A stretch of 64,000 nt of DNA, taken from Microthyrium microscopicum. Lineage: Eukaryota. The stretch lies in NCBI GenBank assembly GCA_010405405.1, contig MU004235.1, positions 2,162,506 through 2,226,505 on the forward strand, in the 5' to 3' direction. This document shows, one piece after another, positions 1 to 64,000 of this stretch. The first letter of the stretch is position 1. Each line of letters opens with the position of its first letter. The position numbers and the translations under genes were made by a program. The notes under the pieces were generated by a model. That model was not told where the DNA came from. It did not search any database and saw only the letters and a program-made list of their open reading frames with translations.

Positions 1-1074
1 GTACCAATAATTACCTTGTACAACTCTTCGAATGATTCCAGCTTATAATCTTCCAGAGGACCATTGTAAAGCGTTTGGAAGAAACCTACCCGCAATCATC
101 GTCTCAAAAGAACGTTCCATACACTTTAGCAATGGTTTGCTAAGAACTCCCTGCCGGGTTTTTCACAAGTCAGTCTGGTCTGAAGTTTTTTTTGGAGTAA
201 GGAACATAAATAGAAAGTGGCGCGAAGCTCCTGCTGCCAATGGGAACATCTCCGGCAGAACTCCAAGTCAGCAACATGTCAAGTATTGAATGAACATGGA
301 CGTGCAAGACACAACTTGAAGAACAGCCACTGGGTCGTTGTTCTTCAAGAATAAATCCATGTTATGCACTTTGGTGATACTGCTAGAACTGAAATTTTTT
401 CAACGCATTTCTCCTCCCTTGCAGCTTAGAGATACACAGTCAAAGGTACTCACGGAGTCAGTGGGTTTTGTTGTGTCGAAACAGGCCGACAACGGCGGGC
501 AAACTCCGATAGACGAGCTTGCACCTCAAAATACACCTTTAAGTGGCGGCTAATGTGGTCGGGCTTCACATTGGGGCTTGTTGGCAGATGACACGCCCGG
601 TGCCGACTTGCTTGCTTGTTTCAATCGCCTGTTTCAACTGCTGGTGTCAAAGTGCAAACTAGGAAACTGAAGTCAAAGCAGTCCATTCATATAGCACACA
701 GTTACTGAAGCATGTGCCAGGTTGTAAATACGGAGCAGGCCTTGGGAGATGGGTCATAGGGCGCTTGTGTTAAACCCCACTGACAATGTGCTTGAACAAG
801 GAGCTTTTCGGCATTTATTTAGACTAATACCTGTGTACAACAATTCCATGCCAGCGTCATCCTCTGCCTTTCCAGTGAAATGTTTTTGTTGTAGTATCGT
901 TTCAACGTCCCAACTGAATAGAAGAATTTGCAGTCGGACTTTGCTGCAAGGCGGTTGAGAAATGTTCAAAAGGGACAGCATGATGAGCTCAGCTGCCGGC
1001 TGCATATAAGAGGGCACTGTCCGGTCAGCCATTAGATTACATTCCTTCATCTTCAAATCTTGTCATTTGGCACC

Positions 1075-1886
1075 ATGCATCTTATACTCACAGGCGCGAC
1101 GGGTCTTTGTGGCTCTGGAGTATTAGACGCCATGCTGCGTCGTACTGATATCTCTCGGATAACGATACTGAGTCGTCGTCCTGTTGCAATGGCCACAGAT
1201 CGCAAAGATCCTAGAGTGAATGTTGTCTTGCACTCCAACTTCGAAGAATACGACAAGGAATTACTCCAACAGCTCAAAGGAGCAGCAGGATGTGTTTGGG
1301 CGCTTGGTATCAGTCAAACTCAAGTCAGCAAGGAGTACTTCACCCCGTTGGCCTCGCCTACAGTCTTGAACTGACTTTACAAAGGGACTATGTGAAGATA
1401 ACCAAGACCTTTACAATGGCGGCTGCAGAGGCATTCCAGGCTATCGAAACTGAAAATGGCAAACCTTTCAACTTCGTTTACGTCTCAGGGCTTGGAGCAA
1501 CATTGACTCCTGGTCGCTTCACTCCAATATTTGGCCGAGTCAAGGGAGAAACCGAGCTGGCCCTCGCAGAACTGCGAAAGAAGAATCCTAGTTTTCACGC
1601 GATGTCGATGAGGCCAGGAGGTATTGATAGCACTGGACACGATGCTATTAATCCCTATGTTCCCAAGCTACGTCTCTTTGAAGGCACGGTTATCACTTTA
1701 CTAGGCCCTGCATTGCGGGTGGCTTTGAAGAGCAGTTGGAGCCCAACGCCACTCCTTGGTCAGTTTCTCGTACAGATGGCTATGGGTGAGAGAGACGACA
1801 TCAAAGGTGCTGGTGTTGAGAAGGTTGGAGAACTGCCTATCATTGAGAACTCTGCATTTCGTCGTGTACTTGATGAATCCCAATAA
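1075..1886 (+). CDS. NAD(P)-binding Rossmann-fold protein (nucleoside-diphosphate-sugar epimerase/TIP30-like atypical SDR)
   Basis: ATG 1075 gives MHLILTGATGLCGSG (GxxGxxG). Intron 1335-1384 (GTACTT..CTGAC..AAG) joins it to the 1290..1886 frame, which carries FVYVSG and FGRVKGETE. Confidence 0.85.
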
Positions 1887-2568
1887 ATCTTCCTGATGCC
1901 AACAAGAAGCTAGTAGTATTTGATGTCTCCAGGCTGAAGTGATCAAGCATGCATGCTGTCCGGCCCATGAATTGTTGTTTCATGTCTTTTCACGCTTTTT
2001 CTTGATACTAACCCCATCGAACACTCGAGGTACAATGAGAACCTGGAAGTTAGTCTTGAACTACTAGTATTATGCCTTCACTTATTTGTTTTCAAGCATC
2101 ATAAGCCATAGGGCAGGAAGAGGCTGTGGACTGCGTTGATGCATGGTTTTCGAAACCACAGACTTCCTTGAAAACTCCCCAAGAAATCCTCAATCATAGC
2201 AAGAACAAGATATATCTTCGAAATTGATATCATCAATTTGGCGCTTCAAACAACCACGATGGGACCATTAAAAGTGCAACGGGCGATGCTATCTTAGCGA
2301 TAGTCCCTGTGAATTCTAATCAACTTTTTGGCATCAAATAGTTTTACTGGAGTCTTGTTCTCTGTCTGATCGTTGGCTACGGACTAGGGGCAGTCGATCG
2401 ACGAACCAAAGGCGCGCTGTGTGGCTACGGTTTGTTATCCTCCTAAACTAAGCTCGTCTTAACCCCCTAACTGCTTAGAATCATTAATGCTGCACGGAAT
2501 GTGCTGGGAATGGAGGCAGTTGTTGCTTGGAGAGTGCTATGGGAGACACCGTAGTCGATCGAAGCGCA

Positions 2569-2760
2569 CCCATCGAGTGCGATGTTTCCCACCAAGTGCG
2601 ATGTTTCCCACCAAGTGCGATATTTCCCACCGAGTGCGATATTTTCCACCGAGTGCGATATTTCCCACCGAGTGCGATATTTCCCACCGAGTGCGATGTT
2701 TGCCATCTACTGCGTTGTTTCCCATCTACTGCGATATTTCCCATCTAGTGCGATGTTCCA
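2569..2760. repeat. 19-bp tandem repeat, 9 full units plus partial copies at both ends, consensus GTGCGATRTTTCCCACCRA
   Basis: Units read directly starting at 2577, 2596, 2615, 2634, 2653, 2672, 2691, 2710, 2729 and 2748 (partial). Confidence 0.95.
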
Positions 2761-4241
2761 TTGCACCCATTTTCCGGAGTCTAAGATGGACAGATTGAGA
2801 TAAAATGAAGCCCGGGCGATGTCTTTTTGTAACCTGCCGGTTTTGCAAGCTCAGCCACAGTCATGAAAACACTACTGGCTTTGACCACAATCAATAACCA
2901 AGATTTGCCTGTTGACGCTCTGCTCATTCTCTCATATGACCTTTCTGTACACAATCAGAGATTCCCAGCGAGTTACAACCGACTAAGTCTCCCTATATTT
3001 TGTTCAGTTGACTATCTGGCGTGCTGCAAACAAAGGTCACCACGTTTAATCAAGAACTACATTATCATCCAAGATCCCACGGTTATGGGCTCGAAACCTA
3101 CCTATTTACTTTCGCTCTTTACTTGTGAATTCAATGATAAACCTGAGACTATGTGTAGTTTATGCCTTGTCTTGGTGGCCCGGCAGATTTTTAGGCAGTT
3201 TGTGTGTTAAACATCGCTTTGAAAAGAGCAATACAATTCAAATTCTACGTTTTGACGGCATGGCCTGGTGGCCGTAATTTCAACAATGATATGGCTTTTG
3301 ATCGTATATCACGGACGTGATAATGAAATTCGCAGAATAGTAGAGCATTCTAGCTAAACTGATTCGCTTCTATGTTATCCAAGAGGTGACAACAATGCTA
3401 TTTTTGTCTTATAGTCACACCGGTTTGCTAAAAGCGCTGCTCTGTGAACCTCCCTCTCGGTTTGCTCTGGGAGCTCTAACGTAATAATCGTTGTAATCAT
3501 CACTAAACAGCATATTGACACGACGAGTACAACTACAGCGAGGAGACTTATAATAGTCTTGTAAGCACTCAGCTTAAGAGTGCTCAATAGGAGAAATACA
3601 AGACGCTTAGATGTTGTATAGCTAGAGGTGCCATTGACGGGCGCTGCTATTAAAGTGATGCACTAGATGCTCTATTAGCTGCGAGGCGTCGGTGTTGGTG
3701 TTTTCTAACAGTCTATCAATCTGCTATAGCTGTTTGACCTAATTGCGGAGGCCTATGGTTAGTTGTCGTTGGAAGGTGCAGCCGGACTGTTCAATACGTA
3801 CCAAAGTTCGTCAAAATCAAGGACAGTGCATCTCCTGGATGCAAATCATCATAAAGTCTTTACAACTTGCGGTGTCACACTGCTTTGTACAAAGTGGTTA
3901 TGCGACACACTCCCCCTCGCGATGATACCAAGTCTCCTACTAACTGAAGCACTGGTTATTGCAAGGATGATTGGATGTTGTCCGTAAAAACTACTGTAGG
4001 GAAGAGGTGTCGCGCCACCACTTTCTGCAAAGCAGTGTAGATCATCTGTTGCTTCAGATGTTGATCAAGCTAACAAGCTACTCTCACTTCACTCTTTTGC
4101 ATACATGTGGCTGATCGTAGGTTCTGCCCTTACTACTCTTGAATAATCCTTCTTCATCTAGATCAAATCGAATAATGACATTCGTTCGATACATGTAAAT
4201 CATGCTGCGGTACTTTCCATCATCATGTTATATCTATTGAC

Positions 4242-6050
4242 TCACCAAGCAATCTCCTCTACAGTGTGTAAAACATCTCCACTCTCCCTATCCCGTCTCG
4301 AATATGACCACACTGCTCTCCTCTGCCCCAGCTCAAATCTGATATTCACCTCTATAACTCGGGCCCAGTCTGGCAAATCTGCTGGATCTAATATCTCTCC
4401 AAACCCTTCCTCTTCCACTTCCATTATTCGCTTCCCAACCCGTGCGCTCAACTCTCCATCCCACACGCCCTCTTGTCGCGGTCGCGACGCTAAAATTGCG
4501 AGTGCTTCGCGTCGTAAGGACGAGATTCGACATTTCCATGCAGTATTGAACAGTGGCAAGACAATACCTGCATCAAGAGAGATGGTTTTGCGACCTACTG
4601 GAGTTGTAGTAGCAATTCGGGAGGCCGCGGCCACAATGTCGTAAAAGTCATTTGTGTGTCTATCCCACTTGGTCTCCGGACCAACCGTTGACGTGTCGAA
4701 GAGATGTGAGGCTGCTAGATGCTTGACACGCAGTAGATCTGCTAGAGCTTGTGATGCTGTGTCTGTAGGATCAAGGTCGGCAGCACATGCATCGAATGGC
4801 GCCTTCCAGAGATGGAGACGCCAGATTGCGGTGCGGGTGGCGAGGCTGAGCGGCAGTGATTCATCGATGCTGGGACTGGTGAAGCTGGCGGATTCGTCGC
4901 TGGCTTTATGGATGGCATCGTTGTAGAGGTAGTCGTAGCAATTGCGTGCTTCTAAGATGGAGGTAAACTTGGGGGGGATGATGGGTCCGAAGCCTGGTTC
5001 GTGGTGGTGCGTTGGTTGCAAAATGGGAAAGCGGCCGGCGGTGGATTGGAGTTCACAAACCTGGGAGTCGAGGCGGATGAAAGGTGCAGTGAGCGCATCA
5101 ATAGGGATGCTGGGGTTTGTAGAGAGAGTGACCATGCTGAGGGAGGATCCGATGGGTGTGCTTGCATCTTGGAGTTCGCCGATGATTTTGATACCGCTTT
5201 TGACATGAGTCAAGGCGGATTCATGATGGCCTCGCATAATCTATCAATCATTAGCTGGCTTTTTGGGCCTAGGAGAGCCTAATACGGACCTCGAAGCTTG
5301 TAAAAAGTATACATGCGGCAAGAAAAACATCCACATCTTGCCTGTTTCCACCACGGACTGGCTTCGTGAGCTCACTGAGAGCGGTAGTATACTGTTTCAA
5401 TGCAAAGCCACCCAGTTCACTGTCGATATTCGAGGCAAATACAGATAAATCATCAGCTTCAAATCGTTCATGTATAGAGCCAAGAGCAACGACAGCATGC
5501 CATAGTGTCGCATGATGCTGAGTAGACCGCGGAAGGAACGTGCTCCAGAATTCGGATGGAAAGGAGCCAGCCAATTGAGGTGTAGTTCGTGTTCGAAAGA
5601 ATTCATAGCTTCTAAGCTCCTGCGGACTACAAGATGCAAGTCCTCTTGTTGTTGGAGAGATGGATCGAGACACTGAACGACTGGCCACAACGGAATCTGG
5701 CGTCTCGTGTATCCATTCCTCTTGGGAGTACCATTCGCATTCTCTACCAGTTCTGCTGCATTTGTTGCAATTAGGCTTGGCCTCGTCACATTTCACTCGA
5801 CGTATCCTAGAGCCAGTGTCAGTATGAGTGCCTTGTGATCGCCCTCGTCTATTAGTCCAAAAGCTTTCTATATAGAGCTCGTCTAATGGCCAACTGGGAA
5901 TGCCCTATCAATCATGCAAACGCTTGCTCGAATGATATGCTATAAAGAGGCCAGGGGATATACAAACCTGCATGTCTTGCATCCCATTTTACTCCTAGGA
6001 CCAGTAGCTTTTCGACGACGACTTGACTCCATTATACTGAGGTTTGCCAT
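4242..6050 (-). CDS. Zn(II)2Cys6 fungal transcription factor with C-terminal fungal TF regulatory domain
   Basis: Exons 6050-5968, 5806-5290 and 5240-4242 reconstruct GCKTCR-IRRVKCDEAKPNCNKCSRTGREC, followed by HAVVALGSIH and RREALAIL...RQEGVWDG motifs. Confidence 0.9.
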
Positions 6051-6601
6051 CGTAGCGCAAATGATCGAGATAATCTTCTATAAGAATGATCATTTTCAAT
6101 AGGCAACAGCATTGACTTACACTGTTGATCTGGTACCTGTAGCAAACGATGCTGACCGCAGTAAAAATGCTCGTCTATTCAGCCTAATGAGGTTTAGCGT
6201 CAATCTTTTAATAGTACCACGAACCATTGCAGCAGTACAATGGCAGATTATCTGACAATAGTTAATATTCTACATACAAGAGGGCGTCAAGTCAGATACA
6301 CAACGTAGCCACGTCGAAAGAATGGCTTACTCAGGTACGCGGCTCTGAGCCACGCATCAGATCTTGCTTCAAACCTCAAAGTCCTCTCCCTTTCCAAGTG
6401 CCCATACCGGTAAAAAAGCAAAAGTACTTTCAAAGAACGCCGCGCTATGACTAAAAAAGGTTCAGAATACTGTATACTACAGAGAAAACGATAGAAATGT
6501 ATAAATGCTGGATGTTGTCGTTCTATGACGGCTTTGCAGTTTTCTGGTCATGATTCTCAACTTCACGAATAATCATACCCTAGAAACTTGTCAGAATTTA
6601 T

Positions 6602-8679
<2,078 letters not shown>

Positions 8680-9939
8680 GTTGATGGTGGCGGATATTAG
8701 GGGTGTATGAAGAGATGAAGCGCAGCCGGCGGCTATGAGGAGTGAATGAGGCTATTAGTACAAGTTGAAGACATGGAAAAGAAATAGCAAACAAAAGTAG
8801 TTGACAAACAATGAGAAGTGAAATCGACGAGAGACTGAGAATAGTTGATGAAGTGGTGGTTGATGTCGAGAGTTTGACACATTTCGCAAGCCACGATATT
8901 CAATGTCGTTACCAGTGGACCCCTGCAGCAATCGCTAAACAATCTAGCAGGGACATCCCTGCACGCGATTTGACTTACTCCCTCGATCTTGATCATCGTT
9001 TACAGCCTTGATTTCAATTGATACTCTACCACCTAGAATCCGATCTTCCATCAGTCACAACATGATACGAGCAGACAGTTCAAACTATCAACCTGAACCT
9101 GATCCGCCAATGCCCGTGATAGATGAAGCATTCAAGCGACCGAATAAAGCTCTCAGACACATATGACTGTTCAGATCTCGCTGCTTATTTTGAAATGAAA
9201 TCTGCTGGGAGAAATTGCTTTTATCTACTAGATACGCAGGGCAAATCCACTGGTCTTCTCATATTTGCATGAATAAATTCCATGTTGGTGTCTCATAACG
9301 ACGGAAGATGTATGGCTCACGAACTGTAGCCATCGGCCCTCCGCCCCGCTTTTTAAGCGGGATCCCATTTGGTTTGGACGAGAAACATCGAGGGAAACGT
9401 TGTGACAATATGAACACAATGACTGATACGCTCCCAACTAAAACCCGACCAATTCGCAATTACATGTGTCCTACCTGCTTAATGGCTGTGATGATGGCAG
9501 TAACTGGCGCCCAGAAGATACTAAGTACTGAAGTGGCCGCAATTTCAGGCAACAAGTGGCTTTAGGCTTTTTAGAGCATCAACGAGGACAGCTTTCAGTT
9601 CTTCTCTGGTCAAAATGACTAGACCGAAGGTTAGTCCAAGATTTAGAAGGATTGATTAGAGATGTGTAAGTTCCAACTATGATCTTTAGCTAGGCAAACA
9701 GCGATATGGATATTTCAAGGAGCGGTATCCAGGAGCTCTGGATGGATTTGTAGCAGCCATACGTCAAAATTACGACGCCAAAAGCGACAGCTCGCTTGCG
9801 GCATGGATTTCTCCAACTTCATCTTATTCTGGTCCGAGTAGTAGACCTAGAAAATAAGCACAACGTCCTCAAAGATGAAGCCCACCTCTCCTTACAATCT
9901 TCTGGAAGATATACCAACTCGAATAGTGCATCGTAGACA

Positions 9940-10672
9940 ATGACATCCCAGATGTTCCTACATTTGTGTGTTCAGCCGGCCCCTATTCGCAAGCGCTTCG
10001 AGAAGTAAATTTCGAGACGAATCAAACAGATGGCGAAATATTTGACAAGATAAGGCAACAATACAAAGCTCTCAAACAAGAGCAAGGAGTCATCTCTATG
10101 TTTTCCAAGCCCTGTAATGCTATCTGCATCAAAGTAAGTTACCATTGTAGAGTGTCTCTGACAATATCTTCCCGGCGCGCTGGCTACCCTCTGACACACG
10201 TCCACAATATAGACTCGGCAAGAGACCACTTATCTCCAGAATCGCCGGCTCTCTCGAAGCTCCATCAATGTTACCTACTAATGAAGTCGGAGCTGGCACC
10301 TACGACTACGCTCACTGCCCAATCGATGACGAGCACGCCATGACGAGCGAAGAGTTTCTCGACCACTTCTACTCGTCAACGTCCGCACATTCCTCGCCAT
10401 TCTGGGGAAGCAGGCTCCCAAAGGTGTTTGATGAGCGACTGCGCGAGGCAACAGATCAAGCAGCTTCACTACCTCAGGGATGGGGAGTACAAGAGCGCCC
10501 ACATTGGGCATTGTTCTTGCTGCTGATGCTTGTTATTCTACCTGTAAACGCTATAGTTGCTGGAGTAGATGCGGGCATCACGGGTGACAAGACGACTGGT
10601 ATTACAATTGGAAGTTGGTTGACTGCATTTCATGCTATGTGTTTGGCTCTTGTGTTTGGCTCGTGGAGATAA
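9940..10672 (+). pseudogene. Probable disrupted gene for a fungal protein with two C-terminal TM helices (W..RLPK / GWG motif region)
   Basis: Protein-like segments MFLHLCV, SAGPYSQALREVN..TDGEIFDKIRQQY and FWGSRLPK..GWGVQERPHW+TM do not lie in one frame. There is an apparent frameshift near 9972, and the intron from 10134 (GTAAGT) does not restore frame at the obvious AG (10212). Confidence 0.45.
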
Positions 10673-11695
10673 TGGAGGGTGCTTGTATAGCGGATAATTC
10701 TGTGCTGTTTTTTTTGGCCAATCTAGCTTGCTTTATCATGACGACATACAATTTTCAGTCACCATTGTAAATGAATCGTAACAAAGCGGCCGCAAAGTTA
10801 GTACTGCAATATATGGTTCTTGATACATGCAGGTACTGAAGTAGCTTTGTTCAATGTCCGAATCAATTCTGATCATGTTGACAACGTGAAAGCACATGCG
10901 ATGCGCCGAGGCTAACGAGATCAAAGCTACATAACACGAGACAACATGCTATCAGGCTGCAGTGACTAAAAACATGTGTAGGCAAGAGTGGTATACCAAA
11001 AAAGCGTTCCGTTGAGAATCAAGTCCCGTTGGGGAGGACAGAAAGAAGATTAATCCTTGTTGGGATCTGATCAAATACAGTTAGTCCGGCGGCTAGCTAT
11101 GTTAGCGCCGCCCACCTTGCTATTTTGGACCTGTCAGTGCCCTTTAGCGCCAGGATATCGAGTCCACCGGAGGCCCCCCACAATTGTATATCGTAGCCCT
11201 AACTATTTTAATTTCTGGCTGAAGTTGTGGTACAGAATGGACCCCTCTCCAAACTATTCATTCTTTTTTCTGCACTATGTTCAACTATCTAGGCCCATAA
11301 GAGGTAAAGTGACTCAATTGTGAGCTCATAACTCCAGCTATGACCCTCCTAGAGGTCTTAGCAGGTTCTGCTTGGTTCATGCTCTCCAAATTGGCATAGT
11401 GGGTCTTTTTAAAGTAGGGGCTATTGAGTCGGGGGAGGCAGAACAAGAAGGAGCGCTCGATCGTCCCTGCCATTTTGACACTTGGTGGCAGTTGCACTTG
11501 CCATTTGGTAGTACTTTGGTCCCAACTCGGGCTAGTGTCCCAGCTGTCTTGTCCCATCTTCAGCAAAGGTTCAACTCTACCCAGCGCTGTGCCACTACAA
11601 GTATCAGTCCCCCCAGCTTGCAACCCTTCCAGCAACAACGTATTCTTCTACATCAAATCAATTTTCGTACTATCCAAAATCTGACTCTGAGCATT

Positions 11696-12799
11696 ATGGC
11701 TTCAGGTTACCAGTTTCCACATCCACACCAAGCCCAGTATGATCAGCAGCAGTTAACCTACGCCAATTCCAACAGCATGGCTGTCCAGCCCCCTCAATCA
11801 GCCCATCAACAAATGCATCATCAGAGCAATCAGCAACATCATTACTCCATTGCTCCTATGTCTCATGTCTTTGAAGGAAGAAGATACGAGCTCTTTGTTG
11901 GGCAAGAGCCTGTCCGTGCCCGTATGTGCGGCTTTGGCGATAAAGACAGGAGACCAATAACTCCTCCACCATGTGTTCGACTCCGCGTTACCGATGCTGA
12001 AACCGGCGTGGAAATACCGCCAGAGAATATCGACACAACCTTCTTCGTCTTGACTGTGGACCTATGGAGCCAGGATGCATCCCATGAGGCTAATCTTGTT
12101 CGCCATAGCAGCAGCTCACCTGCTATGAGCATCAGTGCCAGCACCACAACATCATTCCCTCCTCAACCAGAACGGATCATGACATTTCTTGCCCAGCCTA
12201 CTACCTATGCCATCGCAGCTCCTCACCTTGCTGGCGGTCACTATGCCCAAGTCGCCGGCGCAGTAGGTGGCCAAGTAGGCTCAGTCATGCCTATCAATTC
12301 TCAAGGCCAACCATTGATGCTCGTCGCCAGCTCATATGGATCACCCGCTGCATACGCCGCCAATGGATATGCCGCTCCACAACAACTGGTGCAAATGCCC
12401 ATGGCTGCCAGCCACGGACAACACACTCGCAACCTAATTGGAAGTCTCGCTGTTAGTGCCGCCAAACTCAAGGACGAGAGAGGCGAAATGGGCATCTGGT
12501 TTGTGCTACAGGATCTCTCTGTACGCCAGGAGGGTAAATTTCGCCTGCGTTTCGCCTTTGTTAGTGTAGCAAACTGCGACAAAAATGCTCCCACTGCAGG
12601 CGCTGCACCAATCCTCGCCACGTGCTTTAGTGATACTTTCACTGTCTACTCGGCCAAGAAGTTTCCTGGCGTAATAGAGTCCACCGCTCTAAGCAAAGCC
12701 TTTGCGCAGCAGGGTGTCAAAATCCCCATCCGCAAAGACGTCAAAGTTTCTCACCAAGAGGAATTTGATCGAGATGATGAAAATGATAGACTCTCTTAG
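11696..12799 (+). CDS. velB: Velvet-family regulator of VelB type (split velvet domain)
   Basis: QEPVRARMCGFGDKDRRPITPPP, a low-complexity insert, TRNLIGSL, GIWFVLQDLSVRQEGKFRL, VYSAKKFPGVIESTALS and GVKIPIRKD in one uninterrupted frame. First ATG at 11696. Confidence 0.9.
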   Translation: MASGYQFPHPHQAQYDQQQLTYANSNSMAVQPPQSAHQQMHHQSNQQHHYSIAPMSHVFEGRRYELFVGQEPVRARMCGFGDKDRRPITPPPCVRLRVTDAETGVEIPPENIDTTFFVLTVDLWSQDASHEANLVRHSSSSPAMSISASTTTSFPPQPERIMTFLAQPTTYAIAAPHLAGGHYAQVAGAVGGQVGSVMPINSQGQPLMLVASSYGSPAAYAANGYAAPQQLVQMPMAASHGQHTRNLIGSLAVSAAKLKDERGEMGIWFVLQDLSVRQEGKFRLRFAFVSVANCDKNAPTAGAAPILATCFSDTFTVYSAKKFPGVIESTALSKAFAQQGVKIPIRKDVKVSHQEEFDRDDENDRLS

Positions 12800-15748
12800 A
12801 TTCATCCAACGTTCAACGTTCGACTCCCATGATTTATTGCAGAATTTCCCTTCTTTTTGTTTCCCTATCTGCATGGGTTGATACGCAGGCAATGGAAGTT
12901 AAGGATATGGATGACCTTCACGATTGGGTGGAGTAAAAGGTATTTGGGTTCATGGAAAGGTTATGCATCGCATGGGATCGCTTTGGGGATTGGCATCATT
13001 CTTACAGATATGCTGATAAAAATCCAATGATTTTCGTATTAATAATTGGCGACTTCCGCGCAACATAGACATGTCTGCTATAGATGATCTCTCAAGGTTC
13101 AGCTTTTTATGTTGTCATATTTTTCCAACTCACTATTCACTACACCGCTCTTCACTTCTTGTCCTATGACGAAGTCGGTTTCAGCTTGGAGGGGTACATT
13201 TCAGATGAAATTTACTTCATTCGAGGGTAGAATGCTATCGTATCCTCTTATGTGGAGTTGCAATCTCCATTGAAGTCCAGAATGCCCAGCAACATGACAT
13301 CGTAACTTGTCACATCGCTCTTGTCCTATGATGCCGTCGCTCTCTACTTTGTGGGAAAGGGGCTGTGACTGAGGATAACATGCTCCATTCAAACACAAGC
13401 CCATCGTCACCTGGCCTATGAAGTTCCATGCTTGTTGGAGTCCAGGCCGTCAAACGATATCACAGCGCAACTTACGCCCCCGCTCTTTGCTCTTGTCGTA
13501 TGATGCTGTCGGCGACTACTGGGGAACATCGGGAAGAGAGTTATGGAACCCCCATAACAAGTTGATATTCTCTCCTGGCATGTGATTGCTACCTGTATCT
13601 CCACGGAAGTTCAAGTTACGCAACGAAATAAAGATCCCAACTAGTCACTTTCCTTCGACGTTTTCGAGGTCTACTAAGGCATTGAAATCGAGCCAACAGC
13701 CAGTTCAATCGAGGACAAGTAAACACCTGCCCCTGGCTAGTGGAGCCTCATTGTCCAGACTCTCAGCTGCAAGTCTTGGGTCAGATCTCGATATCAATCC
13801 ACAATCCAGAGTATTGGCAACCATAACTCTTCCGTTCAGCTAACTCCCTCAGTCCCAAGCATCCACCTTTGGATATCTAGCGCAAGCTTTACCACCATCA
13901 GCTGCCTTGGCAGACCCCTCTTGATTCGACTCTATCGTCTTCGGCCAGATAACTCCACGGAAGGCCTTCCGCTGTACCGAAAGTGACATAGAAATACCCT
14001 TTGAGGACTGTTTCAGCTGCCTGGCTGACAATGGCCATTGTACCAATCCGCTATGTCACAGTTCTAACATTTGTTTCACGAGGATATTGATTCAGTGACA
14101 TTGACGTCAGCTCAGTGGCCATGGGGGCAAGTTCCTGCAGTGTGAGCGAGCTCAGAACGGATCCTTCTGAAAAATCCATCAGCTGCCAGGCTCAGCAATT
14201 GTATCGGCTTCCCTGGACTTAGGCTTCTTTTGATTAGCCAAAGCACCCATTTCCTGATATATCTTTAGTTATAAAGTCAATGTTTATGCGCGCTAAGTGC
14301 TCGTAAGGCTGAGGCTCTGCTCATTCTGGACGACCATCAAGGACCATCAACACGGTAACGATTTGATGGGAGGAATTCCAAAGTTTTTGGTAGCCGGATC
14401 ATGCGTTAAGTCTCGTTTCCGGCTCTCACTTGGGAATTTATTGCTACAATGAGGGTTTTGCTTGGAAATCTTCCGATTCTTCCACCACTGGTACCACTCC
14501 ACGCTGTTGTAGGCACTATACAGGTACCGAACCTAGAAAGTTTATAATGGAAAACCGAAGCTCAGGGTTTAGCGACCCATATTTAGAACTGGAATCAGAT
14601 ATGTAAACAATGATCTAGGAGTAACGATGTAACAGATTTCACCTAACAACTTGGAACATGGGATATTCTCTGCTGCAGTTTTTCCGGGAATTGTTCCGTC
14701 ACTATCAGGTGAACCTTGCCAACGCTCTTTCATCAGCTTCCTAGAAGAAATCACGCCAAGCACATTGTCTATCACAAGGACTAGACCACAATGACGTTCA
14801 AAGCAAGCATTCAAGGTTACACGGGTGGGCCGTAGATGAACAATCGATATTTGGTAGATTGTAGCCATGTGCCATAGCTCTCCCTACGCAAATTGCGGAG
14901 AAACAAGCTCAAAGTGACAGAACTATTTTAAGTTCTCACGCTTGTTGTGAGTCTCTTACAACTACTCATCATACTGAAGGCTTAATTTCATGCTGGACTA
15001 TTCGCTTTGAGTCCAAGATAAGCTATCAGACTGCCTGATTGACTTCATATTGCCCAGACACTTAGCGATCGAGCCAAATGAGACCAAGAGAAGCTTGCTT
15101 TGGCCCCATACTCTACAATATTTGGCGTACAGTGGTAATCTGATCTTGAAGGTATCGTATAACCAGGTCCAGGCAAAGTTTTATCGACATATTAACAACA
15201 AGCTATTAATAAATTCGGTCTTCGGATGTCAACTGTTTGCTTGGCACATTTATATTGGAAGTTCCGAAAACCGAGAAAATTGAGCAAATAAGGTTTGCTA
15301 TCCGCGGGTAGATATGATGTAGATATGAGAATTAGATGATATAACCCACATAATGTGTGCCAAGGGCATGGTGTTTTACCAACATTTTATATGTACCTGG
15401 GCATTATACGAGTTTTACCGTGTAGATCTTAGGTTTCGAGCCATACTTTTATATTTCCCAAAATAATCGCATTCGGTCTAGACGCTGCCCAGACATCCGA
15501 TTAGATTGACCAAGACTTCTTGAGCTCTACACTGTCAGGCTTAAATGAATTCTTGTCATTTCTTGACCAGTTTAAGCTTGTCAACTACTCTTGGTCTTTG
15601 ATGCGATGTTCACTCACACAAGGGGCCGAAATTTACGGCAATTAGCTGTGGTCACTTCAAGTCATTTTGTGGTCCGATTAGATTGGATGTTCTTTTTTTA
15701 AACATGTCAACCGAACTATCAGTCTATGTGTATGGCACTGTTTTTGTG

Positions 15749-15756
15749 TATATAAG
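15749..15756 (+). promoter_or_regulatory. TATA box of the small secreted protein gene
   Basis: TATATAAG about 120 bp upstream of ATG 15868, followed by a CA-rich leader and a CAAAATG start context. Confidence 0.55.
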
Positions 15757-15867
15757 ATGAAGACTTCTCCATTGTTGAGTTCCATCATCAACAACAACAT
15801 CTTCAGCATCAATACTACAGTCACTTCAATTCAGTCAATCTTTTAAATAATCAACCACTCATTCAAA

Positions 15868-16226
15868 ATGCTCTTCACCAAGTCTATCATCATCGCTCTC
15901 TTCAGCGCCATGGCAATTGCCGCGCCTGTCGACACCACCACTACCACAGTTGCTGCTTCCCAAGACGGCTGCGATGGTGCCTGTAAGCTTTCTCTTCCCA
16001 CTATTTACAAATCACCTTTAACTAACTTTGACGAATAGTCCGTGGCGAACACCGCTCATGCGAGCGTGGCCGAGACCAAAAGCACGACGGTCGTCGGGAA
16101 GAGCGCAAGGGCGAGCGTGAAATTGAGCACGGCCACATCGGAAAGGGAATTGATGATATCCTCCAAGGATCTCGGGATGCCCGCCAGGGAGCGAACCGCG
16201 AGTGCCGCACTGGTGGACGCTGCTAG
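15868..16226 (+). CDS. Small secreted protein, 100 aa, 4 Cys, highly charged (absent from ORF track)
   Basis: Exons 15868-15982 and 16039-16226; intron GTAAGC..ACTAAC..TAG. Product MLFTKSIIIALFSAMAIA-APVDTTTTTVAASQDGCDGAFRGEHRSCERGRDQKHDGRREERKGEREIEHGHIGKGIDDILQGSRDARQGANRECRTGGRC. Confidence 0.85.
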
Positions 16227-16471
16227 ATGGAGAATAGGAGGACAGACGTTGAGAAAAATTGTACGATATGCTGCGAGTGAGAGCTGAACACATCATTAGC
16301 AAGCTGAGCGATAGTGTATAAATCAAACCCTAAACGTTGTTTATTTCAATACTAAATTGTTTATAACATCACTTTGGAGTGCCCGAGATGGACAGGGGTT
16401 GGGTGAATGCTATGTCGAGTTCTATATGGAGATTCATCATACATGCATAACTAGATAATTTGCGTTATGGC

Positions 16472-18119
16472 TTAAACTATAGAGACAGAGTTATAACCAC
16501 TATCTGACTCTCCATTGTCTTTGTCCGAGTATTCCTCCTCCTCATCATCATCCGAGATCTCGATGACTCTATCTCTTATGGCTAAGAGACCCTTGGACTG
16601 CTGTTCACCACCAGGTGAACTGGATGCTGCCTGTTGTCTCTCTTGAAATGAGGGCGAATGCATCTGAGATCCAAATGGGCTAATCGATTGTGCCCAAGAT
16701 TGGTTTAAACATGCCATTCTAGTCCAAGACTGGGGTGACTCGACAACTGGGAATGCATAATTCGGCTCACATAAGCAGCAAGGAGCAGCATGGTACTGGA
16801 TACTGTGAGTGGGTGGATGGTATAGGCAGCTGTACTGGCCAGACGGTGCGATCGTCGAGCGCCGAAGACGATCGTTCTTCTTTTCTTCAATATAAACTTT
16901 CTGTTTCAACAGATCCTGATATTCATCCTGGCTGCGTCTTAGCTCTTCTTTCTTCCAATCGAGACTCTCATTCCGCTTAGTTCTTGATTGAAGAGCGCGA
17001 AGCTCGTCTCTCATGTGTCTCAATTCCAGTTCTTTTTGTACTTGGAGTACATTTGGCAGTGTCGAACGTCTTTCGTAGGCTTCTCTTGGCCAGGTTGGGC
17101 GATAAGAGCCACCATCTTGATAATGCGATATATCGAAGCTGGTTGCCGCTCTGGGAGGAAGTTGCGGTCCTTGTAAGGGAAATGGAAATCCATAGTCTAT
17201 ACTGCTTGAACCAATTGACTGTTCAAGTGGCACAACACCCAAAAAGTCTTCGACTTCTTGAACAATTCGGCGGAGGAAGCCTATGGTGTCCTTATACTGC
17301 TCCCGCAAACTCAATTCATCTGTGACAATACTCATGTCCATTTGCCTCTCCATCTCCCTTAGTTCTTCATTACTAAGACCACCACGAACACTGCCAACGG
17401 GCCGAGGGACATCTTGTACCAATTCGCTCCTCCCATGAACTTTGAGTATATTCAAGCCGTAGGTGGGGCCCAAACTTCCCTCATTGTGGTAATGTTTAGT
17501 AGACACTGAACCGGGAGCTATGTATTGCCGCAAGGATTGTAGGCATGGCTCAATTGCGTCTTCTGCTACTTCTTGTGTTCTATATCACGTCAGAAGTCGT
17601 ACGATAGTGATTGTAGCAATAACCTTACCCTACATGATTTTGGGTCCATCCCCTAGCGTCATACAAACGAAGTGATATGAGCTGAAGTAAAGTATCAAGC
17701 CCATGACGCTGAGCTTCTAGGTTCCATCGGAAGAACAGAAGTCGTCTTTTATATTTGAATTGCCACTTGACCAGAGCCTTGAAATCCTTGAGCTTGGCCT
17801 TTTTACCATGAGGTATACGCTGGAGTTCTTGTTTGATTGTCCGCTGAAGGCGATTCAGCGGTTGTAGTATCCTATCGCTCTGCTGAACTGCTTCGCTGAT
17901 CAAGTCTTCATCACTCGAGGGCAAATCTACTGTGTCCTCAAGTATATGATGACCTTGTTGAAGAAGATTGCTGAACTCTTTGAGCTCTTCAGCCCAGAGT
18001 CTGACTTCAGAGGATGGAGAAGATATAACATCAGCGATGTTATGTAAGCTTTTCGCGGCTTTGAATCCCATCTTAGTGGCAGTGGCGGTTAGTTCAATGG
18101 TAGGGGGAGAATTCGCCAT
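16472..18119 (-). CDS. Hypothetical protein with a helical N-terminal domain resembling fungal HeLo-like/STAND N-terminal domains, a coiled coil and an acidic tail
   Basis: Intron 17580-17628 (GTAAGG..CTGAC..TAG) joins the 164-aa and 353-aa ORFs in frame. Helical N-terminus with EVRLWAEELKEFSNLL and VKWQFK. Confidence 0.7.
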
Positions 18120-18682
18120 CGTGGGCGACCGAAAGCAGTTGATTGAATTTCGAAATGAAGTCCCAATGACCGGAAGTATAGAATCAGGCTATAAAGGCAG
18201 GATCAGCAACAGAAGGCCGTGAAAGATTGGGGGTTGTGTTCGGGGACTGCTCTGTCTTTTGCCATGGCTGTAAAGCCACCAGGCTGAACATTAGCATGGC
18301 AAGATTTGTCTTGTCCTGGAGAAGGCATATATCAGGTAGATAACAACAATCCCTTGCTAACGCATCTAGAGCCTCACTTCTTTTGATATGCAAGAGCTGC
18401 ATGTGTGTGAGGGGAAAATGCTTTGTTGTGGCCAATAGGGGTTAACTTGCCAATGAGGCAGATCGCACTGCATGACAGGAGGACAACAATGTTATGCAAG
18501 CCTCATTTCTAGCAAAGCACTCCAGCGACTACAGCAATGAGCAATATAATGCTATGAACGCTAAATATGCTTCTTTCTATCGTGTTGTACACGCATCATA
18601 ATCACATCTTCTAGTCGCTACACATATCCCTACAACTACTATTTGTCAGTATGCATGCATACTACCTCGGAACTCAGATTTC

Positions 18683-20962
18683 TCAGCCGAATTTGAAGAG
18701 CGTCACTTTCTTGCCTTGTCGCCCCTGCTTCTTTCGTCCTTGCTGCGCATCATCCTCTTCCTCAGCCTCAGCCGTGGCCGTCGATGGACCCCAAGCCGCA
18801 GGTCCCGGAGACGCGTTCTGCACACGGCGCACACCTGCACCTGTATAACCAGGCGTAAAAGAAGGCAAAGTAGGCTTTGCCGCAGCGGGCAAGGCAGGAA
18901 ATGCAGACGCATCGTTCCGCCCAGCAGGCCGAGCCGGCGCTGCCTTAGTAGACGATGGCGCCGCCGCAGATGAGCCCGCCCACGGTGTTGCTGATTGGCG
19001 ACCTTTAGCTGGGCGTTGAAGACCAGATGATACTGGCAGTGAGGGAAAGAGAGAAGATGCTGCTGAAGATGAATTTTCTGGTGCGGCGGTTCCCCATGAT
19101 GCGGTGCGAGAGGAACGGGAGCTTTGGGCGGTTGAAGATTTGAGACGTAAGACACGAGTACCACCGTGTGGTTCATCGACAACGCTGGATGCGCGGCTGG
19201 AAGAACCGGGCAGGAAGGGGTAGTCTTCGTTTATAGCTTTGTGGTCGTTCCAAGCTTTGAGCAAGGCTTGTTTCTTGGAATCAATTTCGAAGATGTCGGC
19301 GAGCTCTTTGACGAGTTTACCTATATTGGCATTGGCTGATGGGCCGGTGGTGTCGAAGAGGATGAAAAAGGATTCTATGAGTTCGGCAGCGGTCTTGGAA
19401 GAGTTTTTGTAGGACGATACATTAGTGCGGAAGGTGTTGAGTTTTAATTGATCGCCTTTGACAAGATTGATGGCACGTTCGGTAACAGAGGCATGTTTTT
19501 GCTGTCGTTGCTCCTCTTCCCGAGTTGGTGGTGCGGTTGAGACAGCACTGGCGCTTGGTAGGGCCCTCGACATGTCTCCTAGAGCAGGGAATGCTGCACT
19601 GCGTGCTGCTGCTACATCAGCTGCTGATGGTCTAGCTGGTTGTGGTGTTGAACTAAGTTGGCCACCAAAGCTACGCCCAGTATGAGATTGGGCATTCTGG
19701 ATAGCCATTTGTCTTTGAAATGCAAGCTCATCTCGCCGCAGAGGCTGAGCGGATGATGCTGGTAGTGGTTCGGCATTTGGATCTCTTCCCCTTCCTCGTC
19801 CCCCTCCTCCTCGTTGTTGATCATGGTTGCCCCTACCACCACGACCCCCTCGAGCAGGTTGATATCGCTCTCGAAGAGAGAAATCCGAAAGATCTACCCT
19901 CCGATGATCTTTCGTCAATCCATTAGGATGAGATTCTAGCTGATGCGCTCGAAGATCCATTTCCGACTCAAATACCACAAACTTCTTCTCTAGGCACTCT
20001 TGGTCAAGACATACGTAGTGATCCTTCCTAAAGTGCTCCTCTAATGTGTCATAGTTAAGATAGTACTGAGGTCGTCCTGGGTTTAATCTGTCGCATATAT
20101 GGCACTTTTCGTGTTTTTCGCGACAATGTGTATAAAGCTCGTCATCACTGTAAAAGTGCTGTCGACAGAAGCCGCACTTGGGATGTCCTCGGAAACCACT
20201 CTGATCTACTGTGCCCGGTTTATCATCTCCCTTCTCTTGATGCCTCTTCAGCTCTTCTTTTGTGTACAGTTCATGTTCATGCGTGAAAACCTTTTTGTTC
20301 CGGACACACAAGTCACACATCGTCTTGTTATGCTTCTCTCTGACATGGCGATGCAAGTCTGGCCAACCGAGACAAGCTACATCGCATTCTGGATCCGGGC
20401 AATTATACCGAAGTAGTAATAGTGTATCTTCTTGAATCTCTTTGCTTTCGTACTTGATCCCCAATGTGCTGTCCGTGAATGAAATGCTCGCATCGTCGAA
20501 CTCCTGAAAGTTCTTTTCGTCGTTGGTGAAGATGACAAAGTCCCAGTCAGTCTGACAAAGTTAGTTACAGCTAATTTGACCCGTATAATAACTTACCCTA
20601 CAGTGCGCACACGCTTTGTTCTTGTATAATGCTCGCATTCGCAAACTACAAATGTGACATGTTCGGTGATTGCAGGGCGCAATGGCTGTGTGAATGACGG
20701 GCGAAGCGCAGATGAAGCAGACTTCACCATCAGCGTCTTCCTCCTGAGTTTCGCTCGCTTCCTTTCCGTTCGATTGCGTTTGCGGTATCTTAGATATGCC
20801 GTTCGATTGTTGAGCTAGGGTAGGAGCCGGTTGACGGTGGTTCGATATTTGGCCTCCTCGCTGGTTTCCTGGTGACCGGCCTCCTCTAGGGGCTCGACCA
20901 CCGCGTCCACGGCCACGGTTACCACGTCGTGGTGGTGTACTTGGAGGAGCTGGATCAGACAT
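18683..20962 (-). CDS. HEL2: RING E3 ubiquitin ligase Hel2/ZNF598 (ribosome quality control)
   Basis: RING CFICASPV..PCNHRTCHICSLRMRALYKNKACAHCR; intron 20552-20596; C2H2 array including GFRGHPKCGFC; RGG-rich segment and disordered tail ending KKVTLFKFG. Confidence 0.92.
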
Positions 20963-21693
20963 GGTCTCAGTTTGAATTGTGGCGGAGAGATGCACGGAGG
21001 TTGATATTGGTGGTGGTGGTGGTGAGCTGGTGCCCAAGGGCCTCGGTTTTCGGGTTCTTTGATGTTGAGCTGGCGGGATGAGGGTGATAGAGTACTCAAG
21101 ATATAAAGTGTATTAGATAATCGAGACGCAGGTGATGTTCGAGCGCTGTGTGGGAAGTTGGGATCTCTAAAGGAACGAACTCAGGGCAGCTTCCGATCTT
21201 CAGAGTGGCGTGGTGGGGGACTGTGGCCGTGCTGACATATCGTTTTTTTCACAGAAATCAAGTCACAAACGAGCATATTCCACAACATATGGCAATGACG
21301 GTCTTTCCGAGTAAACACAGTCATTAGTCGGTCCTATTTGGGGCATTCACGGTGTAGTCAAGTCATCATATTGTCACCACTGGCCCAATATGGTCATGGA
21401 CCAGTCATTCCACTCCAAGCCACAATCGCCAGCAAAAGCCTACAGGTGTGAGATTACCCCTTCAGTAGATATTGCAGCTGTGCTCCATCATGATGATCTC
21501 GAAGCATCACTAGCTTCAAGTATATATGAGATTGGGAAGGCGTCAAGCCGTAGCCTGATCCATGCATTGCTACAAACTCAAGAGTATTGACTCTATGCCA
21601 TTTGCCCAAAGACAAGCAAACCCATAGCCAGAATATACGCCGGAAGCCAGCACACCTTGATTGCTTTTCATTCTCGTCCCTCCATCATGACAT

Positions 21694-22155
21694 CTATGCC
21701 GACCGCTTGCCCTTCTGGTTCTTCTTTCCTACTTCGGTGATGGTCAAGACTGTTGCGCCCCGTTAGTGACATGTCCTTGTAGCCAGTGACCGATTTATCT
21801 CGTCGATTGTTCTCGCCGGAAGGTGTAGGGAACGTACCCGGCGGTAGACTTTGCTTCAGCTTATCTGCCTTCTCGCTGTCCTTAATGGTGAGAGTATAGA
21901 GGTACTTTTTGCATCGGACCTTGAACTTGGTCGCGTTGGTCTTGGTGCTCTTCTTGATTTTGGCCGCTGCGAGTCCAACATGTTAGCGTCGTGGACAAAT
22001 GACCTGTCATGCTGCCCGGTCACCACTGCACAGGAGCGCAATGAAGCATGTGGGGATATTTTTCAAGCACAAAGTGAGGAAGAGCACTTACAGCTGGCGT
22101 CCTCTCGACGGCAGATCTCGAGGAAATTCTTGATGTCTGAAACTTCCTGTGGCAT
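21694..22155 (-). CDS. RPL38: 60S ribosomal protein L38 (eL38), 82 aa (absent from ORF track)
   Basis: Exons 22155-22092, 21966-21838 and 21749-21694 give [55 protein letters not shown]. Confidence 0.95.
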
Positions 22156-22670
22156 TTTGGCGACTTGAAGGGAAGTTATAGGGTAGGAGAGTGGAGGAGT
22201 GAAGATTTCGGTTGCATCTGAGAATGTTCAATGGTTTGGAATTTGGAGGTTTGCCTGTGGGTGTGGCGTCTGTTCGTGGCTGGTGGACAAGGCCCGAGCT
22301 TTTGTGGCGTCGAATTTCAAATCTGGAAGTTGCGACTTGAGAATCCAGAATCGTTCTTTCTCTTGAGGAATTTAGTACGCAGTCTATCGAACCTTAATTC
22401 AACTACTTCAAGAGTAACAGCGTGTGGTTATACTTCTCTAACCTATATATTCACTACTAAACGGGCCTCAACTAATACCTACTCTATCCTGTTACGCCGC
22501 AGCGTCATCTGAGGATCAGGCAACAAGATCGTCAACTTGCTTAAATCAACGACACTTGTTCTCCTACCGATGACCTTACATCTTTGTTACTCTACATAGA
22601 AATCAATTTCCTACAGTGATCAAAAGAACATAGTTTGTAGCAACTTCAGCTTCTCCCTTGCACCTACAAA

Positions 22671-23082
22671 ATGCCCACTCCAATTGACCGCGCTTTACAA
22701 TCCAAGGTTAGCTACATCTGCCACACATCATGTCTCTACCTAACTTTGGCCAGTCTGCAGTACTAGCCTTTGCCGGCGTCATTACTGCAGCTTCAGCATG
22801 GATGATATGGGGAGGCGATATGTTCCCACAAGAAAGTGATCCCACTGGAGGTATGTTTATACTGGACAGCTTGCATGCAATCCACCAGTGACTAATAACG
22901 AGATAGATCCAGAAACATGGTCCTATGAGGAACTCAATCGATGGTTGAGAAAAGTAGGACCCACAGCCGACGTTCAGACGTAGATCATTACTGATGCATC
23001 ACAGAGAAGTCTACTACCAAGCTCATCAGCCACCAAGCAGGACTTATTAGAGCGTGTCAAATCAAACATGCGCTCTCCCTAG
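22671..23082 (+). CDS. Small fungal membrane protein, 85 aa: one TM segment plus a short helical domain (Ish1/SAP-like inferred); absent from ORF track
   Basis: Exons 22671-22706, 22754-22850, 22907-22953 and 23005-23082 splice in frame to MPTPIDRALQSKSAVLAFAGVITAASAWMIWGGDMFPQESDPTGDPETWSYEELNRWLRKRSLLPSSSATKQDLLERVKSNMRSP. Confidence 0.85.
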
Positions 23083-23119
23083 AAAATTTGGTGTAGGGCA
23101 TCAATAAATTCTCTTCAAT

Positions 23120-25126
23120 CTATTTGCCAACATCTCCAAACATCTCGTCTCCCCGTTTACATATCCGCACCTTAATGGGCTTACTCCGCAATTGAAGCGT
23201 GATGACTGTGCCCATTTCATCTCTCATCTTCCGCCGTGCTTCTCCTTCTGCTTTTTCCCATAAACCCCTTTTACTGTCCTTATCCATGCTAATTAAATCC
23301 GTCTCGCCTGCCCAATCATCTACAGCGAGTTCTACGCTCACGCTGCGGAATATCACTGCTAGCGCAGCAAGTATTTCGACCTGCGCGAAACGCCGGCCCA
23401 AACATGCTCGTGCACCTTCACTGAACGGTATATATGCGCCTCTTGATGGCCGGAATAATGTCGCTGCTGTATCTGGTGAGCTATCAATGCCCAATCCATC
23501 AGCACTGAGCGCGCTGAATGCTGCGTCCGTTCCAGGACTGTCCTCGCGCCCGTGCTTTGCGTTGAACCAGCGCTCCGGTCGGAAATCTGCCAAATCTGTG
23601 CCACTAGGAGTGTCATCACGGCGCTCATGTGGCCAAAAGCGTGGATTGCGCTGCACTGCTGTTGCTACGAGTGCTACAGCTGCGTCCGCCGGCACAGTAA
23701 AGTTCGCACCATGGACAATGAGTGGCTGTGGAGCGCGAGTGGATTTCGGAATTGCGGTAATCGGTGGAATGAGACGGAGTTCTTCGTTCATAACAGCGCC
23801 TGCATGACCGGCAAATAATTTGGGGAGGTCGGTATCGTAGTCCCAATTTGCGGGTTCGCGATCGCCAAATATGGAGTCGAGGTCTGCTTGAAGGGCGCGT
23901 TGAAGGGATGGACGCATGGCGAGGTAAAGCATAGAGAAGTGGATGGTATTAGCGGCGGTTTCGTGGCCGGCGAGGAAGAGGACGAAGGAGTTGCCTAGGA
24001 TTTCGTCTTTGGTAAGACCAAGGTCTGCGGTAGGTTTGCTTGTGGGAGCAGTTGTCGTATTGAGTTTAAGAGAGGCGGCGGAGGTGCGAATCATGGCGCC
24101 CATTAGGTCCATACCTTCGTCTTCGGGGTTTTTACTTTGTTCGATTTCGGTCTTTTTGCGCTCATAGATGTCGTTCATGTACTTGCCCCATTCTATAAAG
24201 GATTTGGAGGCGTCTTGGAGGTAAGCTATAGGAGCAATTCCTAGCGTTGTTAGAATCAATATTTCTCTTTGAGAAGCTAACTTACTTAGAAACCATTCCG
24301 GCAGAATGATCAACGCTATCAATCGCAAAAGCAGTGTTTCCAAACTCGTCACGTAGCTCATCTTGTGGCCTGTGGGTATTTCTGTAGCACTCATTGATCC
24401 CTCCTTTGCGTCCTGGGAGCGACCAGGCCAGTCGCATCTTACGTCGAAACCAGCTCGACTTATGACGTATAGACTGAGGCGCATTGTATCATGACTGAGT
24501 TCATCAATTAAGCTCGCCCAGCTCTTCTTAGGTTCTTTCTGCTCCTTCTGCTGCTTCTCGCTCAAGTCTTTCCAATGCTTCAGCATTTCACCTGCTTGGA
24601 AGATAGACTCGGTCCATACAACCTTGTTGTTCTTTTCGCCAAATGGTGGAACCGTACTCTTGCGATGCCTGCGCCAGGTCGAGCCCTCGGTTGTCACAAC
24701 GTTCTTTCCATAAATATCAATGCCCTGGTACATCTCAATGGGCTTGGGAAAGTCATTTCGACGTGTGCAGATCTGGTTGATGACGCTCGGATCAGCCGTC
24801 ATCAACCCAATTTTCCTTGGAGTGACGAGCAGAAAAGTGTCGGCATCCAGCTCTTGGAATGGCATATAGTTTTCTTTCCAGGGCCACTCAGGATGTATGA
24901 GATCGTACCACAGCCCGCGCCACCCTTGCGGCAGGATTTTATTGAGCAAGGGCAAAACCATGGTGGAGATCAAAATCCATTGTTGATCGTAGAAGTATGC
25001 AGGACATATTATGTACTTGAAGCCGCTGGCGCGAGCAGCCTTGATGTTCGCCCAGAACGATAATATAGCACGGATAGGAAAGTATAGGAGAGCGACGAGG
25101 ACGAGGTTGATGAGGGAGAAGTTCAT
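23120..25126 (-). CDS. Cytochrome P450 monooxygenase
   Basis: N-terminal anchor MNFSLINLVLVALL; I-helix AGHETA, EELR (ExxR), PERW and heme motif FSEGARACLG. In-frame 45-bp intron at 24241-24285. Confidence 0.95.
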   Translation of the reverse strand: MNFSLINLVLVALLYFPIRAILSFWANIKAARASGFKYIICPAYFYDQQWILISTMVLPLLNKILPQGWRGLWYDLIHPEWPWKENYMPFQELDADTFLLVTPRKIGLMTADPSVINQICTRRNDFPKPIEMYQGIDIYGKNVVTTEGSTWRRHRKSTVPPFGEKNNKVVWTESIFQAGEMLKHWKDLSEKQQKEQKEPKKSWASLIDELSHDTMRLSLYVISRAGFDVRCDWPGRSQDAKEGSMSATEIPTGHKMSYVTSLETLLLRLIALIILPEWFLSKLASQREILILTTLGIAPIAYLQDASKSFIEWGKYMNDIYERKKTEIEQSKNPEDEGMDLMGAMIRTSAASLKLNTTTAPTSKPTADLGLTKDEILGNSFVLFLAGHETAANTIHFSMLYLAMRPSLQRALQADLDSIFGDREPANWDYDTDLPKLFAGHAGAVMNEELRLIPPITAIPKSTRAPQPLIVHGANFTVPADAAVALVATAVQRNPRFWPHERRDDTPSGTDLADFRPERWFNAKHGREDSPGTDAAFSALSADGLGIDSSPDTAATLFRPSRGAYIPFSEGARACLGRRFAQVEILAALAVIFRSVSVELAVDDWAGETDLISMDKDSKRGLWEKAEGEARRKMRDEMGTVITLQLRSKPIKVRICKRGDEMFGDVGK

Positions 25127-26012
25127 TTCAGCAACTGGCGCGATCTGGGCGCTCACGATGCTTGAGGAGGATAGAGGGCGAAGGAGACGAAAGGAAGGAG
25201 GGACATTCACGCAGGCCTGGAAGTGACCGGGACGAGTTTTGAAGATGGACACAGGAGGATTCGGATCATGATGTTTCCCGCACTAGATCAGATGGCTAAA
25301 AGCGGTAATGGAGACAGCTGGAGGTGAGCGCGTGTGTTTAGGGAGATTGCTTTCGGATGAAGCTCTACCCGTCGCAGATGCACTGGTGGCGCCGAAATGT
25401 AGGGCCTTTACTGGCCGAGCGAGCTGGAATGCGTCAGGGCCAAGCGAGGTCAAGTTGTAAAGACATGATTTACAGATGATAAATTTAAATGGAGCTGATT
25501 CAAAGCTGCAAGATAGGCATTTATTATCTGATGTTGTTGTAGGATGCCATAGTCCAGACAAATTGAAAGAGGTCGAAAAGTAGGAGGCTCTGCTGACTTT
25601 GCAGCGCCGCCTTGCGCCGCCTTTCTTCCCCATATCAACTTCACCAATCATGTCCCATCTGTTGGCTCCTATCAAACTACTAGGAGGTATTTATATCTTA
25701 CTCTCCCCCTTGTCCTACTTTGTATACGCTCCAAACTTTTCCCATCTAAAGTCGCATAGTACTGTAGTTTGTAAATGACTCAATATCTAGAGGATCCCCA
25801 CCAAGGCCTAATTGTCCGCGGAAATATGGACAATTGTCACGAACTTTGTGCAGAGCGACTAAGAATATTTCATTCCTCTGTCACTTGTCCTTATCAAAAT
25901 GTCCCTGGGACATGAAGATGTCATTATATTCCACATTAACTATTGCACTCCAATCAAATTACCACGTTAACTCTCTGTATACGCCAGTGCCACCTCCAGT
26001 CCATGAAGGATA

Positions 26013-27359
26013 CTAGTACCAACCATTTCTTTCACCTTGCTTCGGCGGACGATAAGCCTTACGTGCCGGGAAATGTTGAAAATCTTCAGGGCGGAGCGCC
26101 TCCATATCGATCTCCTCCCTTGCCTCCAGTGGCATTTTTGTTATGGACACGCTGTTCGCTTTGAGACCTGGAGAGTTCAGCTGCTTCAGGCTGTTTACCT
26201 CGCTCCAGTTATCCGTCCCCTCGCCAATGCTGTCGAGTTCCAGCGCTCTCCTTTTGTTGCTGCTTGGCCAGGACCATCCGGCACTGTTGATCGACTCGTT
26301 GCGCGAGTTGAACGATGAGGACATATGTCTAACCAGCGGTCGCAGTGTTGCTAAAGATCCGGCGATGATTCCAAGGCCAGGCTCGATACAGGACCAAACC
26401 ATGACTGAGTGTACTTGAGCTGCAATGTGTTAGTGAGAAAGAGGCAAAGGGGGAGCATGCCATACCAAAGAACGCATATCCGGGCTCTGCAAGATTCGCG
26501 AGGAATTTGAACCGTATCATGGATACAATGCCGCCACTAGACAAATGTTACACTCTGAAATTCTCTTTACTTTGAGGATACATACACTGCAGCCAACGCC
26601 AGTATGAAGCCAACAATAATTTTGTCTTTGGTTTTGATTTGAGATGGCCTTAACATGAAAAAGGGCAGAATGAAGAAGGTGACGTCCGTCAATGTCGAGG
26701 TGGCAGCATGTGTATAGTTCATGATCAAAAGTGATAGTTTGCTGACACATTGCCCAGCTAGTTTCATCTGGAAGAAGCTGATTGCGGACGGAAAATAGCC
26801 GCACTGGAAGATAGTATAGAAAAGATACGGTACTCCGTAAGCGGTGGATAGCGTCATGGCCGCGTATATTGTCTTTCTACACGCCGGCTGTATCGTAACT
26901 CGTAGAAAGAAGATGCCGAGTGATATTTTGAGCATCAACATTGTGAGTATGTAAAACACCTCTATGAGTATAACGGCCTAAAATTGTATTAGTCGTGTAC
27001 TTCCAGCCATGATCGGGCTGTTTCTCACATTAACGGCGTCGTTCAATTGCGATCTTGTCAACGAATTGAGCTCAGAGACTATGGAACTAGCCCAAAGGGA
27101 TGTGGCACAGTATACTGTAAAAAAAGCCTTCGAACAAGTTAGTTGTAAGTTATATGTCGCCAACGAGGGCCATCGAGCATTTGCTTACGAGTGTAATGAG
27201 CAGTGTCGTATCATCCCAGCCGAATGATTTTGTAATCATAATCCGAGAACACATACGCAAAGTCACAGCAATACAAGCCACCCCTAGAAACACTGAAATC
27301 AATATCTGATCAGGTTTTAGGTTTGGAACTTTCTGTATAGCAAAAGATGCCTCAGCCAT
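26013..27359 (-). CDS. PTH11-like (fungal rhodopsin-domain) multi-pass membrane protein without CFEM
   Basis: Multi-exon. Motifs LRMCSR..FGWDD, LKISLGIFFLR, IFQCG, TDVTFFILP, SMIRF and WSCIEPGLGIIAGSLATLRPL are typical of this family. Confidence 0.88.
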
Positions 27360-28457
27360 GATGAAAGCGTAATTTGACTATTGTCTAAGCATGAGGGTGG
27401 CAAGTTGCTCGGGAGGTTTACTGTAAACTCAGAAGCGGTCCACCAGTTATGAGGCCGCGGAAGTAATGTATAAGATATTGTTCCGGTGGCAGGACGGAAA
27501 GTCCAAAGGCATCAATCGTTTGGCAGTCCGGGTAGGACCAACACAGGTGTATCGAACACTTGCATGATGAGATGTACTTCCCTGTACTTATTATCAAGGC
27601 GAGGAAGCTCTGTATCAACATGGGAGAGAACTTCCCAGGTAGCAAACTCGTAATACATGGATGAACAATTTTTCCTTGGTGTCCAACGCAATAGGCTCGA
27701 GTCATGGAGTCGAAAGTCATATTACAGCGGGAGGGAACCGGGGTACATGTAGAGTGTTCTTCGCTTATGCATCATGCATTTCGCTCGATTCCAAGGTCCC
27801 TACTTTTGTAGCGACCTGAAACGATTGAGGAGAGAGGATCATTTGTACCGGGTTAATGATAACTCCAAGATCGAGACTGTGGGCATATGTTTATAACGCT
27901 CCATCACATTGAACCTGCAAGATAATGAATTGCATTGCATATAGTCCACTTTTGGCCTCCTACATGCCGTATGCGGGATTCTGAGACCTCGTCCCTGTGT
28001 CGATCTTCCGTGGCGGGCCATGGCGGGCTGCGTGGACGGACATTTAAACTGAATGGAGATGCAGATCGTTTTGGATGGCCTTCGCAAAGAGACAAGTATC
28101 TCAATGTAGTTCGCTGATTGGCAATCTTTTTGCGAAGAAATATCAGTTCATGGGTAACATTCCATGGAGAGACAGGAGAGAGCACGCTGCATCGATACAG
28201 ATCATCATAGTCACCTCTTCTAGAGAAGATGTAGTAGTGTCTATCGTCCTTTGACATAGTATACCTAGCACTCGCAGTGATGTGTAGTCTGTCTATATTC
28301 AGTCAGATTGGTCATGCTTGGATTTGTAGCCACATATACCTTATAGGATAAAGATCATCAGCTGTCTGATCATAGGCAAGCAATAGACTAGTAGAATTGT
28401 AAAACGCCTTTCCTCCCTGCTTGTCAGTTTAGGGATTCGAGTCAATATGCATTGACA

Positions 28458-28607
28458 TACCGAAAACTTCCATTCAGTCGTGACAAGCTAGCGCGCTTTT
28501 CCAGCGAGGTTTTGTGCCTAAGCAATAGTGAGGGTCCCCTAAATCCGAAGTGCCCCCTGCAAAACAAACCGCGCTAGCTTGTCACGACTGAATGGAAGTT
28601 TTCGGTA
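28458..28607. mobile_element. MITE-like element A: 36-bp perfect TIRs flanked by TA (38-bp perfect inverted arms including TA), 74-bp core
   Basis: 28458-28495 TACCGAAAACTTCCATTCAGTCGTGACAAGCTAGCGCG is the exact reverse complement of 28570-28607. TA ends fit Tc1/mariner-type target duplication. Confidence 0.8.
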
Positions 28608-29159
28608 ATAGTCCTGAAGAAGTCACTACTTTGGTCTGTCGTCAAACTTAGAGGTAAAGTCTCTGATATTGTTTACCTGAATCATGACTTGGACAACTGT
28701 GTCCAGAAAAATATGATCAAATTGAGATTTGGAAAGGCCGAGTGAGGTAAAGATCGTGAAAAGTAGGAGGATGAGGCTCAAAAAACGTCAAACAGCCACA
28801 CCAAAGCTGGAAAGGGCAGAAAGGCGAAACTCTATCTGAAGATCCCTGCAAGTCAATACGCTAAAAGCGGCCGCAAAAGAGGCCAATGATTTTAAGCATC
28901 AAAAGCAAAGCTTAATTATCGTGGTGTGTCGCCCTGGCGCCCAACCTTTTTTGGAAGTGGCATTTTTATGGTCCTATTGCAAGTCGTTCAGCAAGCCCAG
29001 CGCGTATTTCACCAAATGCCAAAGATGGCTATGAAAAGGGTCCCCCAGCTGAACAGATCTGGATGCAACAGATTCATGGAGTCAAGTCCGTCCATTTTAC
29101 AAACTACCAACTTGATCTTTCCACGACCGAAATCTTCAATTTACAGCCTTTAAGCTACC

Positions 29160-30175
29160 ATGCAGATCTCCCGAGTAGCGGCGGTAGCCTGGCTCATCAT
29201 CAGCACTCGAGCGCAAACTCCCAGCACTGCCAATTTACCTTCTTGTGGCGTTCGTGATGCCCTTAACCCCTTTTTGCTGGATATTGTAGAGAAGCTGACT
29301 TGCGACCAGAGAACCTGTATAGTGAATAGTATAAATCAACAAACAGTGTGCTCAAGTACAGATACGTCATGTCTTTGTGGCAATTCTGCTCTCGGGTATA
29401 GCATTGGCTACTGTTTGGGGTCGACGTGCGATTCTGCCGATATAAGCACGTCGGAAGCCTGGGTGGAACAGCTGTGTAGTGGTAAGATCCCAAACCTCGC
29501 CGCTTGAGAACGATCTAACATATTCCAGGCAGCTCTACAACCCAGACAACAGCGGTCATATACACGGCGGCCACAGCGCATGCCGCTACGGCATCCGCAA
29601 GCTCAAAGTCAGGAGGTACCACCTATAATGACCAAGGATACGCAGATGGAACCTCCGGAGGAGGACTATCTACAGGGGCCAAAATCGGTATTGGGATTGG
29701 CGTGCCGCTTGCTGTCTTCCTTATAGGAGGCATCTTTGCAGCCTTTCTGCTGGGCAGACGAAGAAAAATCGCAGCTGTAGGCCAAGCACCACCAGCATAC
29801 TCTTACGCTGAGCAACAAGCGCCTGTTCAGGGTCCTAACGGTTTCGCGTCCATGTCAATGGACCCGAAGATGGCTCCTCAGGCGTCCGTTGTGGATATGT
29901 ACCCTCTACAATCCCAAGATATGCAGATGTCCCAACAAATGCACCAGCAAGTTCCACAGCAGCCTATCCCGCACCCAAACGCATTCGAGATGCAAGGCTC
30001 TATGGCACAATCCCAATTCAATCACGGATACGCGAATTCTGGAGTTTCGCCGCAACAATTACATGCAACGCCTTTACCAACTCATGCATCGCCTGTATCA
30101 GCTCATCAGCAAGTTTATGAAGCACCTACGAATGCTCCCATGGTGACGAGTGCAAGTGAACTGCCGGCAGCGTAA
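29160..30175 (+). CDS. CFEM-domain single-pass membrane protein (signal peptide, CFEM, S/T linker, TM, Q/P-rich cytoplasmic tail)
   Basis: Removing introns 29250-29309 and 29482-29528 gives LPSCGRTC..CSSTDTSCLC..YC..TC..LC (8-Cys CFEM), then GLSTGAKIGIGIGVPLAV..RRRK and a PPAY motif. Confidence 0.88.
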
Positions 30176-30323
30176 GATTGCTTGGACGAAACGTTGATGA
30201 CTGAATATGGGGTAGCGCTGTTGATCAATTATCCACCCCTTAGGTACTAAGCCACTCAAACAAAAATCCGAATGATTGTCAGAAAAGTTATTACTTTGCA
30301 AGCTGCACTTCATTACAGCGTAA

Positions 30324-31168
30324 TCACAGCATTGCTCGCCAGCCGTCTTGCAATGGTCTTTCTAATCCAAGATGATCGGCTACCTGCCCAAGATGATCAA
30401 AGCCCCAAAAAGCCTCAGTCTCGCCTTTCTTATTCGTAGCTATCGATGATCAGACATGTTCGCTTCGTGGGTAGTATTGAATGTGCAAACTTACCAACAA
30501 ACCACGGCATTCCAAAGGCTCCAGTATCAAAAGCTTCTTGAGTTTTCTCCGATAAGCCATCTTTGACATCCTTTGTGCTTGTCGCTTGCATGACTTTATC
30601 AAGCTGATCATTTGCTAGCACACTACCAAGAACGCTTCCAAGCGCAGCAGGTTCATTGATTCGAGTGTGCTCTACCCAGAATGCAGTGTATACAGCTGAG
30701 GTACATTGAACTAGTAGCTCCGGATACAGAATGCTCACTGCGGTGAGAGCGCGTTGCGGTGTTAGTGTAAGAACAGGAAACCCCTCAGGCGTTTCCGGCT
30801 TAAGAGGGATGTTGAATTGCTTCGCCCACCGAAGACGTTCAACATAAATCCATTTATTCTTGTCTGCCAAGATGGTTAGCTACCGTACTCGACACTTGGA
30901 CGTTGATCAAACTTGCTTGTGATTTCAATCGGTGGACGATTGTCGCAAGCTTTCATCAAGCCTCCCAGAAATATTGGGACATAGGTTTTCTCTACGTTCT
31001 TGAAGGCAGGAAGGTTCTGATAGTCAGTCAGTACCTTGTTATTGCGCGATAATCAACACCAACGGCAGCTGTTCATTGCACCACTCTACTAACCTCCAAA
31101 GCCCAAAAGGCAAAATAAGCAAAGGGGCTGACAGTATCAAAGTACAACTTGAGTTTAGGGCTAGGCAT
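30324..31168 (-). CDS. Kappa-class glutathione S-transferase / DsbA-like HCCA isomerase family
   Basis: MPSPKLKLYFDTVSPFAY, PIFLGGLMKACDNRPP, GAFGMPWF and FWGFDHL, ending DGWRAML*. Several short introns. Confidence 0.88.
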
Positions 31169-31573
31169 TTTCCTTTCGATAAAGCTTTGAGCGTTAGAGT
31201 ATGGTAGAAGAATTCAAGTTATTGACGTTGAATTAAAGTTGTGGTTCTGTTGATCGTGACCTCAGAGGCTCAGAAGAGAAGTTGCCCCTCGTGTCGATTG
31301 ATTTGCCTCGGTTTCAAAAGTTGTCCTACTACTACTAGTACTTTCAAACTTCTACCTTTTGTTAGTGTTTCACGTTGTTCAGTTTACAATGTTCGCCAAT
31401 GGCATAATAGACAAAACGGTGTTCATAAGTTTTGCATTTGGTGCATTCAGCACTGTGTCATTAATCTGTCATTAGATGGGCCTCCCTTGTCCAAAGCACC
31501 CACTGATTCCCAATGCCGGACGATGACCGAATCTAAGGCAATACATCCAATCCGATCCACCATCATTCGAGCC

Positions 31574-32026
31574 TCAAGCCGAGCAGATTGACAAGGTAGC
31601 GCCAGAGGCAGCTGGAAGAGATGTGGCGATGCGACAGGTGTTTGGGTCGGCACCCGCTGGGCAGCTGAAAGCAGCGGCACCAGTAAGTTTGTCGTAGATC
31701 TCCTTGAGCGACATGCACTGGCCACTGGCACCGGAAAGAGTGATGTGAGATGGATCGTTGAAGCCTCCAGCGTTGGGACGAATGGCCTGGTTGGTCACGT
31801 CGTAGTTGCCGCATGGAAGGACAGCATCGCCAACAGCACCAGAGATGCGACCGATGACAGCAGCGACATCGCGAGCCTGGGCTTGGGTGAGAGCACCACA
31901 GTCGTTGGTGGAGCTTGCGCCTGGGAGAGCTGCAACGAGGAATGCTGAGAGCGTGATAATCTAGCCGGGTTAGAAACTACAAAGCTTGAAGCTATGGAGA
32001 GAACTTACCAGTCCGAAGAACATCAT
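31574..32026 (-). CDS. Small secreted cysteine-containing protein, 134 aa, 6 Cys
   Basis: Exon 32026-32009 (MMFFGL), intron 31961-32008 (GTAAGT..CTAAC..TAG), exon 31960-31574 (IITLSAFLVAALPGASSTNDC...TLSICSA*). Confidence 0.85.
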
Positions 32027-32826
32027 CTTGAAAGCTTAGAAGTTTAGGAGCTTTGTAAGATTGTGGTCAAGTGTGTGAGAGCAGCTTTCGAAGGTTGTGA
32101 GATATGATGTTGTGGTTGTGGAGGTTGAGGGCAGAAAGCTGTGAAACCAAGGGATGTCAAGGCGGAAGATTAAATAGTGCGACAACCTACAAAAGCAAAC
32201 TGAGAGAGTGAAGTTTACGAAAGCTCAAGTGAAAATGGCCAGTTACTGAGCATTCCAACTGCCTAAGTGACGGCACAGCAATCTGCACAATGATCCGGAT
32301 TGAGTAACCTCAACTAACAGGCTACCTGAAATTCCCATCTTCACCTCGATAGACTGAACATAGTAATCGTATTGCTGGATGAAGATGCCTAGATAGTCCA
32401 AAGTTGAGCAAACGTGTACCGAATCATCAAGGGCTTAACTGTGAAATCAAGGGTTTGAAGGTAGAAGAACCTCATGCGGGTTGACACAAATTCAATTTTG
32501 CAGACGCTATGGTACGACTTGATGGTTGTATCTAATGTTCAGTCAGCCCAAATATTCAAGTTATGTCTAATCGCTAGATATGCGATTGAAATCCAATCAT
32601 CTTGCGCGTTTATGCTAGGCGAGAGCTGATTTACCCTCGCGATCAATGATATGTATAAACCGGCATTCTGATTGGAGCACGTAGCTTCTCAAAAGAGATC
32701 TTTGTTTTGTGCAATTATCCCCCCCCTGAAAATACATTAGACGTACGTCTAGTCATGAATGCAAATTTATTGCAGTTGAACACGCGTGAACACAGTGTTC
32801 GAGCGATTTCTTCCGATTTATTGAAA

Positions 32827-34669
32827 CTAAAGTTTAACCTGGAATCTTGGGTTCTTCCTAAGCCACGAGCCATATATAGCAAAAAGCAATGGAATCGGTA
32901 CCAAAGCCAACGCAAGAAATCCAAGCAAAGAGTTCCCCCAGCCCAGACCCAGCTTGTTGTACATCTTCAAACCGCACAGGGGTAGAAGGCTTCCAAGAAG
33001 CGATCGTAGTACCGTGTTCGCTGCGATTGCGCTGGCTGCATAACGTGTAAAAGCATCCACGATATAAGTTTGCATTGACATCTGTTCTCTTATAAATAGG
33101 GTAACCTGAGTAAACAAGAACATAACTCACAAAGATGACCAGAAGTGCGAAACCGGTACAGGCGGTTCCGATTAGCGGTGCTATCCAATGTACTTTATAC
33201 TGTGTCGTCCACCCTGCAAATCGTTAGTATGTCAAGTGGCAAGTGTATTACAGCGAGCATACCATATATGAATAGCCCAACGGGTAGTAGACAAGCTGCT
33301 GGGGTGATGACCCATATAGGGATTCGGTCTTCCGGTACGACCTCCTCCCCTCTTGCTTGTTTTCCCTTGATTATTTTGTCTGTCACCGTTCCCATGATGC
33401 CAAGCGATAGCATCATACCTATACCCAGGGGAATGAATACAAGTCCCACTGCTCCAGTGCTGAATCCATAGTTCTCCTGGAATACAAAAGTGAATGTCGT
33501 GAACAATAGATATAGTATCCCGTAAGCCACAGCCACGTACATACAAGTCAAGGTAACAATCGGCGATAGGAACAGCATTTTTGTCGGACGAACGATGGCT
33601 CGTAAGAACACTTGTTTCATGGGGACATCCGAAGCCAATCGTGACCGTAGATCAGGATTTGCGGTCTCCTTTCGAAGTCGAGCTGCTTTGTGCTCAAGTA
33701 TTACTGGAGCATAGGTTTCTCTGCTAAAGAAGAAGCCGGCTACTGTTCCAACACCAGAGAGGATTGCCAGTAACCAGAAGCTCCAGCGCCAACCCTTTGC
33801 TTCGACAAGGTAGCCCCCTGCCACAGGTCCTGAACCAGTCAGTAAGCATCAATGTAATGCATATTAACAGGAGAGGGCTAACACAATTAATGGGTCATTT
33901 GCACGACTGTTGAAGAAAAAGACATTCTTACCAAAAACAGGTCCAAGAAGAGGACCAATAGCCCATATAGCCATGGCTCCACCTCTTTTCTCTACTGGCA
34001 TCATATCGGCGATAGTGCCTCCACCAATGGTCAGAGGACATACCCCAAAGATGCCATGAATAAAACGGAAGGCTACCAGCTGTCCCATATTTTTGGCGAG
34101 ACCGCAAGCTACCGCAAAAACAACAAACAAGACGTTGCAGACATTATAAAGCCAATATCTTCCGTATATCTCCGAGAGAGGAGCGATAACGAGTGGGCCA
34201 AAGGCGAAACCTAGTAGATAGATAGAGACCACAAAGGTTGCGAGTAGCTCATTAGTGATTCCAAAGTCTTTGATCACATCCGGAACACCTGGTGCAAACA
34301 TGGAGGATGCTAGCGGACTATATCTGTGTCAGCTTGTGTCTTTGGAAGCGGAGAGATAATTCGACCATACGTGATGAGTGTTACATAGCTCAAGACAGCT
34401 ATTTGTCCCCATTTCTTTTGCGAAGACCAATTCATAGGATTGTGTGGGTCCATATTTTCCGGCTCATCCCACCAAACTTCATTGGGATCTGTCCCTACCG
34501 AGATATTAGGGGTTATGGATCCCTTTTCTTCGTCGGAGTGTCGAGTTCCGGCGCGAATATTGGTTGAAATATCAGCATCATGACCCTCCTCGTATGCAAG
34601 CTTCTCGTTCTGATCTTTGAGATCCATGCCGTCGAGGGTCGGATTGTGGTAGTTGCCTGGTGTGGTCAT
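32827..34669 (-). CDS. MFS multidrug transporter, DHA1 family
   Basis: [62 protein letters not shown]. Multi-exon. Confidence 0.93.
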
Positions 34670-36371
34670 CGTACACGAGGTAGCTATCGTTTTGTTAGCT
34701 GCTCTGTAGCATCTCTTTCAAAAAGGCAGTAAGAACTATCTCGTGCTAGGCTTCTGAAGTATCAACACACCACCTTCACATCTCAGTCATTAAAAGCCAA
34801 AGTTACATGTGTCGCGGGTTATGAAAGATCTGAAGTTTCCCCTGATCTCATGGTAGCATAATAACAAACGCGAATTGTCTCTTGTACAAGAATAACACTT
34901 ACGTTGTCTATAACCAGTGAAAATGAGTGATGATATCGTATAGAAGGGACCTTAATTATGAGGCTCAGTTCTGCTAGTGAACCGAAAACGCCCTTGGAGC
35001 ATCCGTGAACAAGTACGGCAGAGATCCGCAGGAGACGAAAAGAGCGATCCTCCAGAAAGCGCGACTTCTTAGTCTCGAAAAAAATTGCTCCACAGCCTTT
35101 TATACCTTAAAGCTGCAAACCATGTCCACGATGGTGATAACCCATTGCCATTGCTTGCCATTGGCCAATCCAAAGAGAGGCTTCGGAAAAGAAGGTTTGC
35201 CGAATCCGCGCCCATGGCAAGGCGGCGACATGGCACCAGGGCCGCCCCCTTTTGACTTGGATTCAATGGCGAGTTCGCCAGCCACAGGGATTAAGTTGTT
35301 TCGCTGCCTTACTGAAGCGCAGATGGACAAAGATCTGAGCAGGTGAGCGAATCAGATGTTTTGAAAACGACGCGATACTCGAGGTCTCAACCCTGGCTCG
35401 TGTAATTCAGTGACCGACTTTGGATATCTAAGAATGATCTCTGGAGTCAGGAATGAAGATAGCGCTGCCTTGACGTTGAAAGAAAGTTGGGCCTAGACCT
35501 CGGTTTCGGTTTCCCCCGCAATATATTCATGAAGACATTGAAGAGACGAATTTTTCACGTCCATCCTGGCATCCTCTAGGACTATCAACAACATCGGGAG
35601 CAGCCGTGACCCTTGTGGAACTGATGATGCTTGCATTTTTTGGCCTGTCAAGAAGCGACCAAGCTGGGCACCTACATTAGCTTGTGTCGCACCACACTAC
35701 GACAAAAGAGACATGCTGAAGATCGGGTAAATCGGCAGCTTGAGTCTGGGTATATTCTTCATCTTTCTGATCTTTTACCACTTCGTTCGTTCTCTGTTAC
35801 CTACCTAGTGTCTTGGAAGCAGCATCGTGGCGGAAATCGAGGGGGATCTGATCCGAGTCTTCATTCCTCCTAATCTTATCAAAGTCTTCGAAGAGAAGAA
35901 GAGGACGAAGCCGCCCGCTATAGGGATCGCATTCCAATGTCCATACTTCTCGTTCAAAAGCTGGCGTAAAGAGGTGTCTCCAGCCCAACATAAACATGTT
36001 AGTACTACTTGATATAGCATTGATCTGATTGTCCAAACAAGCAATACTCGTGCAACTCAAACGGGAGCCAATGTAGTATAACCCGACACTTGGGTATTAT
36101 AGTTTTTGTAATCCACAAGTTACCACAAGTTTGGATATGATGTCCAGACTACTGGATATTCCAGCGATTTGTCTGTTAGTAGTGCCCATGATATTCGGGA
36201 CGTAACATCTAACGCCCTTAACTTCAAACATCCCAACTCCCAGAGATACGCTCACTTTTCCCATTTCAGTTCACTATGATGTCTTAGGTATCTTGTGAGG
36301 CCTAGTGTTTACAACATGGGACTGATGTATATATTATGTTTTATCCAAGACTCATCCATGTACTTAGTCTA

Positions 36372-37320
36372 CTACAAAGGATCGTTAGGAGTCTTCATGA
36401 TTTTTCTCCCCAATGCTTTTCCATGGAGCTGTTGTACAATATACTGAGATGAGCGGTCATGCCAAATGGTGCCTCGCTCGTTGTAGGAAGTATGACCAGG
36501 GCCTTGCTGGAGATCACCACAAGCCTGTTGAGTCGTGTTAGCATTTCAGTTCTACCGCCTGAGTTAGCCACTTACAAAGTCTCCGACAGCGCAATTTGCA
36601 ATTGTCCTGTCTTTCAAAGGATCAAGGATAGTGGTTCCATCTCCAGAACCATAAAGCACCACCGCAATAATCTTCTCCTTCTGCTCGGCAGATAGCATGA
36701 GCTGTGCCGTACTCATCACTGAGCCACCTTGCGAGTATCCAACGAGCGCGAACTTTATGTCGGGACAAGCTTGAATTTGCGCAGTTATCCGCTTGGAAAC
36801 ATCGGTCACGCCAGTGATGAAGTTGAGCATGTCTGCTGGATACTACAAGACTATACGTTAGAAAGTGCGATACTTGCTTGCTGGGGTCAACATGACTTGC
36901 CTGGACGGGATAACCTTGCGCAGTCTCATTCAGCTTCTTCATATCTCTGATAACTCTTGCCACCAACGGATCTCCCACAATCTGACCTATTGGGCCGGAT
37001 TCACTGGTACCTCGCGCTGTTGTCATAATCAGTCTGAACGTCTTCTAAAAGATTATGGCGTAGATATATAGAGCGATATCCGCAGTAATTGTCTGATATG
37101 ACTTACCAACCAAAACTTCCAGCTTCGCGCATCCAGGCGGGACTGGACCAAATGGAACAGCCCAGCCAGCTCCACAATCTGCTTTACCAGGCTCAAACAT
37201 ATAAAATGGACCTGGATTCGGAACGAGCTTCTCTACAACAGTGCAATTTGGATTTGGAGCCCCTAATTGGGCATTGACAGCTGCGAGCAACGTCGCGAGA
37301 ACAGGAGCGTAGCCCAGCAT
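36372..37320 (-). CDS. Secreted cutinase-family (CE5) esterase
   Basis: Signal peptide MLGYAPVLATLLAAVNA; ARGTSE, nucleophile motif GYSQG, C..GDF-AC and GHTSY. Four short introns. Confidence 0.9.
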
Positions 37321-37915
37321 GACTGCTGTTTTATTATGCGATTGATGGACTGTGTTGCTAGAGATCTGGAGTGAAGCAGGAAAGTCCACTTACCTTATAT
37401 TTAACAAGCTTGATGTGAGTTATTGACCATTAATGAATGAACGACCAATAAATGTATAGCGTCGGACAAAGTAGTTGAAAATTATGAACATCTCCGTGTT
37501 TGTGTACAAACTTTCAGCACTCTTTTATCAATTCTAAACATGGTAATACCTATTCTCTCTTAGTGTGTGGCTCTACCATGTCGGATCATCCGAGCAATTA
37601 AAACCTTCAGAATATATTAACGGCCCTCAATTGATCGCATCAAGTAATAGGGTATGAGAGGCCGCACACCTGGCCCATTCGTTGTTTGCAACCCGATAAA
37701 TAATGGCCAACTATTCTCCACTACGCAGTTCCATTATGAACGGCATGATGAACACGCAGCTTGATGACATTGGATCTGCATCTCCTATTCACTGATCAAG
37801 TATAACACTCTCAATCCATCAATCCAAAAATTGATGACTGCCACTATGACTTATAAGAGCTACGCATAAGAGAAGCTTCTTTGTACTAACCCTTAATTCC
37901 ACTGTCTTTTTCCCT

Positions 37916-39454
37916 CTAGAACCATCGAGTTACAGGGCGAGTTATGGGTGACCAAACAGGCGGTTTCTCTCCATCCTTAATTTTGCCCTTCGTCGTAATT
38001 CTGGTTCCTTTTGGAATATTCGCCTCGTTTGGATCAACAAAGTCCCATTCTTCGTGGTCTGCAATATCATCGTCGAAGGCTGGTTGTACAGTTCGGGCTG
38101 TAACAGGTGGAGCTGGAGCCATAGGAGCTGAGGAAACAGGAGCTGTATCAGTCGGAGCTCGATGGGTTGCGACAGATGCCTTTGATATTGAAGGTAGGCT
38201 GGCTTTCCCTAAAGTTGTAGTGTTCGAAAGAGATTCAGCACTTGCAGCTCGTTTAATCTCTCCTTGGCTCGTGGACTCATTGCGTAAGGGATTTTGTGAA
38301 GGCCGCTGGGAGATTGGCCGAATGATCGCTTTTGGAGCTGCAGTTCTTAGAGCACCTGTAGCAGTTGTGCGTTCTCCTTGCTTCGCAACTTCACTGTACA
38401 AGGGCCGTTGTGGAATATTTGCATCTTTGCGAATAGCTTTGGGCTTCGGGATCAATGGCTCATTAGCAGCTTCCGCGAGCAACCCATCCAATCCACTAGG
38501 CGCTAAATGAGAAGTCGTAGAGTCGCCCCGTGGCTTATGCGTCTTATCGGTAGGAAAAGCTGGTCTCACTATGGGCCTGTTCCCGCTTTCAGGAGCCTCT
38601 TCTGAAAATGCCATTCGTCGATGGCTGTGGGAGGCTTGTAAATGGGAGCTCAGGCTTATCTTTTCGAGTTGTTTCTGGAGATCCATTAGGGCCTGATCGG
38701 ACTCAGATATCTCTGGCCTGTCAGAATACGGTTCCTTTGATTGAGTGGAAGATAATTGCGTCGGCTTGTCAGAAGACGATGGCTCTGACTTAGTAAGAGA
38801 TGGTTGCTTTAGCCTAGTAAGAGATGGTTGCTTTAGCCTAGTAGGAGATGGTTGCTTTAGCTTAGCAGGAGAGATTTGCTTGGGCGCAGGAGGAGGCAAC
38901 CACTTTTGCTTGGCAGCTGCCGGTTGTACTGGCCTAGTAGGAGATGAAGGCTTCGCTCTCGGTCTCGAGATCAACGATTGCAGAGGGAGCAGGTCAGGCA
39001 TTTGTTCGTCCAGGGCGGAACTTGTCGTTGCAGACTTTGGACGAGCAGTTCTGTCCTCTGCTCGTGGCTTAGAGGAAGCGTGCTTAGCTCTATCTTTCGG
39101 ACGTGTAGCCTGAGACGACTTTGTGCTTGTATGGCCAGTACGAGCGCTACGCTCGCGGTGTGTAGTGCCGACTTCTGGCTTAGAATGTTCATTTGGTGCG
39201 CCTCTCGATGGCTGATTCGATGTGTTCTGCAGCGAAGGACTTTCAGGGTGATGTGCCGTACGATTCTGTTGCTGGGCCATAAACCTATCCCACGGCGAGC
39301 TTGGAAAACGAGCTCTGGGGATATCGATATTGTCTGGCAGGGCTAGTGCCATCATACGCTCTGCAAAGGTTGCCCAAAGACTTGGATCCGTAATTCGGCT
39401 GTTCTCCTGAGGCCCGGGCCTAGAGTTTTTGTTGTTTCTGTCGTTGTTGGCCAT
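37916..39454 (-). CDS. Hypothetical intrinsically disordered P/S/T/K-rich protein
   Basis: 512-aa uninterrupted ORF of low complexity with an internal 8-aa repeat; acidic EEWDFV motif near the C-terminus. Confidence 0.7.
   Translation of the reverse strand: MANNDRNNKNSRPGPQENSRITDPSLWATFAERMMALALPDNIDIPRARFPSSPWDRFMAQQQNRTAHHPESPSLQNTSNQPSRGAPNEHSKPEVGTTHRERSARTGHTSTKSSQATRPKDRAKHASSKPRAEDRTARPKSATTSSALDEQMPDLLPLQSLISRPRAKPSSPTRPVQPAAAKQKWLPPPAPKQISPAKLKQPSPTRLKQPSLTRLKQPSLTKSEPSSSDKPTQLSSTQSKEPYSDRPEISESDQALMDLQKQLEKISLSSHLQASHSHRRMAFSEEAPESGNRPIVRPAFPTDKTHKPRGDSTTSHLAPSGLDGLLAEAANEPLIPKPKAIRKDANIPQRPLYSEVAKQGERTTATGALRTAAPKAIIRPISQRPSQNPLRNESTSQGEIKRAASAESLSNTTTLGKASLPSISKASVATHRAPTDTAPVSSAPMAPAPPVTARTVQPAFDDDIADHEEWDFVDPNEANIPKGTRITTKGKIKDGEKPPVWSPITRPVTRWF
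38790..38875 (-). repeat. 24-bp coding tandem repeat (about 3.5 copies; LKQPS[PL]TR)
   Basis: TAGTA(A/G)GAGATGGTTGCTTTAGCC repeated on the + strand. Confidence 0.85.
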
Positions 39455-40087
39455 ACAGAAGGTACGATCTCCGTTGATATGTGATGAGAATGGATCGATA
39501 TTTCGGATTGCAATAGGCAGCAGTGTGCGCGAGTGGTGAGAGTTAGACCAAAAAGCAAGGAATCCGGGAGTTTATATACAGTACTGATGAACAAGCTGAA
39601 GGTGGCCCATAGTGTTAGATTTCACAAACATGAAGTATCTTGAAGGATCTGTATGAGTGAGGAGATAGTTATAGGATGTCATGGGAAAAGTCGTTTGCGC
39701 CGGCTTTCACAAATCCTCAATGAAAGTGATATGGTCATGGGGTCCTCCTGAAGTACTCAAGAGCTATTGTGTAATGTAGAGATTGCCAAATGAGAGGGAG
39801 ATTCTGGGATTCTCTTTCGTTAGGTATCTGATAGTTGACCAAAGATTTCATGACTAACGCCACTTATGACTTGCCTAGCAAGCATGCATTAGTTCTAGTC
39901 AATAGTGAGAAAGGTAACTTCGAAAGGGGCACATACACTAAGGTATTCAAGGAATCTGTTTGTATGAATACCATATTTGCCTGACTGTTATAATACGTGG
40001 TGGAGATAGTACTATGGTAGTTTTGCATTGTGACTCAATCAGCTCAACCTCTATGTTTAGAAGCAAGGGAATGAAATCAGTTGGAAG

Positions 40088-40771
40088 CTACAACTTTCCT
40101 TCTGCCTTGAGCTTCTCCATATACGACGTTGGCGCCTTGCCATCTATCATCATCTCCAGCTCGGGATCTGCTTTCGCCCTCGCCTTCTTGTATCCATCTC
40201 GCGCCGTGGCCCTCTTCAAGAAGCCCAGGATCCACTTGTAAGCACTCAGATCATAAGCGTAGAAGGAGCGCATTGTGGTTAGAGTAAATGTAGGCATGAT
40301 ATCCGCTGCGGTAAACTCATTGCCTGCAAACCAGGTATTCTTCGACAACCGATCATCCATGAACTTGAGCATGGTCTCAAATCGATCTCGCGCGCGAACT
40401 GCAGCAGCATTGTTGGGATCTAGTCGTGAAATTTGCATCAACGTCACCAGCTGTGGTTGAAATGTGCCGTTGGCAAAGTGGAACCAGTAGAGGTAGTCGG
40501 CGTAATCGGCATGTCCTGGTGGCAGTGCAAGCTTGCCGCCGCCATAGGTATGGATAATGTATTCAGCGCAGGCGGCAGATTCGGAGAGAGTGAGCTCGCC
40601 GTCTTGAATGACAGGAGCTTGGCCCAACGGGTTGAGGTCCTTGATTGACTGTGGGGCGAATACTGGAGCTCGCTGGTGGAGAACTAGATCATAGGGGATT
40701 TGAAGTTCCTCACAGAGCCATGGCAGGCGTTCGGACTGTCCGACTTGGAGGTGGTGGACTGTAAGCGGCAT
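40088..40771 (-). CDS. Glutathione S-transferase (GTT1-like)
   Basis: QSERLPWLCEEL, NPLGQAPVI, LSESAA, YLYWFHFANGT, FAGNEFTAADI. Intronless. Confidence 0.92.
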   Translation of the reverse strand: MPLTVHHLQVGQSERLPWLCEELQIPYDLVLHQRAPVFAPQSIKDLNPLGQAPVIQDGELTLSESAACAEYIIHTYGGGKLALPPGHADYADYLYWFHFANGTFQPQLVTLMQISRLDPNNAAAVRARDRFETMLKFMDDRLSKNTWFAGNEFTAADIMPTFTLTTMRSFYAYDLSAYKWILGFLKRATARDGYKKARAKADPELEMMIDGKAPTSYMEKLKAEGKL

Positions 40772-41321
40772 TTTGAGCTGGTCGGAATAATATTTGAAGA
40801 GATGGTATGGTTGATTGAGTTCTTAAAAAGCCTAGAGATTGGAAAGTTAGTGAACTTTATATGCTCTCACCCTAGCTGAGCATCATAGGCCTGGCCTTAA
40901 TTCCGCAGTAGTCCGCGATGAGTTGTTGTTGAATCATTTCCGGATGATTGTCGTATCTCACCCAACAACTTGACGATACTACTGGGCAAGATCACAGTCG
41001 CTGCAATGGACGTTCCGCGGAGAGCGATACATATGCTATACTTAGTAGGCGATACCCAGTGCCAAAGCCTAACGCAGCATAAATAGAGCTTACGAAGTAA
41101 TCGTTCATCTTGAATGACTCATTGGGCTGATGAGAGAGCGGATGCAATGTTGTCAGGCGCACAATGGGATGTAGATGTGGATGTTCAATCCACTGTTCCG
41201 AAAACAATAATTCGATATTCAAGATGAAGTTGCGACAAGCCGGAGTTTCTCTTCTTCAAATGTTGTCCATCTAACGGGGCGCTGAATTGAAGGCGGGGGC
41301 AAATCTCACTAGCGTGGTTTG

Positions 41322-41356
41322 ACGCGTTCCTTCCCCTCGCTCTTTGCTGAACGCGT
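41322..41356 (+). promoter_or_regulatory. Two MCB (MluI cell-cycle box, ACGCGT) elements upstream of PRI2
   Basis: ACGCGT at 41322-41327 and 41351-41356, with further CGCG cores nearby, 90-120 bp before the primase ATG. Confidence 0.75.
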
Positions 41357-41442
41357 CGCGCTCATATCGCGTTGTCGCCCATGATCTAGAGAAATTCAAT
41401 TCCACAACCACAATACAGTCAACGACCCAAAAATTGCCCAAT

Positions 41443-43092
41443 ATGATCCGATCCGACTACAATCGCCCTGAAATCAAGAAACGAGCAACTGTCGACCCCA
41501 AAAAGCGACAATTCGCACCTGCACTGTTCCAGAATCAAGAATATGCCCATCGGCTTAACTTCTACGGATTACCACCGACAGCCAACGTAACGCTGGAGGA
41601 GTTTGAAGAGTGGGCAATCACGCGATTAAAAGGTAGACATCCTGTCTACGGCTGTATCTCAGAGCTAATTAGTGATAGTACTATCTGAGCTGGAGACATG
41701 CACGTTCAGGAACAAAAATGCCGAAGAAACCCTGGCGTACATGACTCCCATATTGGAGAAGCACCTACCTCTGCATTCGAACAGTTCGCGATCTTCACAA
41801 CTGCAAGCGGAACGAAGACGGGATCACTACTCTCACTTCATACTGCGTCTAGCCTTCTCATCGACCGAGGATCTTCGCCGGAGATTCTCCAGGCTCGAAA
41901 CGATGCTTTTCCGGTTACGTTACAGACAAGATGATGACAATCGACGAGAACGAAGCGAGTTCATAAACAGCCTAGACTTCTCCTGGGAGATTGTCGACGA
42001 TAAAGAGCGGGCTGAGCTAGGAGAACAGCTAAAGGCAGCAACAGGCTCAGTGTTCAAGAAGGGTGACGAGGAAGGCTACTTCAAAGTAGACTTTGAGAAG
42101 GTCCCAGAACTCGTTGAGCAACGAAGATGTATGCTCCGAAGAGGCATGGCATACGTACCGATGAGAGAACAAATGAGTCTTGTAGTTGCCGAGTATACTG
42201 CACGACTAGATCGCGCATTGGACGTTAGTATCGCTCTCTCGATGCGCCACTTATCACTGATCGATGCTAGATGACCGCTCGCGAACTCCCACGCATCGAC
42301 GAAGACGACCGTCTCTCACCCATCCTCGCCCATCTCTCTCACTCCTTCACCGCACCATCCGCCTCCTACGATGAATCCAATCTCCCTTCATCCCTCCACC
42401 CCACCGCCGCCAACATCGACCAGCTCGCTACACACTTCCCCCTGTGTATGTCGCATTTGCATACCACCCTCCGCACCAACGCGCATCTCAAGCACTATGG
42501 CCGCCTACAATACACCCTCTTCCTCAAAGGTCTCGGCCTCAGCCTAGACGAATGCGTCCTCTTCTGGCGTCGCAGCTTCCGCCTCATGACGGACGACAAA
42601 TTCACCAAAGAATACAAATACAACATCCGGCACGCCTACGGCGACGTCGGCGGCGATGCCAACCGCCGCGGGCGTGGATATTCGCCCTACAGCTGCCAAA
42701 AGCTCATCACAGAGCCACTCCCCGGCGCAGGACAGAGCCACGGATGTCCATATCGCACGTTCAATGTTGAGAATCTAGTGAGCTTGTTGAATGCGGGTGG
42801 CATCAGCGACAAAGAGGTTGTGCGCGGGGTACGTGAAGATGTGGGCAAGATGCGGTATCATGTTGCGTGTAATCGCGTGTTTGAGCATGTGCATCGCAAG
42901 GAGATCAAAGATGTCAAGGATAAGGGAACTTGGGGCGCTGCGGAGTTGGATACGCTTCTGCATCCGAATACGTACTTTAAGCGCAGCTTTATGTTGAAGC
43001 ATTTGGGGGATGAGGATGTGCAGGCAGAGATGAAGCGAGAGAAGGAGGGGCCTATGAAGAGGGAGATTGAGTCTAATGGTAATGAGTGGTAG
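41443..43092 (+). CDS. PRI2: DNA primase large subunit
   Basis: RLNFY..PP..EEFEEWAI, RRDHYSHFILRLAF, HFPLCM, HLKHYGRLQYTLFLKG, YNIRH, PYSC, HGCPY (Fe-S domain). Introns near 41633-41678 and 42224-42270. Confidence 0.96.
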
Positions 43093-45535
43093 AGATGAGT
43101 TTATGGTGATAGTTGAATTCATGCATTGGAGTATGATGGAGTATGGTGGGGTGTTGCATATGACAGTGGCTTGCATTGTATTTTTGGTTCGCAAGGGAAT
43201 AATGAATAAGATCCACATATTGATAGGTGCAGGATTAATGTAGCGGTTTCTCTTTTATCGCAATTTATACGGTACCATAATGGTACTTGCTCCGTGAACT
43301 CCAAGATCTGCAGTGCTCGATATGGCATGATCATCAGAAGGTCACAGGTGGCTACAAAGGTCCAACGAGGCTGAAGCCTTGCATTGATTCATGCTCGAGG
43401 TTTGGAAACAAATGTCAAGTACAGTTTCAGAATCGGTCACGACAGAAAGAATATACAAGTTGATAATGTTTAAAGAGGCCTTAACAAAGGGAAGATGTCC
43501 ACGTAATCGAGGATGCACCTCGCCAATAATTCACGGGTCGGATGTGCTTGCATCCCAGCACTTGCAGCTCCAGATGCTCTTGAGCTGCAAGATGGAGCTG
43601 GGGAGCTCTGTTAGCTCATGTCTTGCCGATCGAGTACAAAACTGGCGACAGCGGTGAGGTAGACTTTCTGAAGCAATTATAGTGGTTGGAAGTCGATCGG
43701 TGCAGGTCTGATGACTTGACGATAGACTCTTGTCGGGCAAGAGATACCTATTCAGATGGCTTGAGGCTTGAAACGCTCTTACTGTATCACAAGTTCTGGA
43801 AGCGATCGATTGGACGATCAAAAGATGGAGAGAGGTTGGGCTGGATTTGGAGAATGTGGAGGCGTAACTTGGCGAAAAAGCTTGGCCCGGACTCAAATCT
43901 TACACCAGGTCTGAAATGCAAGTGGAAAGTAAAGTGGCAGGTTGCAGCACATGGCAAATTACTTTTCCAAAAAGTGTCACGGTTTTAATTCGCTGTCAGT
44001 GTCGGCCGAGCAACTTATGATTGACTTTTATGAGGGAGTTAGGTCCTTCGTGATATATAGGCAGCGGGATATAGCATGGTTGATATCAGAACTTGATGCT
44101 GCTCTGCTCTCATAGCGGTCATTGCGGTTGGGCAAACCTATTTGATTTTGTGCTTGGTCTTCTTCAAACCGAGGGTGTTGAAAAAGTGGTTGGTCTCACT
44201 GCTCAGTGACAACGACCAAAGGAGAATCAAATGATCTACTTGACTAGCGTGTCAACCGGGTCAAGAAGTTCAATGGAGCGTTGCAAAGTGTGGAGCTGTA
44301 TCGTCAACTTGTCAAGGCAAATGGTGTGTAGCGTGCAACGGTGGTCCAGAGTCCAGACGTCGATGCATCTGCAAGAAGTGGAAGCAAGCTCACAAGCTCC
44401 AGCCACTTCCAGCCATTGCAGCTGTCCTTTGTGGTTATCGTACTTGATCCGTGCGGGCAAATGGTTTGTCGCGCATTCTTGAAGGTTTATCTCCAGGTGG
44501 GTACGGGGAATGTGAAAGTGCCAGGCCGCGAGACAAAAGCCGATGGTGTTAGTAGGTCTTGATGAAGAACAAGGGACGAAGCGGATATCAATAGATTATG
44601 TGCCTGATGAACGACCAGGACCCCAGTGTTCCACGCTCTGGGCTTTGTACTGTAGTAATGTGTGTGCCCGGGGAGTATGTATGGACAAATTAGAGATTGA
44701 TACCAATAATTGACATCGTGATCTTTACCTACTCTACCCACCAACCCACTGTACCCGCTTGCCCGCCTGGAACCCAAGAATCAAGAAACTTAGTCGGAGC
44801 TTGTGGAAGTTGCGATGGAAAACCAATCACACGCAGCTTCCCAATCGCGAAGTCTCAGCCCGCACCACTTCCCGGTCGTAGCTTCTTCAACTTGCCCGCC
44901 CCGGCCGCTACTTCCCACTAGAGTCGCACTGATGATTGGATTGGCATGACTGGCCTGCGCTAGGCCATAGACAGCTCAAACATGGCAGGCATGGCCTTGT
45001 TCGCCAGGTACGATTTCCCCATCCAAACCTACAAGTTCCTGCCTTCCGCCAATTCATATCTTTGAACCTTTTCTGGTTACTTCTAGCTCTACAACAACAA
45101 ATCTTTGCCTCTTCTTCCTCTCACCAACTCTGCAACCAATTCTTCATCTGCTCCATCTCCCATACCTCCTCTATTCCAGCCAATTGCTTGTGCTGTGCTC
45201 TCTTCAGTTCCATCTTCATCTGCTAGGTATGTCAAATTTCCCCCACTGCTGGTTGCTAGGAAGCCCTGTTTGCCCTTAACCGACGGCTTCACGCATAACA
45301 ATTGCACCTCTTGGTACCCTCGCTTGTCATTCTCCCTTCAATTCATCTCTTCCAAATACTGTTTCATCACCTCCGCCCTCTCATAATTTAGCCCACACCC
45401 TTCTATGTTGACCAACTGGTCATTGATCTGCTAGTTTTCACTTTCAAAGCTAACACCACTGCCTGACAGTAGCAATACTCCACTCTTCTCCGCTCGTCCT
45501 TCTCCACAACTCAGAATCCATATCCAATCTTCAAA

Positions 45536-46178
45536 ATGCGCGCTTCAATCTTGCTCCTCAGCTCCGTTGCTGCCATCGTCTCTGCCCAAACCGCCAGCAA
45601 CAGCACTTGCTGCAATGTTGATCCAGGCTCAATCGACCCAAATCAGCGACTTGCGTGGTGCCGTGCTCAGCGCAACACCTGTCCCGAGCTCTGTACCAAC
45701 GGCCAGACTGCCAACAACACGTGCGACGATGTAAGAACTGTACACTAGTGATTTTCAAGCCCGTACCTAACCTGTATTTTAGACCACTTTGACCTACAGC
45801 TGCTCTTGCTCCAGTGGCAGCGCTCCCAACATTTCGGACTATAGTCAGACCCTTCCCTCTCTCGAATGTGACGCATGGAAGTCGCAGTGCGTGGCCTCTC
45901 ATCCTAATGATTTGGCGGGCCAGAACTTCTGCTTGAGCTTCGTTTGTGGTTCCAAGAACGCTTCTGCTGTTGGCGCTGGCGCAGGCACCAATCCTGCCGG
46001 AGGGTCTTCCAGCTCACCTTCCAGCTCCGCCAGCGGATCTAGCACTGCCAGTAGCACCTCTTCTGCACCATCTTCCAGCAGCTCAAAGAGCGCCGCTACA
46101 ATTCTTGCTGCCGGACGCGAGTACGGTCTTGCTGCAGTTGTTGTCGGATTGACCAGCTTGTTTGCTTTTGCTCTATAA
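45536..46178 (+). CDS. Secreted, probably GPI-anchored Cys-rich cell-surface protein
   Basis: Signal peptide; Cys-rich domain (WCRAQRNTCPELC..YSCSC..QTLPSLEC); intron 45731-45782; Ser-rich linker; hydrophobic C-terminus. Confidence 0.85.
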
Positions 46179-47210
46179 TACTTTCTCTGAGCAACTGTTG
46201 GCGACTTGCATTGCGTTCTTGTTGGCTTTTGTACACATACCACTGAAACAGCACACTTGTTAAAAGAAACGGCGGACTCCCTGGACCATTGCAATTGTTC
46301 ATGTTGTTTGGTTCATGACATGCGCCGTGGTGGAAGCGTTGTAAGGGAGAGAGAATTAATGTTCAGGCGGATATCATGGATTGAGGGGGCTGTAGGGCTT
46401 AGATAGCTTCGGTGTCTATTATTCTCATTCTCGGGCGGCGGCCGAGATGTCATGGGGGATTGATGATAAAAGTAGCTATGAGAATGAAGTAATGATTATT
46501 AAAGAGTAGATTGTGCTGATAGTAAAGTCTGATGAACTGAAATCAACTTCACTTCCATAGATAAGCCAGTATTCAACAGCATGTGAGCTTTTACGAGGCA
46601 AGAGTGCTTATACACTGGTACATCCACCCTGAAGCTGGCGATCTACCAATGTCCTTATTTTGTATAGCCAACCGGTTATACCCGAAGGATGATACCAAAT
46701 ATATAGGTCGTTATTGGCTGCTATGTACAAATCCTAGAATTCAATGTGTTATCCATCAGCCTTGTCAGCCTTGTTCAATGGATTCTCCAGCCTTGCGTCG
46801 GCTTATTTCAAAGCCTTTCATTTGTTGCTAGCACAAATCAGCTGCAAAATGCTCGGTGGATCTGCAAACTCAGCTCTGGGTCCTGGTATTTTGTCCAAAG
46901 CTGCAACCTCAAGCTTCCAAGAGCTCAAACTTCTCGCCTCGCCCCCGCCACTACTCTACATCACATTCGCATAACAACACCAATTACGGCTTGCCAACGA
47001 CATATTTCGCCCGTTTCTGCTAGTCTTTGTGCCACCAAAATTCTTTGACCTCGTGTTCTCTGTAGCGTTGGCTGGCAAACTCGCTCAACCAATATCACTT
47101 TGCTTCCGCACGTCATACGCCAAACACTCGTAGACAGTGCTCTAGGCTATCCTTACGTGCCTTGCTGTTTGCCCTTATTTCTCACGACAAGCTGATCCCT
47201 GAGCTGTTAT

Positions 47211-48663
47211 ATGAAGCTTTATCGAGCTTGTGTTATCGTATTCCGCTTGAAGTATTCCGCATTCCCCCAACTGTCTACTTCTGTCCACACAGTTCCTCTG
47301 ACAATGCCTCTCAGAGCTCGAGAAATGTCTACACTAAGCGCCAACACCAAACGACACAGGGTAACAGTGGTGGGATCAGGAAACTGGTTGGTTTAGCTTT
47401 TCTCCCGCTTCTAGAAATGAACACGGCTAATTGGTTTAGGGGCTCTACTATCGCAAAAGTCGTTGCCGAAAATGTTCTCGAATTTCCAAATCTGTTCGAG
47501 TCTGAAGTTCAGATGTGGGTGCATGAAGAGCAGGTCACCATCCCCAAATCGTCTCCCTCCTACGATCCAGCGTCCGAGCTATGCACTAAGGAGCAACCTC
47601 TCTCAGCTCTTATCAATACTGTGCACGAAAACGTCAAATACCTCCCTGGGATCAAACTCCCTGACAACTTGGTTGCAAATCCAAATATAGCCGACTCCGT
47701 TAAGGGATCAACCATTCTCATCTTCAATTTACCCCATCAATTCATCAAGAAGGCCTGCGATGGACTCGAAGGTCACATCGTACCATTCGCACGCGGTATC
47801 AGCTGTATCAAAGGTGTCGAAGTATCTCAAAAAGGAGTGCGCCTACTATCCGACATGATCGGAGAGCGTCTCGGGATATACTGCGGTGCGCTATCTGGAG
47901 CCAACATCGCCTCTGAAATCGCTCAAGGCAAATGGTCTGAGACAACAGTTGCCTATGATCCACCAGCGGTAGACTCTCGACACCCTACTCCTCGTCACTC
48001 GCCCACCACATCGTCCACCAATCTAGGCATGACACCCGCCAATGGTGAGAAGATCAAACTCCAGGCCCTCCCATCCGACTACCCACCGCTCAGCCACGAA
48101 AACATGAAGCATCTCTTCCACCGCCCATACTTCCACGTCCGCATAGTGAGCGACGTCGCCGGCGTATCGCTTGGCGGCGCCCTCAAGAATATTGTCGCCA
48201 TTGCTGCCGGCTACGTCGACGGTCTCGGATGGGGTGACAATGCCAAGGCCGCCGTCATGCGCGTTGGTATCCTCGAAGAAGTCAAGTTCGGCCAAATGTT
48301 CTTCTCAACCGTCAAAGCATCCACATTTACTTCAGAGAGCTGTGGAGTGGCTGATGTAATCACGAGTTGTATGGGCGGACGCAACTTTCGTTGCGCAAAG
48401 ATGGCGACGGAGAGGGGCGTGAGTATTGCGGAGGTGGAGAAGAATGAGCTTAACGGACAGGTGCTACAAGGGACGACGACGGCGAAGGAGGTCAATGATT
48501 TTTTGAGTAGTCAAGGAAAGGAGAAGGAGTTTCCGCTGTTTACGGCGGTTTATAGTAAGTTCTTGAAGTCTTCGGAGAGACGATGAGCTAACGGATGGTA
48601 GACATCCTGCAGGGCAAGAATAAGCCTGAGGATATCCCGAGTCTCATTGAGGTTAAGGATTGA
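47211..48663 (+). CDS. GPD1: NAD-dependent glycerol-3-phosphate dehydrogenase
   Basis: [15 protein letters not shown] across intron 47387-47439; [35 protein letters not shown]; last intron 48557-48602. Start uncertain (in-frame ATGs at 47211, 47304, 47325). Confidence 0.95.
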
Positions 48664-49628
48664 ATAATGACAACCAGGTCGAGATACATCAGCGCGCATG
48701 GACGGGGTTGGCTTAGAGGATAGGCGTGGGAACCTAGAGGAGACTGGACAAGTATGCATTGTATGATTTCAGCCAACTTGAATTTCTAGATCATTTCATA
48801 TGCTTTTCGACTCTCACAACGATCTTGATAACAATGCTTTCGGGGAAATACCTTATCAACGGCTCGGATCGGATAGAGTAGCAACCGTTAACCGTTGACC
48901 TGAAGATGCCATTGAGACTTGGCACACGTCACAAAAACGGTCGACTTGGAGGTGCAGGAACGACTTGAGCTGGCCAATCATGAACGCGCAACTTGCAGGG
49001 ATATATCCATGTGGGAAGCTTCCAAGGCTAGAGCTCGATTGCTCCTCCAAAAGAGACAGCTGCGAGCCTTCGACAGGCATTGAGCCGCAACCTGGGAAGG
49101 AGCTCCCCAACATCCCACATCGTGCCTGCCATCCCACAAAGCCCACACAATCGCCCTGCCCGCTTTTCCTCCCTTCTTCTTCACTGTTGTTCTTTTCATC
49201 TCTGCTCGCAGTCTGAAATCCTGTGCCAATTGCATCATCTCTTGAAGCACCGTGTTCGTGTCGAATACTATATCACGGCAAGCTGATACTCCTCCACCGC
49301 CTTATCCAAAACCCTTACCATCCAAACCATTGAAATCCGGGCAGGTGCAAATTGAAGTCGATCTATTTACCTCTCCTTTTCTCCAGACAAAGTTTAGAAA
49401 TCTTCCTCCACTAAACCTCCAGCCAATCTTGTGTGAAGCTTTGCTTCATTGTCTTGCTATGAATTGATTATCCTCCATTTATACCTCTTACATATCTGCT
49501 TCTCCAGCAATTCCTTTTGCCTATACATCCACCGGTCTAGCTCGTAGACAGCCGGACCTCATTTCCATATCATAACTTCGATTGGACGTCGTCACTTGTC
49601 CACCATTTTTGAGCTTTTAGACATTCCA

Positions 49629-52600
49629 ATGGCTGCCACGGCTCCTCCACGGACGCAAAATGTCTACGTTCTTCCATTGACCGATAATGGAGCTCCGGAT
49701 GTTGTCGGTTCATACATATATCTTCCTCCTCCTACTACGCCTTGCTACAGCCTTCGCTTTTCGATCCTTGGCACAAGCTCCATCTGCCGTGAAGGTAGTT
49801 TATGGGTGAATATACCAGCAAAGGGCGAAGAGTTCCGGAGAGACAACTACAAGGAATACAAGTAATTCATACCCATGACTTTGCAAGAAAGTTTCTAATC
49901 CCTTGCAGACTAATACCGGATTTCAATGGGCGAATTGAAATCAACATGCCGATTTACCAAGCTGGATCTTTCGGCTACAAAATAAGATACTCACCACTTC
50001 CAGAATTCGCTCCTCATCCCGTCACCCCTCCCGAACCAACAGAGACTCCGATCTACTACATTGATATTTGCCCAAAACTACAGCTGAACGGCGCGCAGAT
50101 CCCGCTAGATGCTATTTCCATCATCTCTGTGCTTTCAAAGCTTGTGGGTCCGTACCCTGGCGGCTGGAATGAATACCTCAATGGTATTGCTGAGCGTGGC
50201 TACAACATGATACATTTCACGCCTCTCAACCCTCGAGGAGAGTCCAATTCACCATACAGCATCTACGATCAGCTCGCATTCGACAAAGATCTGTTTCCAC
50301 ATGGAGAGGATGATATTGCTCACCTCACTACGAAAATGGAGGAAGAGTATGGTCTACTTGGCCTGACAGATGTTGTATTCAACCACACAGCCAACAACAG
50401 CAAATGGCTTCAACACCATCCGGAAGCAGGTTACAGCGTCAAGACTGCTCCTCATCTAGAACCAGCCCTTGTTCTCGACACGTCTATTATGGACTTTGGA
50501 GATCGTCTTGGAGAGCTGGGATGTCCAACAAACATTCAATCCGCGGATGATTTGAAGAGACTCATGGAAGGCATCAAGAAATACTGCGTTGACGCCAACA
50601 AGCTGTGGGAGTTTTACGTCATCAATGTTGATCGCGACACCAGCGATGTTCTTACGGCATGGAAAGCTGGACGTACCGATTTCTCCCATGACGAAGCAGC
50701 ATGGGGCGAACGGGGATTGAGCGATACTACCGGAATCCGCAGTTGGCCCCTGAAGCGAAAGGCTGATTTTGTCATTCAACAATGTATGACGGGACTCGAT
50801 CGACTTGGAGAACGTTTCAGACGGAGAGTCATCGCCTCCAGAGTTGCAGCATTCCTCAGTGTTATAATTGGACGCTACGATACTCGAAACCTGGAGCACC
50901 CGGATGAGAACCTGGTCGAAGAGACCTGCAAGCAACTTTTGAACGAGATCAACCTACAGTTTTACAAGGAGTATGACATGGATGCAGCAACAATCATAGA
51001 TCAGTTGTCGAATCGCATCAAGTACGTCCGACTTGATGACCATGGCCCAAAATGGGGACCTTTCTCAAAAGAACACCCCATCATTGAGTCATACTTCACT
51101 CGGTTACCGTACAACAAAATCACGCAAAATCATGATCCATCAGCTTTGGCTTTGGTGAATAATGGTTGGGTATGGGCGGCTGATGCCATGCGTGATAATG
51201 CTGGTCCCAAGTCCAAAGCATATCTCAAGAGAGAAGTCATTGTCTGGGGTGACTGTGTCAAGTTAAGATACGGAAAGGGACGAGAAGATAACCCTTGGCT
51301 GTGGGATCATATCGCCAAATATACTCGACTTATGGCGAAGTACTTTGTTGGTTTCCGTATCGACAACTGTCACTCGACACCAATCCATCTCGCAGAATAT
51401 ATGCTCGACCAGGCTCGTACTGTGCGCCCTGATCTTCTTGTCTGCGCTGAGCTGTTCTCCGGATCGGAAGAAATGGATTTCGTATTCTGCAAGCGTCTTG
51501 GTATCAGTTGTTTGATTCGAGAAGCCATGCAAGCATACAGTACAAAAGAACTTAGTCGCCTGGTTCACAAACATGCGGGTCCTCCCATTGGAAGCTTTGA
51601 AATGGACGGTGTGATCAATGCAGTCAAGTCACCTGGAAGTATTACCGCCGCCAATGGCGCTCCGCTTACTCGTGAAATTATCCATACCATCAAGCAAAGT
51701 CCAATCCATGCACTCTTCATGGATTGTACTCATGATAACGAAACACCAGCACAAAAGCGTGATGCTCGCGATACTTTACCCAATGCAGCACTCGTCGCCA
51801 TGTGTGCTGCAGCCACTGGCAGTGTGGCTGGCTATGATGAATGCTATCCTGAGTTGATTGATCTCGTCCATGAAACACGAATGTACTCCTCCCCATATGC
51901 GAACAAGAATCAACTTAAGGTGCAAGCTGCTGAAGGCGGCATTGGCAACATCAAGAAACTACTCAATCAAATACATGTGCTCATGGGTAAGGATGGCTAT
52001 TCGGAGACGTTCATACACCACGACAATGAGTACATCACAGTACATCGCGTTCATCCACAGTCTCGCAAAGGTTACTTCTTGATTGCTCACACCGCTTTCC
52101 CTGGCTATGGTAATGGGAATGGAGGGTTCCCTCCAGTTCGCCTACCTGGTACTCGAGCCAAAGCTATCGGAGCATGGATGTTCGAGGTCGACTCGAGCGA
52201 AGATGCGAAGAAGTCTGCTATGGGCGACAAAGTTCTTCGTGGTCTCCCATCTCGGACTCGCGATATTCGTGGCGTGACAATTACTCACGAGAATGGAGAG
52301 ACTGTCATTCAAGTACGAGAGACTTTCCCACCTGGCAGTATCGCCCTGTTTGATACCTGGATTCCAGGTGCCGAACATTCTGAGGGTTTGGACAAATTTG
52401 TCACACGTGGTGCTGCTGAGGCTTGTCAAGACCTTAATCTGGCCGATCTCAACTACTTGCTTTACCGGTGCGAAACCGAGGAACGCGATGCTACAGGCGG
52501 AACCGATGGCACATACAATATCCCCAATTACGGCAACATTGTCTATGCTGGACTTCAGGGGTGGATCAGTGTGCTGAAAGATATTATTCCTGAGAACAAC

Positions 52601-54355
52601 CTTGGCCACCCATTGTGTGATCATCTCAGATCTGGACAGTGGGCAATGGATTATATCATCGGCCGGCTGGAGAATGCGTCAAAGCAGAATCAGTGGAAGC
52701 GTCTTTCTGCACCAGCTACGTGGCTTCGGGAACGATTCGATGCTTGTCGTAAACTCCCGAGCTTCTTGCTTCCACGATACTTTGCCATGGTAGTAAACAC
52801 CATGTACTCCGCCGCCACCGACAGAGCTATTGAGCAGATGGATCCAAATATTCGCAAAGGCAATGACTTCCTCAAAGGACTTTCTTTAGTCAGTCTTCAA
52901 GTCACTGGATACATGAACAGCACATCGCTCTATCCTAATAAGCAAGTTCCTTCTCTGGCTGCGGGTCTGCCTCATTTTGCCAATGATTGGGCAAGATGTT
53001 GGGGCCGAGATATCATGATTGCAATGCGAGGTTTACTCATTGCCCCTGGACGTCGAGCTGAGGCCATAGACCATATCTGCGCTTTTGCATCTGTTGTCAA
53101 GCATGGTCTGGTTCCCAATCTCTTGTCAAAGGGAGAGCTTCCACGCTACAATTCTCGCGACTCACCTTGGTTCTTCTTGCAAAGCGTGCAAGATTACTGC
53201 AAGATTGTACCGGATGGAATATCACTTCTGTCGGTCGATGTTCCACGACGTTTTCTGCCAAATGATGATACTTGGTTTCCTTGGGATGATCCTCGCGCTT
53301 ATTCCAAATCTTCAACGATTGCAGAAGTCTGTCATGAAATCATGCAGCGACATGCGTCTGGTCTAGACTTCCGCGAGTATAATGCTGGTCCCAACCTCGA
53401 TTCCCAGATGAAGGACGAGGGTTTCAACATCAAAGTATTTGTAGACCCCGAGACGGGCTTCGTTCACGGTGGTAATCAACACAACTGTGGTACCTGGATG
53501 GACAAGATGGGAGAGAGCGTCAAAGCTGGCAGTAAAGGAGTTCCCGGCACTCCTCGCGATGGCGCAGCAGTGGAAATCACAGGCATGCTCTTCAGCGCCG
53601 CCAACTGGCTCGACTCGTTATACCAAGCAGGACAATTTGCCTACTCTGGCGTAACCTGGGCCGACGGATCCAAGAAATCCTACTCTGACTGGGCCGCCCT
53701 CATCAAAGCCAACTTTGAACGTTGTTTCTGGGTCCCACGCGACCGCGCAGACGACGCAGCCTACGATATTGACGCTACCATTATCAATCGCCGCGGCATT
53801 TACAAGGATCTCTACAAATCCGGTAAACCGTACGAAGATTACCAGCTCCGTCCCAACTTCCCCATCGCCATGTGCGTTGCCCCTGAACTTTTTGACCCAT
53901 CTCACGCCCTTCACGCTCTGTGGGTCGCCGACAAAAACCTCCGCGGGCCCATTGGTATGCGCACACTCGATCCCAGCGATCTCAATTACCGGCCCAACTA
54001 CATCAACTCTGACGATTCTGACGACTTTGCTACCGCCAAGGGACGCAACTACCACCAAGGACCAGAATGGTGTTGGCCGCTGGGTTTCTTCCTACGCGCG
54101 TTCCTCCGCTTTGGACTACAGCGGGCCACTACGGAACATGAGCGGACGGAAGTCTATCAACAGGTTACAAGACGGCTCGAGGGGTGTATGAAGCAGTTGA
54201 AGGAGAGTCCTTGGGCGGGACTGACAGAGTTGACGAATAAGGATGGGGCGTTTTGTGGGGATTCTTGTCCGACGCAGGCTTGGAGCGCGGGTTGTTTGAT
54301 TGATTTGTATGAGGAGGCTATGAGATTGGAGGGGGAGAGTACACAGAGTGCTTGA
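49629..54355 (+). CDS. GDB1: Glycogen debranching enzyme (4-alpha-glucanotransferase/amylo-1,6-glucosidase)
   Basis: Intron 49862-49908; SNSPYSIYDQ, WGDCVKLRYG, GFRIDNCHST, DCTHDN, WARCWGRD, GTWMDKMG, YHQGPEW, QAWS. Confidence 0.97.
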
Positions 54356-55169
54356 GAGCGTAGGGAGGGGAGATTGAATAAGTGGTGATGGTGGTGGTGA
54401 AGTGAGGTGGCGGAAAAGGGGTAATGAGAGCCAGCGTAAATATACCTTACCTAGATCCTACGATAACAACTGTCAATGATACACGCATTTCCTATGTTTG
54501 ATGGGTTTTGAGGGGTTGATGTGTATGTCCACTTGCATAAAGGCTTGAACTATAAGGCTGTGAGGTTAATATATCTCAAACAAAAGAGCCTCAGGCCATT
54601 GATCGATCCAAATCCCCATCGGCTTTCTAAATGAGCAACATATTTCGCAGTCATTCTCTCCTAGCATTCGCTTCCTTCAACTTCCGATCTGATCATCTGA
54701 TCGTCTTCATGATCTCTAATGGCCCGTGACGAGCACACGTTCAATAGATATCGTATCTTATAGCAATTCTTACCTTATCAGAGAGCAAGATACCTTCAAG
54801 CTGTCTACCCTGGTCATCTCTGCTTGGTCCATCTTCCGCACTTTGCTCATCGCCGCTATTATTACTCGAGTGGGAGATGGACTTATTGGCTCTCCACGGG
54901 CACTAAATACACAGGAAAATCGCTCCGAACGACGCTATGCCCTTTCCAATCTTTGATATTGCTTTGATTCAATTGGAAGCTGATCTTGCTATGCTACATG
55001 GACCGTATTTGGCCTCTAACTACCACCCATCTCGTGGGTAGTCCTGCTTTGTTATATCACCACAGTTATATCCCATCGTGACGTTTCCCAACATACCTAC
55101 CATTTCGAACTCATTGCTTTTGATCTTATCTATGCCATTGTAGCATTTCTTCACTCGCTAATTCCCATC

Positions 55170-55950
55170 ATGCATTCTGTTGTTCTCCTCGGCGCGCTCG
55201 CCGCCCTTGCGTCTGCCGCGAATATCAATCGTATGTATCCACCACCAGCAAATCGACCTTCTGACACTGTCCAGGCCGTCAAACACCCGCTGCTACGAGC
55301 TGTCCTGCGATTGCCCCAGATTTCCTACCCGGTACCGATCCATGCTGTCAGGTCGCCGACACAATCTCCACCAGCAGTCCGTCTAACCTCCTATAACAAG
55401 GACAACAATCACTGACAGATATAGTAATGTCCTGCGACAGCGTAGCCGAGTCCTGGGGTATCAAAGTCAGCGACTTTATCACACTCGTTTGTCACCCCTC
55501 CCGTTCCTTCACCTTTCTCTTTACTTCGCTGACTTGTCCAGAATCCCTCGGTAAAAGCCGACTGCTCCAATCTCAAAGACGACCAACGCTACTGCGTCTA
55601 CTCCACCAAACCAACCAACGCCCCCATCAAAGCACTTCCCGCAGCAGGTAAACCAGCGCCTGGCCCAACTATGGGAACGAAGGGCAAGTGTGATCATTGG
55701 CAGAAGGTGTTTCCGGATGATACTTGTGCTGGGATTGTGGAGTTCTTTGGGAAGTTGAATCAGTTTCATGGGAAGAAGATGACGAGGGAACTTTTGGTTA
55801 AGTTGAATCCGTAAGTACACCCCTATGTTTTGGAGGGAAGAAGGAGAGAGATGGCAACGATATAGGCTAATGGTTTATAGGGATTTGGGTCCGGATTGTA
55901 AGGTTAAGGTGGGGAGTTATTTGTGTTTGAGGGAACCGACGACTGTTTAG
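55170..55950 (+). CDS. Secreted LysM-domain protein (two LysM modules, five exons)
   Basis: Signal peptide MHSVVLLGALAALASA. Spliced product contains SCDSVAESWGIKVSDFITLNPSVKADCSNL..YCV and DDTCAGIV..LVKLNPDLGPDC..YLCL. Confidence 0.85.
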
Positions 55951-56659
55951 GGAGGATGATGGCTTCATGCTTTGCTGTTTTGGTGAAGGAGGGTCAATCT
56001 TGCTCTGATATCAGAGTTGTACCGATATTGAACTAGTTGTAATCAGCAGAAACACTTCTTCCACCCACGGCTGCTCTAGTGTATTATCCTCAAAAATAGT
56101 CTCCAGGCTACGGGACGGCAAAATGGACGGGCTACGGCCAACATGTCGACAAAATAAATGGCGCGCTCCCATCAACTACGGTGTATCCCATCGCATCTTA
56201 TGTCAAAGAATGCTTCAATTCCCATCGCACTTGATGATATGATCATTGTTCAACCTATTCGATAGGCATTAATGCAATCGATCATATAACGTAGCTTTTG
56301 AGAGCCATCGAAGCCGGTGGAGCCACGCCAGTTATTGTGTCCGCCGGTTGACATCCTACTCCAGAGAACTACGGTGTCCCTTATCGGCTGCGAGCTCCAA
56401 CCGAGTGTTTTGCTTGCCATGGAGGATGTTCAATTCTTAATAGCTCATTGAATACGATGGGAAGTATCGCACCATCTGTTAGGAGAGGTGGTGGGAAAAT
56501 ATCACATTATCTGTTTAAGACGGGAGAGGTGGTGGCAGCCATGACCATTTTTGGGGATATGCCGTTCTTCTGGCCATTGGGTTGTCAGCCTGTGAGCCGG
56601 TTGTAGACTAAATCACACATGGCAATATCGTTGCCTAAGGGGGAGTATCATCTCCCGCG

Positions 56660-56821
56660 GCAAGATGGACGTCCCCTACAGTGACATATATATCCATAAT
56701 AGCGAGATACATGTCCTCTATCGCGAGATGAACGTCCCCTAGTGCGAGATAGAAATCCCCCATAATGAGATGGAAATCCCCTACAACGAGATACATGTCT
56801 CCTATAGCGAGATGGATGTGG
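56660..56821. repeat. Degenerate 21-bp tandem repeat, about 8 copies, consensus GCGAGATRxAxRTCCCCTAYA
   Basis: Units start at 56660, 56681, 56702, 56723, 56744, 56765, 56786 and 56807 (partial). Confidence 0.85.
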
Positions 56822-57316
56822 AGTATCTTACAAGACAAGAGTACACAGCTTGCTTAAGCATACAATCTATCAGTTAGTGCTGTTTAACGACTTATCGTCA
56901 TACACTATCTTTTTTACTCTCTATACATTCGAGAAACGCGCTTCAGACTCAAATTCAGGCCATTGTTGCCGCATGTGGGATTTCAATCTCAATCTCCTGC
57001 TACTTCGCTCTTGCCGATTCGCTTTATACAATACAGGGTGCCTCCCTTCCTCAACAGGAAGGCTCTCCTCTCAGTGAGGATTGGCCCCAGCCAGCTTTCC
57101 ACGAAGGGAAGCGACGATGAACTTGACTGAGCTTTGAGACCTTGCTGTTGCCTAGAGCCAGGCACTGTTGTGGACGCACAATGCCCATAAATACTCTCCA
57201 TTCCCTCTCGTCTTCCACTCTTCCTCCACTCTTCACCACACTCTCTTCAGACCATAGCAGCGGTCACTTCATTCACAGTCTCTCTTTAAATCACTACAAG
57301 CACTACTCACTCATTC

Positions 57317-58223
57317 ATGATGTGAGTACTAAAGACTTAGTTTCTGACGCGCTCCTAAATACTAGGAAGAATCATTTGCTGACTGCGGGCACAGGTACTT
57401 GAACAAAACTGCTGTCGATTTCGTCACTCTGGAGTGCCTAGAGTGCGACCTGCCATTTAAAAGCAGGGCTTCACTGGAGGACCACCTCCAAACTTCACCA
57501 GCTCACTTATCCTTTGATTGCGAGGAATGCAACCTCCTTTTCAGCAATGAGGATGAGCTCCATGAGCACTATCGTTGCTCCGTTGCCCATTTGTCGGATT
57601 CTGACGACTCTGACAACACCAACGTGACTGGAAGTACCGACCTTGCCGAGGATACCGATGCCACCGGTGAATCCAATATCACTGAGGAACCCGATGCCCC
57701 AGAGCAGAACAGCCTTCCCCAAGATGCCATCCGCAAAGAAAACAAGCTTACCAAGGGCGGCTGGACCATGTTTCCATCTCATCACGAGCAGATCACCAGC
57801 GAACTTCAAGGAACCAACCTAGTCTTGCACTTCAATGACAACGATGATGATGACTTCATCCTAAAGGTCGACCGGGACATACATGGCCGCTTCACCTGCG
57901 AAAACCCAGCCTGCAAATACAAACATCGACGTACATGGGTGCGCGCAGGATGGGAAAGCATGACTGTCGAAATGACCATCCGACTCTATTCCGGAAATCG
58001 ATACAATGCTGGAGTGTATCTACAGCGCTGTCACGGCTGCCACAAGCTCGGCAAAATGAACTTGGATGATTCATTTGCTGAGCATGTTGCTTATCGTCTC
58101 AAGCAGTGGCATGGAATCAAGGCGTCATCACCAACATTCTCCGTTACCACCACCGGTCCCCACATGAGAAGTAAATGCCAAGCATGCCTGATGGGTCGCC
58201 CTCATGGCCATTCGCGACGATAG
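57317..58223 (+). CDS. Zinc-binding protein: two C2H2 fingers, acidic linker and C-terminal 3CxxC-type domain
   Basis: 5-nt first exon (57317-57321), intron 57322-57394. CLEC..H..H, CEEC..H..H, then GRFTC..C..W, YNAGVYLQRCHGC and GPHMRSKCQAC. Confidence 0.8.
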
Positions 58224-58666
58224 ACTTACGAGGACTAGCATTGGGCCTGGAAATGACCTGGAATTTTGTGGTGCGAGGGCAGACTTGAGCTGCCGGGCAG
58301 ATGAACGCCACTGAACAACAAACAATGTGTATGGTATTGGTGTCAATGAATTGTACAACAACAAGGAAACTCAACTCAGGATCGAGTTCAGACTACTTTC
58401 ATCATTGCTCAAATGGAAAGGACTGGCATGAAGTGATGTAATGGGAGAGAGCGACGGCGAATTTTCATGTATGAGTAGCATTCCCCATGAGGCCTTTTAG
58501 TATTTTACCTGTCAACAGCAATGTAGACTCTGCCTCCCTCATCATTATGCTCATCGAGAGATATGTGCCCAATTTTCCAAACCTCCTGTTCGTCTATGCA
58601 TTCCAATCGCTAGCAGCACAAGATGAATGTACGATAGGATATATTGATACAAAGCTAACCGCTCCT

Positions 58667-60019
58667 TTACGAGCCAATGCCATTATAAGCAATCAAATTC
58701 GGCGCTCCCTGCAAATTCCCTTCAATCTGGTCTTTCGTCGCCGTCTCTTGCAACCAGCTCCTGATTTGCGCTGGCTTCTGAGTCCCCACTGCACTCAGCC
58801 GATTCGCAATCAATGCCGCGACCTGCGGCGCCGCCACACTAGTTCCCCACGAGAAGTATTTATAGTTCGGATCAATGTTCTTCGCCGATAAAGTTGGCAC
58901 ACGTGTGCCTGGTGCAAACACTGTGATACACTTTCCAATATTCGTGCTCTCCATTTCGCGTCCACCAGCATCCTGCGTCCCTTTGACGGGTAATTTGTTG
59001 AAACCATTCACACTGCCCACGCTAATCACGCCGCGCGCGTTAGATGGTTGCACGCGGCAGGAATCGCGACCATCGTTACCAGCGCAGACGACGAAATGGA
59101 GGCCGCGGTCAACTGCTTTGCCGACGGCAGTAGAAACGTCCGGTAGGCCAGTGAAGCCATAATGGCTCATGGATATAACTTTCATGCCATTGTCACCAGG
59201 TTGTTGCAGCACCCATTCGATACCCGCGACCACATCATCGCATGCGCTGCGATTCAGATCGTTTGCGATTTTTACGGCGACCATGGCTGCTTCGGGAGAG
59301 AGACCGTGGCGGTCGCCGGCAATGACGCCGGCGCACATGGTTCCGTGGCCGTGGTTGTCGTTGTCGTTTGTCTTGCCTGCGCCTCTTGAGCCTACGAAAT
59401 TGTGTCCGAAGGAGATGGGGGAGCCTTTAAAGCCTGGGTTTTTGAGGTTCACGCCTGTGTCGAGGACGTACACGGTCGCGCCTTTGCCGAGATGGCGATC
59501 GCGAACCCAGGGACCGGCATTGTAGCCCCGTGTAAAGTTTCGGTGGGATATACGATTTGCGTTCCAGCCGCGGTCTGGCATGGTCATTATGCCTTGGGGA
59601 AGGACAGGGTCGGCAGGCGTGTCGGCGTCGCGGATTATGGTAGTGGCGAACTTTTTGGCGGCGGAGACGGTGGTGAGAGATGGAATTTCATCGTCGCGAA
59701 GGGCGGAGAGACCGACGTGGTCGATTCGTAGGACTTCTTCTTGGCTGCGGATCCAGTCGAGTGCTTCCATGTTAAGGACGGCAGAGTAGCCTTCAAAGGC
59801 GAGGGAGAAGACATGGCGGACAGAGACATCCGGGTATTGTGATTCAAAGCTTTTGATTTGTTCGATGTGCTGGGTTTGTGTTTCGGGAGATACGCTCTCT
59901 TCGAAGCTTATGATGTAGGTGTGAGGTAGTTGATTCGAAGACGGTGGAGGAGGGAGAGCCGTCGCGGCTTCGACCGCCGAAGTGGTAAGCAGGAACAAAA
60001 GAGTGACTGGCCAAATCAT
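58667..60019 (-). CDS. Secreted subtilisin-like serine protease (S8, proteinase K type) with I9 propeptide
   Basis: Signal peptide from MIWPVTLL; I9 (YIISF..FEGYSA); catalytic VLDTG, HGHGT, GTS; oxyanion AGND. Intronless. Confidence 0.93.
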   Translation of the reverse strand: MIWPVTLLFLLTTSAVEAATALPPPPSSNQLPHTYIISFEESVSPETQTQHIEQIKSFESQYPDVSVRHVFSLAFEGYSAVLNMEALDWIRSQEEVLRIDHVGLSALRDDEIPSLTTVSAAKKFATTIIRDADTPADPVLPQGIMTMPDRGWNANRISHRNFTRGYNAGPWVRDRHLGKGATVYVLDTGVNLKNPGFKGSPISFGHNFVGSRGAGKTNDNDNHGHGTMCAGVIAGDRHGLSPEAAMVAVKIANDLNRSACDDVVAGIEWVLQQPGDNGMKVISMSHYGFTGLPDVSTAVGKAVDRGLHFVVCAGNDGRDSCRVQPSNARGVISVGSVNGFNKLPVKGTQDAGGREMESTNIGKCITVFAPGTRVPTLSAKNIDPNYKYFSWGTSVAAPQVAALIANRLSAVGTQKPAQIRSWLQETATKDQIEGNLQGAPNLIAYNGIGS

Positions 60020-60818
60020 TTTCGGCAGGAGGTTCAACACCGGATCGTGCAGGAAGAGAACGACATGTAAGTACCTGTTTTCAAGGCACAAGATAATAGG
60101 TTCCGAATGGTCCTCGGGTCCCAATAGCGTTATAATCGGCGCCGGAGATCACCTTACTTGGCTGTGGACATAGATGCTATCAGTCCAAATCACAAGTCCC
60201 ACCAGCTTCTAGAAAGCGCTACTTGAGATTGAAAGTTGAAGAGCCTGACCTTGTATAGATCAGAAGGTGTTATGGTAGTGATAACCGACCAGGATGCAGG
60301 AACAGTTCTCGAACAGCAGTGGCCAAGCTTAGATTAAATCCATGCGAACATCAGCTTCTCCACAGGAAATAATCGATATATTTGACGTTCAGGGCAGGGC
60401 TCTGCAAGGCTCGAATGGAATCGTCAAATCTTTATGATATGGTTGGTACTTGGTAAGACTCAGACAAACGAGCCCTAGTGGGTTGCGTGTTGTGGCAGGG
60501 TGGCTTTCAAATATCAGGACTGATAATGTTCGTCCTGAAAAATGGGAAATGAAGGTTGCAGATTTTCCCTGGTTGGACTGGTTTGTCGGGTGGCTCGACC
60601 TGGTCTTATCAAAATAAGCGTATTTTCCATGCCTGGGAGAGGTCGATTCCATGGAACCCAGAGATTCTGGACGCGATACGACCCATTCTAGGCATATTGT
60701 ACTATAAGTGGCAATATTTCCCGAGATCTCATTGGAAATCTTTCAAAGTATATTGGATATTCGATACGGAACCTCCCGTTACGATGTATATTGTTGAGGC
60801 TCAATCTCCATCGTGGGT

Positions 60819-61880
60819 TTAGTCGACTTTCTTGTTGTCAAACCACAGCCAGTATTCAGGTACACAAAGACCTAATCGCCAAAAATAATCTCGATGAGCA
60901 AAGAAAAGTTGCCAGATCTTGAATCGAGTTGGAATGCCCCATCGGTGAGACGCAGAACTCGCTGTGCCTGCACTGCATGATGGGTCGTGGGATCCTGCGC
61001 AATGATATGCGTCCTCCAGCTCCGGGGGAAGTTCAGAATTGTTCAAGAAGATCTCACCACCATGTGGCATATAGCCCCACTCCTCCAAAGGAAGCAGTGG
61101 TATAGGGTCATTGACATGGGTGACGCGGCGAAAATTTGAAGGTTCATAGTCCGCAGCATTCGTGCCGTTCCGAGAGAGGTTGAAGCGTGCATCGACATAG
61201 TCGGCGAATGCTTGATTTCCTAATCTTGGTTCGCCAAATGTCGTTACGGTTGGATTATATCCACGTCCTACGAGATCAAGACCAGCCAATGCAGCAATTG
61301 CGCCCCCCAGTGAATGGCCTACAAGCACTAGCTCGTATCCTGGATTCTCCTCCATACTGATCTGGACATCAGGCAAAATGACATCCTTTGTATTTTTCCA
61401 AGAAGAATGAAATCCCATATGAACAAGGCAGTCCTCACACTTTGGCACCGTTGGTCCAGATTTGTTGCCCTCAGCGCCTGGATATGGTACATATTCTTGT
61501 GGAATGGTTGCTAGATCTGCAATAGTATTGGTGATGGAGTAAGTTCCCCTGAATGCGACAATGACCCGCTTAGCAGCTGGAGCATGAGACAAGGCAATAT
61601 ATCCACACGATTCTGAGAGCAGAATTCCAGTATTCCAGGTGGTGACCAGCTCAAAGCTATCAAAGTCTCCGCACCGGCTTGGACATTCGAACGGTTTTGA
61701 GATTCCTGGAGCAGGTGTACCAACACAGTATGCAATGTCGACGATGCGAGCCAGCTCTTCAAGCTCGGTGAAGAGCGATTTTGATACGGTCAATTTGGGA
61801 TTATCATTATGATTATGGATCTGAAGCGGCGCTTGGAGGGCGGCAGCAAGGGTTGCGCAAAGGGCGATTGCGAGTTTCAT
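60819..61880 (-). CDS. Secreted triacylglycerol lipase (class 3)
   Basis: Signal peptide; VAFRGT, VHMGF, GHSLGG, TFGEPR, RVTHVNDPIP, AHRDYF. Confidence 0.93.
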   Translation of the reverse strand: MKLAIALCATLAAALQAPLQIHNHNDNPKLTVSKSLFTELEELARIVDIAYCVGTPAPGISKPFECPSRCGDFDSFELVTTWNTGILLSESCGYIALSHAPAAKRVIVAFRGTYSITNTIADLATIPQEYVPYPGAEGNKSGPTVPKCEDCLVHMGFHSSWKNTKDVILPDVQISMEENPGYELVLVGHSLGGAIAALAGLDLVGRGYNPTVTTFGEPRLGNQAFADYVDARFNLSRNGTNAADYEPSNFRRVTHVNDPIPLLPLEEWGYMPHGGEIFLNNSELPPELEDAYHCAGSHDPSCSAGTASSASHRWGIPTRFKIWQLFFAHRDYFWRLGLCVPEYWLWFDNKKVD

Positions 61881-62193
61881 TGTAGGAAGATGGTCATGTT
61901 AGCATGACAAAGTTGCGGATAGAAACATGAAGTATTATTTATTGGTACAATGGAGTAACAAGGAGTATGATAGTAGAAGAGAGGAAAGGAGAAAGGTTGG
62001 CAGCGGTAAGGTAAGTATCATGACCAGATGTGTGACGGTCACGCGCCAAACAGCGGCATCACCATCTCCAGCTGCATCGTGAGTCTGTGGCTAGGCTGTG
62101 GCTCACGAGTGGCTAGTGAGCCGCGTGGCCAAAGCGTGTTGTTGGCTCCTGCCAAAACACGAAAACAAAGGAAAGAGTGCCCGGCAGTGGTTC

Positions 62194-62344
62194 TACCGTT
62201 TTTACCCTTTCAGTTGGGCCACGGTAGCGCGCTTTTTCTTGCTGGTGGCGCTCTGAACTTAGGCAGTGACTCGCTATCGCTCACGGGCAAACCTCGCCTA
62301 AAAAACCGCGCTACCGTGGCCCAACTGAAAGGGTAAAAACGGTA
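62194..62344. mobile_element. MITE-like element B: 36-bp perfect TIRs flanked by TA (38-bp perfect inverted arms including TA), 75-bp core
   Basis: 62194-62231 TACCGTTTTTACCCTTTCAGTTGGGCCACGGTAGCGCG is the exact reverse complement of 62307-62344. Confidence 0.8.
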
Positions 62345-62747
62345 ATCTTGGCGGTGACGTCGTGCGCTTGGCTGCCAAGCAGGGATGTCGCCCTGAGAAT
62401 CTCTCAGTCGCTCCTTCTCTTTGGTTGGTTTGCAGACACTTGGGGCAATTCCCGCTGTCTTCCGCTGAAGATCATGTCTGGCAATAATCCCATCAGCCAT
62501 TCTTCCGCTCTCGAAACTCGCATGACAAGAACAACATAAGCGTCATCTAACTCTTGGCTGTCACTTCACCTTCCCATCTCAACTTATCGTCTCAACTCGG
62601 CGCCCGTCCTAATTCCCCATCATGACATGAGTCAATCGCCTGCTGATACACTCTAAGCGTCAACCGACACCAGGACGACCCCCAACCGTTCATCAATGAC
62701 CACCTCTTGAATTTACCTCAACAACCTCTCCTACACGATCCGTTATC

Positions 62748-63945
62748 ATGTCTCCTTTCAAGCGCAGCCAGAGTGCTCTCGAGCGCGCCGACCACAAGGC
62801 CATTGAGAAGGCAAAGGCCAAACAAGAGCAGGAGCAAATGAAAGAAATGATTGCGAAAAACCCCAACGCTCGATTTCCTGCCACTCAAGTCTTTTACGCC
62901 GACCCTTCATTTCCCGAACCTCCACCGCTCAATTATACTCTAAAGACGAGATACAAGGCACTACTTATTTTCTGGGGATTGGTGTTCATAGACTGCATTG
63001 TTACGCCGCTGGTGTTATACTTTTGTTTATGGTACAAGACGTCGCTATCACCCAACGCTGGTAAAGAAGATCATACATCTCGATTACATGGAAACTAACG
63101 CGGTCACTAGTCTTCAGCATAAGTACAGGTGCATTAGGAAGTGTATCGATCGCTGAATATTTCCTTCGCTTCTGGAGACTATGGAAAAAACAATCAAACT
63201 GTCGGGTCATAGGAGCCAGAAGATACTACGTATGATTTCCTATCATATCTTTGATCTCAACATTAACTGTTCATTTTTATAGCTCGACTTTTTCCACTGG
63301 AATCTATCAGTTGCCTGGGTAGCCGTGATGGCCGAACTCATCGTGTAAGCGCCTGGTCAACAACCATCTGCTCATCCAATGCTGACACACCATGCAGTGG
63401 TACAATTCCGAAGAACCCGCCCATCCGATTATTGGCCATGCCAGTTCCCAGCATGGTCTTTGCATTTGGCATACAAATGCTTATTATCGATATTATGCGC
63501 TACTTCAACATTCGTGCCCCAATGCGCATTTCTTCACTTCCCCGTGGTGCACCACTTCGACCTGGTATCTACAGCATCATTGAAGATGTATGTGCCGTCG
63601 ACGGTAGTGGAGGCACCGAATTTCGCCAGCGTCTTAACATGCGTTTCATGACGAGCCATTATTTCCGCCGCATGCTGCATCGATTGACGCTGTTTTGGGC
63701 TTTTGGTGCTCTGGCTATCGCATCTGGGACTACCGCGATTATCTTTACAACAGACAGGAATACTGCATACGTGGTAAGTTGCATTAGATTCTTGTTTATT
63801 TATGTTCTTACTAATGAATTTCCAGTGCGGATGGACAGTTCCATTTGGATGGGGCGCAGTATGGGCAATCATCACCACATGGTATGTCAAGAAGAGTCTG
63901 AAGAAAGAGCGCGAAGTCTGGACTGCAGAGCGCGCAAAGGCATGA
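62748..63945 (+). CDS. Conserved-looking fungal multi-pass membrane protein of unknown function
   Basis: Multi-exon. PPPLNYTL, FWGLVFID, LDFFHWN, PRISS-like PMRISS, RPGIYSIIEDVCAVDGSGG, GWTVPFGW; stop TGA at 63943-63945. Confidence 0.8.
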
Positions 63946-64000
63946 TTTTGGTATTTGAGCGTTTAATCAGTAACGATAAATGATAGTTTTAATCTATTTC

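Follow-up and report, generated by a model that had tools for sequence, protein, structure and literature searches.

Two hairpin elements, A and B, in the genome of Microthyrium microscopicum are very probably non-autonomous miniatures of a fungal pogo-type clade of cut-and-paste elements, whose transposases, now ruined by RIP, acted in trans; this identification is largely shown. We further consider it rather probable that the explanation as a whole holds, namely that such pogo MITEs acquired matched pairs of ends by template switching.

Elements A and B

The analysed window comprises 64,000 nt of contig MU004235.1 (assembly GCA_010405405.1, positions 2,162,506-2,226,505, forward strand). Element A (28458..28607, plus strand) is a MITE with a length of 150 bp; it belongs to the AAAAC-arm clade and is located in an intergenic region between divergent genes. 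Its left TA (28458..28459) is probably a target-site duplication, as judged from the TA duplication at a 3.26-kb clade member. The left arm (28460..28493, plus strand) consists of CCG, 26 variable bases and TAGCG (28489-28493), with pairing continuing to 28495. The core (28494..28571, plus strand) is non-coding and has no conserved fold. The right arm with the right TA (28572..28607, minus strand; TA at 28606-28607) is the exact inverse of the left. Element B (62194..62344, minus strand) is a 151-bp MITE of the TTTTT-arm clade. Its left TA and arm (62194..62229, plus strand; TAGCG at 62225-62229) are followed by a non-coding core (62230..62308, minus strand), which is homologous to that of A, and by the right arm with the right TA (62309..62344, minus strand), again an exact inverse. 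Two ORFs flank B, which is upstream of both: a lipase ORF on the minus strand, its first Met (61880) at a distance of 314 bp, and a plus-strand ORF (62748) at about 400 bp. A and B are the window's two longest inverted repeats, and neither has a long or Pfam-bearing ORF. The arm of A starts with CCGA and that of B with CCGT, neither being CCGTA.

The sequence-only reading had assigned perfect 38-bp inverted arms to both elements, and re-measurement gave the same arms and lengths. The 38 bp are a local extension in A and B, the family-wide arm being 36 bp including the TA. The arms of A and B agree at 25/38 positions and, since they are perfect within each element, all 13 differences are mirrored on the partner arm. 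The cores had been described as homologous in opposite orientation. Homology is confirmed: core A and the reverse-complemented core B reach a global alignment score of 65, a value attained by none of 2000 dinucleotide shuffles (mean 10.4, maximum 40), compared to 33 on the same strand. The orientation merely reflects the direction of insertion, as the ends are symmetric. The window is also devoid of a transposase of this family, in line with the earlier statement (best family match E 2.8 or worse; 0/22 ORFs scanned).

Dispersed copies and target sites

This 37-Mb ascomycete genome contains at least 54 TA-flanked miniatures of 150-356 bp, A and B among them. The count covers complete small elements with an arm identity of at least 28/36; five damaged copies (L010, L011, L041, L051, L074) are excluded. 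At least 35 copies are 150-151 bp long, a modest number for a MITE. Relatives of A occur at 11 other places (71-86% identity) and those of B at 27 or more (77-99%), three copies differing from B by only 1-3 bases each. The dozens of copies are dispersed in unrelated flanks and some are identical (L006, L007 and L008; L039 and L040). The proposal of recently active TA-flanked MITEs thus stands as regards MITEs, here of the Tc1/mariner-pogo group, and recent amplification, but there are about 20 arm types rather than two subfamilies.

Empty sites with a single TA were found for the 3.26-kb clade member, which resides in a repeat: 13 repeat copies are empty (3 read directly), so that TA target-site duplication is demonstrated for an element of the same transposase clade rather than at A or B. 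No paralogous empty site was found among the collected loci for the 71 elements checked, which include A and B, and no empty joint was found at the B site in the four of six sequencing runs that were analysed (X1 and X4 are probably from the source sample; X5 and X6 yield scattered low-depth pieces). A pattern scan of metagenomes gave two matches, one in a bacterial gene and the other in a tandem repeat, both of them coincidental, and none of 138 pattern matches in viral contigs is a relative.

Large elements and their transposase

Elements with CCG-starting ends and a DDE transposase, a candidate source of the miniatures, do exist in this genome. We delimited 19 large clade elements, every one of which has TA-CCG ends or RIP-worn forms thereof; the arms are 33-36 bp long and the target is TA. 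Element C9 (G000:C9:1883099-1891572), RIP-ruined and 8474 bp long, is bounded by the arm type of B and carries the remnant of a pogo-type transposase (HTH_Tc5 + DDE_1) with the D-35-D motif retained. The dispersed copies, this transposase-bearing element with B's arm and the empty single-TA copies together identify the small elements as MITEs and not as conserved RNA. Elements of families I and II measure 6.9-8.5 kb and have the remnant of a second ORF; there are also 3.2-kb families, most of their members starting with CCGTA and some having fixed asymmetries between left and right arm.

The pogo domain assignment was made via 87 homologs and profile alignment of the remnants; a direct Pfam scan of two RIP-ruined remnants gave no match. 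All six large elements searched with a profile of 48 intact homologs were matched (E 1e-14 to 1e-41), although the profile was built from L136 matches and is thus circular for L136. Among 27 homologs scanned, DDE_1 was found in 24, HTH_Tnp_Tc5 in 21 and a terminal SAP domain in 13. A PDB search with an intact homolog returned SAP-like and chance matches only. A search for an intact transposase of the clade found none. The second ORF of families I and II has no match in Pfam or among longer proteins, the latter being weak evidence, and a scan for other ORFs by shared stops was uninformative due to RIP saturation. That small size let miniatures escape RIP is a speculative idea.

Arm types and element bodies

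The arm is built from TA, CCG, 26 middle bases and TAGCG. We found 18 arm types as perfect pairs, in which only TACCG, A19 and TAGCG are fixed; 25/26 middle positions are variable, yet matched between the arms. That arms stay perfect while diverging between copies therefore holds for these 18 types but not for all copies, as 12/54 have unrepaired mismatches. A G/A mismatch at arm position 15 occurs in 5/5 copies of one subfamily. The arms are also block-mosaic, with 134/325 site pairs failing the four-gamete test.

Arms and bodies do not change together. The 169-bp copies L109 and L142 differ at 16/36 arm positions while their cores differ by 4.1%, with no transversion. C9 and C2 differ at 19/36 arm positions, with 0.6% transversions in the adjoining 520 bp, and L145 and L088 share their interior while the right end and both arms have changed. 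The arm type of A also bounds the 169-bp element L012; its exact arm is found on this 169-bp derivative only, without a large parent, and related arms are present on C2 and C17. Both ends of the 310-356-bp copies match family I, as opposed to one end in the 169-bp copies. No large parent was found for the 150-bp core; the one match observed, to family II, is 13 bp long (p ~0.03, uncorrected). We also considered that the core had inserted into an arm-TA-arm palindrome of 64 bp, at its TA, but no palindrome of this kind carrying the fixed arm positions was found.

In sister 3.2-kb elements, transversions are more frequent in the DNA-binding N-terminus than in the catalytic part (e.g. 73/750 vs. 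5/450), a comparison for which the windows were picked after the data had been seen and which concerns a region that is normally variable in transposases. The contrast is weaker for C2/C9 and L215/L220.

Origin of the mirrored arms

For the mirrored arms themselves, we see an about even chance that matched ends were acquired from another element by template switching. The clade would have radiated into variants differing in the 26 middle arm bases. During repair synthesis, which probably takes place at an excision gap, both ends of one element would be copied, with a template switch at the common TAGCG or at subterminal homology to the body of another, resulting in a small element with a new matched arm pair; for the 150-bp core, just ~5-7 bp of homology are available for such a double switch. 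Short conversions between arms may generate new arm types, and matched pairs that suit an active transposase would be retained by selection. A dedicated step, swapping the outer 31 bases on either side as a cassette at TAGCG, perhaps assisted by the second ORF of the 7-8.5-kb elements, seems improbable. If true, transposase and arm would exist in lock-and-key variants, and miniatures would follow these by re-capping their bodies.

It is possible, though we doubt it, that the mirroring mainly arises because one arm is copied to its partner within each MITE, without transposition, either by fold-back template switching at replication or by crossover or conversion between the inverted arms. Such a mechanism is published for the stems of RNA genes (PMC8794818, accessible part), and the block-mosaic structure fits it. 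In L054, the G/A mismatch of its subfamily is on opposite arms, as if the core had been inverted; L212 and L213 mirror three inner transversions while keeping their outer left/right asymmetry; in family II, a change of 6 bases is present in mirrored form at both ends, 7.3 kb from each other, with 0.28% transversions in the bodies. Short-range switching, however, spans 3-8 kb only with difficulty, and both the mismatch retained throughout one subfamily and the other mismatched copies argue against this reading. Exact arm types shared by unrelated bodies require transfer between elements. Arm-to-arm repair, suggested by the sequence-only reading, thus probably contributes but is insufficient.

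Independent change of each position on both arms, selected for binding to a slowly changing transposase, would explain why the DNA-binding region diverges in step with the arms and why some 3.2-kb elements have fixed asymmetries. We consider it very improbable: the 18 perfect types require no fewer than 39 mirrored changes, compared to one shared unmirrored mismatch, nearly all middle positions vary yet remain matched, and L109 and L142 accumulated their arm differences on cores without a transversion. The other earlier suggestion, a conserved structured element, is not supported; we give almost no credence to a hairpin RNA or other structure conserved by the host and kept paired by structural selection. 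The predicted hairpins are strong (-82.5 and -93.3 kcal/mol for A and B) and both elements lie upstream of genes, but there are dozens of copies in unrelated flanks, an Rfam search of the window gave no match, no consensus fold is obtained for the core (-0.75 kcal/mol), and transposase-bearing elements end in these arms. The 504 arm cells hold 106 two-sided changes with just 2 G-U, which is unlike an RNA stem.

Template switching, the explanation we favor, bears on a simultaneous change of both transposon ends, an event usually assumed and seldom observed. As a single genome combines some 20 matched arm types with several bodies and with DNA-binding domains that co-diverge, end replacement and arm-to-arm repair can be tested against each other.

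Relation to known transposon systems

As MITEs, A and B are an ordinary kind of element. In the largely open-access literature covered, neither the family nor matched arm replacement in short-arm elements is described.

According to the accessible parts of a pogo survey (Gao et al., 2020; PMC7386202), the Passer family has a TA target, D35D, HTH_Tnp_Tc5 + DDE_1 and arms of up to 40 bp, all of which also apply to the M. microscopicum clade. The single Passer row examined in supplementary file 3 starts with CCGTA, like most 3.2-kb elements here. These shared features, together with database names (several homologs are called 'pogo transposable element with KRAB domain-like'), suggest a Passer-like lineage. 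In the same parts, Passer is reported from animals and stramenopiles only, the fungal pogo families being Fot and Lemi. Our elements would represent a lineage of Passer-like pogo transposases that is widespread in Pezizomycotina, frequently has SAP and is sometimes found in 7-8.5-kb elements. This lineage is not described in the accessible parts of two pogo surveys; the term SAP is absent from the main text of PMC7386202 as far as available. The pogo length range given there (1.2-5.2 kb) includes the 3.2-kb families and is exceeded by families I and II. Fot has mostly TAA targets and arms of 40-60 bp, and the rows examined start with CGT, GTC or TGT (PMC7386202). Fot1-type pogo elements resemble our clade in being fungal and in having DDE_1 and D35D, but differ from its TA target and CCG arms. 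TAACGT-ended elements of the same genome (L155, L158) gave no tblastn match to the transposase remnant.

A precedent for chimeras with the same ends and another interior is Galileo of Drosophila mojavensis, where both arms of one subfamily enclose the interior of another, attributed to ectopic recombination or conversion (PMC3573991, accessible part). Galileo arms are, however, hundreds of bases long and its chimeras are a minority of copies. Twelve Galileo copies have two unlike arms, compared to 0/54 complete small copies here, where the required arm identity means that copies with unlike arms would be missed.

In the systems mimp/impala and Stowaway/Osmar, MITEs share the ends but not the interior of their autonomous partner. 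Our miniatures are likewise short, non-coding, TA-flanked and moved in trans, and their core may equally lack a match in a parent. In contrast to those systems, one genome here has several bodies that carry about 20 arm types in shuffled combinations; the arms are always matched and the boundary is at the fixed TAGCG.

Elements A and B belong to a dispersed and mobile family

Elements A (28458–28607) and B (62194–62344) each carry perfect 38-bp arms, with 25 of 38 arm positions common to both. Their cores are homologous: with one reverse-complemented they score 65, against a maximum of 40 among shuffles (0 of 2000 reach 65). Both are intergenic, each between divergent genes. In the genome (37.1 Mb, 58 contigs), A as query matches at least 11 other places and B at least 27 (77–99% identity). 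The pattern TACCG-N26-TAGCGY yields 123 matches versus 41 for a control, and the TTTT-clade arm pattern 68 versus 0. With five damaged copies excluded, 54 complete small elements were extracted (35 of 150–151 bp, 6 of 169 bp, 2 of 231 bp, 11 of 310–356 bp), copy counts being lower bounds. Outside the TA, their flanks are not related to one another and have an even base composition. A and B are thus dispersed, multi-copy MITEs, as in the first of the two alternatives of the sequence-only reading. One triplet (L006, L007, L008) and one pair (L039, L040) consist of identical copies, and B differs from three other copies by 1–3 bases, so we consider the spread of this family recent.

An empty site with a single TA was found for a 3.26-kb member of the clade, L219, which lies in a different repeat. 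Thirteen further copies of that repeat (3 of them read directly) lack the element: their flanks meet and both TAs are reduced to one. Duplication of the TA is thereby established for the clade and presumably applies to A and B. Among the sequencing runs compared at the B site, coverage comes only from the probable source sample, and no empty allele was seen.

Two copies of one subfamily lie 909 bp apart (L056:1501–1650 and 2410–2559) and show several C-to-T/G-to-A changes, perhaps because RIP acted on the linked short repeats; some such changes are also found in an unlinked copy. One 150-bp-type copy (L011:1501–1787) has grown to 287 bp via an internal insertion and has a shortened right arm.

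Large elements carry remnants of a pogo-type transposase

On contig C9, two lone B-type arms face each other 8474 bp apart. This element is homologous to elements of 7664 and 8025 bp with A-clade arms (together, family I). Family II (6.9–7.3 kb; five copies, two of them enlarged through insertions) has different TACCG arms and its own miniatures of 233–235 bp. Eleven elements of 3.18–3.26 kb also have TA-CCG ends, some of them RIP-worn, and large elements of all these families are RIP-damaged. Family I is matched at both ends by the 310–356-bp miniatures and at one end by the 169-bp miniatures; no parent of the 150-bp core was found among the large elements compared.

A direct Pfam scan of the transposase remnants gave no match. 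Translation of the large element L136 with X at stops retrieved 87 matching proteins, and among 27 homologs scanned, DDE_1 was detected in 24, HTH_Tnp_Tc5 in 21, and SAP in 13. A profile from 48 homologs matches all six large elements tested (E 1e-14 to 1e-41), and D-35-D is kept in the C9 remnant. DDE transposases of elements with CCG ends exist in this genome as pogo-type remnants inside large TA-CCG elements, and an ORF scan and profile search agree that the window holds none of this family. Relatives occur across Pezizomycotina, mostly unnamed, some titled "pogo transposable element with KRAB domain-like". In an intact, intron-bearing relative (L161:311–3382), TACCGTA precedes the start by about 680 bp; this relative lies on a short unannotated contig that is binned with a bacterial genome and is probably fungal DNA.

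Families I and II have in common the remnant of a second ORF that runs convergently to the transposase (L136:5023–5682, plus strand; L107:3577–4236, minus strand; L073:5683–6342, plus strand). Its identity between the two families is about 30%, and it has no database match (Pfam; longer proteins, the latter being weak evidence). A 1.5-kb block containing internal repeats likewise occurs in both families (L107 ~6100–7830, L136 ~1380–3230). Since it is 87% identical and the transposases only about 33%, this block has moved between them. Two stop-free transposase-like genes with no detected arms are candidate domesticated genes: L154 (G000:C5:2320233–2320742; 430-aa DDE_1 protein) and L225 (G000:C17:221016–221420; HTH-only ORF).

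Family II copies L137/L138 (C19) and L222:6030–8982 (C6) contain nested insertions, one resembling an LTR retrotransposon (TG...CA ends, 5-bp duplication), the other of 2.95 kb with short TCCCTT-type inverted ends. L155 and L158, each about 1.8 kb long, are Fot1-like, with arms of 46 bp that begin TAACGT; the DDE_1 match of L155 has two stops.

Arm types occur as matched pairs and are uncoupled from bodies

The 36-bp arms are perfect in 42 of 54 copies; the other 12 have 15 mismatches, five of which are one G/A common to a subfamily. Arms stay perfect while diverging in most copies, but not in these 12. The two diverged subfamilies proposed are indeed part of a mobile family, but their number was too low: 18 arm types occur as perfect pairs, requiring at least 39 mirrored changes, and only TACCG, A19, and TAGCG are fixed. 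In the 150-bp set, divergence is larger in arms (0.19–0.20) than in cores (0.13). The alternative of a conserved structured element would also account for matched arms. Among 504 arm cells (14 aligned copies), 106 two-sided changes stand against 2 G-U and 2 unpaired cells, the core has no consensus fold, and an Rfam scan of the window gave no match. The scarcity of G-U cells and the foldless core argue for matching at the DNA level rather than in an RNA stem, and we reject this alternative in favor of a MITE family.

Matched pairs occur on unlike bodies, A's arm on 150-bp and 169-bp bodies and B's on 151-bp and 8.5-kb bodies. Between L109 and L142, 16 of 36 arm positions are different, and the cores are 4.1% diverged with 0 transversions. 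Between the C9 element and a related large element on C2, 19 of 36 arm positions are different; divergence is 0.6% transversions over the next 520 bp and about 10% over the transposase half. The C9 left arm matches its own right arm, not the lineage of its left neighbour. In these cases (A, B, L109/L142, C9/C2) the boundary falls at TAGCG. In family II, a 6-base change is mirrored at ends 7.3 kb apart. In the 3.2-kb families, an arm variant is in most cases private to one copy. When close copies are compared, the majority of arm transversions are mirrored, and outer differences without mirroring are also present (L210–L213).

Block mosaicism of the arms (134 of 325 site pairs incompatible, with a contribution from recurrent mutation), a swapped mismatch in L054, and inner-only mirroring in L212/L213 are signs of arm-to-arm exchange. 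Miniatures of the A and B types would be mobilised in trans. Both ends may be taken from one element via template switching while a gap is repaired, a scheme modelled on P-element replacement and the abortive gap repair of Ac/Ds. Short arm-to-arm conversion could generate new arm types, and selection would retain pairs fitting an active transposase. Copying is not needed at each jump, since one mismatch persists in five copies.

Between sister 3.2-kb elements, the DNA-binding region shows 66, 73, 35, and 64 transversions per 750 and the catalytic core, in the same order, 10, 5, 4, and 22 per 450. This suggests, rather than proves, co-evolution of arms and DNA-binding region, because the windows were picked post hoc and such a contrast is common in transposases. 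L216 and L217 differ by 1/450 transversions at element positions 2551–3000 versus 73/750 in the DNA-binding region, a hint that the elements are mosaics.

Comparison with known systems

We regard A and B as real and mostly ordinary MITEs from a fungal pogo lineage that has been little described; no description of the family was found in the papers searched (publications, not Repbase or Dfam consensuses). What stands out is how many arm types there are and that they are swapped as matched pairs at one constant junction. The exchange has a partial precedent; its mechanism is unproven. Galileo chimeras are reported to combine the same ends with another interior (PMC3573991), and template switching to keep stems matched (PMC8794818). 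In its workings the clade resembles Passer, of which it may be a member; Gao et al. (2020, PMC7386202) describe Passer as D35D, TA-targeting, and present in animals and stramenopiles. Families I and II exceed the pogo size range of 1.2–5.2 kb stated there. Dupeyron et al. (2020, PMC7325037) report D35D groups including fungi, and their supplements may contain clade sequences; passages of Muszewska et al. (2017, PMC5751038) yield nothing specific.

Other features of the window

The window contains velvet and Zn2Cys6 genes, and repeats carry RIP-type damage; together these features indicate a filamentous ascomycete. At 3877–4038, two 32-bp arms with 84% complementarity, separated by 98 bp, form an imperfect inverted repeat, possibly an older miniature that belongs to a different family. 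Tandem arrays with periods of 19 and 21 bp occupy 2531–2776 and 56660–56840, respectively.
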